Origin: Bacillota bacterium
GTDB taxonomy: Bacteria; Bacillota; JAAYKD01
Reading direction: 5' to 3'
Assembly (NCBI GenBank): GCA_036744005.1
Contig: DAINOJ010000013.1
Span: forward strand, 10 to 64,009
DNA: 64,000 nucleotides
The notes beneath the pieces were generated by a model. That model searched no databases, was not told the origin of the DNA, and was given only the letters and a program-made list of their open reading frames with translations. A program made the position numbers and the translations under genes. This document shows positions 1-64,000 of the stretch, piece after piece; positions within the stretch are counted from its first letter, which is position 1, and each line of letters opens with the position of its first letter.

Positions 1-54
1 TTTTTTTCCAGTGGGTAGTGAGGACAAGAGTTCTCGGACTGGAGGATAAATTTC

Positions 55-441
55 ATGACAAATGAGCAAAGAGATCGAATCACTACTATGCGACAGAACG
101 GTTGCGGATATATAAAGATTGCACAAGAACTTGACCTTTCCATCAATACAGTAAAATCTTATTGTCGCAGGCAAAAAAGTGTTGTCACTAAGGAAGAAAC
201 TGCTCGTTGTGCAGAGTGCGGAAAACCTATAGATATCAGCACGCGTGGTGGTAAGCGTTTCTGCTCCGATTCCTGCCGCATGAAATGGTGGAACAAGCAT
301 CCGAAAGCACATATGCCGTATAAAGCAAATTGTGCTTTTTGCGGCAAAGAAATACAAATGCGCCGCAAGGCTGAGCGAAAGTATTGTTCTCACCGCTGTT
401 ACATTGCTGCTCGTTATCGGGAGGATGTCATGAATGAATGA
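55..441 (+). CDS. HTH plus Cys-rich zinc-finger-like DNA-binding protein (sigma-70-like HTH of prophage/ICE recombinase modules)
   Basis: N-terminal HTH (GYIKIAQELDLSINTVKSYCRR), two CxxC...FCSxxC/YCSxxC repeats, RBS GGAGG upstream, located directly before the recombinases. Confidence 0.75.
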   Translation: MTNEQRDRITTMRQNGCGYIKIAQELDLSINTVKSYCRRQKSVVTKEETARCAECGKPIDISTRGGKRFCSDSCRMKWWNKHPKAHMPYKANCAFCGKEIQMRRKAERKYCSHRCYIAARYREDVMNE

Positions 442-631
442 TTTTCAGAAAGTCCAGGCCTACCAATCCGCTATGGCACAAGCACACATTATGCTCCAAA
501 GAAATATCATCAGCAGGGAGGACATTGTATTAATTGAGAGCAAATTGGCCGAGAGATACAGACTAAAAAATGGCAGTATATATCGCGAAATTGACTTGAT
601 AAATGTTGCTTTTAGAGCGAACATGGTGTAA
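434..631 (+). CDS. small SHOCT-like protein
   Basis: 65 aa, overlaps the previous stop; LQRNIISREDIVLIESKLAERY resembles the SHOCT peptides that precede tandem recombinases. Confidence 0.6.
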   Translation: MNDFQKVQAYQSAMAQAHIMLQRNIISREDIVLIESKLAERYRLKNGSIYREIDLINVAFRANMV

Positions 632-648
632 GACAAGGAGGTGATATT

Positions 649-1983
649 ATGCCGAAAATAATAAGAAAAATACCGCAAAAGACGCGATTGGAACCACCCA
701 AAAAGGTCGCTGCCTATGCGCGTGTTTCGTCTGGAAAGGATGCCATGCTCCACTCGCTATCTTCACAGGTTAGCTATTACAGTAGATTCATACAAAGCCA
801 CGCAGAGTGGCTTTATGTAGGCGTTTATTCTGACGAAGCACTGAGCGGTACGAAGGACAACCGAACCGGGTTCCAAAAACTTCTCGCAGACTGCCGTTCT
901 GGAAAGGTGAACATGATACTGACCAAGTCCATCTCTCGCTTTGCCCGGAACACGGTGACCTTGCTGGAAACCGTCCGCGAGCTCAAGTCGTTGGAGGTGG
1001 ATGTTTTTTTTGAGGAGCAGAGCATCCATACGCTGAGTGCTGAGGGCGAGTTAATGCTGACCATACTTGCATCCTACGCGCAGGAAGAAAGCTTATCCGC
1101 TAGTGAAAATCAAAAATGGCGCGTTCGTAAGGGCTTTGAAAACGGAGAATTGCTCAATTGGCGGTTCCTGTTCGGGTATAGCATTACGAAGGTTGGAATT
1201 GAGATCGATACCACCACTGCGCCGATTGTTCGCGAAATATTTACCCGCGTTATCGACGGAGTGTCCTTAGGAGTGATTAGTAGGAGTCTAAACAGCCGAG
1301 GTGTTTCAGGTGAGCTTGGTGGCAAATGGTGTACCCAGCGTATTCGCGAAATAATTAGTAATGAGAAATATACGGGAAGTGCCATGCTTCAAAAGCACTA
1401 CAGAAATAACCATCTAGAGAAAAAGAAATGCCGTAACACAGGTGAGTTACCCATGTTCTTTGCGGAAGAAACACATCATGCGATCATAGACAAGGAAACC
1501 TTCCTTGTAGCAAATGCTATTTTAAAGGGAATGCAGGAATCAGTCAAAAACAGATCGCGACCACAGAAAAGTGAGTTCACAGGTAAAATCCACTGCCCCT
1601 ACTGTGGGAAAAATTTTAAGCGAAACATCGGTAAATGCACCGTGGGTTGGAACTGCTCCACTTTTCTCGCCAAAGGTAAAACGTATTGTCATGGCAAAAA
1701 AATACCCGAAGCAACCCTACAGGCCATATGTGCCGAGGTTCTTGTAATGGAAACCTACAACTCAGTTATCTTCCAAGAGAGAGTTGAGCGTATTGAAGCT
1801 TCGGAAGACAATTATTTGCTTTTTGTTTTCAAAGACGGTAGCACAGTTGAGCGCACCTGGGCTGACCGCTCACGGCGGGAAAGCTGGACAGCACAAATGA
1901 AGGTAGCAGCAACCGAGCGAATACGCAGCCAAAGGGGGAAAAAACATGCCAAGAGTAACGACAATACCAGCGACAAAAAATAA
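649..1983 (+). CDS. large serine recombinase (resolvase + recombinase + Zn-ribbon domains)
   Basis: VAAYARVSS catalytic motif, LTKSISRFARN, Zn ribbon CPYCG...WNC; RBS AAGGAGGTG. Confidence 0.95.
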   Translation: MPKIIRKIPQKTRLEPPKKVAAYARVSSGKDAMLHSLSSQVSYYSRFIQSHAEWLYVGVYSDEALSGTKDNRTGFQKLLADCRSGKVNMILTKSISRFARNTVTLLETVRELKSLEVDVFFEEQSIHTLSAEGELMLTILASYAQEESLSASENQKWRVRKGFENGELLNWRFLFGYSITKVGIEIDTTTAPIVREIFTRVIDGVSLGVISRSLNSRGVSGELGGKWCTQRIREIISNEKYTGSAMLQKHYRNNHLEKKKCRNTGELPMFFAEETHHAIIDKETFLVANAILKGMQESVKNRSRPQKSEFTGKIHCPYCGKNFKRNIGKCTVGWNCSTFLAKGKTYCHGKKIPEATLQAICAEVLVMETYNSVIFQERVERIEASEDNYLLFVFKDGSTVERTWADRSRRESWTAQMKVAATERIRSQRGKKHAKSNDNTSDKK

Positions 1984-3517
1984 GTTCACTGCACTGCCAA
2001 ACTCAATCAATGCAAAGCGACGCACTGCAGGGTATGCTCGTGTTTCCACGGATAAGGACGAGCAGTTTACCAGTTATGAGGCACAAGTCGATTATTACAC
2101 CAAATACATTCAATCCCGAGAGGACTGGGAGTTCGTAAAGGTTTATACGGATGAGGGGATTTCTGCTTTGAATACGAAACACCGGGAAGGCTTTCAACAG
2201 ATGGTGCGAGATGCCATGGATGGCAAGATAGACCTCATCGTAACAAAATCGGTCAGCCGATTTGCGAGAAACACAGTAGACAGCCTGGTTACCATACGCA
2301 AGCTGAAGGAGAAAGGGGTGGAGTGTTATTTTGAGAAAGAAAACATCTTCACCTTTGATGGTAAAGGCGAGCTGCTTCTCACCATTATGAGTTCTCTGGC
2401 ACAGGAAGAAAGCCGTTCCATTTCAGAAAATGTCACGTGGGGCCATCGCAAACGATTCTCAGATGGCAAGGTCAGCGTCGGTTACTCTCAATTTCTCGGG
2501 TTTACTAAGGGCGAGGATGGAAACCTCAAAGTAGTGCCGGAGCAAGCCGAAACGGTACGACTCATCTATAAGATGTTCCTTGAGGGAAGAACCACACAGG
2601 GCATAGCCAATTACCTTATGGAACACGGCATTCTCAGCCCTGCTAGAAAGAAGACATGGCGGTCATCCACAGTTGCTAGTATCCTCACCAATGAGAAATA
2701 TAGGGGCGATGCACTGCTCCAGAAACGGTTTACCGTTGACTTTTTAACGAAAGAACTACGGGTAAATAATGGTGAAGTACCCCAATATTATGTAGAAAAT
2801 TCACATGAAGCCATTATCGCTCCTGAGGAATATGAAATGGTGCAAGGAGAAATGGCACGGCGTAAGGATCTGGGCAGAGCATACAGCGATAAGGCGTTTC
2901 ACAGTAAAATCATCTGCGGAGAATGTGGTGGTTTCTATGGCCGAAAGATCTGGCATTCCACGGATGAATATAGAAGTGTGATCTTCCAGTGCAATCAGAA
3001 ATTCAAAAACGAGAATAAGTGCACCACACCCAAACTCAGCGAGGAAGAAATCAAACAGCGATTCCTTAAAGCCTACAATGACTTGATGGGCAATCGTTCT
3101 TCGGTGCTTGCTGATTGTGAGCTTATCCGTCAGGTGCTCTGTGAGACCACGACGCTTGATGCCGAATTGCAACACGAGCAAGATGAAATGGTGATTATGT
3201 CAGAGCTCATGCATGCACACATAAAAAAGAATGCGTCCGTTGCTCAGTCGCAGGAAGCCTACGCACTGGAAACAGAACGCATTGAGAAACGCTATAACAC
3301 CGCACTGGAACATTACAATGCTCTAGAAGTAGAGAAAGAGAAGAGGATGCAGAAGAGTAAGGAAATTAGCATTTTCATCACAACGTTGAAAAAACAACCA
3401 CTAACCGTAATGGAATGGAACGATCGACTTTGGATTACACTACTTGACACTGCCACCGTTAATAGAGAAGGTGAGATCGTATTCAAGTTTAAAAATGGTG
3501 TGTTGATGACTGTATAA
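1946..3517 (+). CDS. second large serine recombinase
   Basis: TAGYARVST, VTKSVSRFARN, CGECG...FQC Zn ribbon, C-terminal coiled coil; overlaps the first recombinase. Confidence 0.95.
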   Translation: MPRVTTIPATKNKFTALPNSINAKRRTAGYARVSTDKDEQFTSYEAQVDYYTKYIQSREDWEFVKVYTDEGISALNTKHREGFQQMVRDAMDGKIDLIVTKSVSRFARNTVDSLVTIRKLKEKGVECYFEKENIFTFDGKGELLLTIMSSLAQEESRSISENVTWGHRKRFSDGKVSVGYSQFLGFTKGEDGNLKVVPEQAETVRLIYKMFLEGRTTQGIANYLMEHGILSPARKKTWRSSTVASILTNEKYRGDALLQKRFTVDFLTKELRVNNGEVPQYYVENSHEAIIAPEEYEMVQGEMARRKDLGRAYSDKAFHSKIICGECGGFYGRKIWHSTDEYRSVIFQCNQKFKNENKCTTPKLSEEEIKQRFLKAYNDLMGNRSSVLADCELIRQVLCETTTLDAELQHEQDEMVIMSELMHAHIKKNASVAQSQEAYALETERIEKRYNTALEHYNALEVEKEKRMQKSKEISIFITTLKKQPLTVMEWNDRLWITLLDTATVNREGEIVFKFKNGVLMTV

Positions 3518-3703
3518 AACAAACCAACCTGCAGATAAGTAGGATGGCTTAAAGCCTCCCAGTCAGGTTTAACTTAATCAGTGTGAGGAAACATCAGTAT
3601 TATGAGTTTTTACCTCAAGGCTAGACTAATAACAGAGATCATGGATACTACAGCAAATTTAACTGTGTGCTCCTGCTGGGATTCGTAATCAATTTGTCTT
3701 GAG

Positions 3704-4960
3704 CTAGTTTACAATTTGTTTTATGTACAAAGGTAATAAGTCATTCTCAATGTAGTTGAAAGCATCAATATGGCAATCATTATATCCACAATCTCCCGAT
3801 AAATTCCTTTGAAGATGGCAGCCACCATGACACAGGGGTAAATACTTACAATCTTGACATCTGGAAGGTATGTCTCTGGTTAATTGTTTATAAGATTTTA
3901 TTTGCAGATTCCCGTCTTTTATATAACCAAAATCAGCATCGTCCACTCCGACACCGTTAAAACATTTATATACTTTACAATCCGGACCAACAACAAAACT
4001 CGAATCCGACTCACCCAAGCAAATGATCGAACTCACTGGATTTGGTATTTTGAAACCAAGTTGCAGAGACTTTTCAAAAAGCGATTTTTGATTATCAAAT
4101 TCCTGATTCAATACACTACACTGGTTATATAGATATGTATCTTCCACAAGATGAGCAAAATATACACAAACCCCAGTTTTATTAATGATTAAAGCACCTA
4201 GTTCATCAAGTGCTTTCGAAGCAAAATCGAGATTTCCCTTTGGATAATTAATTCGAATATCGAGCGGGATGTTGTTCTTTACCAACAGATTAGCAACATT
4301 AATCAAGTTGTCATAAGATCCTTGCTTGACTTTATTATGGTTTTCCTTACAACCATCAAAAGTCAACTGAACACCTTTAACAGGTAATTTCTTTAAATCA
4401 TTTAGAACGGTCTCGTTGATCAGGGTGCCATTTGTTATAAATTTGAATCCGTAATTTTTGATTCTGCTCTTGCTTAAAACTTTGCTCACTTCCCATACTG
4501 GGTCCATATTTAAAAATGGCTCCCCACCGATGATATTGACCATTATCCTGTCAAATGCCGATGCTTTTAACCAGTTCTCCAACCATAATGTTACAGACTT
4601 GGTTTTGTTTTCGTCTAAACGAGAGCGGCTTTTCATTGGATTCTGAATACAATAATAACAAGACAGATTGCATTCCATTGTTGTCACTAGCGTTAGAGCA
4701 CCAGCTTTATTTGTATAGGTAGATTTGTTGTAAAAGTATTTTAACTTATAAAAGTCTTCTAGGTGGTCTTCAACAATGTATCCATAGCTAAAAAGTTTTT
4801 TCTGTAGGTCACTTGATAGCCGGTTAATGTGATTATGAATAATCAGGTCATATTCGTCACTTGCTATCGATATAATGCTTTGATTAATGTATGAGAATAA
4901 AAACACCTTGTTCGGGAAATTTGGAAGTATAATTGCTGAACAGTAATTGCTTAATAGGAT
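3704..4960 (-). CDS. radical SAM/SPASM peptide maturase A
   Basis: CNLSCYYC (CxxxCxxC), IIGGEPF, SPASM cysteines (CLGE...VYKC; CQDCKYLPLCHGGC). Start uncertain: GGAGGT is followed 6 nt later by in-frame ATC at 4960; the track's TTG at 4978 lies upstream of this RBS. Confidence 0.9.
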   Translation of the reverse strand: MLLSNYCSAIILPNFPNKVFLFSYINQSIISIASDEYDLIIHNHINRLSSDLQKKLFSYGYIVEDHLEDFYKLKYFYNKSTYTNKAGALTLVTTMECNLSCYYCIQNPMKSRSRLDENKTKSVTLWLENWLKASAFDRIMVNIIGGEPFLNMDPVWEVSKVLSKSRIKNYGFKFITNGTLINETVLNDLKKLPVKGVQLTFDGCKENHNKVKQGSYDNLINVANLLVKNNIPLDIRINYPKGNLDFASKALDELGALIINKTGVCVYFAHLVEDTYLYNQCSVLNQEFDNQKSLFEKSLQLGFKIPNPVSSIICLGESDSSFVVGPDCKVYKCFNGVGVDDADFGYIKDGNLQIKSYKQLTRDIPSRCQDCKYLPLCHGGCHLQRNLSGDCGYNDCHIDAFNYIENDLLPLYIKQIVN

Positions 4961-5009
4961 GTGATTACCTCCCTTCAAAGATAAGTATTATTTAAAGGGA
5001 ACTCTATCA

Positions 5010-5111
5010 TTAAAAAGGGCAATCTACAAAAAGATTAATCATGTTGCAACAGCATAAATCTATATCTACCGGTCCATCAACTATTAATAGGAAACCTTCT
5101 TTGATAATCAT
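5010..5111 (-). CDS. putative RiPP precursor peptide A, 33 aa MIIKEGFLLIVDGPVDIDLCCCNMINLFVDCPF
   Basis: Translated by hand: RBS GAGAGGAGGA (5126-5117), ATG 5111, TAA 5012-5010, TATAAT at 5151-5146; directly upstream of rSAM A on the same strand. Confidence 0.75.
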   Translation of the reverse strand: MIIKEGFLLIVDGPVDIDLCCCNMINLFVDCPF

Positions 5112-5183
5112 TAAAATCCTCCTCTCTATTATTTAGTCAAGTCTTATTATACGAGAAAACCGCTAATGACTTACAAATAATGT

Positions 5184-6110
5184 TTAGTTTGTGAACCTTT
5201 GTAAACGTTTCTCAAATTTTTTTCTCGCTTGTTGTGAATCATAACCGTTTTTAGAGAATTCTTCGGGCAGCCAATCAATTGAATAAGTTATGAGTTCCAA
5301 AATTAGTTTTGTATCCATTTCCTTAAGTAGAATACGATACAGCATTTCATGAGCACATATAATGATTAGACTTGAATAATTTCTTCTAGATTTCAGAATC
5401 TTCCAAAGTGTTTCACGTGCCAAATCTATCTTTCCAGATCTCCATTGGCACTCAGCAAGTAGAATATCCAAGTTCTGAGACGGATAGTTTTTTTGAACCT
5501 CTTCACATAATTTAAGTGCTGAGTTGCTCTGGCCTGTAACTAAGTAACCAAAAATAAGGTTATAACTAGATTGTAATGTGGGATTTAAATCTGCCTTTGA
5601 TTTAAGTTCATCTAAAACGTCATATGTACCGTAATACAATATCTGCAATAAAATTTTCTGATTATGAATTTGAAACAGTTTTCCTTGATCAAGATCACTA
5701 ACTTCATTTATCAGTTCGTCGATGCGAGTAATTAAGTTATGAGACTTGTGAAGTAAATGAGTTATTTCTATAGAGATTAATCTAAACTCCATTTCGTCGT
5801 CCATTTTCGCTTCGCCATCGAGCTTAACAAGGTCTTGTACTTTTTCATATTCATCTAAATCTAAATCAAAATAGTACCTTGAGATAGATTTTTTGATTTG
5901 TTCCTTATTGCTATACATCATTATGTTATCAATGGTCGTATTTAATACGGATGCCAAAACAGGCAACAATTCACTTGCTGGAAGAGTTTTTCCTTGTTCC
6001 CAATTATAAACAGTAGCAAGGGATACCCCCGTCTTCTCTGCTAGATCGTTTGGGGTTAAATCTCTATCTTCTCTTAATTCCCGAATTTTATTTCCAATGT
6101 TTTGTTTCAT
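5184..6110 (-). CDS. XRE-family HTH regulator with helical/TPR-like C-terminal domain (Rgg/RNPP-like architecture)
   Basis: IGNKIRELREDRDLTPNDLAEKTGVSLATVYNWEQG HTH, then about 240 aa rich in helices; RBS AAGGAGG before ATG 6110. Confidence 0.8.
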   Translation of the reverse strand: MKQNIGNKIRELREDRDLTPNDLAEKTGVSLATVYNWEQGKTLPASELLPVLASVLNTTIDNIMMYSNKEQIKKSISRYYFDLDLDEYEKVQDLVKLDGEAKMDDEMEFRLISIEITHLLHKSHNLITRIDELINEVSDLDQGKLFQIHNQKILLQILYYGTYDVLDELKSKADLNPTLQSSYNLIFGYLVTGQSNSALKLCEEVQKNYPSQNLDILLAECQWRSGKIDLARETLWKILKSRRNYSSLIIICAHEMLYRILLKEMDTKLILELITYSIDWLPEEFSKNGYDSQQARKKFEKRLQRFTN

Positions 6111-6310
6111 ATATAACCTCCTTAAACAAAATAGAATATTCTTCAAAATCAGCTTGAATCCCTTCTTTTATAGAAAGTTCAAAAGTATATAAACTGCTCA
6201 AAACTCGAATAATAGTTAGTATAAATGAGTAGTTGGAGAAATGAGTTTATGAACTAATAGTAGGTGAAGAAAGGTTTTAGATAATTATAGAAAAATGGGG
6301 TAATATGAAC

Positions 6311-6338
6311 ATTCAATGTATGATAACATACATTGAAT
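6311..6338. promoter_or_regulatory. 12-bp perfect inverted repeat, candidate operator
   Basis: ATTCAATGTATG-ataa-CATACATTGAAT in the divergent intergenic region. Confidence 0.5.
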
Positions 6339-6470
6339 TATACCATTAATGTTGATAAATTTTTTTATCTCTTGAGTCTGTCTTATTGACATCGATCCAG
6401 CCATTGAATATTACGATGATAATATCAATCATTGCCTAACCGCGGTAAAACATAAAAAATCTTATGAGTT

Positions 6471-6486
6471 TTCTAATATATTAGAA
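6471..6486. promoter_or_regulatory. 16-bp perfect palindrome, candidate activator site
   Basis: TTCTAATATATTAGAA, about 45 nt upstream of TATAAT at 6530-6535, which has no consensus -35. Confidence 0.4.
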
Positions 6487-6556
6487 GATTTTAAAACATG
6501 TTTTTGTGGAGTTCTCTCGTCTTGTGTTTTATAATCATAATGAAGGAGGTGAAAAT

Positions 6557-6697
6557 ATGAAACTTATTAGGCTTAATTCTAACGCGAATTCATCTACAAG
6601 TCAATGCTTTACAAACACCTGCCCCACCAATTGCTCCTGTGTTTCGTTTTACCCAAGTTGCCCACCAGATTGTACTTCAGTCAACACCCAACAGTAG
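6557..6697 (+). CDS. putative RiPP precursor peptide B, 46 aa with six Cys (MKLIRLNSNANSSTSQCFTNTCPTNCSCVSFYPSCPPDCTSVNTQQ)
   Basis: Strong RBS GAAGGAGGTG then ATG 6557; first gene of the operon containing rSAM B; Cys-free leader and Cys/Ser/Thr-rich core. Confidence 0.85.
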   Translation: MKLIRLNSNANSSTSQCFTNTCPTNCSCVSFYPSCPPDCTSVNTQQ

Positions 6698-6702
6698 TTT
6701 TA

Positions 6703-6780
6703 TTTTAGGTTTGTATGTTTGAAACCTAAAACTGACTTTCTAATTTGCTTGGGGTAGCTTTTGGCTACCCTTATATTTTT
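6703..6780 (+). terminator. tandem hairpins after precursor B
   Basis: TTTTAGGTTT/AAACCTAAAA (6703-6731) and GGGTAGC/GCTACCC (6752-6770) followed by a T-rich run. Confidence 0.6.
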
Positions 6781-6791
6781 AGGAGGAGAAT

Positions 6792-7241
6792 TTGCTAGAA
6801 ACCAGATTAACAAAATCAAGGCAGGAATTTGAAGAATTATTAGAATATATGTATAAGAATAAATTATTCATTGCTGATAGATTCAAAACCGAATGCATAG
6901 AATCTTTTCAGGATTTTATAAAGAATTTGCTCTGTTATTCAATAATTGAAACAGAAAATGAAAGTGTGGTTGGATGCATTGTAATCTTAAATCTTGATTC
7001 TTGGAACCATAGAGCTGAAATTAGATTTACCTATTATTTATATATTGAAGACACTGCCATTCTTGATATTTTCAATAAGTTTTTCTTTTTTGAGCTAAAT
7101 CTACATAGAATATATTGGATAACAGAGAAATGCAAAGTTTCTGCTTTTGAGAAGCTCCATGCATTTTTTGAAGGCGAATATATACAAGATAGCGTTAAGT
7201 ATTGTTTCTATTCGATGGTTGGGAAAAATCGTGTTTACTAA
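6792..7241 (+). CDS. RimJ/RimL-type GNAT-fold protein 1 (divergent)
   Basis: NLDSWNHRAEIRF and ELNLHRIYW...FFEG segments; RBS AGGAGG, TTG start. Confidence 0.6.
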   Translation: MLETRLTKSRQEFEELLEYMYKNKLFIADRFKTECIESFQDFIKNLLCYSIIETENESVVGCIVILNLDSWNHRAEIRFTYYLYIEDTAILDIFNKFFFFELNLHRIYWITEKCKVSAFEKLHAFFEGEYIQDSVKYCFYSMVGKNRVY

Positions 7242-7292
7242 AAAAGCAATTTTATTATAATATTAAATAGACTAAACTCATAACTCAGTGAG

Positions 7293-7742
7293 GTGTTTTT
7301 GTTGATTAATTTGGTGAATTTAAGCGAGTTAAATAAAATCGTCTTAGGAAATCGTAGGGCTTGGGTATATTCGCAATTTCCGCGAATCCCTACAGGGTAT
7401 GTTGAACGGCCTAATTTCCCACTCTCTGCTCTAAAATGGCAAGGTAAACATGGAAATATCCTCCTCATAATAATGGATGTTGAATTAACTTATGGCCAAG
7501 CTGAATTATGCTTTTTTGACTTTATAGGTAAAATCACAAGCGATGATGTTAAAAGATTTTGTGACTATTTTGGTAATTCGTTTGCTATAAGTCAGATAAG
7601 AACAACCATTCCAAAAAACGACGATTATATTGATGTTTTGCTTTCTGCGGGATTTAACCATGTTGCTTTCATGCAAGATCATATTTGTATATCACTAAAC
7701 ACTTACATAAATGCAGAAATATTAAATTATAAACTGATGTGA
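7293..7742 (+). CDS. RimJ/RimL-type GNAT-fold protein 2 (divergent)
   Basis: YGQAELCF, VLLSAGFNHVAFMQDHI resemble the RimL-type C-terminal GF..E motif; sits inside the operon. Confidence 0.5.
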   Translation: MFLLINLVNLSELNKIVLGNRRAWVYSQFPRIPTGYVERPNFPLSALKWQGKHGNILLIIMDVELTYGQAELCFFDFIGKITSDDVKRFCDYFGNSFAISQIRTTIPKNDDYIDVLLSAGFNHVAFMQDHICISLNTYINAEILNYKLM

Positions 7743-7757
7743 AGGAGACTGGCATGA

Positions 7758-9065
7758 ATGAATTACTTCAATAATAGAAAAAGCAATTTTACTATCAGGC
7801 AAAAACTTAACGAAAAAGAAACTTTGATACATAATACAAGTTCAAATACGTTGATCATTGTTGAAAATGAAGTTTATGAAAGATTTGAAAAATGTAATTG
7901 GAGCATATCTGAGCAAGAACGTTGGATAGAAGGCGGTTTTCTTATCGAAGACGAATTAGATGAGAGGGAGGATTTACTAAATCGATTTATTAGTGCAAGA
8001 AACTATTCGGATTTATCGTTAACAATCTGTCCTACTCTGGGCTGCAATCTACGGTGCGGTTATTGTTATGAGGATTCACAAAGTAAAATTGAATTCATGA
8101 GCGATTCCGTTGCAGATGAAATAGTAAGCTACGTTGAAAAAAATAAATTTGAGAATTTAGTGTTGACGTGGTATGGCGGAGAACCACTATTAGCATTAAG
8201 TAGAATTTTAGAGTTGCAAGAAAGGTTAAAATCCAAAACAAATAAAATTATATCAAGCATGATAACTAATGGTGTCCTCCTTACTAAGAAGACTTTCGAC
8301 GATCTAATAGTAGCGGGAGTAGGGCGGTTTCAGATTACAATTGATGGATCGAAATTTTACCATGACCTAAGAAGAATCACACCTAGCGGCGGAGGGACTT
8401 TTGATGTAATTACTCAGAATCTTCGTGATATAAATTGCGATCCGAAATATCTATCAATAAGAGTAAACATTGATAAAGAAAATAAAGAAGGCTTCATATC
8501 TCTATTAGAGTATTTTGATGAAGACCCTATTCTACGCAAATACTTAAGTATAATTTACCCTGCTCCAGTTACAGCTTGGTCCATTCTGCCAAATAACTGG
8601 ACTGAAAAATGCTTGGGTAATAAAGAGTATGCAGAGTTTTATTTTGATCTAAGTGATTTAGTTTATGAGCGGTATAGTATTAATTTAGTAAAAATTCCAG
8701 AATCAAAAAATATGTATTGTGGTGCTACAGTAAAGAATCATTTTGTTATTGGTCCAAAAGGTGAATTATACAAATGCTATATAACTGTTGGTGATACCAG
8801 TACAATTGTAGGTTATATAAATGGTGAAAATAAAGATGTTCTAAATAAAGAGGAATTGAGATTTTGGGATCAATGGAACCCCTTTAATAATGATAAATGT
8901 TATAATTGTCAGTTTCTCCCTCTATGTATGGGTGGTTGTCCGGGCTTAACCCATATAGCCAAAAAAAACCATGAGGACCAATGTTTTCAAATGAAAAGTT
9001 ATTATATAGATACAGTATCAAGGTCAATCCGCGGTGACTTAAATGAAATTAATGCAAGCGAGTAG
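7758..9065 (+). CDS. radical SAM/SPASM peptide maturase B
   Basis: CNLRCGYC, WYGGEPLL, SPASM (YCGA...LYKC; CYNCQFLPLCMGGCP...C), N-terminal extension consistent with an RRE. Confidence 0.93.
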   Translation: MNYFNNRKSNFTIRQKLNEKETLIHNTSSNTLIIVENEVYERFEKCNWSISEQERWIEGGFLIEDELDEREDLLNRFISARNYSDLSLTICPTLGCNLRCGYCYEDSQSKIEFMSDSVADEIVSYVEKNKFENLVLTWYGGEPLLALSRILELQERLKSKTNKIISSMITNGVLLTKKTFDDLIVAGVGRFQITIDGSKFYHDLRRITPSGGGTFDVITQNLRDINCDPKYLSIRVNIDKENKEGFISLLEYFDEDPILRKYLSIIYPAPVTAWSILPNNWTEKCLGNKEYAEFYFDLSDLVYERYSINLVKIPESKNMYCGATVKNHFVIGPKGELYKCYITVGDTSTIVGYINGENKDVLNKEELRFWDQWNPFNNDKCYNCQFLPLCMGGCPGLTHIAKKNHEDQCFQMKSYYIDTVSRSIRGDLNEINASE

Positions 9066-9549
9066 TTACGATGAATTGCTAAGTATAGCAAAACTTTATG
9101 AAAAACCTGAATATCTGAAATTCGCTGCTCAAAGTAAATACACTAATACTCAGATTCTTATAACCATATTCGATGAAGAGGTAAGAAAAGGTAATAACTT
9201 TTATTATGTAGGATACTATAAAAAAGAACCTGCAGTTGTTTTTGCTTTGAGAAACGTTTCAAGGTATAATAAAAGTGCTGAACTTCATATTGTTTTTATA
9301 ATTGAAAATGAAAGTTATAGATTTCTCTATATCGGTATCAAAGAGATGTACAGAATTGCATTTGATGAGCTACGTCTGAGAAAGCTTTATGGTCAAACAC
9401 CAAAATGGAATAACGGTTTAATAGGAATTTTATTGCTTACAGGAGCTGCTATAGTTGGGGAATTTGAGAAAGGAATATTTCACGATGGTATTTATAGTCC
9501 AAATGTGATATTGGAAATATTGAATCAAGATAATAAGTTTAGAAAGTGA
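9043..9549 (+). CDS. RimJ/RimL-type GNAT-fold protein 3
   Basis: VSRYNKSAELHI, AFDELRLRKLYGQTPKWN, GEFEKGIFHDGIY; overlaps the rSAM B stop. Confidence 0.7.
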   Translation: MKLMQASSYDELLSIAKLYEKPEYLKFAAQSKYTNTQILITIFDEEVRKGNNFYYVGYYKKEPAVVFALRNVSRYNKSAELHIVFIIENESYRFLYIGIKEMYRIAFDELRLRKLYGQTPKWNNGLIGILLLTGAAIVGEFEKGIFHDGIYSPNVILEILNQDNKFRK

Positions 9550-9550
9550 G

Positions 9551-10012
9551 ATGACTAATATGCTCATTATGCAAACAGATCGTCAAGAGGTTCTTAACAA
9601 ATGGAAAAGTCGGTTATCTATAAACGATTTAAGTGATAATGAAATCGGTGATTATTATGGAACCTTAGACAATATTAAGGTTATGATAAGACCTTTAATA
9701 GTTAACAATAAATCTGAAGTTGACATAGAAAACGTTAATTTTTTTGTTACAACTAATCATGATCTTAATGAAAATCAGATTAGTTTAGTCCTTGAAGGTG
9801 CTAAAGCCTATTTGCCTATTGTTTATCGATGGTTAGAAGATGAAAAGAGAATCCACAACAATATTCAAATTGTTAATCAGTTAGAACGTGAGTCAACGAT
9901 AAGAAAATTAACAGTCGAAATACCTAGTAAAATCGAACCGGATTTTCTAATAGGTATAAATGCGTTGACTAGGTATATTTTAGCGAGCGAGTTTTATGGC
10001 AAACAGGTATAG
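9551..10012 (+). CDS. hypothetical protein in the RiPP operon
   Basis: 153-aa ORF starting 2 nt after the previous stop; no recognised motif. Confidence 0.6.
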   Translation: MTNMLIMQTDRQEVLNKWKSRLSINDLSDNEIGDYYGTLDNIKVMIRPLIVNNKSEVDIENVNFFVTTNHDLNENQISLVLEGAKAYLPIVYRWLEDEKRIHNNIQIVNQLERESTIRKLTVEIPSKIEPDFLIGINALTRYILASEFYGKQV

Positions 10013-10167
10013 TATTAAAAATTTAATGTTTTTAGAAACACTATATTAACCCTTTCATTTTAACATTAGATTCTAAAGAAGTATGAAGGCAAAATGATTT
10101 TTTGAGTATGCTTCGAACTACAAATTCAAGACGTATAAACTTTTGAAATTTCGAGGAGGCGCATATT

Positions 10168-10848
10168 ATGGGAAACCAAATTGTAGCAATCAAAGGGGAT
10201 AGATTACGCCGGGTCTTCCATCTGGGAGATCAGGAAGTTCGTGCATTAGATGAGATCAACATTGAAGTGTATCAGGGGGAGCTTGTCATGCTCCTTGGCC
10301 CTTCGGGTTCGGGAAAAACAACTCTTTTGCATACCTTGTCTGGTTTAGATGCACCGGATCGAGGAGAAGTTTTCGTAGACGACGTGTCAATCTATAAACT
10401 GAATGATAATAAGTTATCTCATTTACGTAGTCGGTCTTTCGGTTTCGTTTTTCAGTCGTTTAACTTATTACCAAACCTGACTGCCTTAGAAAATGTGCAG
10501 ATTCCGTTACGCATAACAGGGCAAGACAATCCAGTCGAGAAATCAATGGAAATGCTCAAGCGTGTGGGCTTGGGCGACCGGGCACACCACCGACCAGGAC
10601 AACTCTCGGGAGGAGAACAACAGCGAGTCACCGTAGCTCGAGCCTTAGTATCAAAACCAAAAATTGTCTTTGCCGATGAACCGACCGGAAACTTAGATTC
10701 CGTGACCAGCATGGAGATCATGAATCTGCTGAAGGAAATGGTCCATGAAAACAACTCGGCATGTTTAATGGTTACTCACAATGCTGAAATGGTTCCGTTA
10801 GCAAATCGGGTTTTATACTTAAGAGACGGGAAAATGGTAAATAAGTAA
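10168..10848 (+). CDS. ABC transporter ATP-binding subunit (LolD/MacB-type)
   Basis: GPSGSGKT, LSGGEQQR, ADEPTGNLD, VTH. Confidence 0.95.
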   Translation: MGNQIVAIKGDRLRRVFHLGDQEVRALDEINIEVYQGELVMLLGPSGSGKTTLLHTLSGLDAPDRGEVFVDDVSIYKLNDNKLSHLRSRSFGFVFQSFNLLPNLTALENVQIPLRITGQDNPVEKSMEMLKRVGLGDRAHHRPGQLSGGEQQRVTVARALVSKPKIVFADEPTGNLDSVTSMEIMNLLKEMVHENNSACLMVTHNAEMVPLANRVLYLRDGKMVNK

Positions 10849-10869
10849 AACCGAAGGGAGAAAATTCCG

Positions 10870-11943
10870 ATGTTCAAACTCTCGGTAAAACTCATTCAAT
10901 GGAATCTCACCAGGAATCGACTGCAGTTATTGATTATGGTATTAGCGGTGATAGGTTCTTTAAGCAGCTATGTACTTTTAGGTACAGCACTAAACGAAAT
11001 GTCAGATAAAGTTGTGGATGTGCAAAGGTCGGACTGGCCATTTGACATTGAGATTATTGGTAATATTGATGATGAAGAAATGAAAAAAATCATGAGCATA
11101 CCAGGTGTGAAATATATGGAAGAAGTATACACAACTGAAGCTTTTGTTTATTCTAGCGAAATGGAGTTTTTGCTGATACCTAAAGAAGATACTAAAGTAA
11201 TCATTGAAATGGAAGCTGGAAATCTACCGAACAATGCGAACGAGGTCGCAATATCGGGGAAATTAGCAGTAGCTTATCAATTAAATGTTGGAGATCGTTT
11301 AAAAGTATTGCCGGGGATATCTGTTCTTCCTATTGATTACGAAATATCTGGAATAGTGAGTAGTAAAAAAGGTGTCGTTACAAAACTACTACTCAATGAA
11401 GAAGGATACCTTAGACAAACATCGCTTTTTGGTAAAAAAGCAATACAGTTGGATGGGAAAGTCGATATTGGTTTTGTTGTAGACGAATTAAAGAAGGTCG
11501 ACGCCGGATACCTCATTAAAAAATATGAAGAGAATTATACCAATACAAAAAACAGTCTAGGGTTGTCCGATACTATGGTAATGAGTTTACGTTTCTTAAT
11601 ATTGGGAATCACAGCAACCTCGTTAGCAGTTTTGCTCTATATTGGTCAGCGTAGTGGTGCATATCAGACAGGTGTCTTATTAGCTATGGGAATAAAAAAA
11701 CCATGGTTAATGCTTCCTACCATAAGCCAAACGACAATCACTTTCCTCATTGGATTTTTAGCAACGTCTGCCATTTTACCAATCGTATCGAAATCCTTGG
11801 GATTAGTAACAGAACCATTCGATATCTTGTGGACGTTAGTAAAAGATATAGCGGTTTATTATGGAGTTGGCATGCTCAGTACGTTAATCATTACTATGCA
11901 ATTTTTAGGAACACCTATTCCTAAATTACTCAAAGACTCTTAG
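10870..11943 (+). CDS. ABC permease, FtsX/MacB-like
   Basis: N-terminal TM, large extracellular domain, three C-terminal TMs, GVLLAMG motif. Confidence 0.85.
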   Translation: MFKLSVKLIQWNLTRNRLQLLIMVLAVIGSLSSYVLLGTALNEMSDKVVDVQRSDWPFDIEIIGNIDDEEMKKIMSIPGVKYMEEVYTTEAFVYSSEMEFLLIPKEDTKVIIEMEAGNLPNNANEVAISGKLAVAYQLNVGDRLKVLPGISVLPIDYEISGIVSSKKGVVTKLLLNEEGYLRQTSLFGKKAIQLDGKVDIGFVVDELKKVDAGYLIKKYEENYTNTKNSLGLSDTMVMSLRFLILGITATSLAVLLYIGQRSGAYQTGVLLAMGIKKPWLMLPTISQTTITFLIGFLATSAILPIVSKSLGLVTEPFDILWTLVKDIAVYYGVGMLSTLIITMQFLGTPIPKLLKDS

Positions 11944-11962
11944 ATACTGAGGAGGTGATCCT

Positions 11963-13177
11963 ATGCTTTGGATGACATTCGTGTCTTTTCGGCGAAATCT
12001 TCATAATTACTCCTTAGCCATTATTGGGTTAGCTCTTGCAGTCTTAGTGAGCTGCATAGGATTGAGTGGGTTGGGCATGCTTCAGGATTTCGCCTTAGTA
12101 CCTTTACGATTTTTGTTTGGAGAAAATGTTATTATTGCCGATGCAAGAACCGAAATCAAGACCACATCTACAATGATTTATGCTGATCCACTCGATATTA
12201 AACCATTCTCGGCAACGCTTGTAAACTCTTTTTTAGAAGAAGTAGCACCTGGCACCAAACTGGAAAAGGTTCTCATTGCTCCATATAGGATGCGAGATGG
12301 GTGGAGCTATGTTGCCGGAAGAATGAACCCAGATGAGAAAATAAGAAAATACATATATAGTTCGGATGTAACAGAAGGAGTTTTTAGCGACAGTTATGAA
12401 AAAATCTATCTTGCAACCGATCAGAGGTTTAAAAACAATAATGGAGAGATTAGCAGCCCTCTGTTGTACTTAGGTGCTGGAGATTATATGAATTTAACCG
12501 TACCAACGATTACTACCGAAAAAAACGGTTATGATTGGTCGATACCAAATCTGGCAAAAAAACAAGTTCAGGTTCAAAGTTTATATGACTCCTCCAGTGT
12601 TATGTATATGGTTGATTGGGTCAAGTTGGATGTTCTTCAGCAACTCGTTGGTGGGAATGAACCAGTATCTTTTATTTCTGTTGAATGTCCTTTAAACAAA
12701 ATGGACGAATTAAAGAATACTCTGGTGACTCGAATGGAAGAGGAAAATTTTCCTTTGCAGGTTTGGACAATTTATGATGTCGGGGAATTACTGTACGGGG
12801 ACTTTGAGCGATTTGAAGTGATGGCTGACTATTATGTTCCGGTAATGATGTTTGTTTCCGTTCTTATTGTGCTCGTCAATTCGATTGCATTGACGTTATC
12901 GCGCCGTAAAGAGCTTGCATTAATGCGTATCGTTGGATTCAGCCAAATACAGATACAAATGATGTTTGTTGCTGAATGTATCATAATTGCACTTCTTGGA
13001 GGTTTATTGGGAACCGGGATCGCTGGGTTTATTTCGATGCAATTCACTAACACATTTAGTGTTAATTGGTTACCGTATATCATTGCTTTAGTTTCTACTG
13101 CGGTTGTAAGTACGATTACTACCATTTTGCTGACCAAAGGAAGTTTAGCAAGCATTATGAGAAATCCGGTTGAGTAA
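11963..13177 (+). CDS. ABC permease, FtsX/MacB-like
   Basis: RRKELALMRIVGFS FtsX motif, same topology as the previous permease. Confidence 0.9.
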   Translation: MLWMTFVSFRRNLHNYSLAIIGLALAVLVSCIGLSGLGMLQDFALVPLRFLFGENVIIADARTEIKTTSTMIYADPLDIKPFSATLVNSFLEEVAPGTKLEKVLIAPYRMRDGWSYVAGRMNPDEKIRKYIYSSDVTEGVFSDSYEKIYLATDQRFKNNNGEISSPLLYLGAGDYMNLTVPTITTEKNGYDWSIPNLAKKQVQVQSLYDSSSVMYMVDWVKLDVLQQLVGGNEPVSFISVECPLNKMDELKNTLVTRMEEENFPLQVWTIYDVGELLYGDFERFEVMADYYVPVMMFVSVLIVLVNSIALTLSRRKELALMRIVGFSQIQIQMMFVAECIIIALLGGLLGTGIAGFISMQFTNTFSVNWLPYIIALVSTAVVSTITTILLTKGSLASIMRNPVE

Positions 13178-13273
13178 AATATTGAGCTTGGGCTTCTCCC
13201 TTCGATGTTTTCTTACCGAAAAAACAAAAACACATATAGATACAATAGTGTATATAAACCCGGAGGTGGTATT

Positions 13274-14107
13274 ATCAAGATCAAAATTCTAGTTGATAGT
13301 TCATGCGATATGCCGAGAGAGTATATTAGAAAATGGAATATTGGGGTGGCTCCACTTTTTGTTCAATTAGGTAAAAATAGCTTTCAAGATGGTGTTAACC
13401 TTAGCACTGAAGAATTCTATCGATGGTGCAGAACACACACGGAAGTCCCTCAAACAGCCCAACCGTCCGTTGGAATTTGTGAAAAGCTGATCCGTGAGAG
13501 CTTAGAGGAACATGATCATGTCATCTGTTTCACAGTATCTTCTTCGCTATCCAGCACATTACAAGCTTTCCGTATAGCTTCAGAAGAGTATAAGGAAAGT
13601 GTTACCGTTTTTGATACATTATCTGTGTCTCTTGGAATAACACTTTTAGTTCTACATGCAGTTGAGTTAATTGAAAAAGGTTCTGATATCGATGAAATTC
13701 TTTTACGGCTTCAGGAAGCACGCAAACACCAAAAAGTTATCATGTCTTTACAGACGTTGGAATATGCTGTTAAAGGAGGTCGTGTCACCCGATGGTCACC
13801 TGTTGATTCAGATATATTATCAATTAAGCCAATTTTACATATTGATTGCAATGGATATGCAAAAGTATTAGAGAAAGTTCGTAGCGAACGTCTTGCTTTT
13901 CGCTTTTTAATCAATACCATGAAAGATACGTTTGGCAATACCCAACCATTTAGGATTGGTATAGCTCATGGAGATAGTGAAGATCAGGCAAGGAAATTTA
14001 TGCAGATTGTTAGAGAGGAATTGAACCCTAAAGAGATTATTTTTTCGCAAATAGGTCCTGTCATTGGATCTCATATCGCCCCAGGTGCTTTATTGGTCTC
14101 ATTTTAA
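13274..14107 (+). CDS. DegV/FakB family fatty-acid-binding protein
   Basis: KIKILVDSSCDMP, PQTAQPS, SSSLSST, VFDTLSVSLG, GGRV, IKPIL, IAHG, IGSHIAPG. Start uncertain: GGAGGT 13262-13267 then ATC 13274; the track's ATG at 13205 has no RBS. Confidence 0.9.
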   Translation: MKIKILVDSSCDMPREYIRKWNIGVAPLFVQLGKNSFQDGVNLSTEEFYRWCRTHTEVPQTAQPSVGICEKLIRESLEEHDHVICFTVSSSLSSTLQAFRIASEEYKESVTVFDTLSVSLGITLLVLHAVELIEKGSDIDEILLRLQEARKHQKVIMSLQTLEYAVKGGRVTRWSPVDSDILSIKPILHIDCNGYAKVLEKVRSERLAFRFLINTMKDTFGNTQPFRIGIAHGDSEDQARKFMQIVREELNPKEIIFSQIGPVIGSHIAPGALLVSF

Positions 14108-14441
14108 TTCGTATAAACTGTTAAGTCATCTTTCAATCTCTCTATTTAGGTGGTCGTCCCTGAGCCAGACCTCTGTTTTGCACTTTCGTTTAAAGGTTAG
14201 ATGATTTGTTATCTCGATGCGAATACAGGTATACTCTAGATGAGTCATGAGATTGTAGTCTTAAATCTTTTGCGGATTAATCAGTTTGACTTCACCTCAT
14301 CAATTTCACAAACAGGAAGTAGTTACGGTGCACTCATTAAACGAAAACAAAGTTATCGATTGTTTATTGTATTAAGCTCGTTTCTTTTACCCTGTATTCA
14401 AGTAGGAATCAGTAATCAAGAAAACACACTCCAAAAGAGCA

Positions 14442-14620
14442 CGTGTGCACAAAGCAAACGGAACAAACGGGAATAAGGCTACCAGGTGCATTTTGTATCA
14501 AACTCGTGTCCTTCTCCAAAAAAATCAGCACACCAACGCGGTGTGCTGATTTTTTTGGTGGAGGGAACCCGTAGCCAATGTTTGCATTGGCGAAGCTCTG
14601 GCAATTAAAAGCGTTTGCGA
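14442..14620. repeat. structured repeat element, copy 1
   Basis: 14442-14573 aligns ungapped to 33596-33727 with 8 mismatches in 132 nt; 19-bp perfect hairpin 14516-14558; 7-bp hairpin plus GAAGC at 14574-14596. Confidence 0.9.
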
Positions 14621-14727
14621 AGCACAATGCGGAATTGCTGGAGTCCACCATCACAGTATTATACGAACTTCTTCTATTTCAAAGGAGGCTTTGCCTTCAC
14701 AATCATGCTGGAAAACTGCATAAAAGA

Positions 14728-14765
14728 AGCAACTCGGGAGTGACTCCGAGTTGCTCTCTTTTTTT
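14728..14765 (+). terminator. intrinsic terminator-like hairpin
   Basis: AGCAACTCGG...CCGAGTTGCT followed by CTCTTTTTTT. Confidence 0.55.
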
Positions 14766-15348
14766 GGCAGAAAAAAAGTCAACACATTCTCGCTGGGCGC
14801 AATGCGTCCAATTCGCAAAGTGCCATACGAGAAGTTGACTTCTTAGAACACCAGCGCTATCCCGTCAGTACCGCAAGGGTAAAGCTCAAAGCGAAGAATT
14901 TCGCCCGGTTAGGATGCCCACTGATGCTCATGATAATTATATCAGAGGAACTGAGAAAAGTCAAAAAGTTGCTCTCTATTTTTGACTTCGTTGCTGCTTT
15001 GTTTATTGCATCAACCAAGAGATTCGGAAGCTCTTCCGATGTACTGTTTAATTCGGCAGAAATTTCTCTAATTGTATGAAATAGAAAGGAAATTGCGGTA
15101 GACTGGGGGAATAGTGTATTTAAACAAAAACTAATGAATTTGAGTTTTCATGAATACGAACCATATGGAGTGGAAGCGGGTTTTCTAACCATTCAAAACT
15201 TCCTAAATTTGTCGTATCGCAAAACAATAACTCTCCATTGCGGTTCTCCAATTTACGAGATTTTAGCAATGGATTTTTTTTGCCCGGATTAGCATTCTGA
15301 GATAAGAAATCCATACTCACATCATGATCAGCAGAAGAGGTGATATAT

Positions 15349-15954
15349 ATGAACAAACAAATGCCATACAATGGCACCCTAACAGCGGAACAATTTTTGT
15401 ATTACGAAATGAGAATTGTATCCAAGCTGCATCTTGAGGGAAAGAATATGGAAGAGATTATTGAATGCATCCAGCGTGATAACCTGTTCCAGTTTCCTAC
15501 CGAGCGAATGATTTATAGAATTGCTAGTGCATGTTACAAACGCATCATTGCATTGGATAACCCGAAGCTTGTCTACGAAGTAGCAAATGCTCCGGTCGAT
15601 GTCGCTAAACAGATCAACCTTTACTCGATGATGTGTTACAACCGTCTAGTCCGTGAATTTATGGAAGGGCTGATTGGAGAAAAGTATCGGCAACAAGATT
15701 ACTCTTATACTAGGAAGGACATCAACATATTTTTCACCCGTTTACAGGAGCAGCACGACGATGTAGCAGCTTGGAGCGATAAGACGATTGGGAAATTAAA
15801 GCAAGTATTAACCAAATGCCTCATTGAAACGGAGATGCTCAATAGTGTGAAGGATACCACGCTCAACCCTATTTTTATAAGTTCTGAACTGGAAACTGGC
15901 ATCCGTGAAAACAACGACTTGACCGCTCTCGCTGCGTTCAATTGCTTTAGGTAG
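15349..15954 (+). CDS. brxA: BREX protein BrxA (DUF1819)
   Basis: YNGTLTAEQFLYYEMR, DNLFQFPTE, WSDKTIGKLKQ; first gene of the BREX operon; RBS AAGAGGTG. Confidence 0.9.
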   Translation: MNKQMPYNGTLTAEQFLYYEMRIVSKLHLEGKNMEEIIECIQRDNLFQFPTERMIYRIASACYKRIIALDNPKLVYEVANAPVDVAKQINLYSMMCYNRLVREFMEGLIGEKYRQQDYSYTRKDINIFFTRLQEQHDDVAAWSDKTIGKLKQVLTKCLIETEMLNSVKDTTLNPIFISSELETGIRENNDLTALAAFNCFR

Positions 15955-15964
15955 GAGTGTGAAT

Positions 15965-16522
15965 ATGACTGATATCAAACAAGAACTAGACAAAATTAAA
16001 GCTCGTATCTCCGATGCGAATTTTCTCGCGAACAAAGGTCTATCTAATGAAGTGGGAATTCATGTTTTCACCTACGAACCACAACACGAGCTTATCGTTC
16101 GGGATTATATTGAGCGTCTCGTTAACACCCCGTCCAAGGATTACAGGATTATTGAGAGAGACATGTATAAAATCTTACTAGAAATACTGGATGAGAAACG
16201 TGTTCTTGTTAGCGTGCCATCTTTAGAAGAAAAGAAGGGTAAAGACTTTCTTCTTGCTCAGCTTCAGAAGATTGCAACACAAGATGCTTTTCTTACTAAG
16301 ATGAAATACGAACCACGTCAATACGGAGACGTATTGTTCCTAACAGGTGTCGGTAAAGTATACCCATTTATGAGATCTCATAAAATCCTTGATAGTATGC
16401 AGTTAGAATTCGACAAAGTGCCCATTGTCATGTTTTACCCTGGAGTATTCGATGGTAAGAGCTTAAGCTTATTCGATAAATTCCATGATGGGAACTATTA
16501 TAGAGCGTTTAATCTACTTTAG
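15965..16522 (+). CDS. brxB: BREX protein BrxB (DUF1788)
   Basis: GLSNEVGIHVFTYEP, LTGVGKVYPFMRSH, PIVMFYPG, NYYRAF. Confidence 0.92.
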   Translation: MTDIKQELDKIKARISDANFLANKGLSNEVGIHVFTYEPQHELIVRDYIERLVNTPSKDYRIIERDMYKILLEILDEKRVLVSVPSLEEKKGKDFLLAQLQKIATQDAFLTKMKYEPRQYGDVLFLTGVGKVYPFMRSHKILDSMQLEFDKVPIVMFYPGVFDGKSLSLFDKFHDGNYYRAFNLL

Positions 16523-16533
16523 GAGGCAAGCAA

Positions 16534-19500
16534 ATGAAAATCCAGAATATGTTCAAAAAGGATATCAACCGCGACATCAATGGTGTGATCAAGGTCGCAC
16601 AGGATGATGAACAGAGTCTTATTCAGGAACTCAGCGAGTATATCATCACCAAAGAACTCCGACGCCTCTTTGAAACTTTTTTTCATAACTACACGAAAGC
16701 GATTGATCACCCAACTGACAAAATAGGTGTTTGGATCTCAGGTTTCTTTGGAAGTGGTAAATCCCATTTCTTGAAAATGCTTTCCTACCTTCTCTCAAAC
16801 CCTGAAGTTGACAAGAAAAGCACCATTAGTTTCTTTAAAGATAAATTCGAAGACCCTATGATGTATGCTTCGATTGTCCGTTGTACGAATATCCCCACAG
16901 AATCAATCCTCTTTAACATCGATATTGAAGGGCCAATAAAGAAAGATAAGACCGCTGTCTTGCGTGTGTTTACCAAGGTGTTTTATAACCATCTTGGATT
17001 CTATGGCGAAGACTTAAAAATCGCCAAACTGGAGCGCTTCATCGAGAAGAAAGGGTTGACCGAGACTTTCCGCAAAGTGTTTGAACAAATAAATGGTTCG
17101 CCTTGGACGGAAGCCAGAGCTTCCTATGCGTTTTTCGAAGATGACATTGTTACGGTTCTGCAAAGAACACTTGATATGAGCGAAACGGCTGCCCGTAACT
17201 GGTTCAACGGAGAAGAGAACCAAGATATGAGCATTAAGCAACTCGTAGAGGAAATTAAAGAATACGTCGATTCAAAGGGTAAGGATTTTAGACTCCTATT
17301 TTGTGTGGACGAAGTCGGTCAATACATTGGGGACGATAGTGACTTAATGATCAATCTTCAATCCATTGTCGAAGAAGTGGGTAGCAAATGCCAGGGAAAA
17401 GTCTGGGTTATGGTGACCAGCCAGGAAGCCATCGACTCGGTAGTGAAAATCAGTGGCGATGATTTCTCAAAGATTCAAGGGCGTTTTAACACTCGCTTAT
17501 CCTTGTCCTCCGCTTCGGTGGATGAGGTGATTAAGAAGCGTATACTCGAAAAAACAGAGGACGCAGAGGCTCTTCTTCGTATGGTTTACGATAGAGAACA
17601 TGCCGTTTTAAAGAATCTCTTTACCTTCAATGAATCCGTATTAGATATCAAGGGTTATGCCGACAGCGCTGAGTTCACATCAACCTATCCTTTTGTTCCA
17701 TACCAATTCATCATCATTCAAAAAGTCCTTGCGGAGATCCGCAAACACGGCAATGCAGGTAGGCATCTCTCTGGCGGAGAGCGCTCCATGCTTTCAGGAT
17801 TCCAGGAAGCAGCACAAAAAATTCAGAACAAAGATGAGAATGCACTTGTATCTTTCTCGCAATTCTATGATACCGTACATACCTTTCTTGAAAGTCCGAT
17901 TCGCCGAGTCATTGACCGTTGTCAAACAGCGGCCGATAAACATGACGGCTTAGAACAGCGGGATGTGCGCGTTCTAAAATTGCTTTACCTTATTCGCTAC
18001 ATCGACGACTTTAAGGCGAACATTGATAATATCTCTACTTTAATGATAGAAGATATCCGCACAGATAAGATTACTTTACGTCGTGAAATCGCCGAAAGCT
18101 TGGAACGCTTAGTACGCCAAAACTATGTTGCGCGACATGGCGATAGCTACTCCTTCTTAACGGATGAGGAGCAAGATGTAGCAACCGACATTCGCAACAC
18201 ACCTGTTGATACAGCAACCATTGTACAGAGTATTGGTCAGACCATCTTTAACGAGATCTATTCCTCAAAGAAGTTTAAATATAACAAATATGACTTCTCC
18301 TATGACCAGTATATCGATGAATACATGATCGGAACTGCATCGGGTGGAGTACGCTTGCGTTTGGTAACCGTGGTCAGCGATTATTATAATGCTCCTGAAG
18401 CTAAGCTTATTATGGATTCAAAGATTAACAACGAAGCGATTGTAGTATTATCGGGTGAGACTCATTATTTTGAAGAACTTGAGACTGCTGCCAAAATACG
18501 CAAATACATTAAGCAGAAGAACGTGTCTCAGCTACCTGAAAGCATTCAGGATATCATCCGCAAACGCCAAGCACAGGCACGCGTGTTAGAAGAAAGCGCG
18601 AGAACACAGATAGACAAAGCGATTGTTGGTAGTAGCTTCTTTATTCATGGGGAGAAAGCCGAAATCAAATATGGAGATGCCAAGAGTAAATTGGATGAAG
18701 CACTAAAGCAACTCATCGATAGTGTCTACTCAAAGTTGAGCCAGGTTAACACCTTCAGCGATAGTGATGCCGATATTTTAACGATACTCAACAGCTCCCC
18801 TCAGCAAATCGGTTTTTCTGGCACTGGTTCCAATAATGAATATGCCTTAAACGAGATTAGCCAATGGCTCGAAGATCGTTATTTAAGTCATGTACCTGTT
18901 TCCATGGGTGATGTTCATCGTAGATACCAAGCAATACCCCATGGTTGGCGTGAAATCGATATCGCAGCGCTCGTAGCAAGACTCATCGTTGCACAAAGAA
19001 TTGAAATCCGTTACGGGGGTGCTGCAGTTAGTAAAGAGGATAAAAACATTGTCCGATACCTCCGGGCAAAATCAGAGATTGACAAAGCAAGCGTCAGTCG
19101 AAGAATCTCGCCCTCAGAAGACGACATGCGTAAAGTTGTTAAGTTCCTCCGTGATTGGCTTGGGAAGATGAATATACCCGAGGATGAAGATGGACTCTTA
19201 TACTATATTAAAGAGACTTTTAATACCAAGCTTGCTCACTATGAGAATCTACTGGTTGAATACAATCATTTCAATTACCCAGAGAAAGACGTAGTGCTTA
19301 AAGCACAAGCCCTTATTGTGGAAATATTTTCTCAGAGATCGGATAATGTTGCTCTATTGAAGAAGCTTCTTGTAAAACAAGATGATTTGCGTGATATCAC
19401 TGATGACATGGAAGACATTGAAACCTTCTTTCGATCTCAGAGAGACATTTTTGATTCTGCACAAAAATTATACGCCAGTCTGCAGAACGAATTGGATTAT

Positions 19501-20052
19501 TTTGCTTCGATCCAAAGCACGAATGAGAAAATTAGAGAAGTTGCTGCTATCATTGCCATGAAAAAGCCCTATAATAGAATAAAGGACTTATCTGAATTGA
19601 TGCAGAGCATAAAAGTTGCATATGAGTCCTTGCTCAAGCAAAAGAAAGACGAAGTTCTGGGCATCATACAGCAATGTATGGGGGACATCCACACACTGGC
19701 AGGAGCCGGTAACAAGGTAAAAAATGAAGTAAATCAGTCAGATGAGCGATTCGTTGATTACAAACAAAGAACGAACAAAGCTACTAGTCTCACCATGTTG
19801 GATGCAATGGTCACGCAAATGCTCAACTATAAGGACCATATATGTAGAAGAATGGAAGCAATGATAAGTGTAGAAGCCCCTGTTAAACCTGGAGAGACGT
19901 TACAGAAGCTTAGGATTTCGCAAGTACGCCGCTATGAAATTTTCCCAACCAAACGACTGACCACACAAGCAGAGGTCGACACCTACCTTGAATCGATACG
20001 GAAAAAGCTAATCGAGATTTTACAAGCGAATGACGGAATCCAAATAACCTAG
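16534..20052 (+). CDS. brxC: BREX P-loop ATPase BrxC
   Basis: WISGFFGSGKSH Walker A, VDEVGQY Walker B, KIQGRF, YPFVPYQ. Confidence 0.95.
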   Translation: MKIQNMFKKDINRDINGVIKVAQDDEQSLIQELSEYIITKELRRLFETFFHNYTKAIDHPTDKIGVWISGFFGSGKSHFLKMLSYLLSNPEVDKKSTISFFKDKFEDPMMYASIVRCTNIPTESILFNIDIEGPIKKDKTAVLRVFTKVFYNHLGFYGEDLKIAKLERFIEKKGLTETFRKVFEQINGSPWTEARASYAFFEDDIVTVLQRTLDMSETAARNWFNGEENQDMSIKQLVEEIKEYVDSKGKDFRLLFCVDEVGQYIGDDSDLMINLQSIVEEVGSKCQGKVWVMVTSQEAIDSVVKISGDDFSKIQGRFNTRLSLSSASVDEVIKKRILEKTEDAEALLRMVYDREHAVLKNLFTFNESVLDIKGYADSAEFTSTYPFVPYQFIIIQKVLAEIRKHGNAGRHLSGGERSMLSGFQEAAQKIQNKDENALVSFSQFYDTVHTFLESPIRRVIDRCQTAADKHDGLEQRDVRVLKLLYLIRYIDDFKANIDNISTLMIEDIRTDKITLRREIAESLERLVRQNYVARHGDSYSFLTDEEQDVATDIRNTPVDTATIVQSIGQTIFNEIYSSKKFKYNKYDFSYDQYIDEYMIGTASGGVRLRLVTVVSDYYNAPEAKLIMDSKINNEAIVVLSGETHYFEELETAAKIRKYIKQKNVSQLPESIQDIIRKRQAQARVLEESARTQIDKAIVGSSFFIHGEKAEIKYGDAKSKLDEALKQLIDSVYSKLSQVNTFSDSDADILTILNSSPQQIGFSGTGSNNEYALNEISQWLEDRYLSHVPVSMGDVHRRYQAIPHGWREIDIAALVARLIVAQRIEIRYGGAAVSKEDKNIVRYLRAKSEIDKASVSRRISPSEDDMRKVVKFLRDWLGKMNIPEDEDGLLYYIKETFNTKLAHYENLLVEYNHFNYPEKDVVLKAQALIVEIFSQRSDNVALLKKLLVKQDDLRDITDDMEDIETFFRSQRDIFDSAQKLYASLQNELDYFASIQSTNEKIREVAAIIAMKKPYNRIKDLSELMQSIKVAYESLLKQKKDEVLGIIQQCMGDIHTLAGAGNKVKNEVNQSDERFVDYKQRTNKATSLTMLDAMVTQMLNYKDHICRRMEAMISVEAPVKPGETLQKLRISQVRRYEIFPTKRLTTQAEVDTYLESIRKKLIEILQANDGIQIT

Positions 20053-20064
20053 AGGAAGTGAACC

Positions 20065-23000
20065 ATGAATAAGAGTGCAATTCAAAAATATGCGATTTGG
20101 GCACGCAACGAACTGATTGACCAAGTGAAGCAGCGTGCTTACCAATATGGAATCAGTGAAAAAGGATACGGCAACGAGCGTGAAGTCGTTATCTCTGGTC
20201 GTGTATTGACAGAGGAAGAACAGCGACAACGTCAAGCTTTTGTTGTACAAATCCAAAAGCAAGGTTACCAGCAAGCTGTTGAAGAAGTAGCTTATACTTG
20301 GTTTAACCGTTTTGTTGCCTTGCGTTTTATGGAAGTGAACGATTATCTACCAACCCATGTCCGTGTGTTTTCGGATGCGAGTGGAAATTTCAATCCTGAA
20401 ATTCTGAAAGATGCTCTGCATCTTGACTTACAGGGTTTAGACAAAGCAAAAGTATCTGACCTGTTGAACGCCAATAAAACAGAAGAGCTCTATCGATATC
20501 TTCTTCTGACTCAGTGTAACACTCTTAACGAGGCGTTACCGGAAATGTTTGAACGGTTAGGTAACTATACTGAGATGCTTCTGCCAAACAATATACTTAA
20601 GGCAGATAGTGTTTTAGGGAGGCTTGTCTCCGATATCACAGAAGATGATTTTCGAGATGCGGTCCAGATAATAGGCTGGATGTATCAGTACTACAATACA
20701 GAACCTAAGCAAGCAGTGTTCGATGGTTTGAAGAAAAATATTAAAATCACCAAAGAGAAAATCCCTGCTGCCACGCAACTCTTTACACCGGACTGGATTG
20801 TTCGATACATGGTGGAGAACTCTCTCGGTAGGTTGTGGTTGGAGTCACATCCGAATGATAAACTTAGAGCTACTTGGAAATACTACCTTGATGAAGCTGA
20901 ACAAACGCCTGAAGTAGCAGAAAAACTGCGTGTCTTGCGTTCGCAGTCTCCTGTGAAGTCACCGGAAGATATAAAGCTAATAGACCCCTGCATGGGCAGT
21001 GGTCATATCTTGGTGTATACCTTTGATGTACTGATGCAAATCTACGAGAGCGAAGGATACAATCCTCGTGATGCTGCAAAGTTGATTTTAAAGAAAAACA
21101 TCTATGGTTTGGACATTGATCGTAGGGCTTACCAGCTCGCGTATTTCTCGCTGATGATGAAAGCACGACAGTATAATCGCCGCATGTTTGCTGAGGATGT
21201 GAAACCGCAGGTTTATTATCCAGCAGGTTGGAGTGAAGGTGAGGAGTATGGTTCGCTTGTAAAAGTTGATACGCTCGAACCCGAACCACAAAGAAAGAAT
21301 ATTCGAGAACAACTTGGTTTCAATGATAATTTCGATCAAGATTTACACGTGTGGAACTTTAAACATCTTTTAACGCAGAGATATGACGTGGTCGTTACCA
21401 ATCCGCCATATATGGGGGGGAATGGAATGAGCCAAAATCTGTCCGAGTTTGTGAAGACTCACTATCCTATCAGCAAGAGTGACCTATTCTCAGCGTTCAT
21501 TGAAAAGTGCATAGATATTACAAATCAAACTGGTTATTGTGGCATGGTTACGATGCAAGCGTGGATGTTTCTATCAAGTTATGAAGTCTTTAGAAAACGA
21601 TTGTTGGCAAAACACACGATTTTTTCACTTGTTCAGATTGGATACAACAGTTTTCCTGAAATCAATTCAAAAGTTGCACTAGCGGTTTCATTAATTTTGA
21701 ATAAAGCACATATCAAGAATTATTATGGTTGCTATCTTGATTTAACAAATAAATATCCACAAGCTTTTAATAAAGAACGAGCCTTTTTTTTGGAAAAGTT
21801 AACTCCTTTTGTCGTTGTTGCAGATAGGTTTATGAAGATACCTAATAGCCCCTTGGCATATTGGGTAAGTGAAGATATGCTGAAAGTATTCGAAAAGGGA
21901 ATCCCGTTAGGGAGTATTGCTGATTCCAAACAGGGATTAGCTACAACAGACAACAAGAAATATTTGCGGTTGTGGCACGAGGTTTCCGAAAACAGGATTG
22001 GTTTTGGTTTATCAAATGTTATTGAAGCGTCAAAAAGCAGGTCAAAATGGTTCCCTTATAATAAGGGAGGTGACTTTAGAAAATGGTATGGTAATGATGA
22101 GTATGTAGTGAACTACTCATGCGATGGAGCAGATATAAAAGCTGATGTTCTAAAAAAATACCCATACTTAAAAACTCCTGATTTTGTTGTTAAAAATACT
22201 CAGTATTATTTCAGAAGATGCATAAGTTGGTCCCTTGTATCCTCGGGAGCAGCATCGTTTCGCTATAAACCGCAAGGATTCATATTTGATGTAGCCGGTA
22301 TGAGTTTTTTTGCTAATGACCATATACTGTATCTGCTAGCTCTTAGTAACACGAAAATAACACTTAAATTCTTAAGTATACTTGCGGCAACAATTAATTA
22401 TCAATGTGGTGATATAGCAAATATTCCGGTTATTATAAATAACTCAAGAAAGCCAAGAATTGAAGATCTAGTTAACATTAACATCAATATTTGCAGAGAC
22501 GAGTGGGATTCCTTCGAAACCTCATGGGATTTTAGACGGCATCCTTTAGTAATTACAGGGAATTTTTTCAAAGGTGGTAAACTAGAACCGAATAAACCTA
22601 TCCCTACAGTACCTCTAAATGTTATGTCATATGGAACCGTGACAGATAAAATATCCATTGCTTTTAATCACTGGGAGGCTTTTGCGGAGTATAGATTCAG
22701 CACCCTCAAAGCCAACGAGGAAGAGCTCAATCGTATCTTCATCGACATCTACAGACTGCAAGACGAACTCACAACTGAGGTTGAGGACAAGGATGTGACT
22801 GTGCGCCGTGCTGACTTGGGGCGAGACATTCGTAGTTTCATCAGTTATTCAGTCGGTTGTATGTTTGGACGCTATTCACTCGATGAAGAAGGGTTGACCT
22901 ATGCAGGTGGAGATTGGGACTCGAGCAAATATAACACATTCATCCCCGACAAGGATAATGTTTTACCCATATGTGATGATGAGTATTTCGATGATGATAT

Positions 23001-23523
23001 TGTTGGACGATTTGTTGAGTTCACACGCGTAGTTTACGGTGCAGAAACCTTAGAGGAAAACTTGAAGTTCATCGCTGATGCACTCGGTGGTAAGGGTACA
23101 TCTCGTGAAGTGATTCGCAACTACTTCCTAAATGGCTTCTATGCTGATCATTGTAAGATTTATCAGAAACGCCCAATCTACTGGTTGTTTGACAGCGGTA
23201 AGAAGAACGGTTTTAAAGCGCTCATCTATCTACATCGGTATTCTTCAGATCTTCTTGCTAAGTTACGGGTCGATTACGTTCACGAACAACAGGAACGATA
23301 TCGAACGCAGCTATCACATATTGATTCTGCTTTAAACGCAGCTACGGGCTCGGAACGAGCTCGGCTGTTAAAACAACAAGATGAATTGTCGGAGCAGCTT
23401 AAGGAAATCACTGCTTTTGAAGAGAAGATTCATCACCTAGCAGATCAAAACATTGAGATAGACCTTGACGATGGTGTTAAAGTAAATTACGCTAAATTTC
23501 CAGATGTTTTGGCGAAAATATAA
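20065..23523 (+). CDS. pglX: BREX-1 adenine methyltransferase PglX
   Basis: AYTWFNR, TQLFTPDWIVRYMVENSLG, DPCMGSGH, TNPPY, KRPIYW, DDGVKVNY. Confidence 0.96.
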   Translation: MNKSAIQKYAIWARNELIDQVKQRAYQYGISEKGYGNEREVVISGRVLTEEEQRQRQAFVVQIQKQGYQQAVEEVAYTWFNRFVALRFMEVNDYLPTHVRVFSDASGNFNPEILKDALHLDLQGLDKAKVSDLLNANKTEELYRYLLLTQCNTLNEALPEMFERLGNYTEMLLPNNILKADSVLGRLVSDITEDDFRDAVQIIGWMYQYYNTEPKQAVFDGLKKNIKITKEKIPAATQLFTPDWIVRYMVENSLGRLWLESHPNDKLRATWKYYLDEAEQTPEVAEKLRVLRSQSPVKSPEDIKLIDPCMGSGHILVYTFDVLMQIYESEGYNPRDAAKLILKKNIYGLDIDRRAYQLAYFSLMMKARQYNRRMFAEDVKPQVYYPAGWSEGEEYGSLVKVDTLEPEPQRKNIREQLGFNDNFDQDLHVWNFKHLLTQRYDVVVTNPPYMGGNGMSQNLSEFVKTHYPISKSDLFSAFIEKCIDITNQTGYCGMVTMQAWMFLSSYEVFRKRLLAKHTIFSLVQIGYNSFPEINSKVALAVSLILNKAHIKNYYGCYLDLTNKYPQAFNKERAFFLEKLTPFVVVADRFMKIPNSPLAYWVSEDMLKVFEKGIPLGSIADSKQGLATTDNKKYLRLWHEVSENRIGFGLSNVIEASKSRSKWFPYNKGGDFRKWYGNDEYVVNYSCDGADIKADVLKKYPYLKTPDFVVKNTQYYFRRCISWSLVSSGAASFRYKPQGFIFDVAGMSFFANDHILYLLALSNTKITLKFLSILAATINYQCGDIANIPVIINNSRKPRIEDLVNININICRDEWDSFETSWDFRRHPLVITGNFFKGGKLEPNKPIPTVPLNVMSYGTVTDKISIAFNHWEAFAEYRFSTLKANEEELNRIFIDIYRLQDELTTEVEDKDVTVRRADLGRDIRSFISYSVGCMFGRYSLDEEGLTYAGGDWDSSKYNTFIPDKDNVLPICDDEYFDDDIVGRFVEFTRVVYGAETLEENLKFIADALGGKGTSREVIRNYFLNGFYADHCKIYQKRPIYWLFDSGKKNGFKALIYLHRYSSDLLAKLRVDYVHEQQERYRTQLSHIDSALNAATGSERARLLKQQDELSEQLKEITAFEEKIHHLADQNIEIDLDDGVKVNYAKFPDVLAKI

Positions 23524-23531
23524 GGAGGAAC

Positions 23532-26129
23532 ATGATGCTGTCAGAAACGATAAAGACGAGAATTGCGGAACGATTCGCTGCACCTCTACCTGAATTCCAT
23601 AAACGCCGCATCGTTTTCTGGCAGGATGAGGACGGTGAGTTTTTAGATGCGTTTAATGAGCTTGAATTGCCCAATGTTAGTAAAGTAAATCTCACCGGTA
23701 CCAATAACTTTGCTGTAAAGAAGCTGCTCTCAGCAGATGACTTGATAGGAGACTATCTGATATATGATTCATTGTCCTATGACAAAGATTTACACGATGA
23801 CTGGCTACTGGACATCAAGTTATACAGTGGTGAACCGTTTCGTGCTGATATGGTCTCGCTCCAAATGGAGGAGTTATTGGTAGAACAGACCACTGCGATG
23901 CGCAAAACAATGAAGCTGTATGGAAAATTTCTTGCGAATAAAGAACGTAAAGAGAAGTTACAACGCATAGGGAGGACCTACCAAGCCCCGCTCCAACTGC
24001 ATATTGACATCATGGCAGTATTGTGTGGGTTAAATGGTGGATCAGCCCAAGACATCATCATTGCCGTATTGTCATCAGATCTAAACAAAGAAACAAATGA
24101 GTTGTTAATCAATATTGAGAAGTTTGGCAATATTGAAGCATTTTGGCAGCTTGTACAGAAGTACACCGGCTTTATGTATTCGGAGGATCGCTCCCTCCTT
24201 GATCTTGCAGCACACATCCTGATTACTGCTTTATCACAAACATTGCCCAGTTCTTATTTGCGCGGCCTAGAGAGGTATATTTCGGATTCCAGCAAAGCGT
24301 ACTGTTATCAGCTCGTTCACGAATGGCAACGTAGCAGTGGAAGTAACGATTTAGAAGAGATTAGTCGTTATGTGGAACAAGAATTACGTCTTACAGAACG
24401 GTTTGATAAAATAGATATTCAAGTCCTTATAAAGAGTGATACGTTTCCAGCGATTAACGAAAGCATCTTGAAGCGGTTCTTTGATGAAATCGGAGGTAAC
24501 ATCATTAAAGTGGAAGATATTTTCCGAGTCGTGGAGAATAGACGAACCTCAGCTTGGTATTCTTTGACCGAAAAATATCATGAGAGTCTCTATTACATAG
24601 CCAGGATGCAAGAATTTTACTTGGCTCATATTGAAGGCTTCCACTTTGTTGAACCCACAAAGCTTTGGAAGCTGTATCTAACCGACGCTTTTGAAATGGA
24701 CAGTCATTATCGGCATTTCCAACTCAATTTTGGTCATACCCTAAAAAATCCAACTCCTCTATTAGAGGACTCTTTGAAGAAGTGTTGTGATGTAGTTGAA
24801 AATTTATATTGCGAGTGGTTTTTAAAGCAGCTGACAATGGCATGGACCAAAGCCATAGCAAGTGACTTGGCTTCGCTTGGGTATATATCGGAAATTACGG
24901 AACAACGGAGATTCTACAACCGCTTTGTTTACCCCAATGCCAGAAAGGGGAACCGCGTGTTTGTAGTGATTTCCGATGCTTTGCGCTATGAAGTTGCTGC
25001 GGAGCTTACCGAAACCCTTGGTCATGCCACGAAGGGCAAAGCGACTCTTGATGCAATTCAAAGTATCTTTCCAAGCGTCACCAAATTCGGAATGGCAGCA
25101 CTTTTACCCGGTAATGAGATATCGGTAAACGAAAAACTCGATGTATTTGTGGATGGGAATCCGACGGTTAGTACACAACAACGGGGTATGATATTGTGCG
25201 AAGCAAACCCAGCGAGTGTAGCGGTGACTTATAAAGAGTTAATTCAGATGAAGAGCCCGGAACGGCGTGAATTGGTGGCGAACAAAGATATTGTCTATAT
25301 TTATCACAATACAATTGATGCAACTGGTGATAAAGCTGCTACTGAAGTGAAAGTGTTTGAGGCATGCAATGATGCGATTGAAGAACTGACCGCTCTCGTG
25401 AAGCTAATTGCTAACGATTTGAGCGGAAGCAATATTTTCATCACAGCGGATCATGGCTTCCTTTACACTTACAAACCTCTTGAAGAGAGCCAGAAAATCA
25501 GTCGCCAAACATTTAGTGGTGAATTATTAGAGCTTGGTCGACGCTATGCGCTCGTAACCCCTGAAACAAAGGCAGACTATTTATTGCCTGTTAATACGGA
25601 ACGAACTTTACATGGGACACCCATGAAAGGGTATGCCCCCCAAGATACCGTGCGCATTAAAGTTCAGGGTGGAGGAGAGAACTACGTACATGGAGGAATC
25701 AGCTTACAGGAGATGGTTGTTCCGGTCATTACTTACAAGGCTTTGCGAGCAGGTTCGAAAACATATGTTGAAGTGCAGAACCCAGGTTTATCGCTCATTT
25801 CTGAAAGTCGGAAAATTTCTAACCTCATGTTCTCACTGGATTTCCTGCAGAAACAACCAATAGGTGAAAAGGTTCAACCGTGCAGTTATAACTTGCATTT
25901 CACCGATGAAACGGGGGTTCCTGTTAGTGACTTGCAGAAGGTGATCGCCGATAGAACGAGCACCAATGCTTCGGAACGAGTATACCGTGTAAGGTTTGCA
26001 TTGAAGCAAATGAAGTACAATAGAAACAAGATTTATCGACTTGTCATTAGTAACAATATCGATGTTCCCGAAGAAGTGGAGTTTATCATCGATATCGCAT
26101 TTGCAGATGAGTTCGGTTTCGAATTGTAA
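23532..26129 (+). CDS. pglZ: BREX-1 phosphatase PglZ
   Basis: VISDALRYE, PSVTKFGMAALLP, ITADHGF, YVHGGISLQE. Confidence 0.95.
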   Translation: MMLSETIKTRIAERFAAPLPEFHKRRIVFWQDEDGEFLDAFNELELPNVSKVNLTGTNNFAVKKLLSADDLIGDYLIYDSLSYDKDLHDDWLLDIKLYSGEPFRADMVSLQMEELLVEQTTAMRKTMKLYGKFLANKERKEKLQRIGRTYQAPLQLHIDIMAVLCGLNGGSAQDIIIAVLSSDLNKETNELLINIEKFGNIEAFWQLVQKYTGFMYSEDRSLLDLAAHILITALSQTLPSSYLRGLERYISDSSKAYCYQLVHEWQRSSGSNDLEEISRYVEQELRLTERFDKIDIQVLIKSDTFPAINESILKRFFDEIGGNIIKVEDIFRVVENRRTSAWYSLTEKYHESLYYIARMQEFYLAHIEGFHFVEPTKLWKLYLTDAFEMDSHYRHFQLNFGHTLKNPTPLLEDSLKKCCDVVENLYCEWFLKQLTMAWTKAIASDLASLGYISEITEQRRFYNRFVYPNARKGNRVFVVISDALRYEVAAELTETLGHATKGKATLDAIQSIFPSVTKFGMAALLPGNEISVNEKLDVFVDGNPTVSTQQRGMILCEANPASVAVTYKELIQMKSPERRELVANKDIVYIYHNTIDATGDKAATEVKVFEACNDAIEELTALVKLIANDLSGSNIFITADHGFLYTYKPLEESQKISRQTFSGELLELGRRYALVTPETKADYLLPVNTERTLHGTPMKGYAPQDTVRIKVQGGGENYVHGGISLQEMVVPVITYKALRAGSKTYVEVQNPGLSLISESRKISNLMFSLDFLQKQPIGEKVQPCSYNLHFTDETGVPVSDLQKVIADRTSTNASERVYRVRFALKQMKYNRNKIYRLVISNNIDVPEEVEFIIDIAFADEFGFEL

Positions 26130-26147
26130 GGAAAGGAGGGTTCTGCT

Positions 26148-28223
26148 ATGTCCTCAGAAATAACGCAATACACAACGGAAACAGATGATAAGAATGCAAT
26201 CATCAATAAGAAACTGCGTAAGTATTTTGATGGAAGAATTGTCCGCAAAGATCTGACGAAGGCAATTAAAGAAGGGGCCAATGTGCCTGTCTATGTTTTG
26301 GAGTTTTTACTGGGTCAGTATTGCTCTACCGATGACCCGCAAATCGTTGAGGAAGGCATGAAAAACGTTAAGAGAATCCTCTCAGAAAACTTTGTACGAC
26401 CGGATGAGTCGCAAAAAGTATTATCGAGCTTGCGTGAACGAGGTAGTTATACGGTCATTGATCGCATAACAGTAAGTTTGAACATTAAATATGACCGTTA
26501 TGAAGCGGATTTTTCGAACCTAGGAATTCGATATATTCCGATCTCCTCGGAGTATGTTTCAAAGTATGACCGTCTGCTATGCGGGGGTATTTGGTGCATT
26601 ATTGGGCTTGAATACGAGTATATTGAAGAAGACAGAAAGTCTACGCCAATCAGTATTGTCAGACTGACCCCCATTCAAATGCCTCATATCGATATGGATG
26701 AAATCAAAGCGGGTCGCCGTGAGTTTACCAAGGATGAGTGGATAACGGTTCTGCTACGTTCTACCGGAATGGAAGCGGATCGTTTCACAACTCGAGAAAA
26801 GTGGTTGCAACTGGCTCGATTACTGCCGCTTATTGAGAACAATTTCAATTTTTGCGAGTTGGGCCCACGCAGCACAGGAAAATCACACTTATACAAAGAG
26901 ATTTCACCAAACAGTATTTTGGTTTCCGGAGGGCAAACCACGGTTGCGAACCTCTTCTATAACATGTCAACAAAGCAAGTTGGGTTAGTTGGGCTTTGGG
27001 ATTGTGTAGCTTTTGATGAAGTTGCAGGCATCACCTTCAAAGATAAAGATGGCATTCAAATCATGAAGGATTACATGGCTTCTGGATCCTTTGCCAGAGG
27101 AAAGGAAGAGAAGGCTGCTTCGGCTTCAATGGTATTTGTGGGGAATATCAATCAAAGTGTAGAGGTTCTCTTAAAAACATCGCATCTCTTTGATCCATTC
27201 CCTGAAGCAATAGCCTACGATACGGCCTTTCTAGACCGAATGCATTGTTATATACCCGGTTGGGAGGTCCCAAAATATCGCCCTGAATCCTTCACCAATG
27301 ATTATGGCTTTATAACGGACTACCTTGCTGAATTCATGCGCGAGATGCGTAAAGAGCCGTTTGGTGATGTGAGTGACCGTTTCTTCCGCTTTGGAAACAA
27401 TCTGAATCAGCGAGATGTGATTGCTGTACGCAAAATTGTGTCCGCTTTTACGAAGCTGCTTTATCCTCATGGAGAATTTAGCAAAGAAGAGATCGCCGAG
27501 ATTTTAGTCTTTGCATTGGAGATGCGTCGACGCGTCAAAGAGCAAATGAAGAAAATCGGCGGAATGGAATTTTACGATGTGAATTTTTCTTATATCGACA
27601 ATGAAACCTTTGAGCAGCACTACATTTCGGTTCCTGAGCAGGGTGGGGGTAAGATCATACCTGAAGGGCTAAGCAATCCAGGTAATGTGTATACAGTATC
27701 ACAAGGCAAGAGCGGCATGATTGGAGTTTATCGACTTGAAACACAAATGCTACCCGGAAACGGAAAATTTGAGCGTACTGGCCTAGGGTCCGACCGTGAA
27801 GCTAGGGAAGCGACCAACTCAGCGTTTAACTACTTGAAAGCAAGCAGTCATTTAATAAGCGGCCAACTCAGCACAACAACCAAAGACTATATCATCAGTT
27901 ACCAAGATCTGAACGGAATTGGAATGACCAAACTATTGACACTGCCTTCGGTTATTGCCATTGCCTCTTGTGCTCTCAACAAACCGACGCTTTCCGGTCT
28001 TGCTGTGCTGGGCGAAATCAGTATTAGTGGCACAATTCTAAAGGTTGAGGAACTTGCTAGCGTTTTGCAAGTGTGTCTCAACGCCGGAGCAAAAAAGGTG
28101 CTCATACCCATAACATCTGCTGCGGAAATCGGGGCAGTTCCTGCAGAATTGATAGGTGCTTTCAGCTTGATTTTTTATGCTACCCCACAAGAAGCTGTGT
28201 TCAAAGCGTTGGGTGTGGAGTAG
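26148..28223 (+). CDS. brxL: BREX Lon-like protein BrxL
   Basis: GANVPVYVLEFLLG, ELGPRSTGKS, FDEV, C-terminal Lon-like domain. Confidence 0.95.
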   Translation: MSSEITQYTTETDDKNAIINKKLRKYFDGRIVRKDLTKAIKEGANVPVYVLEFLLGQYCSTDDPQIVEEGMKNVKRILSENFVRPDESQKVLSSLRERGSYTVIDRITVSLNIKYDRYEADFSNLGIRYIPISSEYVSKYDRLLCGGIWCIIGLEYEYIEEDRKSTPISIVRLTPIQMPHIDMDEIKAGRREFTKDEWITVLLRSTGMEADRFTTREKWLQLARLLPLIENNFNFCELGPRSTGKSHLYKEISPNSILVSGGQTTVANLFYNMSTKQVGLVGLWDCVAFDEVAGITFKDKDGIQIMKDYMASGSFARGKEEKAASASMVFVGNINQSVEVLLKTSHLFDPFPEAIAYDTAFLDRMHCYIPGWEVPKYRPESFTNDYGFITDYLAEFMREMRKEPFGDVSDRFFRFGNNLNQRDVIAVRKIVSAFTKLLYPHGEFSKEEIAEILVFALEMRRRVKEQMKKIGGMEFYDVNFSYIDNETFEQHYISVPEQGGGKIIPEGLSNPGNVYTVSQGKSGMIGVYRLETQMLPGNGKFERTGLGSDREAREATNSAFNYLKASSHLISGQLSTTTKDYIISYQDLNGIGMTKLLTLPSVIAIASCALNKPTLSGLAVLGEISISGTILKVEELASVLQVCLNAGAKKVLIPITSAAEIGAVPAELIGAFSLIFYATPQEAVFKALGVE

Positions 28224-28469
28224 GAAAATTGGGTCTTCAATGATAATACCTGTTTCATTAGTGAGTTCTTTGGCGGACATGCGCACCGGTTTAGAGTATA
28301 ATTGACGTTGATGAAAAAAGTGAATGCTGACTCATCGAACTTTGAATATTAACTTTCTGGAGGAGAAGATATGCAAGTTCTTCCATTGGTAAATACAAAG
28401 AAGTCATTTCTTTAATGGTCGCTGAATATTGCATTCTTCAAAAAGATTAAAGAATAGGAGACCTGTTGT

Positions 28470-30464
28470 ATGAGTAGTATTCAGAACAATAATAATACGA
28501 TTTCATTGCTTGACGACGACTGCTCTTTCGTCAGCTCTTCAGGAGGCAAGCTCGAGGTCGTTAAACTCACTTATGAGTCAGCCGAGTCCATTACTTGGCA
28601 AGACCTCTTTTCTGGTTTCGACACACTTTATGCGATCACTTTCTCGTCCGGCGTCAATTTCGTGTATAAGCTTCTCGGAATGTTTGACTACGCCGAAATC
28701 ATTTTCGGCTGTGAAGCTGTTATGTCCTATACACTTCAAGAAGTTATGGCGTATCAGGGCATACTCATTAAACGAATGCGAGACGGTATATCGGAATCTC
28801 AATCTCAGCTGCTTTCACGTATGGATAACGGCAGCGTTAAATTCTATGTATCCCGGACAAAACTCTCTCATGAAAAGCTGTACCTCCTCGCAGCTGAAGA
28901 CGGGCGCAAGCGTGTTATAATGGGCTCTGCCAACATGTCTTATAATGCTTTTGGCGGAATACAGCGTGAAAATATCTGCTATATGGACGGGGATGAAGCG
29001 TATGACTGGTACATGGGTTCATTCTCAGAACTCCGGGAATGCAGTTCAGACACGATAAAGCGAAGTGCCCTCGAACGAGCTGATCTGAATGAAAACATTG
29101 ATGAACTGCCAGTGGCCGGATCGATAAAGGCTAATAAAGTCCTTGTCATAGAGCCGGTTAAGGAGAACACAGAGGAAGTCAAATTCGTACTAGAAACTCA
29201 TAGGCGTGCAGGTACACTTACCCCAATGCTACCAAAGGCAGATAAAAAAACTGGTAAGCTTACCGTGGTGACGGATACCATCGTGAAGCTGCGTCGGCAA
29301 CTTATAAGCGAAGCGACAAAAGAAAAAGAACTGCGAAGTGAGTATCCGCAGCTCGTGATTGATGCATTCCAAGGCACTGCAGCCTTGAATGCAGATCTGC
29401 TTGACCTCAACCCTGACCGGGATGCCGTCGGGCAGGATGTTTCGCTCTTTCTTAGATACATGGAAGGGTATAACAAGTTTCACGGCGATTACGTTGGTAT
29501 GCAGTATCGCTATTTTGAATTTGCCAACTGGTTTTTCTGTTCTCCTTTTATGGGTGTCATGCGGGATATGGCGGCTCGCTATGATCAGAACCGGCTGCCG
29601 TATCCTGTATTCGGTCTCGTTTACGGTCAGAGCAAGGCCGGTAAAACGAGCTTTCTGGAAACTCTGCTGAAAATGATGATTGGTCAGAAGCCAAAGGTAT
29701 CGGCACCAGACTTTACCAGATCCAGCATTGAGAATCTCAAACGCACTGTTCAGGGTGCCCCGATCATTGTTGATGATCTTACAAATACCCGTTTCAGCCA
29801 ACATGCTATTGAAACAATAAAGAACGACGACTTCGGCGTAAGTGAACATCTTATCAATTATTCGGCTGTTGTTATCAGTGCCAATGAGGATGTGAAAGCT
29901 GTTGCTCCAGAAGTGATTCGGCGTACGGTGATTTGCCGTGTGGAAGCAGGCCTCACAAATACCGAGGTAATGAAAAGTAATGTGGTGCGCTCAGTACAGC
30001 AGAAAATCGGTACTGCCTTCTACAGAGAGTATTTGCGTCGCATGCTTGCTCTGATCCCGGATTTGATTGAGGCATTGAAAGCAGACAACGATGATAATGC
30101 CCCTGACATTCTCAAGTGTTCTTCCGAAGTCATTTGCGAGATTATTGGCGAGCACACAGAGGAGATGCCTGAATATGTTCGACGTCTCTCTCTCGATAAT
30201 TATTTCAGTGAGCAAGTAACTGGAAAATACGCTATTAAGACGGTTCAGAACGCCTGGAAAACCAGTCGAAAATCATTCGTAATCTCGCCAAGGAATAATG
30301 AGTTGAGGTATAATGCCGGCGCTACATATGAAGCTGATCGTTTGATGAAGGAACTCCCTGAGACTCTGGAAGCACATAAATCCCGAGAATGGGTTGTGAT
30401 GAATTTAGACGAAGCACGACACTTCTTCGAGATCAACTTCAAAAAGCCACTGTTCCCTTGGTAA
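28470..30464 (+). CDS. PLD-family nuclease domain fused to a P-loop NTPase
   Basis: SHEKLY...VIMGSANMS (PLD HxK...GSxN), GQSKAGKT Walker A, IIVDD Walker B. Confidence 0.8.
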   Translation: MSSIQNNNNTISLLDDDCSFVSSSGGKLEVVKLTYESAESITWQDLFSGFDTLYAITFSSGVNFVYKLLGMFDYAEIIFGCEAVMSYTLQEVMAYQGILIKRMRDGISESQSQLLSRMDNGSVKFYVSRTKLSHEKLYLLAAEDGRKRVIMGSANMSYNAFGGIQRENICYMDGDEAYDWYMGSFSELRECSSDTIKRSALERADLNENIDELPVAGSIKANKVLVIEPVKENTEEVKFVLETHRRAGTLTPMLPKADKKTGKLTVVTDTIVKLRRQLISEATKEKELRSEYPQLVIDAFQGTAALNADLLDLNPDRDAVGQDVSLFLRYMEGYNKFHGDYVGMQYRYFEFANWFFCSPFMGVMRDMAARYDQNRLPYPVFGLVYGQSKAGKTSFLETLLKMMIGQKPKVSAPDFTRSSIENLKRTVQGAPIIVDDLTNTRFSQHAIETIKNDDFGVSEHLINYSAVVISANEDVKAVAPEVIRRTVICRVEAGLTNTEVMKSNVVRSVQQKIGTAFYREYLRRMLALIPDLIEALKADNDDNAPDILKCSSEVICEIIGEHTEEMPEYVRRLSLDNYFSEQVTGKYAIKTVQNAWKTSRKSFVISPRNNELRYNAGATYEADRLMKELPETLEAHKSREWVVMNLDEARHFFEINFKKPLFPW

Positions 30465-30541
30465 AGGAATCAAATTGCTAATCAGGAACACTCGGAGGGT
30501 TACTTACATATAGTGACAGAGCTTTTTTAGTTAGAGCCTGT

Positions 30542-30862
30542 AAGATCTAAATGGTAGGGGTATGACAAATGTTTTAACACTGCTTTTTGCAATTGCTCTT
30601 TCCTATTGTGCCCTAAGTAAGCCGACACTTTCGAATCTTGCTATTTTGGGTGAAATTAGCATTAGTGGCACCATACTCCAAGTTGAGGAGCTCGCTAGCG
30701 TCTCACAAGTTTGCTTAAACGCGGGAGCAAATATAGTCCTGATACCAATAACCTCGGCTGCAGAAATCGGAACTGTCCCCCGCAGAACTGATTGGTGCGT
30801 TTAGTTTGATTTTCTATGCTACCCCGCAGGAAGCCGTGTTCAAGCCGTTGGGTGTAGAGTAG
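30542..30862 (+). pseudogene. brxL: diverged, frameshifted 3' fragment of a second brxL allele
   Basis: Aligns with 27904-28223 (DLNGxGMT...GEISISGTIL.VEELASV.QVCLNAGA...YATPQEAVFK.LGVE*), many synonymous changes, +1 frameshift at GTCCCCCGC. Confidence 0.9.
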
Positions 30863-30917
30863 GGAATAATTAGAGGTTTATGTGGTCTGGTAAGAAGTGC
30901 TGAAGAAGGGAGGATAG

Positions 30918-31439
30918 ATGGTAGTGATACTATCTAGTTTAAACAATGATCTACGTTGAATGGTTCGAAAACGATCCAATGTGGATTCGGGATATTCAAG
31001 GTAAGGTCTATTGGGAGTACATTGCTTACCCCTATCATTTGGCTAAGGAGAAGTATTTAGAGGCAGAAAGAATACTAGGTATTGAAACTGAAATAGGAGC
31101 TAAGTGCAAAGTCATAGAAGGGAGAGACCACCGCTTCCTGCAACACTTTCATGATGCGATAGCAGCGAAATTCCGTTATAATATAAAAAACGACTTCGTT
31201 ATGCAGTCTGATATTACCCTTGAAGGAAGTTCTTTAATGAGATTATAGAGCAGAAATGGATAGACTTCTACAAGAGAACAGTTAAGGGGTTATTGGACCA
31301 ATATCCAGATTTACTCAGGAATATCCTGACATCAATCTCCATTACTGATGCTTCAGATTATAGAGGAAAAGAAGCAGATGATTATATAGATAATTTCGCC
31401 GATAAGTTCTTCAAGAGTTTTGATAGTCCTTACTCGTAA
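30918..31439 (+). pseudogene. hypothetical gene broken by two frameshifts
   Basis: RBS GGGAGG plus ATG 30918 is out of frame with ORF 30946-31248; an alternative frame continues as NEIIEQKWIDFYKR...FDSPYS* to 31439. Confidence 0.55.
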
Positions 31440-31485
31440 AAGAACAGTCATCAAAGGATGTGAATCAGCTTTAAGTTGAATAAGG

Positions 31486-31530
31486 AAAAGGCAACAAAGT
31501 TGCTAGCCACAGCTTGGTTGCCTTTTTGTT
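31486..31530. terminator. terminator-like inverted repeat
   Basis: AAAAGGCAAC...GTTGCCTTTT. Confidence 0.5.
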
Positions 31531-31630
31531 GTATTCATTGACATTATTATTGTTAATATAACGGATATGTGGTATAATAGATACGTAAATTATTATCTTT
31601 GAGTTAATAAAACATCATTTAGTTGCCTCT

Positions 31631-31985
31631 TGTAAGTGGTAATATAAAGTATACCATTTAGGGACATATGAAATGGGCCAAATCTCGCCACAAAGTATAC
31701 CTGTGCTCGCCAGAAAAGGGACCACCTTTAGCCTGTAATGTGTTAAGCTTTCTGAGAGAAGAAAACTCAGAAAGGAACTTAACAGATGAAGGAGTTCAAG
31801 ATGTATAGAAAATTAAAGACCTATTGCTCAAGGGTTTTTCCGAAAGAAAAACTTCAGAGATGTTAGGTATAAATCGGAAAACCGTGAACAGGTATCATAA
31901 CATGACCCTGGATGAAGACGTGGACAAAACAGCACGACCTCTTATTCGTATCATTAAAACCTTCTTAAATACAGTATTATTTTAG
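31631..31985 (+). mobile_element. istA: IS21-family remnant (left end plus frameshifted istA N-terminus)
   Basis: Begins TGTAAGTGGTAATATAAAGTATACCA with a repeated AAAGTATACC; ATG 31801 then, after a 1-nt deletion, IKDLLLKGFSERKTSEMLGINRKTVNRYHNMTLDE (IstA-type HTH); truncated. Confidence 0.65.
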
Positions 31986-33032
31986 AAACGTTATGTTGGT
32001 CCACATTGGTCCAAAGCCCATTCGTTTCATAACTGCGTCAATAGGTATAGTATGCAATTGTTTCTGTAACTTGCCAAACGCAGCCTTCATCAATTTTATA
32101 AACTCATTTAGTTCACTTTTACTCAATAGCAGAGCAAATATGATGGCAATTGCATATGCATCATTGGTTCCGTATGTGTAAGATCCATCTCTAGCTCTAA
32201 TGATTTCTAAGCTGTCAAAGCCTTTAATGCTTTTTGTGTGGAGGCGACGGCGAAATGTAATATCAAAGAAGCGTTCATCATGAGCACATTTGTTTCGTGC
32301 TAAACCTAACATTTCCATAATTTTATGAAGTTCGTCCGGAGCAACATTGAATTGTTTGGCAATCACTGATTTGTCTGCAGGCTTCATATTCAAATAGAAA
32401 TATGTGATTTTCCCAAAAGTAAGAACATTTACAAGGACCCAGAGTGGTATGTAACCATGACGAGTCATGTAGTGCGTAACAGCTTGATGATGATTACCCA
32501 TCTGCCGCGCAATTTCCTGTTGAATATCACCGATTAACTTTATAACGGATTGTGTGTTTCCTTCAGCACTAATTTGCTGGACCTTTACCAAATCAGCAGG
32601 AAGTTCAAGATTGTTCCGTTTGGCTACATAGGATAAATGATTGCTATCCGTCGCTGCTTGGCATTGGAAATTATCTAGCTTCAAATAATTGTCATATCCG
32701 TACTTAGATGAGAATTCGTGCGCAACGACAGTTTTTAATCTGTTTTCAACTATTAATAGAAATTTAAGGTAAATATTTCTGATTTCTCGATCAAAGGAAA
32801 ATAGAGAATAAACTTCATCAAAAGTCGTGCCTGTCCTATATGTTTCATCGACTGTTTCGGTAGCTTGGGTTGCCAAAAACAAATCTCTATACCCGTTAAT
32901 AACATTGTAGTAGTTTTCACCTTCCAAAATTCGCATAACGCGCGAACCTTGAGAGCCTTTTTCGATAATCATCCCTCTGCTACGAAGAGTGGCTAGTAAT
33001 TGGCGATATGTTTTGAATACTTTTTTCCCCAT
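31977..33032 (-). CDS. Abi family (Abi_2/AbiD-AbiF-like) HEPN protein
   Basis: FKTYRQLLATLRSRGMII, ENYYNVINGY, FDREIR, PLWVLVNVLTFG, RNKCAH (RxxxxH); RBS GGAGG before ATG 33032. Confidence 0.92.
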   Translation of the reverse strand: MGKKVFKTYRQLLATLRSRGMIIEKGSQGSRVMRILEGENYYNVINGYRDLFLATQATETVDETYRTGTTFDEVYSLFSFDREIRNIYLKFLLIVENRLKTVVAHEFSSKYGYDNYLKLDNFQCQAATDSNHLSYVAKRNNLELPADLVKVQQISAEGNTQSVIKLIGDIQQEIARQMGNHHQAVTHYMTRHGYIPLWVLVNVLTFGKITYFYLNMKPADKSVIAKQFNVAPDELHKIMEMLGLARNKCAHDERFFDITFRRRLHTKSIKGFDSLEIIRARDGSYTYGTNDAYAIAIIFALLLSKSELNEFIKLMKAAFGKLQKQLHTIPIDAVMKRMGFGPMWTNITFLK

Positions 33033-33044
33033 AATGCCTCCTAT

Positions 33045-33104
33045 ACTATAAAAAAGCCCCCGGGCCCGAAGGACACCGGAGGACAAACTAGCAATATTCT
33101 TTGT
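33045..33104 (-). ncRNA. candidate abiF-like leader/antitoxin RNA
   Basis: GC-rich hairpin GTCCTCCGGTGTCCTTCGGGCCCGGGGGC followed by a U-run, between a consensus promoter and the Abi RBS. Confidence 0.55.
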
Positions 33105-33110
33105 AACCCT

Positions 33111-33138
33111 ATTATAGCACACCCGTGAGTTTTGTCAA
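33111..33138 (-). promoter_or_regulatory. sigma70/sigmaA promoter of the Abi locus
   Basis: TTGACA-16 nt-TATAAT with extended -10 TG. Confidence 0.85.
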
Positions 33139-33277
33139 CACACTTTTTTTGGAAATAGGTTTGAATAGAGCTGCTATCCTCTGCAATAATTGTACATTTT
33201 ATACATGCATTAAAATTAATTATATACCGAGAAAACCTGTTTGGCAAGAGGAATTATTTCAATAAGTAGGTGATTCA

Positions 33278-33554
33278 ATGCCATACAAACCTAAGCGTCC
33301 GTGCGCTTCTGAATCGAACAAGAGATCCGGTCGTGCTTGGAAACGGAATCGTGATCGATACTTTAAAACGCATCCACAGCCAGACCAATCGGCTCCGGAT
33401 GGAGATCTTCCAGATCGTTAAAGAAAACTCTGTCGGGGAGTGTAGTGGAACTAATCCACAAGATGACATCATGGAGCGTTTGCTCACAGCAATTGCTCAG
33501 CGAAATGGTAAAATCGTGTCGCGGTTCAAGAGTGGGAAGAAAAATAACGTATAG
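33278..33554 (+). pseudogene. fused remnants of a phage HNH endonuclease and a P27-type terminase small subunit
   Basis: MPYKPKRPCA|SESNKRSGRAWKRNRDRYFKTHP (HNH N-terminus, internally deleted) joined in another frame to QTNRLRMEIFQIVKENSVGECSGTNPQDDIMERLLTA (TerS C-terminus). Confidence 0.75.
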
Positions 33555-33595
33555 ATTTTTTAAAAGACCTCTGATTCTGTCAATGCGTAAGTAAC

Positions 33596-33775
33596 CGTGT
33601 GCACAAAGCAAACGGAACAAACGGGAGCAAGGCTACCGGGTGCATTTTGTATTAAACTCATGTCCTTTTCCAATAAAATCAGCACACCAACGCGGTGTGC
33701 TGATTTTATTGGTGGAGGGAACCCGTAAGCATTCCGCAGGAATGCGAAGCAAGCGCACTTGTTAGCGTTTTCGAA
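33596..33775. repeat. structured repeat element, copy 2
   Basis: Direct repeat of 14442-14573; 19-bp hairpin 33670-33712 with a compensatory pair; GCATTCC-gca-GGAATGC plus GAAGC. Confidence 0.9.
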
Positions 33776-33923
33776 GAAAACGAGGGAAGTGCCCGGGTTA
33801 ACCAGCTTGACAAGACCTGTCTAGCACGACAAACGCACAAATTGTGCATGGTGACCGCAGCCGTTGTTCGCTGCCTCCACGCAAATTGGAATACTCAGTA
33901 AGTCGCAGATTTGAACGACGCGT

Positions 33924-35264
33924 TTAAAGCAATCCTGCCATGTACAGTGGTAAATGTATGATCCCGTCTTTTATCAGCACATCTTTGGTATAGAGAATGT
34001 ATGAGTTACCGATGACAGATGAAAAATGATTACGAAATTTATCAAGAGAAGAATGTGAACGGTAATTACCAGATTTGATCTCCACAGGTGAAATTTTCTT
34101 TCCCTCTGCAATCAAGAAATCGATCTCCATGTGGTTTTCGCGCACCAGATTGTCGGAGCGGGAATAGAAATACAGACGAGATCTCCCGTGACGAAGCATC
34201 TGAGCGACAATGTTTTCCATAAGCATTCCCTCATTGATATTCAGCTTATCAAAAAGAATAGCTCGATAAAGCTCATTGTCGGTGAATTTCTTATCTTTGA
34301 AGGCATGAGTGACGAGTAGTCCTGTATCCGCCATGTAGCACTTTTGCGTTGTGTTGTCTGAACTCAAGGCAAGACCAACATTAGGATCGGTTGCATTGAA
34401 ACAGGTATTGACAACCATGGCTTCATTGAGCCAAATAAAAGAATCTTTAAAGGTTCTGAACCGAGCCTGTTTACCTAGTGAGGAGAGTTTATACTTCTTT
34501 TCCTTTTTGGAAAGTTGCCCTGGAATATTGTCGAAGACAGCGAACACCTTCCCTTCGTACCATTCTGCGAATTTTACTACATCGTCCCTATAGAGTTTTA
34601 AAATTCGTCGCTTGGCAACATCGGAAGATTCAAAGTCTTTACCGTTCATGTAAGCTAGAACGGACTGTGGCATACCGCCCACTAGAATATACTGTCGAAA
34701 GTCATTCATGATTTTACGGTGCAAAGCAGCCCCAAGCGGTTTTTTTGTTTCAAAGCAATACTTTATCAGAGGATAGGTCGCCTCGTCACCCATTGCCCAG
34801 AGAAACTCCTCAAAGTCCAGCGGGAACATTTCGATGTGATCTTCTTCTGAAGGGATGATTATATCCTGCACATTCTTTTTCAAACGAATCAACGAACCTG
34901 TTTCGAGGTAATCGAATCTGCCGTCAGCTATAAGATATTTGATGAGCTGCCGCGCTCTAGGATATTGCTGAACCTCGTCAAAGATGATCAGCGACTCGCG
35001 CTTATGAAGAACTGTGGAATAAAAGGCGGCGAGTTTTGCGAAGAAAAGATCTAGGTCAGAGCTGTCATAGATAAATAAATCAAGAACATCCTTCGCTGCA
35101 TTTCCAAAGTCAATCAGAATATAGCTTTTGTACTCTGCCTTAGCAAACCTCTCGGCAATATAGCTTTTACCGACACGCCGCGCACCATCAATCATCATGG
35201 CAGTTGCGCCATTGCTACTCTTTTTCCAAGCAACTAGCTCATCATAAATCTTTCTTTTCAGCAT
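33924..35264 (-). CDS. AAA family ATPase with DUF4143 C-terminal domain
   Basis: GARRVGKS, IIFDEVQ, ETGS, KCYMADTGLL, EIDFL...PVEIKSG; RBS AAGAGGTG before ATG 35264. Confidence 0.92.
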   Translation of the reverse strand: MLKRKIYDELVAWKKSSNGATAMMIDGARRVGKSYIAERFAKAEYKSYILIDFGNAAKDVLDLFIYDSSDLDLFFAKLAAFYSTVLHKRESLIIFDEVQQYPRARQLIKYLIADGRFDYLETGSLIRLKKNVQDIIIPSEEDHIEMFPLDFEEFLWAMGDEATYPLIKYCFETKKPLGAALHRKIMNDFRQYILVGGMPQSVLAYMNGKDFESSDVAKRRILKLYRDDVVKFAEWYEGKVFAVFDNIPGQLSKKEKKYKLSSLGKQARFRTFKDSFIWLNEAMVVNTCFNATDPNVGLALSSDNTTQKCYMADTGLLVTHAFKDKKFTDNELYRAILFDKLNINEGMLMENIVAQMLRHGRSRLYFYSRSDNLVRENHMEIDFLIAEGKKISPVEIKSGNYRSHSSLDKFRNHFSSVIGNSYILYTKDVLIKDGIIHLPLYMAGLL

Positions 35265-35324
35265 AATAATCACCTCTTGTATTGATAGTATATTCTCAAT
35301 CCTAGTTTATTATTACACACAAAA

Positions 35325-35408
35325 CACGAAAAAGCAAGTTGGAAACCAAAGAATTATCACGAAAAAGCAGATTGGTGCAATGGCTAACGTCACGAAAAAG
35401 CAAGCTGC
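35325..35408. repeat. three direct repeats at exact 33-bp period
   Basis: CACGAAAAAGCA core starting at 35325, 35358 and 35391. Confidence 0.85.
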
Positions 35409-35580
35409 TGGTTGATATGTTTGATCCTATATCATAATTTGAGTTAATTCAGTTTCCGTGATACACTATGACCGGTGTCACAGGTTGGTGAACGAAAAGG
35501 CCAACCAACCAAACTACTCAAAATGAATGTCTATTCTGTATAATGTAAGGATGATGAACATGAACCACGAGGAAACCGTA

Positions 35581-36510
35581 ATGCCAATAAGCGATATCGT
35601 TGCAATGTTAAGTGCACAGAACATCTTTGTAGACGAGATGAAGTTTTATCAAAAGAATAAACGAGTTACCGATTACTTGCTCGATGACAAATATATGTTA
35701 AGGATCTCAACATCCGTACTGAATGAGAGGTTGAAGCTGGAGCGGGCGAAAACCATCTCGTTTGTTCAAAAAATTCATGCCTACGGGTCCTTTACTTTCG
35801 CCGGACAAAAATACCATTACATCATTATTGATTATGTGCAAGGCGCGGATCTATGGAGTGTTATTCAAAACCTAACCGATGTCGAAAAATATAATATAGG
35901 AACAGAGACCGCTCATTTCCTCGACGAACTGCATTCAATAACGGGTGCTTCATACGACATTGGCCACTATATTGCGACCGTTCCAAACTGGAAAGGTTCA
36001 TGGAAAGAAGGTCATCTGAAGTATGTTGAGATTTTAAGATATGGCATAACACAGATGGATATTGGTGCTGCTAGCAGAGAAACGGTTTCGAAAGCATTCG
36101 GATATATCGATGAAAACATAAGCTCCTTGGAATACCAGACAGGTGCAAGGCTGTTGCATAATGATTTTCATCCGAAGAATATAATTATTTACGAAGGCCA
36201 ATTGGCAGGAATCATTGATTGGGAGTGTTCACAATTTGGAGAAGCAGACTTCGAGTTAGCACATCTGTTTCATTGGTGCATCTACCCATCGAATCCGGAT
36301 AATCATCTTTCCCCATACTTACAATCCGTTATGAAACACCTTTCATCCACTTTGGGTGTGCCCAACTTAGAAAAGCGGTTGATTATTTACCAGTTGGAAC
36401 ACGAGTTGAATCAACTGATTTGGAATGGCTTGAAGCAGGAAGAGGAGAGAATGCAGAGAATAAACGGATGGCTTAGCGGTCAGATTAACGCATTGCTGGG
36501 GGAATGGTAA
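35581..36510 (+). CDS. aminoglycoside phosphotransferase/choline kinase-like protein
   Basis: LLHNDFHPKNIII (Brenner motif) and IIDWE; likely start ATG 35581 after GAGGA. Confidence 0.85.
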   Translation: MPISDIVAMLSAQNIFVDEMKFYQKNKRVTDYLLDDKYMLRISTSVLNERLKLERAKTISFVQKIHAYGSFTFAGQKYHYIIIDYVQGADLWSVIQNLTDVEKYNIGTETAHFLDELHSITGASYDIGHYIATVPNWKGSWKEGHLKYVEILRYGITQMDIGAASRETVSKAFGYIDENISSLEYQTGARLLHNDFHPKNIIIYEGQLAGIIDWECSQFGEADFELAHLFHWCIYPSNPDNHLSPYLQSVMKHLSSTLGVPNLEKRLIIYQLEHELNQLIWNGLKQEEERMQRINGWLSGQINALLGEW

Positions 36511-36570
36511 ATCAGGTAGGATAGTACTGAAGTTAACTTCTAATTCTGAATCATGCAAATTAGATCAAGC

Positions 36571-36601
36571 GACTGAAGATGTTCATATTGTATCTTCAGT
36601 C
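36571..36601. terminator. inverted repeat downstream of the kinase
   Basis: GACTGAAGAT...ATCTTCAGTC. Confidence 0.45.
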
Positions 36602-36604
36602 AGG

Positions 36605-36666
36605 AAATCAGCATACCGAACAGGTGTGCTGATTTTTTTTGGTGGAAGCGTTACTCGTAGCCAATA
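36605..36666. repeat. structured repeat element, degenerate partial copy 3
   Basis: AAATCAGCATACC-gaaca-GGTGTGCTGATTT, T-run, GGTGGA...CGTAGCCAAT matching copy 1. Confidence 0.75.
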
Positions 36667-37036
36667 CCTGTGCTACGCAACCCACAAAGTAACGATTTAA
36701 GCTGCGTGGTGTAAAATTGTATAAATTAAGAAGGAAATCAGTGTTCCATGGTGGAATGTTAGGTTCACGAAAAAAAGTGTGACTTAACCGTATTTATATC
36801 GAGTGAAAATAGGTCTCTCTATATACCCGCAATTGCTTTCACAATAATCTTACTTGCGTCTTTGAGAGGTGAATCCAATAAGCAAGCTACTAATACTGAA
36901 GTCAGATAGCTTATAAAGAGTGTATGTTTTTTCAAGCAGTTTAGAATTTCTTAAAATATGTTTTGCTAGAGTTTCATTATCTGACAACTTATAATCAAGA
37001 TTAGGTCATATAATTTTCTGAGTGGGAGGAGTTCAT

Positions 37037-38080
37037 ATGCAAACCATTAATGTTCGGAGAAAGCCGCGTGGGAAAGGAGAAATATTGGTTAAGGAAGGGC
37101 AAAAGGTATCTTTTTTTGATACGATTGCGACCATTGATTACCTACCGGGTAGATTAGTTCGTTGTGACGTTTCCTTCGAACTAGGATGTGAGCCGCGAAA
37201 TGTAAATCAATATGTTTCTCTTAAATCTGGCGAGTGGGTAGAACAAGGCACTGTATTGGTGACATACGATCGCTTTTTTACAAAACGAGTTGTAGTAAGC
37301 CCCATATCTGGCTTTTACGTTTTTACTTCTAAAGTTCTGGGGTATATCTTTATACGGGAACCCATTTTGCTAGATCCAGATAAACAAAAAAGTAGTATGA
37401 AGAAAGCCTTCGAGCAATCTGAACATAATCAAAATATGACGAAGCAAGAAGATAAGGATACAGTTCCGAATTTTGGTATTGGAAACATAATCTATGACAA
37501 TTACCTAAAGCATACGCAAAATGCTGCTTTGGAAAACCTTGAGAAAGCAAAACCCAAAAATGAAGCTGGCCAGTTTAAAGCCGGGTTCTCTGGTGTCGTT
37601 CGTACCATTGAGCAGCAGAATGAAATCGTTATAACCTCCAAAGGATATCGATTCCAAGGTGTCCTAGGATTTGGTCAGCAGAACTTTGGCAAACTGACTT
37701 TCCTTGAGTCTTATAGCGAAGAACTGCAAGAATCGGAGGTCCCCGAAAACCTTATCGAAACCATAATTGTTATCCGAGGAAGACCCTCTTTACGAGCTTT
37801 ACAAAAAATAGAGCGACAGGGAGGGGTAGGCCTTGTTTGTGGGAGTATTCCTCTTAGTGTGTTACAAGACTTTTGCCCCAAAGAACCATTGTTGCATTTA
37901 GGTCATCAAATGCCAATCACTATGACGCTGGTCACAATGCAGAAATTCGGAGAAACGATGTCTCAAGAGCAATATGCTGAACTGAAAACATTAGAAGGAA
38001 CATGGTGTCTTATTGATGGCAATACACAATTGAGAGCAGGGTGCAAAAGGCCGGAAATATTGGTACCGATCCATACTTAG
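37037..38080 (+). CDS. hypothetical protein with barrel-sandwich-hybrid-like repeats, GlmL-associated type
   Basis: GEILVKEGQKV...D and LKSGEWVEQGTVL...SPISG repeats; RBS GGGAGG before ATG 37037. Confidence 0.6.
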   Translation: MQTINVRRKPRGKGEILVKEGQKVSFFDTIATIDYLPGRLVRCDVSFELGCEPRNVNQYVSLKSGEWVEQGTVLVTYDRFFTKRVVVSPISGFYVFTSKVLGYIFIREPILLDPDKQKSSMKKAFEQSEHNQNMTKQEDKDTVPNFGIGNIIYDNYLKHTQNAALENLEKAKPKNEAGQFKAGFSGVVRTIEQQNEIVITSKGYRFQGVLGFGQQNFGKLTFLESYSEELQESEVPENLIETIIVIRGRPSLRALQKIERQGGVGLVCGSIPLSVLQDFCPKEPLLHLGHQMPITMTLVTMQKFGETMSQEQYAELKTLEGTWCLIDGNTQLRAGCKRPEILVPIHT

Positions 38081-38090
38081 GAGGTGGACC

Positions 38091-38969
38091 ATGATTCAGA
38101 AATCAAAGATCGATGTAGCAAAAATCAGTGAAGACCTTTTGGCAAGTTGGAAGCCAATCTTGGATCATTTACGTTTGTATTATCAAAAGGAGATCAGCGA
38201 TGCGTCGTTTTGTGGGGTTGTCGCCTTTATGGGAATCCATCTTTCTCTTTGGCCGCAGTGGGTTAAGTTCGGTGGTAGTCTCATCAACGCGGATCAGCAG
38301 ACCTTTGATACGAATGAGGTCATTGCGGGTGATTGCCCTTGGCTTTGTTTGAATCTGACTTATGGAAAGAATACTCTTTTATCTCATGTACAAACCGAGG
38401 GAGTCTGTCTGGATCGAGAGCATATGAAGACTTTCTTAAAACCAGCGTTCTCACACATGTTTCGTTCTCTCAATGAGCAAGGTGTAATGATTCAGTATGA
38501 TCTGGCGGTAAATGAGTTAGTAAAAATGGGGTACACCGATTATGATGTTTTGGCTTTCACCGTGGATTCGGATAAAGGGTTACCGGAAACCTCACAATTT
38601 GTGAAAAAGCAAAAACCATCGACAAAAAAGATACCTGTTGTTTCTTTCGACTTCCTAGATACTCAGCGAGATACTTGGCTTCGTTTGACTAAGCAAACCG
38701 GTGAAGTTTTGTCATCCATATCAAAATCATTTTCTGAGAATGCTTGGATTGATGAGGATGTGAAAGGTGTTTATTCGCAAGTAGCTGCTTTACTGTGGAG
38801 AAAACTTATTCTAGCTGAAGTCATTAATCCCGCTGGCGATACACATGCTGGATTCAGACGATGGATGAAGCCGAAACAAGATTCATACAGGGGCAATCTA
38901 TTGATCTATGGAGATCATGAGGTGTTTTGGCAAAATTACTGCCGCGATTTTTTGACAGATGGAAGGTGA
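38091..38969 (+). CDS. hypothetical protein
   Basis: 292-aa ORF with RBS GGAGGTG, tightly coupled between its neighbours. Confidence 0.7.
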   Translation: MIQKSKIDVAKISEDLLASWKPILDHLRLYYQKEISDASFCGVVAFMGIHLSLWPQWVKFGGSLINADQQTFDTNEVIAGDCPWLCLNLTYGKNTLLSHVQTEGVCLDREHMKTFLKPAFSHMFRSLNEQGVMIQYDLAVNELVKMGYTDYDVLAFTVDSDKGLPETSQFVKKQKPSTKKIPVVSFDFLDTQRDTWLRLTKQTGEVLSSISKSFSENAWIDEDVKGVYSQVAALLWRKLILAEVINPAGDTHAGFRRWMKPKQDSYRGNLLIYGDHEVFWQNYCRDFLTDGR

Positions 38970-38975
38970 GCCATT

Positions 38976-40664
38976 TTGATAACGAATTACATCATTGTTA
39001 CAGATGTGGGGAGTACTACCACAAAAGCTCGTTTACTCACTCTTGTAGAGAATCAATGGCACATTACTGGGAAAGTAGAAACGCCTACTACAGTGGAAGC
39101 TCCAGAAGAAAATGTTATGATTGGTGTTCTAAAGAGTATTGAATTACTGGAAGACGTTTGCGAAATTCCATTGCTTCAGGAGAATCGAAGCCATTTGCTG
39201 CCCAATATTCAAGTCCTTTCCACCAGTTCAGCAGGTGGTGGTTTGCAAATGGTGGTCTGTGGTCAGGTGAGTCATATCTCGGCTAAGAGTGCCCAGAGAG
39301 CGGCCTTGGGTGGAGGTGCGATCTTACTCGATACCTTTTCCCCAGACGATCACATGACTTTGCAACAACGAATCGATCGACTAGAAACGCTTCGTCCCGA
39401 TATGATTCTATTGTCGGGTGGCATAGAAGGGGCAGAACCCGGCAATTTTCTCATTGAGATGTGTGATTTTATTCGTGAAGCGAATCCCAAACCCAAATTT
39501 GGTTATCATTATAGGTTACCTATTATATATGCAGGAACTTCGCAGGGAATCGATTTGGTGACAGATCTTCTTAAAGAAAATTTTAAGGTGACCATCACAG
39601 AGAATCTGCGTCCGGATTTTCATATGGAAAACCTTACACCTACTCGAAATGCGATTCAAAATCTATTTGTGGAGCATGTGATGTCGCAAGCACCCGGATA
39701 TGCCATGTTGCGTGATCTCGTCTCGTACGAAGTACTACCGACTCCAGTTGCAGTGGGGGAGATCCTCAAAGCATTTTCAACAACAAAGAAAGCAAACATT
39801 ATTGCCGTTGATATAGGTGGAGCTACCACAGACGTGTTTACTGTGGTGAATGGAGAATATACCCGATCAGTCAGTGCAAATTATGGTATGAGCTATAGCA
39901 TCGCCAATGTTGCTGTAAATTCAGGTTGGGATCGTATTGCAGCATGGTTACCACCAGAGGCGCACATCACTTTGCAACAGATGATGGAACAAGTTGGTAA
40001 CAAGCTGTTATTTCCAACGACCATTCCGGAAAACGATAACGAGTTATGGGTTGAACAAGCTTTGGCGCGTGAAGCTTTAAGGCTGTCATTTTTGGATCAT
40101 TTAGAGATCGCCAAATTACAAACGCCAACGCAAGGGTTTTTCAGTAATCTGAGTAAAAACCAGATCAGGGAAATTCATATCTCCGATTTTCAAGTAATCA
40201 TAGGTTCTGGTGGTGTGTTGTCCAATGCTCCAAAGCAGGAGCAGGCAGCTATGATGTTGATTGACTCTTTGCTCCCTCAAGGGATTGTAGAGTTGTTACT
40301 AGATAATCGTTTTGTGATACCTCACCTTGGCGTATTTTCAAAATATAATCAGCAAGCAGCTCTGGACCTATTACAACGAGAAGGACTGATTCGGTTAGGT
40401 ACACTGTTAGCCCCATTAGGCAGAGGAACGCTAGACACTCCTGCTTTCCAAATCAGAGTCGAAAGCGAAGACGGCAGGCAGATGAGTGAAACGGTCAACT
40501 GGGGAGATGTAAAAACGGTTCCTCTTGCTTTTGATGAATTGGTTCAACTGCATATTTCACCAATGAATGGTGCAAGGTGGCCTTATCCTACTTTCGTAAA
40601 GATTCAAGGCGGTGTCTGTGGCATCATTATGGATGCTCGTGGTCGCCCAGAATTACTTCGGTAA
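38976..40664 (+). CDS. GlmL/MutL (glutamate mutase L)-like ASKHA ATPase
   Basis: TDVGSTTTKA, CSSAxGG-like STSSAGGGL, AALGGGA, PTPVAV, VDIGGATTDV, IIGSGG. Confidence 0.8.
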   Translation: MITNYIIVTDVGSTTTKARLLTLVENQWHITGKVETPTTVEAPEENVMIGVLKSIELLEDVCEIPLLQENRSHLLPNIQVLSTSSAGGGLQMVVCGQVSHISAKSAQRAALGGGAILLDTFSPDDHMTLQQRIDRLETLRPDMILLSGGIEGAEPGNFLIEMCDFIREANPKPKFGYHYRLPIIYAGTSQGIDLVTDLLKENFKVTITENLRPDFHMENLTPTRNAIQNLFVEHVMSQAPGYAMLRDLVSYEVLPTPVAVGEILKAFSTTKKANIIAVDIGGATTDVFTVVNGEYTRSVSANYGMSYSIANVAVNSGWDRIAAWLPPEAHITLQQMMEQVGNKLLFPTTIPENDNELWVEQALAREALRLSFLDHLEIAKLQTPTQGFFSNLSKNQIREIHISDFQVIIGSGGVLSNAPKQEQAAMMLIDSLLPQGIVELLLDNRFVIPHLGVFSKYNQQAALDLLQREGLIRLGTLLAPLGRGTLDTPAFQIRVESEDGRQMSETVNWGDVKTVPLAFDELVQLHISPMNGARWPYPTFVKIQGGVCGIIMDARGRPELLR

Positions 40665-40752
40665 ACCAAAATCATTCCTATGATAAGTAGACAATTAGTT
40701 GCATTTGTTTTCTCTAATGCAGCACTCTATATAGATGAGAGGTGGGTAAGCA

Positions 40753-41985
40753 ATGAACGATGATGCTCAGAAGGCGAATCATAACAATATATGGAGAAAC
40801 AAAGGTCTCTTAATCTACCTTTCGGGAAATCTGTTGTCCACTTTAGGAAATTCCATTGCAGGTCTGGCGATCATGTGGTTATTGCAAGAAACGACGGGAT
40901 CAACCTCAAGGGCAGGGTTAACTTATTTAGCCAGCTACCTTCCTACTTATTTGTTATTGCCATTTGCAGGGAGTATTCTGGACCATTTTAGTCGTAAAAG
41001 AGTTATGCAATGCGCACAATTAATAAATGCGGCATCTACTGCCTTATTAGGCTATTATTTGCTGAACCATGGGGCCAATTCTTATTTGCTTGCCGGTTAC
41101 TTTTTTCTTTCTTCGGCAACAAATGCGTTTTATATGCCAGCTTCAGAAGCGATAATTCCTAATATCGTTGAGAAGGACTTGCTTACACAAGCCAATGCCA
41201 TGAAACAGAGCTTTTTAAGTGCCGGTACCCTTTTTGGGCCTACGCTGTCCGCTTTGATGTTAGCCAAAACCAATTACATGTACAGTTATGTGTTTTTTTT
41301 ACAGGCAATTCTTTATGTTTGTTCTTGTTTATCTCTTATTGCTGTTCCTGCAAAAGAAGAATACTTAAGCAAACAGAAAGTTGAAAAGCCATATCAGCTT
41401 AAAAATATTGTAGAAGCCCTGAAATATATTAAATTGCATCCAGTAATCATACAATTAATGTTCATATTTTCGTTTGCAAACTTTATGGGGGCGGCCAAAA
41501 ACTTGCTCATGCCTTTTTATGTGTCAGAGCGTTTGGGTGGAGTGGGGGATTTCGCAGCGATGGCGACAGCAGCCAGTGCGACAGGACTGATTGTATCCAT
41601 TTTGATCACCTTCATTAAGAAGATCGATCGTGTGGGAATCGTTTTGATTAGCAGTTGTCTGGTGATGACCTCTTCGCAGATGTTCCTCGGGTTGAGTTCT
41701 TACCTGCCATTGTCCATGTTCCTATTCGCAATTGGTTTAGTGGGTGGAATGATTAGCGGTATGTGTTCATCGGTTATCTACCAAAGAGAAGTAGATGATG
41801 ATATGCGTGGAAGGGTTTATTCGTTCCGAACCATGTTGTCGAGCGCTTTGAATCCCTTGGGCACGGTCATTGCTGGATTTGCTGGAGATGTTCTACCAGC
41901 ATGGGTAGTGATTAGTTTGTTTGGTGCATTGGCTTCACTGATTACGATGAGTGGATATTTTATGAAATCGTTACGCTCAAGTTGA
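40753..41985 (+). CDS. MFS transporter (macrolide efflux/DHA3-like)
   Basis: About 12 hydrophobic segments, GSILDHFSRKRVM, MRGRVYS. Confidence 0.9.
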   Translation: MNDDAQKANHNNIWRNKGLLIYLSGNLLSTLGNSIAGLAIMWLLQETTGSTSRAGLTYLASYLPTYLLLPFAGSILDHFSRKRVMQCAQLINAASTALLGYYLLNHGANSYLLAGYFFLSSATNAFYMPASEAIIPNIVEKDLLTQANAMKQSFLSAGTLFGPTLSALMLAKTNYMYSYVFFLQAILYVCSCLSLIAVPAKEEYLSKQKVEKPYQLKNIVEALKYIKLHPVIIQLMFIFSFANFMGAAKNLLMPFYVSERLGGVGDFAAMATAASATGLIVSILITFIKKIDRVGIVLISSCLVMTSSQMFLGLSSYLPLSMFLFAIGLVGGMISGMCSSVIYQREVDDDMRGRVYSFRTMLSSALNPLGTVIAGFAGDVLPAWVVISLFGALASLITMSGYFMKSLRSS

Positions 41986-42095
41986 AAACTAAAGATTAAT
42001 AGGTTCTTGTAAAGAGTGAAGGAGCGCATAAGTGCGAGTTTCTTATTTCAAAGAAGGCTTTGCATTCACTATCGTGTTGGAGAACTTAAAAGAGA

Positions 42096-42130
42096 AACGA
42101 CTCGGGAGAGATTCCGGGTCGTTCTTCTCA
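42096..42130. terminator. terminator-like hairpin
   Basis: AACGACTCGGGA-gaga-TTCCGGGTCGTT. Confidence 0.5.
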
Positions 42131-42440
42131 TAGGTAGAATTTTCACAAATTGCTAAAATGTAAAGGAAATAAAGAATCAATGGTGGAAATATGGAAAATG
42201 TCTCAATGGAGGTATTTTGCGAAGGGCGTGTAATCATGGCTTATATTTGTGGCCAATGCGTTTTCGTGTAGTGGAAGCAAAGAAGTATTAAACTCATTGT
42301 AGGACACCGATTACTGTAATTTCGAGGACGAAAGTAAACTGATAATAAGTGATTTTGTCAAACAAGCGGAGCTTTTGACAGTCAAAGCTCAGATTCAGAA
42401 TTCAAATTCGATAGAAGAGCAGATTAGAGGTGGAAATGGA

Positions 42441-43862
42441 ATGAAACCATGTACAAAGAAAAGGACGCAAATAAGAAAATCAGCCTATTTGTCTATTGCC
42501 TTCTTCTTAGTAGCGCTAACTCTAGTAGGGTGTCAGCAACCTAGTATCATGCCCGGTTCTGCTAATACTCCACCCGGAAGCGAAGCGAAAAACAATATTC
42601 TTATACAAGCGGTGGAAGCGGAACCAGATGAACTTGTTGCACCCGCTATCTTAGTAGAGAAGACGGGGTACACAAAGTATGGCTATATTAATACGAAAGG
42701 TCAGTGGGTCATCGCTCCTCAGTATACGAACGCCAGTGCTTTTTCAGAAGGATATGCCGTGGTAATAAAACCCTCTGTAGATTTTAAAGTCTTAACATAT
42801 TGTATCATTGATAAGTCAGGTGCAATCGTTGCAGAACTTCCTAAAGGTGTTGAACCAGAAGGCTACTCGTTAGGTTATTATGAAAGTTCTTCCAATAGAA
42901 CAGCTTACTTTGAGTGTATTCCTAGACCCTTGCATATATCGGACGGTTTATTTAAGGTTAAGAACAGCGACCGAGACCCAAATGTTGGAACCAAATTCGG
43001 ATTTGCAAATATAAAGGGTGAAGTTGTTGCGGTACCTCAGTATGATGAAGTACTAGATTTTTGCAATGGATTAGCTGCGGTAAGAACGGACCAGTGTTGG
43101 AGTTATATTGACAAACAAGGGAAGATTGTCATACCAGGTCCTTTTACTTATGCAGCGAACTTCAGTGAAGGACTTGCCAGTGTAAGTTGGGAAAGTAAAT
43201 TTCATTCTGAGAAATCGGCCAAGACTATTGCTGTCATTCAAACAGGTTTCATAGACACTACCGGAAAAATCGTCATCTCCGGGCAAGGCAACTGGATTTA
43301 TCCTGAGTTTTCTGGCCCGCATCTGCAATGGATGGGGTTGTCATGGGATAAGGGAGGTAATTTTTTCGAAGGTGGAATGACTATGGTCAGTTACACATTT
43401 CCCAGAGGAGACTTTCCAACCAAGCAGGCGAATGTAATTGCTACCTTGGACCAACAAGGCAGTGTGCTCTGGATGAGTGACCTAGACCAATACTATAGCG
43501 AAATGGATTCACGAGCCTATTTTAACTCGGGTATCACGTGCGTTTTGAGCAAGAAAACTAACGAAGAAGTCTTTATTGATTCTTCTGGCAATATTATCCC
43601 TGTTGCCTTGGAGAATTGGAGTTTTTACTTACCTTATTCTGAAGGGTTGGCAGTTGTAAAGGATGAAAAGGATGGTCTATATAAATATATCAATTCGTCA
43701 GGAAAGGTCATTACCCAAGGGTACAAAAATGCTCATTCATTCATCAATGGATATGCATTTGTTAGAACTTCTGATAATATCGATCTCATCATAGACAGTA
43801 CTGGTGCTGTAGTCATAAAAGCAAATGACCAGCTCATTCCTATCGCTCCATTCACAAAATAA
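42441..43862 (+). CDS. WG-repeat lipoprotein
   Basis: Lipobox LVGC; repeats YGYINTKGQWVIAPQY..ASAFSEGYA, FGFANIKG, WSYIDKQG...FSEGLA. Confidence 0.9.
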   Translation: MKPCTKKRTQIRKSAYLSIAFFLVALTLVGCQQPSIMPGSANTPPGSEAKNNILIQAVEAEPDELVAPAILVEKTGYTKYGYINTKGQWVIAPQYTNASAFSEGYAVVIKPSVDFKVLTYCIIDKSGAIVAELPKGVEPEGYSLGYYESSSNRTAYFECIPRPLHISDGLFKVKNSDRDPNVGTKFGFANIKGEVVAVPQYDEVLDFCNGLAAVRTDQCWSYIDKQGKIVIPGPFTYAANFSEGLASVSWESKFHSEKSAKTIAVIQTGFIDTTGKIVISGQGNWIYPEFSGPHLQWMGLSWDKGGNFFEGGMTMVSYTFPRGDFPTKQANVIATLDQQGSVLWMSDLDQYYSEMDSRAYFNSGITCVLSKKTNEEVFIDSSGNIIPVALENWSFYLPYSEGLAVVKDEKDGLYKYINSSGKVITQGYKNAHSFINGYAFVRTSDNIDLIIDSTGAVVIKANDQLIPIAPFTK

Positions 43863-43941
43863 CGGACACAAGTAGTAACCTCGGTTCAATTTATTGATTA
43901 CTTCCTGCAGTGCCAAAGCCATAATAACAGAGGTTGTCTCC

Positions 43942-44235
43942 ATGCAAATTTATAAAAACCCCAACTGCAAAAGAGTGAGAGGAAGTCACTTGTTGGAAGT
44001 CACTTGTGCATATTGTAAGGGCTTTATTGCTCTCTACCAAAAAGTGGGAGATAGCAATTTCGTTAAGATGTACAATGACCGAATCATAGAGGGGTCTATT
44101 GATTTCTCCCAGTATCACGGTGCTTTGTTTTGCCCTTCTTGTGGTAAGCAAATCGCCACCCGATATATCACAAAAATGGATAAGAAAGAAGCATATCGGT
44201 TTATACCATCGACATTTAATAGAAAGAAGGTGTAG
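43942..44235 (+). CDS. small zinc-binding hypothetical protein
   Basis: CAYC and CPSC motifs; RBS GAGG before ATG 43942. Confidence 0.7.
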   Translation: MQIYKNPNCKRVRGSHLLEVTCAYCKGFIALYQKVGDSNFVKMYNDRIIEGSIDFSQYHGALFCPSCGKQIATRYITKMDKKEAYRFIPSTFNRKKV

Positions 44236-44237
44236 GG

Positions 44238-45338
44238 GTGTTTTCGTCATTGATGAACAGGTTCCATTGGTTCAACACAGAGAGCGTTGACAAAACCATT
44301 TCGCCAAAGGAGCAATATCAGTGTCTTTCCCAGTGGGCGGCCAAAGCTAGAAGTGTCAATCCACGTGCTTTCGATGAATGGATTCTGTGGTTACGTTCTG
44401 ATACAGAATGGGAGTCTAGCCATTTGGACAGCAATACCTCCACCTTGCGCGAAGTCCTTTCTCGTTTTCTGGAACAGAACAATGTTCTAATCCATTATTT
44501 GAAAGAGCTGGAGCCCTTTGGGGTGGTGAATACAGTGGTGTTTCGTGCCATTGAGCGGTTTAATCGAGAGCTCCAAGGAGAAACGCATCCGGAGCATTTA
44601 CAGCAAGTCGTGAAGCAAGTTTTTGCTAATTTTTCGTTGCTCGGTCAAGAGAAGACTCGTTTGCAGTTCGCTGGGAATGCTACCGGGCCAAGTGGCACCA
44701 ATTCCATCGATTTTTACGGGTATTTCAATGCTCTTAAGGACGCCGATGCAGAAGTACAGTGGGCTCTGTTCATGCCCAATAAGGTTCAACGTCAGCTGCA
44801 GGGGTTTTCTTTGCAGCAATTCGAGTATAAAATAATGCCTGCCATGCGGTTTTTGGGTAGAAATCTCAGTGCGCTACAAAATGAAGACGATATTCGTGAG
44901 GTATTTACCACGTTGGACTCCTTACAAGGGTGTATATCGGAGTTCCCTTACGATATATTGTTCATGCATCATCAGGGGCTTGGCGTCGATGTGGGCCCGT
45001 GGCAAGGGCTTTGGGGGAGATTCATGAAGCCCAATACCTTAGTTCCCGAGGGTTTTCAGCATATCGATTTTGAACCGGAGCACAATGGAAAAGCCGGTAT
45101 GCCATACTTATCTCATTATGCATATGCTACCTTTACTGGAGATATAAAAGCCATGCATCAGCGTGAAGGGTTCGATAGCGATGCGATGTACGATGTCACG
45201 AGGAATATGATGCTCGGGCAAAATGTGCTCATCCCTTATCCCGATAAGTATTGGACAGCAGAAGTCTTTTTACATGGGTATACAAAACCGAGTACCGCCT
45301 ACTTGTTCAGCGCAGATTTAACCACCGGGTTGCGTTAG
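44238..45338 (+). CDS. hypothetical protein, possible GyrI-like effector-binding C-terminal domain
   Basis: 366-aa ORF; PAMRFLG...PEGF..ID...YATFTG pattern. Confidence 0.55.
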   Translation: MFSSLMNRFHWFNTESVDKTISPKEQYQCLSQWAAKARSVNPRAFDEWILWLRSDTEWESSHLDSNTSTLREVLSRFLEQNNVLIHYLKELEPFGVVNTVVFRAIERFNRELQGETHPEHLQQVVKQVFANFSLLGQEKTRLQFAGNATGPSGTNSIDFYGYFNALKDADAEVQWALFMPNKVQRQLQGFSLQQFEYKIMPAMRFLGRNLSALQNEDDIREVFTTLDSLQGCISEFPYDILFMHHQGLGVDVGPWQGLWGRFMKPNTLVPEGFQHIDFEPEHNGKAGMPYLSHYAYATFTGDIKAMHQREGFDSDAMYDVTRNMMLGQNVLIPYPDKYWTAEVFLHGYTKPSTAYLFSADLTTGLR

Positions 45339-45402
45339 GTTATTATTTCATGATGCGTTTGGATGGAGTCCTAGTATAATTTACAGAAAGGTGGGAATGG
45401 GT

Positions 45403-45666
45403 ATGGGTGAGTTAGCAAAACTAACCAACATTGCAGCCAAGCTGGAGCAGCAACTTATGGAGGTGGGAATTACCACCGAAGCAGAACTAAGAAATGTAGG
45501 AAGTATGGAAGCGTGGTTGCGCATACGAGCAAAGGATCCATCTGCCTGAATCATGCGACTTTCTGCCTTGGAAGGTGCATTGGTAGGGGTGCGTTGGCAC
45601 GATTTGAATTTGGAAACTAAGAAGTCACTAAAGGAGTTTTATACACAACACAAGGGAAACAAGTGA
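45403..45666 (+). pseudogene. TfoX C-terminal-domain protein with in-frame TGA (nonsense allele or selenocysteine)
   Basis: MGELAKLTNIAAKLEQQLMEVGITT...AWLRIRAKDPSA*IMRLSALEGAL...LKEFY; TGA at 45547-45549; frame otherwise intact. Confidence 0.8.
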
Positions 45667-45714
45667 TTATTTTAAGCGGAATCAAGCAAATTAGTAGAGA
45701 GAAAGCGAGAAAAC

Positions 45715-46227
45715 ATGATTTTAGAAACCGAAAGACTGTTCTTACGTGAACTCCAACAGAGCGATTATTCTGCTTTGGCAGCAATTCTGCAGGACGAAGA
45801 GACCATGATTGCCTACGAAGGAGCATTCTCCAATGACGATGTGCAAAACTGGCTCGATCGGCAGCGAAAGAGGTACCAAGATCATGGTTATGGTCTATGG
45901 GCGGTCATCCTAAAAGAGACCGGACAAATGATTGGTCAGTGTGGTCTTAGTTTGCAAGATGCCAACGGCAAAGAAGTTCTGGAGATTGGGTATTTGTTCA
46001 ATCGTGCCTTTTGGCATAAAGGATATGCTATCGAAGCTGCCATGGCTTGTAAAAAATATGCGTTTACAAAACTGCATGCCAATGAGGTGTTCTCCATTAT
46101 TCGAGACACCAACAAAGCGTCGCAAAACGTTGCGCTCCGAAATGGTATGACCATTGTTGAGCACTTTGTCAAACATTATCGGGGAGTCGATATGCCGCAC
46201 TTACTGTTTTCGGTGAAGTCTGTGTAA
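45715..46227 (+). CDS. GNAT N-acetyltransferase, RimJ/RimL family
   Basis: LETERLFLREL, IGQCGL, EIGYLF..AFWHKGYAIEAA, NKASQNVALRNGM. Confidence 0.93.
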   Translation: MILETERLFLRELQQSDYSALAAILQDEETMIAYEGAFSNDDVQNWLDRQRKRYQDHGYGLWAVILKETGQMIGQCGLSLQDANGKEVLEIGYLFNRAFWHKGYAIEAAMACKKYAFTKLHANEVFSIIRDTNKASQNVALRNGMTIVEHFVKHYRGVDMPHLLFSVKSV

Positions 46228-46312
46228 AACAGCGTTGAGTATCCTCGTATTCAAAGAGAACATTGCCATTATGTTGGAATAAAAAAGTTGAGACTTTTTT
46301 AAAAGTCGTTTT

Positions 46313-47239
46313 TTGCTTTCGCATGCTGAAGGGAGAAGCGATATCGTACACGAATACAGCTACTGCGTATTACAAAATTCTTCAAGTTATCTGGGGGGCG
46401 AGCTTTGTGTTGTGGCTGAACAGTGTGAAAATAAAAAAATCACTCTTCTGTTTCTTGGTGTGGTCTTGGTTGCAACGGTCTTGGCAGCTATTTCTCAAAA
46501 CTATTTTGTGGTCAAAATCTATGAAACCATGGATGAACAAAGAAGAACCCTTGTTGAGAACAATATGTTGCTGCTCATGGAAACTACCGACCGAATGTAC
46601 CAATTAATTGAACGACCGATCGAAGAAAAATCACAGAGTATTTTACTTTGAAACGATTAAAGCATTAACCAATGCCGAAGAAGAGAAAGATGCATATACA
46701 AGAGGCCATTGTGAAAGGGTCATGCATTATTCTTGCAAATGGGGGATGCTCTTCATTTACCGGAAAAAGACATGGATACCTTGCGTTTTGGGTCAATCCT
46801 TCATGATATTGGGAGAATTGGGATACCGGAAAACATTCTGAACAAAGAAGGACGACTTACAACAGAAGAGTTTTCTATGATCAAACAGCACCCCAATATG
46901 GGATTTCGCATTTTAAATGATTTAACATTCATGCGTGACAGTGTTAAAATTGTTCATGAGCATCATGAATGGTACAACGGCGACGGCTATCCCAATAAAA
47001 AATCCGCTGAGAAAATTAATTTATTAGCAAGAATCGTCTGTATTGCCGACGCTTTCGATGCCATGACAACGCAAAGACCGTACAGAAAAACAACGCTGAC
47101 ACAGGAGGAAGCCATTGCAGAGTTGCGTGTTAAAAGTGGTACACAATTTGACCCGCACTTGGTCGAGATATTTGTCTCCGCTTTGCAAAAAATCGCACAA
47201 GAAGATTTAAATAGAATAGTAATCAGACTGGTGTGCTAA
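46313..47239 (+). pseudogene. membrane-anchored HD-GYP phosphodiesterase, frameshifted
   Basis: Three overlapping frames: TM segment; FETIKAL..EEKDAYTRGHCERV; LHDIGRIG...HHEWYNGDGYP...ADAFDAM. 1-nt deletion at TCTTGCAA; 5' end uncertain. Confidence 0.75.
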
Positions 47240-47302
47240 AGGTTCCATACCTTAACGGGCGTGGGACCTTTTTGTTGTGAACTCACTGGGTTCACAACAA
47301 AA
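47238..47302. terminator. two adjacent hairpins
   Basis: AAAGGTTCCAT/GTGGGACCTTT and TTTTGTTGTGAAC/GTTCACAACAAAA (47270-47302). Confidence 0.55.
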
Positions 47303-47343
47303 GACTCGCGCAGGCTAGATACTAATCCATCCTTGATCGATAC

Positions 47344-47396
47344 AATGTTTATTATAATTGACAAATAACCACGATTAGTTTATAATAGTAAACATT
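47344..47396 (+). promoter_or_regulatory. consensus promoter of the hipBA-like operon with flanking inverted repeat
   Basis: TTGACA 47358-47363, 17 nt, TATAAT 47381-47386; AATGTTTATTA (47344) and TAGTAAACATT (47386) form an 11-bp IR with one mismatch. Confidence 0.8.
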
Positions 47397-47412
47397 AAAG
47401 GGGGAGTAATCA

Positions 47413-47751
47413 ATGAATAAAAGGAGTGTCGTCATTCTTCCTAAAACACAGTCGATTCTCAACACTATGGGTGAGCAAATAAAAATGGCAAGACTCCGGC
47501 GAAAGCTCTCGGTAGATCTTGTTGCTGAGAGAGCCGGTATAAGCAGGGCCTCTTTATGGTCGGTTGAGAAAGGTTCACCCTCTGTATCGATGGGAATCTA
47601 CGCAGCTGTACTTCATGCTTTGAATAATATGGACAAAGACTTGCTTCTTATTGCTAAGGACGATGATCTTGGTAGAAAGTTACAAGACCTCGATCTACCG
47701 GTCAGAAAACGTTCGCCAAAAAAGCAAGGTGATACAAATGAGAAATCATGA
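47413..47751 (+). CDS. XRE HTH antitoxin (HipB-like)
   Basis: MGEQIKMARLRRKLSVDLVAERAGISRASLWSVEKGSPSV; overlaps the hipA start. Confidence 0.88.
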   Translation: MNKRSVVILPKTQSILNTMGEQIKMARLRRKLSVDLVAERAGISRASLWSVEKGSPSVSMGIYAAVLHALNNMDKDLLLIAKDDDLGRKLQDLDLPVRKRSPKKQGDTNEKS

Positions 47752-48991
47752 GAAAAAAATATACGTCTATTCTGACTGGTTCAAAGAGATTCCAGTGTTG
47801 TTGGGTTTTCTGTATGAGAGTGGTATCCGAGGGAATGCGACGTACTCGTTTGAGTATGATTCTACTTGGTTGAAAGAAAATTTTGATGTTTTGTCTTTCG
47901 ACCCGGATCTCTTCCTGTATTCTGGAAGGCAATATACACCTTTTGAAAAAACCATGTTTGGTATTTTTTCGGATTCATGTCCTGATCGTTGGGGAAGATT
48001 ACTAATGAAACGACGAGAAGCCATTCTGGCAAGGAAAGAAAATCGAAAACCACGTGCCTTAACAGAAAGTGATTTTTTATTGGGGGTTCATGACGAATCA
48101 AGAATAGGTGCGCTCCGGTTTTCTCTACAAGAAAACGGCCCTTTTCTATCCGACGACAAAGAATTTTCTACTCCACCGTGGACTACTCTTAGAAACCTAG
48201 AAAGTGCTTCGTTTGCATTTGAAGGTGGAGACGATATTGATGAAGAGAAGTGGTTGAAGCAATTATTTGCCTCAGGTTCTTCTTTAGGAGGAGCACGTCC
48301 AAAAGCTTCCGTACAAGCACCCGATGGTTCTTTATGGATAGCAAAGTTTCCGTCTAAACACGACGAATGGAATTCAGGTGCGTGGGAAATGGTTGTACAT
48401 GAGCTTGCGCAAAGATGTGATTTGCTTGTTCCCGAAGCCAAACTAGAAGACTTCTCAGAGAAGGGAAGTACATTCTTAGTGAAGCGATTTGACCGCAATG
48501 GAGCTAAGAGAGTTCATTATTCCTCTGCTATGACTTTGCTTGGAAAGACCGATGGTGCCGGATCAGATAATGCAAGCTATTTAGATATGGTTTCATTTAT
48601 AAAATCAAATGGAGCTTCGCCGAAGCAAGACTTGAAAGAACTATGGAAACGCCTTGTATTTACCATGGCGGTATCGAACACCGATAATCATTTACGTAAT
48701 CATGGCTTTATTCTCAGTAATGGGGGTTGGCGTCTCTCTCCAATGTTTGATGTGAATCCTACGATTTACGGAGATAAACTTTCCCTAGCAGTAAATTCAT
48801 ATGATAATTCAATCAATTTCGAATTAGCTCTTGAGACGGCAAGATACTATGAGATCGATATGGTTACCGCCAAGAAAATAGTAGAAGAAATTAGTGATGT
48901 TGTGCTTGGCAACTGGAGAAGCATCGCTACATATTTTGGGTTAAGTAGAAATTCTATCGAACATATGGAACCTGCCTTCAGGCTAAAGTAG
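47738..48991 (+). CDS. hipA: HipA family kinase toxin
   Basis: SSLGGARPKA, WIAKFP, FLVKRFDR, NTDNHLRNHGF, LSPMFDVNP. Confidence 0.95.
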   Translation: MRNHEKKIYVYSDWFKEIPVLLGFLYESGIRGNATYSFEYDSTWLKENFDVLSFDPDLFLYSGRQYTPFEKTMFGIFSDSCPDRWGRLLMKRREAILARKENRKPRALTESDFLLGVHDESRIGALRFSLQENGPFLSDDKEFSTPPWTTLRNLESASFAFEGGDDIDEEKWLKQLFASGSSLGGARPKASVQAPDGSLWIAKFPSKHDEWNSGAWEMVVHELAQRCDLLVPEAKLEDFSEKGSTFLVKRFDRNGAKRVHYSSAMTLLGKTDGAGSDNASYLDMVSFIKSNGASPKQDLKELWKRLVFTMAVSNTDNHLRNHGFILSNGGWRLSPMFDVNPTIYGDKLSLAVNSYDNSINFELALETARYYEIDMVTAKKIVEEISDVVLGNWRSIATYFGLSRNSIEHMEPAFRLK

Positions 48992-49040
48992 CGCAAGAGA
49001 TATCTATACATACAATTTGTCTAGAGAAAGCAGGAATAAT

Positions 49041-49988
49041 ATGTACAGGACAAAGTACCCTATCCACCCCGATTTCAAAAGATGGGAGAATTTTAATCCT
49101 CCGCTCAATGAAACGTCGATTCCAATTTTACAGAAACTGATGAGTGTGCTGGTTTTAAAGGAACCAATCACTTCAAAAGTACCCGTTGAGCGTAAGGATA
49201 TCCCTGTAAATAGCGGAGAAACCATTCGAGCACTACTCTATTCTCCTAGTAATATAACCCCTAACTCACCCTGCCTGATTTACTTTCATGGTGGGGGTTT
49301 TGTCTTGCCTGCAGGTCCATTTCATTACACCTTAGCCAAGGAATATGCCATGAGAGCCAATTGTAAAGTGCTCTTTGTTGATTATCGCCTTGCTCCGCAA
49401 TATCCCTTTCCGGTAGCACCTGAAGATTGCTACGCTGCCTACCAATGGGTTCTTGCCTCAGCAGAAAAGTTCTCCATTGACCCTAATCGTATTGCTGTTG
49501 GGGGAGACAGCGCTGGGGGTAATTTAGCTACGGTAGTCTGCCTCATGGCTAGAGATCGTGGTCTACCTATTCCATGTGCCCAGATGATGATTTACCCGGT
49601 TGCCGGAATGAAGATGGCAACCGAGTCTATGCGAAGATACATCGACACCCCAATGTGCAACAGCAAAGATGCCGATAAATACGACCAATTCTATATGCAA
49701 GATTCGTCAGCAGGGAAGCATGAATATTACTCGCCCTATGAAGCGAAGTCTTTGGATAGACTCCCGACTACCTACATAGAAACGGCGGAGTTCGACTGCC
49801 TACGCGACGGTGCCATTCTTTATGCAGAACGATTGCGTGCATTTGGTGTGAACGTGGAGTTACACAACACCATCGGCACGATTCATGGGTTTGACATCGT
49901 TTTTAACAGCCCGATTGTTCGAGAAAGTATAGAAAGAAGAGTCGATTTCTTAAAAAAGTCGTTTAATATCAGCTCCACCAGAAAATAA
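49041..49988 (+). CDS. alpha/beta hydrolase (HSL/esterase family)
   Basis: YFHGGGF, VDYRLAP, GDSAGG, DCLRD, HGF. Confidence 0.95.
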   Translation: MYRTKYPIHPDFKRWENFNPPLNETSIPILQKLMSVLVLKEPITSKVPVERKDIPVNSGETIRALLYSPSNITPNSPCLIYFHGGGFVLPAGPFHYTLAKEYAMRANCKVLFVDYRLAPQYPFPVAPEDCYAAYQWVLASAEKFSIDPNRIAVGGDSAGGNLATVVCLMARDRGLPIPCAQMMIYPVAGMKMATESMRRYIDTPMCNSKDADKYDQFYMQDSSAGKHEYYSPYEAKSLDRLPTTYIETAEFDCLRDGAILYAERLRAFGVNVELHNTIGTIHGFDIVFNSPIVRESIERRVDFLKKSFNISSTRK

Positions 49989-50030
49989 AAACAGGTGCAA
50001 CCATTCATGTAGAACGTGCACCTGTTTTTT
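49987..50030. terminator. bidirectional terminator
   Basis: AAAAACAGGTGCA...TGCACCTGTTTTT between convergent genes. Confidence 0.8.
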
Positions 50031-50038
50031 ATTTAGCT

Positions 50039-51103
50039 TCAATGAACTTTCATATGTTCAAAGACAACCCGATTTCTTCCTTCGTTTTTGGCACGGTATA
50101 ACAATCGATCGGCGTGTTGCAGAGCATGGTGATAATCGACTTCCATGTTGTGTGGCACATATAAAGCCCCAATGCTAATGCTCGTGCGTCGGGTTTCGCC
50201 CTCATAGACAAAATGCATTTCTTGAACTTCTCGGCGAATGCTTTCTGCTAAAGTCTCTACCTCAATGGGGTCACTCACTTTGCTTAGTACAACAAACTCC
50301 TCTCCACCATAACGAGAGATAAAATCCGTGGGAGGTACCAATTTGGTTAAAATGGTGGCAAACTGTCGCAAGATTTCGTCTCCGCAGAGGTGACCACAGG
50401 TATCGTTGATTCTTTTGAAGTGATCGATATCCAAAAAGAGAATACCAATGTCATCGTATCGGGTCTGACGATCTTGGAAAAGATCGGCGACATACTCATC
50501 AAAAGCGGTTCGGTTCATTAAGTGAGTCAAATAATCTCGACTGGCTAATGAACTGATTTTTTTATGAGCTCGGTTCATAATGTTACTATAATAGTACGCC
50601 GAATTGGCAATGCCAATGATGTTCATAAGGATATTAAAGGAGTGGAAGAAGGCCGACATGGCATAGGTGATTTTGACCGGAGGTGGCGTATCGTATGTCA
50701 CAAAGTAGACTAAGCCAAATAAAGTAATGACGCTTAACTCCGCCAGTAGTTTGTGCTTGGGCTGCCAACTGGTATACATAATTAAGCCGGCGATGACAAA
50801 GAAGATGTAATGAAAACCCGAAGTGCGTCCTAAATAAGATGTTTCTATAGCGGCAATCACCGAAACAGTGGATATAAAGACAAGCGAACCCATTGCATAA
50901 CGACGAACTCGATTGAGTTGCATGGCTAAGAGGGATACAAGAGAGGCGAAGAAATTCAAACCGGCGAGTAAGGGGCTCTTCACCCAAAAGAAGAAAATAC
51001 CCGTAAAGAGCAAGGTGAAAACCAAGGTTCCCAGGTAGACCAAATTGGCCTGATCATGGTACTGCTCGGTTTCGTATTGCGATTTCAGACGATGTTGTTC
51101 CAC
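50039..51103 (-). CDS. membrane-bound diguanylate cyclase (GGDEF)
   Basis: Several N-terminal TMs, DYLTHLMNR, DIDHFKRIND, RYGGEEF; GTG start after AAGGAGG. Confidence 0.93.
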   Translation of the reverse strand: MEQHRLKSQYETEQYHDQANLVYLGTLVFTLLFTGIFFFWVKSPLLAGLNFFASLVSLLAMQLNRVRRYAMGSLVFISTVSVIAAIETSYLGRTSGFHYIFFVIAGLIMYTSWQPKHKLLAELSVITLFGLVYFVTYDTPPPVKITYAMSAFFHSFNILMNIIGIANSAYYYSNIMNRAHKKISSLASRDYLTHLMNRTAFDEYVADLFQDRQTRYDDIGILFLDIDHFKRINDTCGHLCGDEILRQFATILTKLVPPTDFISRYGGEEFVVLSKVSDPIEVETLAESIRREVQEMHFVYEGETRRTSISIGALYVPHNMEVDYHHALQHADRLLYRAKNEGRNRVVFEHMKVH

Positions 51104-51281
51104 AATCAGCCCTCCTTGTTTGGTGTCACAAAGCACGGTTACGTTTGTTTTTATTGTACGGCTATTTCCGATTTATGTCAATAAATTTTTGAAAATCATA
51201 GGAGAATGCTCAAAAACGGCGAATACATCCAAGGTTAGAGAGAATATTCGCGAAATATTCCATACGAAGGAGGATGTTATC

Positions 51282-52790
51282 TTGTCTTACTCACCCAAAT
51301 TATCTTCAGCGTTCAATGACACTGTAAACCGCAGCACTCACATTTCGCCGTTATCGGGTATGTGTTCGCTGTGTACAGAAGAGTGTTCTGGTACCTGTGA
51401 AATTGCTTTGGCAGCCGTTCTCGGTATGCAGACGGTGTATCCCACCAACACGGGGGCCAACCAAGTCGCATCGGAGAAAGATTATCCATTTGATTGGTCT
51501 CATTTCAACATCAATGGACGGGTATTTGGTGCCCAGGGTGTGAATGCCACCCATGAAGACGCTACCGTATTTAACGTAAAACTGGAAAGAGAATATGGTT
51601 ATACACATAAAGTGAAGATGACCATGCCAATTATTTTGCCGGCCTTGATTAAAATGAATTGGGTGGATTACTTTGGAGGCGCAGCCATGGCTGGGATTTC
51701 TTGCGTCATTGGAGAGGATGCAAGAAATAAAGATCCTGAATTTAAACTGGAGAATGGAAAAGTGGCACAGTTCCCCGCGTTGCAAACCATGTTAGATGCT
51801 TTCCGTAAATACGACCGAGGCTATGGCCAGATTATTCTGCAAGTCAATACCGAAGACGACTCTATGGGGATTCCGGAATATGCCATTCAAAAATGTGGTG
51901 CAACCGCAATCGAATATAAGTTTGGCCAATCAGCAAAGGGGACACAACCTGTTACGAAACTAAAGAATCATCAAGAGGCGTTGGCAAAAGTAGCGGTCGG
52001 TATGTTGGTAACTCCAGATCCGACGACCCCGGAAATTCTTGAAAAAGTTCAACAAGGCATTGCACCCAATTTTTACGTTCATGCCAGGCTACCACAATGG
52101 ACTGAAGAGTATTTTGTCAAGCGATTTGATCAGCTACGCGCATTGGGTGCGAACAACATCTACTTAAAAATGGCGGGGTATGATCCCTCTAATATTGAGA
52201 AAGTCTTACAAATCGGGAGTGCTGCCAAAGTAGATATGATTACCTTCGATGGTGCCGGTGGTGGAAGCGGATACAGCCCCAATAAGATGATGAATGAGTG
52301 GGGTCTGCCGACGATTCTCTTGGAACAAGTGGTGTGCGAAATGGTTGCACGCATGAAATCGGCGGGGCAATGGGTTCCTGCCATCACCATGACCGGTGGC
52401 TTTGCATCGGAAGATCAAGTCTTTAAAGCGTTGGCCTATGGCGAGAATAACGTCACGGCCATTGGTTTATGCCGAGCAGCCATGGCTGCTGCTATGATGG
52501 GTAAAAACATTGGAGACCGAATCAAAGCCGGGGAGATTCCCAAACGGTACCAAAAGTATGGCAATACTGTGGAAGAAATTTTTACCGACTTGGCTGATTT
52601 GAGGTCCATTTATGGCAAAGCAGCCAATGATTTCTCTCCGGGGGCGATTGGTGTGTTCTCTTATTTAAATAAAATCGCCTTTGGTATAAAGCATTTTGGT
52701 GCACTCAATCGCAAATTTGACGTCGCATTATGGAATCGCAGTGATCTAATCCCCCTCACCGAACACGCGAAGGATGCGATGCAGAAATAG
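51282..52790 (+). CDS. FMN-binding glutamate synthase family protein (stand-alone)
   Basis: CSLCTEECSGTCEI, EYKFGQSAKG, ITFDGAGGGSG, TGGF, GLCRA; TTG start after AAGGAGG. Confidence 0.88.
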   Translation: MSYSPKLSSAFNDTVNRSTHISPLSGMCSLCTEECSGTCEIALAAVLGMQTVYPTNTGANQVASEKDYPFDWSHFNINGRVFGAQGVNATHEDATVFNVKLEREYGYTHKVKMTMPIILPALIKMNWVDYFGGAAMAGISCVIGEDARNKDPEFKLENGKVAQFPALQTMLDAFRKYDRGYGQIILQVNTEDDSMGIPEYAIQKCGATAIEYKFGQSAKGTQPVTKLKNHQEALAKVAVGMLVTPDPTTPEILEKVQQGIAPNFYVHARLPQWTEEYFVKRFDQLRALGANNIYLKMAGYDPSNIEKVLQIGSAAKVDMITFDGAGGGSGYSPNKMMNEWGLPTILLEQVVCEMVARMKSAGQWVPAITMTGGFASEDQVFKALAYGENNVTAIGLCRAAMAAAMMGKNIGDRIKAGEIPKRYQKYGNTVEEIFTDLADLRSIYGKAANDFSPGAIGVFSYLNKIAFGIKHFGALNRKFDVALWNRSDLIPLTEHAKDAMQK

Positions 52791-52807
52791 TGAGAGCCCT
52801 AACTACA

Positions 52808-52837
52808 GCCACCTTTTCTTTGAAAGGGTGGTTTTTT
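52808..52837 (+). terminator. intrinsic terminator
   Basis: GCCACCTTTTC/GAAAGGGTGGT plus T-run. Confidence 0.7.
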
Positions 52838-52925
52838 AATGTTCAGCTAAAGTTCAGAAAAGCATCATTTGAAGTTCACTTGGACCCGTTATAGTAAGAG
52901 TAACAATGATTGAGGAGTGGGTTAA

Positions 52926-54473
52926 ATGAACAATAAATCAAAAGTGATGAGTTTGCTTTTAACTGGGTGTTTGCTCTTGAGTGGCTGCTCAACAATTCTC
53001 GAAAAGGATGTGATAGCTACTTCGAATATCAAGACCAATGAATCCACTGTGATTCATCAGACATCAGCAACCATCCAATTAAATGAAGGCACGAATACCA
53101 TAGAAAAAAGTGGTACGTATGAGGTGGCAGGTACGGTTAAGGACGGCAGCCTTATCATCGACATCGACAAGGAGGTGGATAGCGGGTTAGTGACCATCAT
53201 CTTAAACCAAGTAGAGATTCATTCATCCAACAGCGCGCCAATCTATGTAAAAGGGGCATCTGAAGTGTTAATCATACTAAAAGAAGGAACGACAAACACT
53301 CTAACTCAAGGGAAAGACATTATCGAAGATGCAGAAGGAGAACCCAATGCGGTGCTCTACTCAAAAGCAGATATAACCTTACAGGGACCAGGAAGTTTGT
53401 TGGTCCTTTCGGAGTACAATGATGGTATTGTGAGTAAAGACACATTGACGATTCAAAGTGGTTCCTATGAAATCGAAGTTGTAGGGGATGGTATAGTGGG
53501 CAAAGATTTGCTAGAAGTGTTCGATGGCGATTTCAACATCACCACGGGAGGAGGTTTTTCTTCTTCTGCTATGTCTTCTTCAAATTCCAATACCGGAAAG
53601 ACCGGTATGAGACCCGGGACAATGCAGACTACGCTGGTGGAACAAGAATCTATCAGTGCTAAGGGAATAAAAACAGAAGGGGATTTAATCATACATTCCG
53701 GTCGGTTTTATCTCTCCACCCAAGACGATGCTTTGCATGCCAACGGGAATATCGTCATTGAAGGTGGCTCATATACTCTGCTCAGTAGTGACGACGCCAT
53801 TCATGCAGATGCGCTCGTTCATATACAAGAGGGACAAATCAACATCCAGGAAAGCTATGAAGGCATTGAAGGCACTACGATTATAATCGAAGGAGGAGAA
53901 CTCAACATCCAAAGTGCCGATGATGGATTCAATTGCAATGTTTCAACCGGGTTGCTAACGATAAATGGTGGCATCGTTCGAATGAATGCTCTTGGCGATG
54001 GTGTGGATTCCAATGGCTCTATAGTGATGACCGGAGGTCAAGTCTATGTGAGCGGTCCCACAAACGATGGCAATGGGGCTTTGGATTATGATCGTAGTTT
54101 TGAAATTAGCGGTGGAGAACTCATAGCAGCTGGAAGCTCCGGAATGGCGCAAGTCCCCAGTAGTAGTTCAACACAGTCGTCTATACTCATGTATTTTAGC
54201 AAAGCACAAGCAGCAGAAACGACCATTGTACTGGCCGGCAGTAATGGAACAGAACTCTTGAAGTTTTCACCGGAAAATACATTTTCCTCGTTAGCCATGT
54301 CCCATAGCGAATTAAAGGTGGGCCAGAGTTACTCCTTATTTGCCAATGGAGTGCTTGTTGTTACCTTTACTCTTGGTAGCAGTGTGACCTATGTCAACGA
54401 AAGCGGAGTGACTACTGCACAGGGTATGGGTGGCATGGGATTCCCTGGAGGGGTTCGAGTGCCAATTCGCTAA
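52926..54473 (+). CDS. Cthe_2159/DUF4353-type carbohydrate-binding beta-helix lipoprotein
   Basis: Lipobox LSGC; repeated DGI/DAL/DAIH...I.GG beta-helix units; GNGALDYD. Confidence 0.88.
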   Translation: MNNKSKVMSLLLTGCLLLSGCSTILEKDVIATSNIKTNESTVIHQTSATIQLNEGTNTIEKSGTYEVAGTVKDGSLIIDIDKEVDSGLVTIILNQVEIHSSNSAPIYVKGASEVLIILKEGTTNTLTQGKDIIEDAEGEPNAVLYSKADITLQGPGSLLVLSEYNDGIVSKDTLTIQSGSYEIEVVGDGIVGKDLLEVFDGDFNITTGGGFSSSAMSSSNSNTGKTGMRPGTMQTTLVEQESISAKGIKTEGDLIIHSGRFYLSTQDDALHANGNIVIEGGSYTLLSSDDAIHADALVHIQEGQINIQESYEGIEGTTIIIEGGELNIQSADDGFNCNVSTGLLTINGGIVRMNALGDGVDSNGSIVMTGGQVYVSGPTNDGNGALDYDRSFEISGGELIAAGSSGMAQVPSSSSTQSSILMYFSKAQAAETTIVLAGSNGTELLKFSPENTFSSLAMSHSELKVGQSYSLFANGVLVVTFTLGSSVTYVNESGVTTAQGMGGMGFPGGVRVPIR

Positions 54474-54497
54474 ACGCAGGAATGTGGAGGTGCTATT

Positions 54498-55253
54498 GTG
54501 ATACAGACTTTTAAACGATATGAACTGAAATACAAAATTCATGAAGAGCAATGGAATAATCTGATTCCTGTTCTGCAAAAGTACATGAGTTTGGATGAAC
54601 ATTGTCAGTCGCAAGGGTCATACAAAATATACAATATTTACTTTGATAATGATACCGATGAAATCATTCGCCACTCTCTGACAAAACCCTATTATAAAGA
54701 GAAGCTGCGCCTGCGGAGTTACCAAATACCACATCGCGCCGATGACCCCATCTTTTTTGAAATTAAGAAAAAGATTGGTGGAGTTGTTAACAAAAGAAGA
54801 GCCATTACGACCCTATCGCAGGCCATTCGCTTGAGTGAGCATGGATTGATTTCAATACCCAATGAATATCAGAATCAGCAAGTTCTGGCAGAGATACAGA
54901 AGTTTCTATGGAGATACCAAGCCAAGCCAAAAGTGTTCCTAAGTTATGAGCGAGTGGCTTATTTTGAGAAAGGAAATCCAAACTTACGCGTTTCCTTAGA
55001 CTCTCATATTTTGAGTAGACGTACCCAAGTACATTTCGGCGGGGGAGAATATGGTACTCCTTTGCTTCCGGAAGGGGATTATATTATGGAGATCAAGTGT
55101 GACGGTCATATCCCTCTGTGGCTGAGTCAACAACTTTCGAAGCAATGTATATTTCGCACTGGGTTTTCAAAATATGGTACAGAATATAAGAATTACAGAG
55201 AGTCAAAATCACTCGATTTTGCAAAGAGGGGAGTAGAGCAATATGTTAGATGA
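54498..55253 (+). CDS. VTC-domain polyphosphate polymerase family protein
   Basis: FKRYELKY, NIYFD, KEKLRLRSY, EIKKK, SYER, IMEIK, FSKYG. Confidence 0.92.
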   Translation: MIQTFKRYELKYKIHEEQWNNLIPVLQKYMSLDEHCQSQGSYKIYNIYFDNDTDEIIRHSLTKPYYKEKLRLRSYQIPHRADDPIFFEIKKKIGGVVNKRRAITTLSQAIRLSEHGLISIPNEYQNQQVLAEIQKFLWRYQAKPKVFLSYERVAYFEKGNPNLRVSLDSHILSRRTQVHFGGGEYGTPLLPEGDYIMEIKCDGHIPLWLSQQLSKQCIFRTGFSKYGTEYKNYRESKSLDFAKRGVEQYVR

Positions 55254-55929
55254 ACTTTTCACCGGAACCCTTACCGACCCCTCTACATTGGGTTCGATTT
55301 TACTCATTCTAGGTTGTGCATTAGGGCTGGGTTTGCTAATCAGTATTGTGTATCGATTCACACATAGAACCAATGGATATTCAGCGAGTTTCAGCGTCAC
55401 CTTAATCATGTTGCCCGCTATTATTGCAATGATCATCGTTTTAGTTGGAAACAATGTTGCTCGTGCTTTCAGTTTGGCAGGAGCATTTAGCCTCATCCGT
55501 TTTCGAAGTGCTCCTGGGGATTCCAAGGATATTGCTTATGTCTTTTTCACCTTGGGAGTAGGATTGGCTTGTGGAATGGGATTTCTGGGGTTTGCTCTGC
55601 TTTTTACTTGCATTCTTTGCTTGGTCATGATACTTTTAGAGAAAGTACACTATGGTCAATTGCTTCCTGCTCCTTTGCGATTAAAGATTCAAATACCAGA
55701 AGAGTTAGAGTTTTCAGGAATCTTTGAACCCGTGTTGAAAGAGTACTCTCATCACTTTCTCTTAAAGCGAATCAAGACAACCGAGTTTGGCTCGTTGTTT
55801 GAGCTCAGCTATGATATTCAACTAGATCCCAGTAGGAGTTCAAAAGAATTCATAGATCGGCTTCGTACCTTAAATGGGAATCTGCAAATTTCCTTAACGA
55901 TGAACGAGGATGAACGCAACAAGTTATAG
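55243..55929 (+). CDS. DUF4956 membrane protein
   Basis: NNVARAFSLAGAFSLIRFRSAPGDSKDIAYVF. Confidence 0.92.
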   Translation: MLDELFTGTLTDPSTLGSILLILGCALGLGLLISIVYRFTHRTNGYSASFSVTLIMLPAIIAMIIVLVGNNVARAFSLAGAFSLIRFRSAPGDSKDIAYVFFTLGVGLACGMGFLGFALLFTCILCLVMILLEKVHYGQLLPAPLRLKIQIPEELEFSGIFEPVLKEYSHHFLLKRIKTTEFGSLFELSYDIQLDPSRSSKEFIDRLRTLNGNLQISLTMNEDERNKL

Positions 55930-55959
55930 AACCAATAGGGTCATTAAGGGGGTTATGTC

Positions 55960-56643
55960 ATGGCAAGATTGCTGATTTGTGATGATGAGAGCGGGTTACG
56001 CGCTATTTTAAAGCGGTATGCCTTGTTTGAAGGGCACGAAGTAACGGAAGCTGAGAATGGTATGGAAGCGGTTCAGCTATGTAGAACTCAATCATTTGAT
56101 ATCATCATCATGGATATCTTGATGCCGGAACTCGATGGATTCTCTGCGGTCAAAGAAATCAGAAAGAGTGCCGATACCCCTGTCATCATGTTATCTGCAC
56201 GTGGCGAAGAGTATGACAAAGTATTGGGTTTCGAAATCGGGGTGGATGATTATGTGGTGAAGCCATTTTCCTCCAAGGAAATCATGTTAAGGGTGCAAGC
56301 CATCTTGAAACGCTCGAAAGTTGCTCTGACGAAAGCGAATGAGGAAGGGCATTCTGTTTTCGAAAAAGAAGGTCTTTATGCTGATTTGACGGCATACAAG
56401 GTAAGAGTGGGTGGAGAAGTCGTGAACTTATCTCCCAAGGAATATGACCTCTTGTTTTTTCTCATTCGCAATCGCAATATTGCAATCACCCGCAGCAGAT
56501 TGCTCTCAGAAGTTTGGGGTTATGATTATTTTGGAGACGACCGCACCCTTGATACTCACATGAAGTTGCTAAGAAAAGCTTTAGGACCTTATGCAAAGTT
56601 CATTGTGACATTGCGGGGTTTAGGTTATCGATTCGAGGGTTAA
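55960..56643 (+). CDS. OmpR-family response regulator
   Basis: CDDE, DILMP, DDYVVKPF, LSPKEYDLL, VWGYDY, RGLGYRF. Confidence 0.95.
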   Translation: MARLLICDDESGLRAILKRYALFEGHEVTEAENGMEAVQLCRTQSFDIIIMDILMPELDGFSAVKEIRKSADTPVIMLSARGEEYDKVLGFEIGVDDYVVKPFSSKEIMLRVQAILKRSKVALTKANEEGHSVFEKEGLYADLTAYKVRVGGEVVNLSPKEYDLLFFLIRNRNIAITRSRLLSEVWGYDYFGDDRTLDTHMKLLRKALGPYAKFIVTLRGLGYRFEG

Positions 56644-56644
56644 C

Positions 56645-58087
56645 ATGAGAAAAAAGTGGAGTGGGCTTGCACTAAAGTGGAAAGTATTTGCTTATTTGCT
56701 GGGTTTTTGTAGCATTCTGCTGCTCATCTTATGGCTCTTCCAAACGGTTCTTTTGGATTCCTTTTACCGAAATATTCGCATCATGGAAATCAAGAACCAA
56801 GCGAGTATCATTGAAGCAAATATAAATCAAGTCAACCTGAGCGAAATGATCAATACGATATCCCAGCAAAGAGAAGTATCGGTTGAGATTCTTAACCTGA
56901 AGGGTGAAATGCTGCAGCGTGCAGATTCTCCGCGCGATCTTCCGTTTATACCGCTTTCACCTCAAGAAAAAATAAATTTTATTCAGCAGGCTAGCAACCA
57001 GAATGGGCAGTTTATTCAAACTCAAAGTTTCCCCACATTTACCGGGAAAGCCCCCAAAGACAATTTCAACAATGGACAATTTATCCTTTTTATGAAGCTC
57101 GTATCAGATAGTGATGGTAACCAACTCGTCATTTACATGAGCTCAATGATTACCCCAGTTACTGCTACTGTTACGACTCTTAGAGCTCAATTATGGGTGA
57201 TTACAGGAATCCTCTTCATCTTGTCAGTAGGATTAGCATTGCTTATTTCCAAGAAAGTATCAAAGCCCATTGAGGAAATCAATACCGGCGCAAAATCCTT
57301 GGCGAAAGGTGATTATGAAGTGGAGTTCCATGGGGAGGGCTTTTTAGAAATTGAAGAACTTTCTCATACCTTAAATACTGCAGCCAATGAACTTTCTCAG
57401 GTGGACAAACTAAGAAAAGAACTTCTTGCCAATGTATCTCATGATTTGCGAACCCCTCTGAGCTTGATTTATGGTTATGCGGAAGTGATGCACGATTTTC
57501 CCGAAGAGATTACCCAAGAGCAGACTCAAATCATCATGGAGGAATCATCTCGGTTAACTCGATTGGTGAACGATTTACTCGACATTTCCAAACTAGAACA
57601 GGGTAGGCAATCTCTACAATGCAAAGAATGGAACCTCACAAAAGCGATACTCCAATTGCAAAAAAGTTTAGGTGGGTTGATGAAGAAAGATGGTTACCTG
57701 ATCGAGTTCAACTATGATTTAGAGGTTTTTGTTGTTGCTGATGAGAGCAAATTGACGCAAGCAATGTATAATTTACTAATCAACTCTTTGCATTACTCAG
57801 GCGATAGCAAAAAGGTATACATCGAGCAATGCATTAGGGAAGACAGCGTAGAAATTGCCTTTGCAGATTCGGGTGTGGGCATGACAGCTGATGAAGTTCC
57901 TCACATTTGGGAACGCTATTATCGGGGGAACCAGGCACACAAGCGTGCTATCGAGGGCACCGGGTTGGGCTTATCGATAGTGAAGAAGGTCATGGATCTT
58001 CATCAAATCGAGTATGGCGTCGAGTCGGAAGTAGCAAAAGGAAGCCGTTTTTGGTTTCGAATACCTTACACAAAATGTGAACCATAA
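56645..58087 (+). CDS. sensor histidine kinase
   Basis: Two TMs, HAMP, VSHDLRTPL, NLLIN, DSGVG, GTGLGL. Confidence 0.95.
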   Translation: MRKKWSGLALKWKVFAYLLGFCSILLLILWLFQTVLLDSFYRNIRIMEIKNQASIIEANINQVNLSEMINTISQQREVSVEILNLKGEMLQRADSPRDLPFIPLSPQEKINFIQQASNQNGQFIQTQSFPTFTGKAPKDNFNNGQFILFMKLVSDSDGNQLVIYMSSMITPVTATVTTLRAQLWVITGILFILSVGLALLISKKVSKPIEEINTGAKSLAKGDYEVEFHGEGFLEIEELSHTLNTAANELSQVDKLRKELLANVSHDLRTPLSLIYGYAEVMHDFPEEITQEQTQIIMEESSRLTRLVNDLLDISKLEQGRQSLQCKEWNLTKAILQLQKSLGGLMKKDGYLIEFNYDLEVFVVADESKLTQAMYNLLINSLHYSGDSKKVYIEQCIREDSVEIAFADSGVGMTADEVPHIWERYYRGNQAHKRAIEGTGLGLSIVKKVMDLHQIEYGVESEVAKGSRFWFRIPYTKCEP

Positions 58088-58092
58088 AAGCG

Positions 58093-58124
58093 AAACAGGA
58101 TAGTCCGTGTGGACTATCCTGTTT
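58093..58124. terminator. bidirectional terminator
   Basis: AAACAGGATAGTCC-gtgt-GGACTATCCTGTTT, 14-bp perfect stem. Confidence 0.85.
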
Positions 58125-58136
58125 ATTTACCTGTTT

Positions 58137-59576
58137 CTATTTTTTGGTTGGATCTCCGCCAGTCATGAAAACATACATATCATCGGTCATTTCTTGGATG
58201 TTCTCTTCGCCTAAATACGCCATATGGCCGGCTTTGTATCCCTTGACAAAGATTCGGTCTTTGGGTAAATCGGCATGATTTAAGGTGTAGTAGAGGATAC
58301 CAATTTGCGTGCAAATGTCATACCAGCCATTGACAAAGAAGGTGCGCATACCCGGGACACGCCTCATGGCGGTGCTCAAACTCATGGAAGTGTTACGGCC
58401 TTTAATGTCGTTGTTCCAATTCATATACAGGGAATGAGAGTTGACAAAATTGCGTTCCCACTGAATGTTCAGCATGGGGAAGACTTCGCCTTCCAACACC
58501 GATTGGAAAGCGGGGTTGTATTTGCCTTCGGCGGGGTCGTCACGCATACCCCATTGGGCTTCATCCAAACCGGGTTGAATGAGCGGACGGGTGATCCTGC
58601 CGTCTAGACGAGAGACATAACGACCTTTCTTGCGAGCCACTTGGGCGCGGAACTCCACATCGTCGACCTCTAAACCACGTTTCTCCAAGTATTCACGAGA
58701 AACGCCGGTGTAGTAGATGACTTTTTTTATAATATTTTCGCGAGCTTTTCCTTGTAGGGCTTCTCCTTGGTATAAAGCCAACAAATAATCGGTGTCGGCG
58801 AATTTTTTGGCTTCGGCAACAAATTCTTCAACCGTTTGGTTGGAAGGGTGATTATGATACCAGTGGGTCGCCGCTAAGGTGGGGAAAGCCAATACCGCTG
58901 GGTAAACCGGCTTTTTATCGCTGAAGTATTTGCCGGTAGAGACAGTGTTGCCAATCATGATGATGCCATCGAAAGCAACACTGTAAGCACGGTCAGAACC
59001 TACTGTGGAACCCATACCGGCCACAGTGGCAGCACGGGTGCAACCATAACTTTCGCCTACCATGTATTTGGGGCTTTGCCAACGATTGTAGCGAGCTAAC
59101 CACATTTGAATAAAGGTTAAAATCGCTTCGGCATCGGGTTCAATTCCCCAGAATTTTGCTTTGTATTCTTCGTTGAGCAAACGGCCAAAACCGGTGCCCA
59201 CAGGATCTATGACCACGATATCGGCGATATCGAGTAAACATTGGGCATTATCTACACCCTCATATGGTGGTAGTGGTATGCTGTCAGCATCAGCTTCTAC
59301 ATACTTGAGACGACGAGGGCTTAAAAAGCCAACATGAACCATCATAGAAGAAGTTCCAGGCCCACCGTTAAAACCAAAGAGAACCGGACGGGTCTTGGGG
59401 TCTTTGACATCGGATCGGAAGTACGAATAAGAGAAAATAGAAGCCATGGGTTTGCCATCGTCTGTGTAGAAAACATTGTCTTCACAGACGGTATGATATG
59501 GTACTTTGACACCGCGGAGAGTAATACTGCCCTCAGACGTAAAACGCGAAGGAGTAAAGACATCGGTTAACAGCAT
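58137..59576 (-). CDS. S10 family serine carboxypeptidase
   Basis: FNGGPGTSS, DPVGTG, GESYG, AGHMAY. Confidence 0.92.
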   Translation of the reverse strand: MLLTDVFTPSRFTSEGSITLRGVKVPYHTVCEDNVFYTDDGKPMASIFSYSYFRSDVKDPKTRPVLFGFNGGPGTSSMMVHVGFLSPRRLKYVEADADSIPLPPYEGVDNAQCLLDIADIVVIDPVGTGFGRLLNEEYKAKFWGIEPDAEAILTFIQMWLARYNRWQSPKYMVGESYGCTRAATVAGMGSTVGSDRAYSVAFDGIIMIGNTVSTGKYFSDKKPVYPAVLAFPTLAATHWYHNHPSNQTVEEFVAEAKKFADTDYLLALYQGEALQGKARENIIKKVIYYTGVSREYLEKRGLEVDDVEFRAQVARKKGRYVSRLDGRITRPLIQPGLDEAQWGMRDDPAEGKYNPAFQSVLEGEVFPMLNIQWERNFVNSHSLYMNWNNDIKGRNTSMSLSTAMRRVPGMRTFFVNGWYDICTQIGILYYTLNHADLPKDRIFVKGYKAGHMAYLGEENIQEMTDDMYVFMTGGDPTKK

Positions 59577-59782
59577 GGTGATTCCTCCTAGATGTTACTT
59601 AATCGGACCAAAGCCCGTCGAATTCATTATACGAGCCTTGTGCAGAAATGGCAAGATGCAAATGTCATAAAGTTCTTTAGAATTCTTAGAGAAGGTTTTC
59701 AATGGGCAGCAGGAATTCTAAGCACTCATACCAAATTGTATGCCATATTGTGCGATTCCACGAGGAAAGAAGGCGTCGGTTC

Positions 59783-61108
59783 ATGCCGTTTCTGTTTGCT
59801 TTATCGGTTCTCATTGGCTCGATTTTATTCTGTGTGATTTTTGGTTTTACGATTTTGTACGGTTTGTCGGCAGGAGCCATTGCCTTTTTTGTTGCGGCTC
59901 TTTGGAAAGGTCATACGTTGCAAGAGATTGTTCCAATGATGGGGCGTGGGATTCGCGATTCGTTCATTGTCATCCGTATTTTGCTTCTCATAGGCGCAAT
60001 GACCGGGATATGGAGGATCAGTGGAACCATTCCCTACTTGGTTTATTATGGCATACAGCTAATTGCACCCAAAACATTCCTTTTGTTAGCATTTCTTCTG
60101 GCTTCTGCAGTCTCTTATCTCATTGGTACGAGTATTGGTACTTGTGGGACCATAGGGGTAGTGCTAATGGTCTTGGCGAAGGCGGGTGATGTGAATTTGT
60201 TTATGACCGCAGGTGCGGTGATCTCGGGAGCGTATTTTGGCGATCGTGCCAGCCCTGCGTCCAGTTGCGCCAATTTGGTGGCGTTTCTTACTTCAACTGA
60301 ATTATATGAGAATGTAAAGAAGATGCTTCGCAATACGGTCTTACCGATGCTCATGGTTACAGCATCGTATGCTGGGTTGTCATTGCTTTTTCCTTTGCAA
60401 GCCACATCTCAATCGATGAGTGCCGATATCGCTGCCCATGTGACCCTATCTCCTTGGCTTTTGTTGCCGGTTGTGGTCATTCTTATCGCACCTTTCTTAA
60501 AAGTTCTCATTCGTAACGCTATGGCAGTGAGTATTGTGTTAGGGGCCGGCTTAGGCCTTTGGATTCAAAAAATCGAACCGGCAGCCATACTGAAAGCATT
60601 ATTGACAGGTTTCACCACGGATGTCGAGATCCTCAAAATGTTCCAAGGTGGCGGGGTGATGAGTATGAAAAATGCCATCCTTATCATTTTGATTTCTGCT
60701 ACATTCTCCGGTATCCTCAAAGGAACCGATATGCTCAGCGATATTTGGGAACGATTAGAGGGCTGGGCAAAACGCTTTGGCGTGTTTCCGGTCATGGCTT
60801 TTACCAGTATTCCGGTGTCAGCCATTGCCTGTAATCAAACCCTATCTTTAATATTGGAAGCTCAGTTGATTAAACCGATTTATCAGACCCGCCAATTGTC
60901 TAATTCGCAAATGATGCTTGACATGTCCAACTCCACCGTGACGATTGCCGGATTGATTCCTTGGAACACGGCTTGTGCGATACCTTTATCCTTGCTGGGA
61001 GTCTCCTTTGCAGCCATTCCATGGGCCTTTTATTTGTGGCTGTTACCGGTATTAGGGGTGCTTCAATTTGCTATTTCCGACAAGAAGGATATAAAACACT
61101 CAGCTTGA
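59783..61108 (+). CDS. NhaC-family transporter
   Basis: GTSIGTCGTIG, SGAYFGDRASPASS, GLIPWN; hydrophobic. Confidence 0.88.
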   Translation: MPFLFALSVLIGSILFCVIFGFTILYGLSAGAIAFFVAALWKGHTLQEIVPMMGRGIRDSFIVIRILLLIGAMTGIWRISGTIPYLVYYGIQLIAPKTFLLLAFLLASAVSYLIGTSIGTCGTIGVVLMVLAKAGDVNLFMTAGAVISGAYFGDRASPASSCANLVAFLTSTELYENVKKMLRNTVLPMLMVTASYAGLSLLFPLQATSQSMSADIAAHVTLSPWLLLPVVVILIAPFLKVLIRNAMAVSIVLGAGLGLWIQKIEPAAILKALLTGFTTDVEILKMFQGGGVMSMKNAILIILISATFSGILKGTDMLSDIWERLEGWAKRFGVFPVMAFTSIPVSAIACNQTLSLILEAQLIKPIYQTRQLSNSQMMLDMSNSTVTIAGLIPWNTACAIPLSLLGVSFAAIPWAFYLWLLPVLGVLQFAISDKKDIKHSA

Positions 61109-61130
61109 ATTGTAAATAGGAAAGGATGGG

Positions 61131-61577
61131 GTGATGCCAATGAAATTTTACGAAGGTGCTAAACCAGGAAGAACCATCGTGGTTCGCTTGAATCCCGGTG
61201 AGTATGTGATGCAGAATCTCAAGAAGGTCATCGAAGAAGCCAACCTATCAGATGGGTATATTGCATCGGGTATTGCCAGCTTCGATGAATGCCGCCTAAA
61301 GTTTGCTGTTCATTGTAACCAACCTCCCGAATTTGTCTATCCCGAGTGGAAGAATCACCCATTGGAAGTGGTTTCGATACAGGGTTTTATTGCGGATTCT
61401 CTTCCGCACATTCATGTCGTGATTTCTGACCAACACGGAGCATACGCGGGGCATTTGGAAGAAAGCCGTATTTTGTATGTAGGTGAAATTGTCATTCAGG
61501 AATTAGTCGGGCAAGTGTTTACTCGCGAACCCATTAGCCCCTACTTGAACCAGATTATCGAGAAGATACATCCATAA
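61131..61577 (+). CDS. PPC/DUF296 domain protein
   Basis: RLNPGE, SGIAS, LEVVSIQG, HIHVVISD...AGHL. Confidence 0.88.
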   Translation: MMPMKFYEGAKPGRTIVVRLNPGEYVMQNLKKVIEEANLSDGYIASGIASFDECRLKFAVHCNQPPEFVYPEWKNHPLEVVSIQGFIADSLPHIHVVISDQHGAYAGHLEESRILYVGEIVIQELVGQVFTREPISPYLNQIIEKIHP

Positions 61578-61589
61578 AGGAGAATGTTT

Positions 61590-62063
61590 ATGGCACGTTT
61601 AGACATCAATACCAAAGCACCGGATTTCATGTTGCCCGATTTAAATGGCAAAGTGTTCCAGCTATCCGAGTATATCGGCAAAAAGCATGTTTTGGTTGTC
61701 TTTAATCGGGGATTTATTTGACCGTTTTGCCAAAAGCATATGGCGCAGTTGCGTCAAGAATTTGATTTATTTTCCCAAAGAGATACCATCATCGTGGTAG
61801 TGGGTCCCGAGAATGCCGCTAATTTCCAGTCGTACTGGGAGAAGAACCAGCTGCCTTTTATTGGGTTGCCAGATGAACAAAAGAAAGTTTTGAATTTGTA
61901 TGGTCAAGAAGTGGTTTTTCTAAAGCTAGGTAGAATGCCGGCTCAGATGCTCATTGACAAACAAGGGATCTTGAGGTTCGCTCATTATGGGAACTCCATG
62001 CAAGATATTCCCGAAGGGAAAGAGCTTCTAGACCTGTTGGATGACATTCAAAAAGAATCTTAA
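61590..62063 (+). CDS. AhpC/TSA-type redoxin, probable selenoprotein (UxxC)
   Basis: RBS AAGGAG, ATG 61590, APDFMLPDLNG...VFNRGFI-TGA(61719)-PFC in frame with the track's ORF 61740-62063; hairpin TGGCGC-AGTT-GCGTCA at 61741-61756. Confidence 0.85.
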
Positions 62064-62084
62064 AACCGAACAGGAGGGGAATGT

Positions 62085-63548
62085 ATGCTCGATATTCTGA
62101 TTCTCAATGGAACCGTGATTACAGTCGATGCCAAACACCAAGTCTTTCAACCCGGATTTGTGGCGATTCAAGGGGATTCGATTGTCCACATGGGTCCCAT
62201 GGAGGCGATGCCTGAAGGTTTGATCGCCAAGAAGACCATTGATGCTACTGGATTAGCGGTGATGCCCGGACTCATCGATGGGCACGGTCATGCCGGACAT
62301 TGCTTGTTGAAAACCATGGCTGAAAGTAGCGATACGGCCACCGGCGGTTGGTGGGGTAACATGGCGGAAGACATTTATTTTCACTATACCGACGAATTTT
62401 TCTGGCATGCAGAAGGAGCGTTGGCGGCAGCAGAACGTTTAAAATTCGGTATCACCACGGGCGTATCCATGTTGGGGAGCACCCCACGACCTGACCACAT
62501 TCCTTTATTGGAAGCCCACTTCGCCGGGTCGATCAAGACGGGTATTCGTCAAATTTCCGGTATTGGCTCTTGTGAAGGCCCTTGGCCAAAGAAACCCTGG
62601 ATATGGAATCATGGCAAACCGACCGAAACCACGTTTACTCCGGAGCAAATGGTCGAAAACACGGAGTATAGTGTCAAACATTTAAATGGTAAACATAAAA
62701 GACAATTTTGCGTCGTCGCTCCAGGAAATTTAGGGATTAGCGAAGCCAATAGTGATACACGTGAGTTTGCCATTTGGAAAAACAAAGCCATGGGACGCAT
62801 CGCCAAAGAATACCAGGTGCCTTTACATACCCATGTCTATGGTGAAGGGTTACAGTTTGTGTATGATACAACCCCCGAGATTTTGGGACCCACGACTTCG
62901 TTGACCCACTCCACTAAGTTAAGCAAACAAGAAATCCAAATCTTTGCCGATACCGGAGCCGTTTTGTTCCACGGTCCTACCACCAGAGCCAATATCAAGA
63001 ATCGTTGCCCGGTCTATGAGGTCCTTAGGGCGGGTGGAGAAGTAGTCATTGTCACCGATGGTACCGCTCCCGACCGGAGTTACGACATTTGGCGCGATAT
63101 GAAGATTTTCCAAGTTTTGCACCGCGGTCGTGAAAACGACACACTAATAGCTCCTCCAGGTAGAGTGTTGGAGATGTGTAGTATTCGGGTGGCCAAGGCG
63201 TTTGGCATGGAAAAGTTGATTGGCTCGTTAGAAGTAGGAAAGAGAGCAGATGTCATCATTATCAATACACAACAACCTCATTTGGCTCCGTTTGGAATCA
63301 TGCCGGTCCAACGAGTGGTATATCATGCACAAGGTCAAGATGTGGACACCGTGATCGTTGATGGAGAAGTGATGATGGAGAACCGCAAACTATTGCATTG
63401 CGATGAGAAGCAAATTTTGCGAGATGCTGAAAAAGCATTGGAGCAATTGTATTCCCGTTTGGGTGAGGAGAAAGTTCGTGCCTTTACCGCTTACGAAGAC
63501 CTGTATGAGATTCGTGCCAAGGCCGCTCCCAATCCTTATGCAAAATAG
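62085..63548 (+). CDS. amidohydrolase family protein (AtzA/SAH-deaminase-like)
   Basis: PGLIDGHGH, LHTH, THST, VTDG, GSLEVGKRADVI. Confidence 0.9.
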   Translation: MLDILILNGTVITVDAKHQVFQPGFVAIQGDSIVHMGPMEAMPEGLIAKKTIDATGLAVMPGLIDGHGHAGHCLLKTMAESSDTATGGWWGNMAEDIYFHYTDEFFWHAEGALAAAERLKFGITTGVSMLGSTPRPDHIPLLEAHFAGSIKTGIRQISGIGSCEGPWPKKPWIWNHGKPTETTFTPEQMVENTEYSVKHLNGKHKRQFCVVAPGNLGISEANSDTREFAIWKNKAMGRIAKEYQVPLHTHVYGEGLQFVYDTTPEILGPTTSLTHSTKLSKQEIQIFADTGAVLFHGPTTRANIKNRCPVYEVLRAGGEVVIVTDGTAPDRSYDIWRDMKIFQVLHRGRENDTLIAPPGRVLEMCSIRVAKAFGMEKLIGSLEVGKRADVIIINTQQPHLAPFGIMPVQRVVYHAQGQDVDTVIVDGEVMMENRKLLHCDEKQILRDAEKALEQLYSRLGEEKVRAFTAYEDLYEIRAKAAPNPYAK

Positions 63549-63569
63549 AGAAAAAAGAGGAGGAGTCGG

Positions 63570-63917
63570 ATGTCTGTAAAACACATCAATGAGATGAAAG
63601 AGGTAGTCTACAACAGCAATGGAGCACAAGCCGTGCACAAGAAATCCATGATTGGACCTTGGAATGGATGGGAAGATTATGTGATGCGTTTCTTCGAAAT
63701 TGAACCCGGTGGCTTTACTCCGAAGCATCAACACCCCTGGCCCCAGTATATGTTTGTCATGGAGGGGGACGGGTTGATCGATTGGGGAGAGCAAGAAGAG
63801 AAGCTGCAATTTGGTCATTCCATTGTGGTTCCCGATAATGCCTTACATCAAATCAAAAACGTGGGCGATCGACCCTTGCGCTTTATATGCGTGGTTCCCC
63901 CGCGAGGAGATTTATAA
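63570..63917 (+). CDS. cupin domain protein
   Basis: PGGFTPKHQHPWPQYMFVMEGDG...VPDNALHQIKN. Confidence 0.92.
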   Translation: MSVKHINEMKEVVYNSNGAQAVHKKSMIGPWNGWEDYVMRFFEIEPGGFTPKHQHPWPQYMFVMEGDGLIDWGEQEEKLQFGHSIVVPDNALHQIKNVGDRPLRFICVVPPRGDL

Positions 63918-63924
63918 AAAAAAA

Positions 63925-63953
63925 GAGGTTGCCTTTCACAAAAAGGCAACCTC
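63925..63953. terminator. terminator hairpin
   Basis: GAGGTTGCCTTT/AAAGGCAACCTC preceded by an A-run. Confidence 0.7.
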
Positions 63954-64000
63954 TCAGACTGTCAAAGAACGCTGTGTCTCGAAACGGAGAAGCAGCGTTC

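Follow-up and report, generated by a model that had tools for sequence, protein, structure and literature searches.

Introduction

Genomic islands that insert repeatedly at the 3' end of one conserved gene are known from several bacterial groups. SCCmec and composite SCC islands sit at rlmH (orfX), where their movement is driven by CcrAB. In Dehalococcoides, islands known as ssrA-GIs lie in tandem downstream of the single tmRNA gene, and a pair of CcrB-like serine recombinases has been implicated in their integration (McMurdie et al. 2011, PMC3146451). Some ssrA-GIs carry no integration module and have been read as cis-mobilisable or as fixed, a process called accretion (PMC3146451). For islands at tRNA and tmRNA genes, the Islander article describes a target-like fragment as the mark of the far end, and tandem arrays as common (PMC4383910).

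Here, we analysed a 64-kb stretch of DNA from a Bacillota bacterium (the window), in which a first-pass annotation, made from the sequence alone, had described a pair of direct repeats around a defence block and had offered three readings of them: att-like junctions, a structured noncoding RNA (ncRNA) or a REP/MITE-like element.

Results

Direct repeats flank a phage defence block

A repeat search of the window recovered the direct repeats as they had been described, at 14442-14573 and 33596-33727, with a length of 132 nt, 8 mismatches (94% identity) and a spacing of 19,154 bp. The window has no other family of direct repeats that reaches 40 nt, and the pair's sub-motifs of 17 and 19 nt occur twice each in the 64 kb, where 0.04 and 0.01 occurrences are expected by chance. 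The left flanks of the two copies are unrelated sequences; past the 132 nt, a fainter similarity between the copies continues for about 80 nt more. The 19-bp stem reads CCAAAAAAATCAGCACACC / GGTGTGCTGATTTTTTTGG in copy 1 and CCAATAAAATCAGCACACC / GGTGTGCTGATTTTATTGG in copy 2, and the A:T to T:A swap between them is indeed present, with perfect pairing in both copies. The alignment also contains the adjoining 7-bp stems (GCCAATG/CATTGGC versus GCATTCC/GGAATGC), each followed by GAAGC, and the minus-strand reading GGGTTCCCTCCACCA was found as it had been given. The sole inverted repeat in the element is an internal terminator hairpin.

The repeats do bracket a defence block. Between the two copies, we found a type 1 BREX system (brxA, brxB, brxC, pglX, pglZ and brxL; 15340..28223, + strand; Pfam and PADLOC, with brxB left out of the PADLOC run) and, beside it, a PLD/NgoFVII-like protein of 664 aa (28470..30464, + strand), with weak Pfam matches to PLDc_2 and RE_NgoFVII and no PADLOC or NCBIfam match. 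These are followed by an AbiD/Abi_2 abortive-infection gene (31977..33032, - strand; Pfam Abi_2 7e-42, PADLOC AbiD 1.7e-51), which has a predicted consensus promoter at 33138-33111 with 12/12 consensus positions matched, and by a segment at 33150..33595 (+ strand) with a 94-aa ORF, for which Pfam, PADLOC and NCBIfam gave no match.

Each repeat joins an island arm to an ssrA-type trailer

Each repeat is a composite, in which the left 77 nt form a core and the right 55 nt an ssrA-type terminator hairpin and trailer. Core 1 (14442..14518, + strand; core profile match E = 1.5e-25) ends in ...CTCGTGTCCTTCTCCA, with its CCA at 14516-14518, and core 2 (33596..33672, + strand; E = 5.6e-25), which BLAST matched to 31 loci, has its CCA at 33670-33672. 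The core motif was found at 31 loci in 29 assemblies, mostly of Clostridia and other Bacillota, and in one viral contig from IMG/VR besides. Core 1 is 84-97% identical to 31 loci of other genomes, the similarity ending at 14517-14524, and in all loci conservation stops after ...CTTCTCCA. Conservation extends over 80-130 nt and includes direct GGAACAAACGG repeats; the last 16 nt of the core agree with the tmRNA 3' end at 12/16 positions. The viral loci L010 and L012 were discarded as spurious core carriers, their match to the core 20-mer spanning only ~30 nt. A BLAST search of the element against plasmid and phage collections returned no match, nor did a scan of viral contigs with the tail motif.

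The nature of the core is best seen in a sub-family of seven loci (L013, L019, L022, L030, L033, L036 and L040), which are 97-100% identical upstream of the core over the available sequence, which amounts to 74 nt in L033 and extends up to 700 nt in most of the loci, and have six different flanks downstream of it, with no shared homology past the CCA. Since a constant upstream side meets six downstream flanks, the core boundary marks the end of a mobile element. Core 1 is the right arm of the upstream island, and core 2 is the right arm of the BREX/AbiD island.

To the right of core 1, T1 and its tail (14519..14573, + strand) consist of A7, a 10-bp GC-rich stem, T7 and then GGTGGAGGGAACCCGTA, the same sequence that stands 3' of the tmRNA gene in L045, a contig from a relative. 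There, the tmRNA gene (572-924; ARAGORN, and Rfam RF00023 with 151 bits) ends in ...CGCCTCCACCA and is directly followed by hairpin, tail and unit A (see below) as in window copy 1. T2 and its tail (33673..33727, + strand) repeat this ssrA-type terminator and trailer and bear the A:T to T:A swap. By sequence comparison, the trailer part of the repeats evidently originates from ssrA. The hairpin directly 3' of ssrA in L045, TCAGCACACC-AACGC-GGTGTGCTGA and then T7, has the makeup of an intrinsic terminator; our consensus terminator scan passed over it, probably as its stem is lengthened by the A7/T7 runs. Folded together, hairpin and tmRNA 3' end of L045 form a perfect 25-bp stem (-53.6 kcal/mol). 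The first-pass annotation had seen a likeness to a tRNA/tmRNA 3' end on the minus strand, a hunch that was right about the gene but mirrored: in L045, the true tmRNA 3' end, CCTCCACCA, precedes this same hairpin on the + strand, and the minus-strand CCCTCCACCA is just the arm of the hairpin with which that end pairs. In L042, ssrA is followed by a 1.7-kb island and this in turn by the core. A tRNA/tmRNA scan of the 64-kb window found nothing, ssrA being absent from it, and the contigs found end within ~1.2 kb to the left of the window, so that the linkage of the array to ssrA rests on relatives.

Covarying hairpins follow the repeats

Directly after copy 1 lies unit A (14574..14650, + strand; covariance model R1, 84.7 bits), composed of a 7-bp hairpin, GAAGC and a long two-part hairpin. 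Its end, GGAGTCCACCA, mimics the tmRNA 3' end, with a CCA at 14648-14650. Unit B (33728..33807, + strand; model R1, 90.1 bits) is a paralogue of unit A with compensated stems. Across seven related units, 5 of 17 pairs show two-sided compensation, and G.U wobble pairs, as read from the alignment, fit the + strand only. The units lie mostly outside the 132-nt repeat and, in the DNA searched, are limited to the ssrA trailer of this species group. Selection on structure, which had been proposed for the whole element, is thus probable for these diverged hairpins, on the basis of the seven units available. The A:T to T:A swap in the terminator does not prove such selection, since it could have arisen in a single templated mutation of the hairpin.

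A probable tandem array of islands in the window

A third, decayed junction, J3 (36581..36659, + strand), was recognised downstream of the two repeats. It consists of a core remnant, GTTCATATTGTATC, a hairpin, T3 (36605-36639), and a tail, GGTGGAAGCGTTACTCGTA, followed by GCCAAT; the terminator-plus-tail profile matched it by nhmmer with E = 1.3e-8 at 36605-36648, and a three-way alignment was concordant. This decayed junction indicates that the window holds a tandem island array, with at least three serial junctions that share one repeated att sequence, J1 (14442-14650), J2 (33596-33807) and J3. The junctions delimit an upstream island (radical-SAM peptide, ABC transporter, DegV), the 19-kb island with BREX, the PLD-like gene and AbiD, and a 2.8-kb island between J2 and J3. 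This small third island (33924..36510) encodes, by Pfam, an AAA_14/DUF4143 ATPase (33924-35264, - strand), which PADLOC places in the candidate defence family PDC-S01 (2.6e-102), and an APH-like kinase (35527-36510, + strand).

About 50 nt upstream of core 1, we also noted a decayed core-like remnant, J0 (14362..14391, + strand), in which 21/30 bases, compared by eye, are identical to the core 3' end; it gave a weak nhmmer match (14339-14391, E = 0.05) and is also present in L077. Besides J3 and J0, no further copies of core, terminator or A/B unit were found in the 64-kb window.

The BREX/AbiD island has a left-end module at 14651..14766 (+ strand). It comprises the 44-nt segment (T)CACAGTATTATACG...GGCTTTGCC, what remains of an A-like unit and, at 14728-14765, an intrinsic terminator that the terminator scan detected. 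A similar module precedes HTH_3 in L044 and L050.

Breakpoints between related strains fall at CCA sites

In L077 and L078, which come from two samples, the CCA of core 1 (14516-18) is joined straight to 14651, and exactly 14519-14650 is missing. In L044, a different sequence ending in ...GCCA is joined to the same 44-nt segment, which is thus found after a CCA in three contexts (the window, L077/L078 and L044). These breakpoints, exactly at CCA sites, fit site-specific recombination. A left end of the BREX island at 14519 was set aside, as L077, L078 and L044 make a junction after the CCA at 14648-50 at least as likely.

Five related contigs (L044, L049, L050, L063 and L068) lack 33150-33704, that is, the segment with the 94-aa ORF, core 2 and most of T2. 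At their junction, CACAC is directly followed by TTTTTTGGTGGAGGG, with an 8-nt TTTTTTGG microhomology, and four of them (L044, L049, L050 and L063) are 95-98% identical to the window from 33705-33729 rightward. The first-pass annotation had imagined a swappable cassette bounded by the repeats. This is borne out only in part: in L044 and L063, BREX and the PLD gene are absent, with breakpoints near 14862 and 31632, inward of the repeats and not at them. A strain with one copy and no BREX had been suggested as a check, and none with a clean empty site was found. Exact-protein look-ups (DegV, the flanking ATPase, AbiD) returned the same strain or rearranged relatives, with neither an excised circle nor a clean empty site among them. 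The segment from the radical-SAM peptide to DegV changes place: the window has it to the left of J1, L045 has it beside ssrA, and in L044 and L050 it comes to the right of APH. In L066, a scaffold gap falls at the junction. Remoter DegV homologues (67% identity) were uninformative, as they lie in unrelated chromosomal contexts.

Large serine recombinases as candidate enzymes

The "two recombinases" of the first-pass annotation are found outside the block, at 649-3517, which is 11 kb to the left of copy 1. Their genes stand side by side on the + strand at the right end of a prophage-like segment and encode large serine recombinases of 444 and 523 aa, both with Resolvase, Recombinase and Zn_ribbon_recom domains. 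In NCBIfam, the pair gave sub-threshold CcrB/XisF matches, of 65-107 bits against CcrA/CcrB cut-offs of 700-900. Endolysin and holin genes stand just left of the window, as seen in L051, and homology to L045 begins at 3568. For the repeats, this pair is no more than a candidate enzyme, since the end of its prophage-like segment, at 3567/3568, bears no likeness to the core system.

In other genomes, large serine recombinase genes lie immediately upstream of the core (L011, L031) or, as in the window, 4-11 kb upstream on the same strand (L023, L024). Just beyond the flank, L011 has a recombinase pair and L025 the end of one rec2-like gene. The acting enzyme would most likely be a large serine recombinase, alone or as one of a pair. 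No tyrosine integrase was seen among the scanned ORFs. At 80-130 nt, the core exceeds the usual length of an att site for serine recombinases, and this length and its direct repeats resemble the arm sites of tyrosine integrases. No recombinase domain was found within the BREX island (14651-33595), which must then be either mobilised in trans (non-autonomous) or fixed; the relatives with core 2 deleted are fixed. A literature search gave nothing specific on serine-recombinase elements at tmRNA genes in Clostridia.

Discussion

Taken together, the repeats are probably att-type junctions that follow one another where integrative islands have stacked up in tandem at the 3' end of ssrA, and the att-like option among those first offered is the one that holds. 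A site-specific recombinase would cross over at or beside the CCA, so that an incoming island could use either the genuine ssrA end or any of its mimics, for instance the end of a core or the GGAGTCCACCA end of unit A. Every entry would leave a junction of core and terminator-trailer, joined exactly after the CCA. Any order of integrations is putative. In a simple tandem model, the trailer behind core 1 would have one of two origins, the left end of the next island, that with BREX, or target DNA that became trapped. Speaking against this reading are the presence and absence of BREX in relatives, which bypass the repeats, the BREX island being devoid of a recombinase, the assignment of the window's recombinase pair to a prophage-like segment, the absence of ssrA from the window, the length and direct repeats of the core, and the searches that yielded neither an excised circle nor a clean empty site.

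Could the repeats act simply as portable homology, the 19-kb block being gained, lost or reordered by RecA-dependent (Campbell-type) recombination between copies of at least 132 nt, with no site-specific recombinase? An identity of 94% over 132 nt suffices for homologous recombination, island order varies among strains, and same-strain assemblies break at the repeat. We nevertheless regard this as unlikely, given that the observed breakpoints fall at CCA sites of 3-4 nt (L077, L078) or at the 8-nt microhomology rather than within long homology, and that identical islands occur elsewhere in six unrelated flanks with nothing shared past the CCA. It is less likely still that the whole unit, or a part of it, is a two-copy structured ncRNA gene in which selection on RNA structure explains the compensatory changes. 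On the + strand, both copies fold far better than shuffled sequence (z about -6), and the A/B units, with their five two-sided compensated pairs in seven units and their strand-specific wobbles, would suit such a gene. The core, however, has no covarying pair on either strand (32 sequences), by which we ruled it out as a structured RNA, and its consensus fold is weak (-5.7 and -3.8 kcal/mol for the two strands). Rfam 15 gave no match in the window at the gathering threshold and only chance-level ones at E up to 10 around both copies. The strong hairpin, including the 19-bp stem, belongs to the ssrA terminator, and the A/B units lie mostly beyond the repeat and only in the ssrA trailer of the species group. 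A dispersed REP-, BIME- or MITE-like intergenic element, placed around the block by coincidence, is very improbable: the element is hairpin-rich and intergenic, and several core matches in other genomes sit at contig ends, as is often the case for multi-copy DNA, but the 29 assemblies carry one or two copies each, always at an island end, the window has no more copies besides J3 and J0, terminal inverted repeats and target-site duplications are absent, and each copy marks the end of a horizontally shared segment. The lack of core covariation, the absence of an Rfam match and the count of one or two copies per genome thus argue against both the ncRNA and the REP/MITE options of the first-pass annotation.

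A bolder extension, which we put forward as speculation with a rather small chance of being right, is that terminator, tail and A/B module form a structured RNA, functional as the 3' trailer of the tmRNA gene, which each incoming island has to bring or rebuild, that the GGAGTCCACCA end of unit A serves as a second, decoy attachment site, and that the locus works as an integron-like platform on which defence cassettes are added, reordered and fixed via CCA mimics.

If islands do accumulate at ssrA in this way, serial site-specific piling at the tmRNA gene would account for the arrival of a complete BREX system and its neighbours. The ~80-nt core, which ends in its mimic of the tmRNA end, may serve as a marker by which to find where such islands end on the right in uncultured Bacillota, Clostridia among them. 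More generally, repeats that appear to be selected for structure can be a conserved arm, putatively protein-binding, fused to a gene's own terminator. The covarying A/B hairpins in the ssrA trailer and the apparent use of CCA-ending mimics as secondary attachment sites are points of experimental interest.

Comparison with known systems

The locus recalls integron attC arrays, since cargo is arrayed serially, each unit ends in a hairpin-bearing recombination site, and structure is kept while sequence varies. It differs from them in having no IntI gene among the scanned window ORFs and no attI, in its multi-gene islands of 3-19 kb, and in a core that is conserved in sequence and not in structure. 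As in SCC elements, large serine recombinases are encoded as a pair, and islands would have inserted one after another behind a single essential gene, at its 3' end. Further features in common are arrays parted by direct repeats and pseudo-elements devoid of a recombinase, whose cargo is often restriction or defence genes. The target gene and the att sequences are different, and the window recombinases, which score far below the CcrA/CcrB cut-offs, are only candidates for action on the repeats.

As for the tRNA/tmRNA-gene islands of the Islander article (PMC4383910), a tmRNA gene would be the hotspot and a target-like fragment lies at the far end. In contrast to islands of this type that use tyrosine integrases, the far-end fragment here is an island-borne mimic, conserved whatever the host, and not an exact displaced piece of the gene.

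The closest known case appears to be that of the Dehalococcoides ssrA islands, in which boundaries likewise combine a repeated target-derived sequence with a conserved adjoining island motif (PMC3146451). In Dehalococcoides, 20 bp from the 3' end of ssrA make up the repeat, crossover takes place in the T-loop, and the conserved arm measures 15 bp (PMC3146451). Here, the boundary falls after the terminal CCA, so that the tmRNA gene stays whole; the target contributes to the repeat its terminator and trailer, which lie downstream of the gene, and the island arm, conserved over 80-130 nt, has only the 12/16 mimic of the tmRNA end. Hosts and cargo differ as well, with Clostridia and other Bacillota carrying phage defence here and dehalogenases being carried in Dehalococcoides (PMC3146451). 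In conclusion, our comparison suggests that the island pile-up at this locus is of a known kind, and neither a new RNA gene nor a scattered repeat.

The direct repeats as probable att-like junctions beside ssrA

A repeat search of the 64-kb window returned a sole direct-repeat family of at least 40 nt, with copies at 14442-14573 and 33596-33727 (132 nt each, 94% identical, 19,154 bp apart). Sub-motifs of the repeat occur exactly twice each in the window, against a chance expectation of about 0.01-0.04, and when the copies are aligned a weaker likeness continues for about 80 nt past the 132 nt, with none on the left. Between them lie a complete type 1 BREX operon (brxA, brxB, brxC, pglX, pglZ, and brxL) and, alongside it, a PLD-like gene and an AbiD/Abi_2 gene. 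Reading both copies confirmed what the first-pass annotation had described, namely 8 mismatches, a 19-bp stem with an A:T to T:A swap, and next to it 7-bp stems that differ in sequence and are each followed by GAAGC. The swap in the terminator stem is a single case and is indistinguishable from the product of a templated hairpin mutation. The suggestion that the repeats are att-like junctions held up: an island-end core (the left 77 nt, 14442-14518 and 33596-33672) is joined at CCA to the trailer of ssrA, the tmRNA gene.

Scanning metagenomes for the tail motif TTGGTGGAGGGAACCCGTA turned up seven contigs. In L045 (L numbers denote loci or contigs from other genomes or metagenomes), the tmRNA gene ends in ...CGTCGCCTCCACCA (ARAGORN; Rfam RF00023, 151 bits), and directly 3' of it the sequence of window copy 1 recurs, covering the hairpin, the tail, and the first of the diverged hairpin units. 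By this comparison, the right 55 nt of the repeat is ssrA terminator plus trailer. Folding the L045 hairpin with the tmRNA 3' end gave a perfect 25-bp pairing (-53.6 kcal/mol), which explains the minus-strand CCCTCCACCA, previously likened to a tRNA/tmRNA 3' end, as the complement arm of this stem and not the 3' end of an RNA. In the window, the core end stands in place of the tmRNA end, matching it at 12 of 16 positions, and the terminator is joined exactly after CCA. The order in L042 is ssrA, a 1.7-kb island, and then a core. Other genomes carry variable terminator-like hairpins 3' of the core; given the ssrA-trailer findings, including the L042 order, these are most simply read as terminators of the target gene, or as supplied by a neighbouring element.

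The core is conserved as the end of a mobile element

A 20-mer from the repeat, scanned against one genome per species, identified 31 core loci in 29 assemblies, mostly MAGs of Clostridia or other Bacillota; one assembly is from a cultured organism, Aminicella lysinilytica DSM 28287, and an IMG/VR viral contig gave one further match. The likeness starts about 16-60 nt upstream of the 20-mer and ends at ...CTCGTGTCCTTCTCCA in every case. Within a sub-family of seven loci (L013, L019, L022, L030, L033, L036, and L040), upstream sequence is 97-100% identical across different taxa, over the stretch available at each locus (as much as 700 nt for most, 74 nt for L033), and downstream sequence differs in six ways. 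Shared upstream and differing downstream sequence, together with the many matches located at contig ends, is characteristic of the terminus of a horizontally mobile element. L013 and L030 have an identical core locus, flank included, in a Clostridiales MAG and a 'Candidatus Brocadia' MAG, which is probably due to contamination of a bin and not to transfer into a planctomycete.

Two other readings had been proposed for the repeat. As a REP- or MITE-like element it is ruled out by the genome scan, in which each assembly holds only one or two core copies. As a structured ncRNA it finds no support in the core: an alignment of 32 cores contains no compensatory pairs on either strand, the consensus fold is weak, and Rfam has no match. 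The core is thus conserved in its sequence, which is what an att arm bound by protein would show; it has direct GGAACAAACGG repeats as well as two GTGCA(C/T) motifs with a variable spacer between them.

An array of junctions, rearranged among related strains

A profile search detected a third, decayed copy of the terminator and tail at 36605-36648 (E = 1.3e-8), with a core remnant, GTTCATATTGTATC, ahead of it and a decayed tail plus GCCAAT behind it; a weak core-like remnant is also present at 14362-14391. The window therefore holds an array of junctions, not a pair, and the junctions delimit three segments. The upstream one carries radical-SAM peptide, ABC transporter, and DegV genes, and the middle one BREX, PLD-like, and AbiD genes. 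The third, a small island of 2.8 kb between junctions J2 and J3 (J3 decayed, 36581-36659), carries an APH-like kinase gene and an AAA_14/DUF4143 ATPase gene (33924-35264, minus strand; PADLOC candidate defence family PDC-S01, 2.6e-102).

In L077 and L078, which come from two samples and are about 95% identical to the window, the CCA of core 1 is joined directly to 14651, so that exactly 132 nt (14519-14650) are missing, comprising the terminator, the tail, and hairpin unit A with its terminal GGAGTCCACCA. In L044, a different sequence ending in ...GCCA is joined to the same 44-nt segment that begins at 14651. These joins place junctions at CCA sites, the end of unit A behaving as a second tmRNA-end mimic. 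Five related contigs (L044, L049, L050, L063, and L068) lack 33150-33704 (555 nt), which holds a 94-aa ORF without family match, core 2, and most of the terminator hairpin. This deletion, whose junction falls within a shared TTTTTTGG and which starts just upstream of the perfect-consensus abiD promoter (33138-33111), removes the right arm of the island and would fix the island in place. L063 has a different defence island, with GmrSD-like, methylase, ORC/Cdc6-like, and other genes, whose terminal arm is a variant (...TATCAATATATGATTTCCTTTCCA) joined to the same terminator.

L044 and L063 are without BREX and the PLD gene, and their breakpoints, near 14862 and 31632, both lie inward of the repeats; the idea that the repeats bound a BREX swap was accordingly not sustained. 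Segment order varies among strains, and the related-strain contigs yielded neither a clean empty site nor a circle junction.

Hairpin units in the ssrA trailer

The units of about 80 nt that follow each tail (A, 14574-14650; B, 33728-33807) are paralogues, present also in L044, L045, L049, L050, and L063. RNAalifold predicted 17 pairs from seven aligned units of the window and its relatives, 5 of them with two-sided compensation, and the G.U wobble pairs are compatible only with the plus strand. Copy number varies by strain (B only, or A then B, with partial units in L063); a covariance model run with filters off found no further copies in the window and none in the loci of other species. In this species group the units appear to be a genuine part of the ssrA trailer with conserved structure; they could be a processing element or else a novel small structured RNA.

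Candidate recombinases

The two recombinases invoked earlier are large serine recombinases (rec1/rec2) at 649-3517, and they lie outside the repeat-bounded block. They belong to a prophage-like segment (window 1-3567 and L051 1-1193) in which holin, endolysin, DUF2116/HTH protein, and SHOCT genes precede the pair in that order; its end at 3567/3568, where L045 homology begins, looks unrelated to the core system. In L011 and L031, the core 20-mer comes 13 nt after the end of a DUF4368-type recombinase gene. L011 also has a recombinase pair just past the core flank, beside a terminase gene and 48-55% identical to the window pair, and at the same position L025 has one rec2-like gene, of which it holds the 3' end. 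Cores in L023, L024, and the window have recombinase gene sequence 4-11 kb upstream, in the same orientation. In L023 (45-923), a core directly adjoins the interior of a serine recombinase gene that is a homologue of rec2, at CTCCAG|AAACGG, so elements of the family can insert into another element's recombinase gene at a tmRNA-end-like sequence. A second L023 core lies 5.8 kb downstream (5877-5951).

Several flanks contain TTGATACAA at a distance mirroring TTGTATCAA within the core, which makes a quasi-palindromic site centred on CCA. This site and the proximity of recombinase genes favour a serine recombinase as the candidate enzyme. Two points call for caution: a core this long, with direct repeats, would also suit a tyrosine integrase with arm sites, and the window's own pair is part of a prophage-like segment with a seemingly unrelated end.

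Other genes in the window

A low-GC (31-34%) cluster at 3704-10012 encodes a pair of radical SAM/SPASM peptide maturases along with small ORFs and an HTH_3/TPR regulator; ABC transporter and FtsX genes come next. Likely a RiPP locus, it differs in position relative to the island array in L044, L045, and L050. Directly after brxL, a 664-aa protein (28470-30464), whose N-terminal domain weakly resembles PLD/NgoFVII, is without match in PADLOC or NCBIfam and is conserved alongside BREX in relatives; it could be a BREX accessory not yet named or an independent defence gene. Downstream of it, an 80-aa ORF (30562-30804) has weak Lon_C likeness, and L049 matches the 3' end of brxL at 75% identity in the equivalent position; both observations together suggest a remnant of an earlier or different BREX and, with it, defence-gene turnover inside the island. 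A 53-aa ORF between the PLD-like gene and abiD (31824-31985), with a transposase- or terminase-like HTH (weak HTH_23 match), is probably a fragment of a mobile-element gene.

Comparison with known systems

The closest described system to the window array is that of the ssrA-specific islands of Dehalococcoides, with SCCmec composites and classical tDNA islands (PMC4383910) next. In Dehalococcoides, islands are stacked in tandem at ssrA, a target fragment recurs at every boundary, a CcrB-like serine recombinase pair is implicated, and some islands are without an integration module (PMC3146451). The window array differs in that the junction follows the terminal CCA, the repeated part is the gene's terminator and trailer and not its 3' end, the island arm, long and conserved, only mimics the tmRNA end, and the cargo is phage defence.

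What the first reader, a model, noticed from the sequence alone, without database searches (positions are those of the whole stretch)
28470..30464. PLD-nuclease/P-loop fusion directly downstream of BREX
Seen: a single PLD half-site motif and a C-terminal NTPase in one 664-aa protein, co-oriented after brxL. Known: single-motif PLD nucleases act as dimers in restriction and defence (BfiI, DISARM DrmC), and BREX loci often carry accessory defence genes. I do not recognise this fusion as a named system. Inference: a stand-alone or BREX-cooperating anti-phage effector.
Basis: partly seen in the sequence, partly recalled or inferred. Interest (0 to 1): 0.68.

Follow-up and report, generated by a model that had tools for sequence, protein, structure and literature searches.

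The report
PLD nuclease fused to SF3-type ATPase
Right after a complete BREX phage-defence operon sits one gene that fuses a restriction-enzyme-type DNA-cutting domain to a ring-helicase-type ATPase normally used by viruses and plasmids for replication; it belongs to a large, uncharacterised, horizontally mobile family that lives in bacterial defence islands and is most likely an unnamed stand-alone anti-phage nuclease.

Summary
Window 28470-30464(+) is a 664-aa ORF 246 nt downstream of brxL and co-oriented with it. It has one HKD (PLD) half-site (H134/K136/N155) and a P-loop NTPase.

The NTPase can be named more exactly. It is a superfamily-3 (SF3, D5/primase-helicase-like) AAA+ module with Walker A K392, Walker B D435/D436, classical motif C (T/S)(S/T)N472 and an arginine finger R485. 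These residues are invariant or nearly so across 69 relatives down to 24% identity.

The family is large: 953 clusters at 50% identity, and Pfam calls the C-terminal part 'Aq_aa27'. It is spread across phyla by transfer and has no conserved partner gene. Its neighbours are rich in defence genes, above all SauUSI-like type IV enzymes and defence helicases.

BREX linkage is not general. Only 2 of about 77 other species-level loci have BREX nearby, and a 94%-identical copy lies elsewhere behind an AraC-type regulator.

No PADLOC 2023 model and no paper I could search names this fusion.

Best reading: a stand-alone, NTP- and oligomerisation-gated PLD defence nuclease. It works like SauUSI or CglI/NgoAVII but uses a different motor. 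No experiment exists.

The parts
28470..30464 (+). Gene for the 664-aa PLD nuclease / SF3-type ATPase fusion (stop codon included)
28575..29054 (+). N-terminal PLD (HKD) nuclease domain, about residues 36-195. Nearest solved folds are R.NgoAVII, SauUSI, BfiI and Zucchini
   Evidence: Pfam; Foldseek; coordinates
28869..28934 (+). Single HKD half-site HEKLYLLAAEDGRKRVIMGSAN. K136 and N155 are invariant; H134, G152, S153 and E167 are nearly invariant in 69 relatives
29055..29348 (+). Poorly conserved linker/middle region (residues 196-293). The module boundary at about residue 290-294 is where alternative N-termini are joined in relatives
29349..30461 (+). C-terminal SF3 helicase-like module (Pfam PF27394 'Aq_aa27'): helical collar, AAA+ core and a small C-terminal alpha/beta domain
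29625..29648 (+). Walker A GQSKAGKT (K392 invariant)
29763..29780 (+). Walker B IIVDDL (D435 is D/E in 64/69, D436 is D/E in 69/69)
29868..29885 (+). SF3 motif C / sensor 1 VVISAN (N472 invariant; the two preceding positions are mostly T/S and S/T/A)
29919..29924 (+). Basic pair R484-R485 (R485 invariant; 484 is K or R in 68/69): candidate arginine finger
28224..28469 (+). Intergenic region between brxL and the gene. It holds one promoter-like site at 28274-28302 (not above chance) and, from 28362, a decayed remnant of the 3' end of an AraC-type regulator gene that precedes the gene in L003/L029/L006/L099
30542..30866 (+). Pseudogene remnant of the 3' end of a second, different brxL allele (brxL residues 587-691; 76% nt identity to 27904-28227; frameshift near 30779). 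Together with the intact brxL it brackets the 2.3-kb cassette
15340..28223 (+). Context: intact type 1 BREX operon brxA, brxB, brxC, pglX, pglZ, brxL
31977..33122 (-). Context: Abi_2 (abortive-infection-like) gene in the same island
33924..35273 (-). Context: AAA_14/DUF4143 ATPase gene. The same family recurs next to homologs elsewhere (3 of 134 upstream neighbours)

Best explanation
The gene encodes a self-contained, NTP-dependent defence endonuclease.

Shown by computation:
- The N-terminal domain is a restriction-type PLD nuclease that carries only half of an active site.
- The C-terminal 370 residues are an SF3 (D5/primase-helicase-like) AAA+ ATPase.
- The catalytic residues of both domains are conserved across the whole family.
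- The gene travels alone between defence islands of many phyla.

Inferred from what is established for these folds:
- SF3 ATPases work as hexameric rings on DNA, with the arginine finger acting in trans.
- Single-HKD nucleases such as Nuc, BfiI and SauUSI need two protomers to complete one catalytic centre.

Proposed sequence of events: the SF3 module assembles on invader DNA, most likely on ssDNA or fork-like replication or injection intermediates. ATP binding and hydrolysis drive assembly or translocation. This brings neighbouring PLD half-sites together into active dimers that cut the DNA.

No methyltransferase partner is conserved. Self/non-self discrimination therefore does not rest on a cognate methylation mark. 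It rests either on DNA structure or on base modification (type IV-like).

In this window the cassette was recombined in behind brxL, where it acts alongside BREX rather than as part of it. This resembles the type IV enzyme BrxU in other BREX islands (own knowledge).
For: - Domains and motifs.
- Structure model: AF2 pLDDT 89.5, pTM 0.82.
- N-terminal fold matches: R.NgoAVII 4rct (E 1.4e-5), SauUSI 7clg, BfiI 2c1l.
- C-terminal fold matches: JCV/SV40 large T helicase, ASFV PrimPol, MPXV E5, B19V NS1, AAV2 Rep40, vaccinia D5, and phage DUF927/RepB/D5 primase-helicases (E down to 5e-7).
- Weak Pfam hits of family members point the same way: RNA_helicase 8, DUF5906 4, VapE 2, PPV_E1_C 1.4e-5, DUF927.
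- Family size and constant architecture.
- Spread across Clostridia, Kiritimatiellia, Verrucomicrobia, Lentisphaerae, Spirochaetota and Chitinispirillia at 57-69% identity, and on plasmids of Acetobacter, Komagataeibacter, Arcobacter, Athalassotoga and Thermus.
- No conserved neighbour gene.
- Defence-rich neighbours among the two nearest ORFs on each side. Upstream: PDC-S41 7, mREase_IV 7, PDC-S07 5, PDC-S01 3, HEC-05 3, GajB-like 2. Downstream: mREase_IV 4, mad2 3, type I/II MTases, ZorD 2, Csm6 2, MzaA 2. Pfam views.
- Other neighbours: a type I hsdR and a type I-C CRISPR-Cas locus, a DISARM-like helicase-MTase-helicase block on plasmid pATS1, a WYL/Upf1-like helicase and a DUF6361 helicase block.
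- No homolog in the phage collections.
Against: - No experiment of any kind supports defence, nuclease or NTPase activity.
- Defence enrichment was judged from aggregate family counts without a matched control set.
- Hexamer formation and PLD dimerisation are inferred from fold families, not modelled.
- Relatives in which the same C-terminal module is joined to SPFH/Band-7 or transmembrane N-termini instead of PLD show that the module does not need a DNA-cutting partner. This argues that it may be a sensor/switch rather than a DNA motor.
- Nothing here identifies the trigger or the substrate.
Confidence: 0.5

Rival explanations
1. Abortive-infection sensor-effector. The SF3-like module is an NTP-driven switch that senses a phage protein or a replication state. 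The N-terminal domain is an interchangeable toxic effector. Here that effector is a PLD nuclease which, once the protein oligomerises, degrades DNA indiscriminately and stops the infected cell.
For: One lineage carries a nearly identical C-terminal module in several arrangements. It is joined at the same junction (window residue ~290) to an SPFH/Band-7 plus coiled-coil domain (P0215) or to a signal/TM plus unknown domain (P0220). In another form a TM N-terminus (P0248) lies next to a separate flotillin gene. Effector swapping on a constant NTPase is typical of sensor-effector defence proteins (own knowledge). An Abi_2 gene lies 1.5 kb away in the window.
Against: The great majority of family members seen (64 of 69 diverse representatives) keep the PLD domain. 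The variants come from a single lineage in prophage-like contexts. The nearest structural relatives of the module are DNA-translocating helicases.
Confidence: 0.2
2. BREX accessory. The protein depends on BREX, for example by using PglX methylation as the self mark or BrxL/BrxC as a partner. This would supply the nuclease that BREX lacks.
For: It lies 246 nt after brxL on the same strand. The same brxL-gene junction is found in three independent metagenome contigs at about 95% nt identity. A second, unrelated BREX locus (L057; brxL 62% identical) also has the gene downstream, after a DUF5131 gene and another PLD gene.
Against: Only 2 of about 77 other genome loci have BREX genes within 10 kb. 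Copies 94%, 88% and 82% identical sit behind other genes with no BREX. The cassette in the window still carries the decayed tail of the AraC-type gene that precedes it elsewhere, so it arrived as an independent unit. The family also occurs on plasmids without BREX.
Confidence: 0.07
3. Mobile-element replication or mobilisation protein. It would be a Rep-like nickase-helicase in which a PLD domain, which forms a covalent phosphohistidine intermediate, replaces the HUH nuclease that is fused to SF3 helicases in parvovirus or plasmid Rep proteins.
For: The C-terminal module is closest to replicative SF3 helicases of viruses, phages and plasmids, including Rep40 and NS1. Some homologs are plasmid-borne or lie next to serine recombinases.
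Against: No homolog was found in 50,697 phage records or by pattern scan of IMG/VR. There are no conserved flanking non-coding ends: nucleotide homology to L003/L029 stops 6 nt after the stop codon. No co-travelling element genes were found. The PLD domain is of the restriction-enzyme NgoFVII type. Chromosomal neighbours are defence genes.
Confidence: 0.07
4. Orphan endonuclease subunit of a classical methylation-protected R-M system of the NgoAVII/CglI kind, whose methyltransferase is encoded elsewhere.
For: The best structural match of the PLD domain is R.NgoAVII. PGAP calls relatives 'NgoFVII family restriction endonuclease' or 'restriction endonuclease PLD domain-containing protein'.
Against: Methyltransferases are rare among the nearest neighbours (2 to 4 of 261 neighbour ORFs). 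The match to NgoAVII covers only the PLD domain (176 columns). Pfam found nothing but the PLD domain and weak P-loop matches, so neither the B3-like DNA-binding domain nor the SF2 partner is present.
Confidence: 0.05

Closest known systems
SauUSI (Staphylococcus aureus ATP-dependent type IV restriction enzyme, PDB 7clg)
   Same: One polypeptide with an N-terminal NgoFVII-type single-HKD PLD nuclease followed by an ATPase motor. It has no cognate methyltransferase. The PLD folds match. SauUSI-like genes are the commonest neighbour of this family (11 of about 77 loci).
   Different: SauUSI's motor is an SF2 helicase (ResIII/Helicase_C) and it has a DUF3427 modified-cytosine reader. The window protein has neither. 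It has a ring-type SF3 AAA+ module instead. Sequence similarity to a neighbouring SauUSI-like protein is limited to the HKD motif.
NgoAVII / CglI ATP-dependent restriction systems (R-protein PDB 4rct) and BfiI (2c1l)
   Same: Best structural match of the nuclease domain. The logic of a half-site PLD that must dimerise is the same. In NgoAVII/CglI cleavage also needs an ATPase (own knowledge).
   Different: Those R-proteins carry a B3-like DNA-recognition domain, the ATPase is a separate SF2-type protein, and a methyltransferase is linked. None of these is present here.
END nucleases and the class 'N-terminal PLD nuclease + variable C-terminal module' (PMC12191111)
   Same: Same type of N-terminal nuclease and the same modular idea. 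That paper also lists BrxL among the neighbours of END genes.
   Different: The END C-terminal domain is an inactive EndoIII-like reader of hypermodified bases without an NTPase. An SF3 partner is not mentioned in the passages I read.
Nuclease-NTPase defence systems with PLD nucleases: Mokosh and Azaca (10.1101/2025.07.10.664194)
   Same: A PLD nuclease working with an NTPase in phage defence.
   Different: No Mokosh model matched. The only Azaca match is ZacB at E 0.0056 over 44 residues of the HKD motif. Their NTPases are SF1/SF2-type helicases in separate or differently ordered proteins.
SF3 helicases of viruses, phages and plasmids (SV40 LTag, AAV Rep40, poxvirus D5/E5, phage DUF927/primase-helicases)
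   Same: Same fold and the motif set Walker A, Walker B, motif C and arginine finger.
   Different: Those are replication proteins fused to origin-binding, HUH or primase domains. Here the partner is a restriction-type nuclease, the gene is not in phages, and it sits in defence islands.
BrxU / other type IV enzymes embedded in BREX islands
   Same: A nuclease gene next to an otherwise nuclease-free BREX operon. A complementary role is plausible (own knowledge).
   Different: BrxU is a GmrSD-family (DUF262/DUF1524) enzyme, which is unrelated in sequence and fold.

Membership tests
PLD (HKD) nuclease superfamily, NgoFVII/BfiI/Nuc branch | HxK...GSxN catalytic motif and PLD fold, one copy per chain | tested here: met
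   PF09565 scores 29.7 bits against a cut-off of 23.8 and PF13091 scores 28 against 27. H134 is present in 68/69 relatives, K136 in 69/69 and N155 in 69/69. Foldseek matches 4rct, 7clg, 2c1l and 4gel.
PLD (HKD) nuclease superfamily, NgoFVII/BfiI/Nuc branch | Dimerisation to complete the active site; phosphodiesterase activity on DNA | not testable with these tools
   No multimer modelling or biochemistry was available.
SF3 helicase (AAA+) | Walker A, Walker B, motif C (hhh[TS][TS]N) and a trans arginine finger in an AAA+ core | tested here: met
   K392, D435/D436, N472 and R485 are conserved. Foldseek finds SF3 helicases at E 5e-4 to 1e-2 in PDB and 5e-7 in BFVD. Pfam shows weak SF3 hits across members.
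SF3 helicase (AAA+) | Hexameric ring; 3'-5' translocation/unwinding | not testable with these tools
   Inferred from the fold family only.
SauUSI-type type IV restriction enzyme | PLD + SF2 helicase (ResIII/Helicase_C) + DUF3427 reader | tested here: not met
   Pfam finds no ResIII, Helicase_C or DUF3427 in the protein, whereas the neighbouring L032 protein has all three.
NgoAVII/CglI ATP-dependent R-M | R-protein with a B3-like domain, a separate SF2 ATPase subunit, and a linked methyltransferase | tested here: not met
   No conserved partner gene. Methyltransferases are rare among neighbours. The structural match covers the PLD part only.
BREX (type 1) component | Consistent co-occurrence with brxA/B/C, pglX, pglZ, brxL | tested here: not met
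   BREX genes are near the gene in 2 of about 77 other genome loci. Close homologs occur without BREX.
Mokosh / Azaca / DISARM DrmC | Match to the systems' protein models and presence of the partner genes | tested here: not met
   PADLOC's best hit is ZacB at E 0.0056 over the HKD motif only. There is no Mko or Drm hit.
Anti-phage defence gene (generic) | Enrichment next to known defence genes | tested here: inconclusive
   There are many defence-model hits among the 261 nearest neighbour ORFs, and RM, CRISPR and helicase systems lie nearby. No matched background control was run.
Anti-phage defence gene (generic) | Protection against phage when expressed | not testable with these tools
   Experimental.

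The most novel reading that the evidence does not exclude
The 'Aq_aa27' SF3 helicase-like module is a replication helicase of mobile elements that has been exapted as the sensing and assembly core of a new modular defence family. The same core is paired with interchangeable effectors: a half-site PLD nuclease in most members, and SPFH/flotillin or transmembrane modules in others. Ring assembly on a phage-specific DNA intermediate would be what switches the effector on. This would be the first defence family built on an SF3 ATPase.
Probability: 0.3. Interest if true: 0.75.

Novelty: new variant of a known kind. Interest (0 to 1): 0.6.

Why it matters
Nuclease-plus-NTPase proteins are a recurring design in bacterial immunity. 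The known PLD examples (SauUSI, CglI/NgoAVII, Mokosh, Azaca) use SF1 or SF2 helicases.

A large family (about 950 clusters at 50% identity) that couples the same nuclease to a viral-type SF3 ring ATPase would add a new motor class to bacterial immunity. It is abundant in gut and rumen Clostridia.

The geometry also gives a clean test case for oligomerisation-gated activation of a half-site nuclease: six ATPase domains with three possible PLD dimers.

It would show a replication helicase of mobile elements being recruited against them.

For BREX biology, it documents the 3' end of brxL as a recombination junction where nuclease cargo is swapped in.

Tried and rejected
- The first AF2 run used an alignment of 51 close homologs (66-97% identity). 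It gave pLDDT 65, with the whole P-loop core below 50. I replaced it with a 69-sequence alignment of 24-64% identity, which gave pLDDT 89.5.
- Sequence and profile searches of PDB found nothing significant. The best hits were NucT/Zucchini at about 0.04 and Msp1 at 0.14.
- A full-text search for 'Aq_aa27' only hit DOI strings. 'PLD' searches mostly hit 'pLDDT'.
- Searches for NgoFVII, for SF3 + anti-phage + PLD, and for hyphenated fusion names found no description of the fusion.
- A profile search of the large protein database returned mostly one 64%-identity clade and added little diversity.
- IMG/VR and GenBank phages gave no homolog.
- Rfam found nothing in the window, and there are no tRNAs.
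- The promoter and terminator scan was not above chance.
- I considered that the PLD domain might be a recent copy of the neighbouring SauUSI-like PLD, and rejected this.
- I considered a conserved two-gene system with the AraC-type regulator. It is present only in the closest clade (L003, L029, L006, L099/L100) and absent elsewhere.
Full report
**1. Observation**

Upstream lies a complete type 1 BREX operon:
- brxA 15340
- brxB 15959
- brxC 16534
- pglX 20065
- pglZ 23532
- brxL 26148-28223

The gap between brxL and the ORF is 246 nt.

Pfam places a restriction-type PLD domain on residues 105-189, above the curated cut-offs (RE_NgoFVII 29.7 bits, PLDc_2 28.0 bits). The only HxK motif is H134-E-K136, followed by G152-S-A-N155. 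A Walker A (GQSKAGKT, 386-393) and a Walker B (IIVDDL, 432-437) follow in the C-terminal half.

The island is bounded by housekeeping genes: DegV at 13205-14107 and an APH-type kinase at 35527. It also holds an Abi_2 gene and an AAA_14/DUF4143 ATPase on the other strand.

**2. What the protein is**

PADLOC-DB 2.0 gives no meaningful match; the best is ZacB at E 0.0056 over 44 residues of the HKD motif. NCBIfam has no model, and PDB sequence searches find nothing.

The protein database holds 1878 relatives at E<=1e-3, nearly all about 665 aa long. Their precomputed Pfam annotation adds PF27394, which another tool names 'Aq_aa27'. This family is named after an uncharacterised protein and is absent from the local Pfam copy.

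An exhaustive HMMER search of 50%-identity representatives finds 953 clusters, 294 of them below 1e-30. The full PLD + C-terminal architecture is kept down to about 26% identity.

In an alignment of the window protein with 68 diverse representatives (24-64% identity), the only invariant residues are K136, N155, K392, N472 and R485. H134, G152, S153, E167, G386, G391 and K451 are nearly invariant, and D435/D436 are acidic almost throughout.

Positions 470-472 read (T/S)(S/T/A)N. This is the classical motif C of superfamily-3 helicases. K/R484-R485 is in the position of the arginine finger (the motif definition is from own knowledge).

Weak Pfam hits across members point the same way: RNA_helicase 8, DUF5906 4, VapE-like 2, PPV_E1_C 1.4e-5 and DUF927.

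**3. Structure**

A first AlphaFold2 model from close homologs was poor (pLDDT 65). A second model from the diverse alignment is confident (pLDDT 89.5, pTM 0.82).

Foldseek against PDB matches the N-terminal domain to:
- R.NgoAVII (4rct, E 1.4e-5)
- SauUSI (7clg)
- BfiI (2c1l)
- Zucchini (4gel)

It matches the C-terminal half to SF3 helicases:
- JCV and SV40 large T antigen
- ASFV PrimPol
- monkeypox E5
- parvovirus B19 NS1
- AAV2 Rep40
- vaccinia D5

Against predicted viral structures, the best matches are phage DUF927, 'replication protein B' and D5-type primase-helicases, down to E 5e-7.

The 'P-loop NTPase' is therefore an SF3, D5-like module. It comprises a helical collar (about 317-370), an AAA+ core (381-495), a helical region and a small alpha/beta C-terminal domain.

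**4. Genomic behaviour**

A scan of one genome per species returned 80 loci. They are mostly Clostridia, but also include Kiritimatiellia, Verrucomicrobia, Lentisphaerae, Spirochaetota and Chitinispirillia at 57-69% identity, which implies horizontal transfer.

Plasmids of Acetobacter, Komagataeibacter, Arcobacter, Athalassotoga and Thermus carry distant copies that PGAP names 'restriction endonuclease PLD domain-containing protein'. Neither IMG/VR (by pattern scan) nor 50,697 phage records hold one.

All-against-all clustering of ORFs in the loci finds no conserved partner gene. The most frequent neighbour cluster occurs in 11 loci.

I scanned the two nearest ORFs on each side, 134 upstream and 127 downstream.

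Upstream (Pfam; PADLOC E<=1e-10):
- SauUSI-like PLD-helicase-DUF3427 enzymes (mREase_IV, 7)
- Schlafen-group-3/DUF2075 helicases (PDC-S41, 7)
- PDC-S07 (5); NUDIX proteins also recur (Pfam, 6) and may be the same genes, though I did not map one onto the other
- PDC-S01 (3)
- HEC-05 (3)
- GmrSD (3)
- NERD/UvrD or GajB-like proteins (2)

Downstream:
- mREase_IV (4)
- mad2 (3)
- type I and type II methyltransferases
- ZorD (2)
- Csm6 CARF-HEPN (2)
- MzaA (2)

Individual contigs add further neighbours:
- a type I hsdR
- a type I-C CRISPR-Cas locus
- a DISARM-like helicase-methylase-helicase block
- a DUF6361 helicase block
- a WYL regulator with an Upf1-like helicase

This is the pattern of a defence-island gene. 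I did not run a matched control, so I rate the enrichment as strong but not formally tested.

**5. Relation to BREX**

BREX genes lie within 10 kb in only two other genome loci:
- L057: pglZ, a brxL 62% identical to the window's, then DUF5131, another PLD protein, then the gene.
- L068: pglX and pglZ on the opposite strand.

The window's own junction is shared by three metagenome contigs at about 95% nucleotide identity (P0001, 97% aa). It is therefore a lineage feature, not a family feature.

Nucleotide homology to the 94%-identical copies in L003/L029 runs from 28362 to 30470 only. In those genomes, and in L006 and L099/L100, an AraC-type HTH gene directly precedes the gene. The window keeps only a decayed tail of that gene of about 90 nt.

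Downstream, 30542-30866 is a frameshifted remnant of the last 105 codons of a different brxL allele, 76% identical in nucleotides. In the sister contigs, homology breaks inside this remnant at 30624.

The 2.3-kb cassette was therefore recombined in between an intact brxL and the stump of an older one. The 3' end of brxL acts as a junction for cargo exchange. The gene is a passenger next to BREX, not a component of it.

**6. Modularity**

Four representatives share an almost identical C-terminal module, 34% identical to the window's from residue ~290 onward. Their N-termini differ:
- P0215 has an SPFH/Band-7 domain plus a coiled coil.
- P0220 has a signal/TM segment plus an unknown domain, joined at the same 'LHIDYDAG' junction.
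- P0248 has a TM N-terminus and lies after a separate Band-7/flotillin gene.
- P0184 is a PLD form with an internal deletion.

P0215 was seen on two independent contigs. It and P0220 lie among AcrVA2-like genes, and in the P0215 loci also a Mor-like gene, which suggests a prophage accessory region.

The SF3-like module is thus a unit that can drive different effectors.

**7. Mechanism**

Shown:
- two enzymatic modules with conserved catalytic residues;
- a single HKD half-site;
- an SF3 fold;
- no linked methyltransferase;
- stand-alone mobility in defence islands.

Inferred:
- SF3 ATPases act as hexameric rings with trans-acting arginine fingers.
- Half-site PLD nucleases must pair to form one active centre.

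Ring assembly on DNA, driven or stabilised by NTP, would bring PLD domains of adjacent protomers together and license cleavage.

Target choice is unknown. The two candidates are structural features of invading or replicating DNA (ssDNA, forks, ends) and modified bases (type IV-like). The frequent company of type IV enzymes and the lack of a methyltransferase fit either one.

The effector swaps keep an abortive-infection reading alive, in which the module is a sensor and the nuclease an indiscriminate toxin.

**8. Comparison with known systems**

The protein works most like SauUSI and the CglI/NgoAVII enzymes, which also couple a half-site PLD nuclease to an ATPase. It also fits the 'N-terminal PLD nuclease + variable C-terminal module' class described for END nucleases (PMC12191111).

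It is not a member of any of these. It lacks the SF2 helicase, DUF3427, the B3-like domain, the inactive EndoIII reader, the partner subunit and the methyltransferase.

The published survey of nuclease-NTPase systems lists only Mokosh and Azaca as PLD types (10.1101/2025.07.10.664194). Neither matches.

I found no paper that describes a PLD-SF3 fusion. I could not consult the newest DefenseFinder or PADLOC models, so a very recent name cannot be excluded.

**9. Verdict**

I rate the finding a new variant of a known kind (nuclease-NTPase defence enzymes) with an unprecedented motor class. Interest is 0.6.

Noticed in passing
window 30542-30866: Frameshifted remnant of the last ~105 codons of a second brxL allele. 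It is 76% nt and 78-96% aa identical to the intact brxL 3' end at 27904-28227. The cassette is therefore bracketed by brxL and a brxL stump, a sign of recombinational cargo exchange at the end of BREX.
   Followed up: yes
window 28362-28452: Decayed 3' tail (with stop codons) of an AraC-type HTH regulator gene. In L003, L029, L006 and L099/L100 the intact gene directly precedes the PLD-SF3 gene. The window copy has lost its dedicated regulator.
   Followed up: yes
L096:5203, L097:4261, L098:2607 (window 30624): In three sister metagenome contigs (~95% nt identity from brxL through the gene), homology to the window ends inside the brxL remnant. The DNA beyond this point differs between close strains.
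   Followed up: partly
window 30946-31440: ORF 30946-31248 (100 aa, no Pfam hit) appears to continue in another frame to a stop near 31440. It may be one ~165-aa gene broken by a frameshift near 31240. A hairpin followed by a T-run lies at about 31488-31530.
   Followed up: no
window 31977-33122 (-) and 33924-35273 (-): An Abi_2 (abortive-infection-like) gene and an AAA_14/DUF4143 ATPase complete the ~21-kb defence island between DegV (13205-14107) and an APH-type kinase (35527-36510). AAA_14/DUF4143 genes also recur next to homologs of the PLD-SF3 gene.
   Followed up: partly
L085:8001-10232, L086:3564-5795, L093:8001-9851, L094:213-3462: One lineage carries the same C-terminal SF3-like module in other combinations. 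It is fused to SPFH/Band-7 plus a coiled coil, fused to a signal/TM plus unknown domain at the same junction, or present as a TM protein after a separate flotillin gene. Neighbours include AcrVA2-like and Mor-like genes (prophage-like region).
   Followed up: partly
L057:1692-11971: A second, unrelated BREX locus (brxL 62% identical) is followed by a DUF5131 gene, a 528-aa PLD protein with an unassigned C-terminal half, and then the PLD-SF3 gene. This makes three extra genes stacked behind brxL.
   Followed up: partly
L034, L039, L048 (around the gene): A recurring local arrangement: a SauUSI-like enzyme, a ~130-aa protein directly upstream, the PLD-SF3 gene, then a ~105-aa protein 4-5 nt downstream. 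The small proteins were not identified individually; NUDIX domains are frequent among upstream neighbours.
   Followed up: no
window 31780-31960: Short reading frames here, read by eye, look like a fragment of an HTH/transposase-type gene just upstream of the Abi_2 gene's end. I did not analyse this.
   Followed up: no
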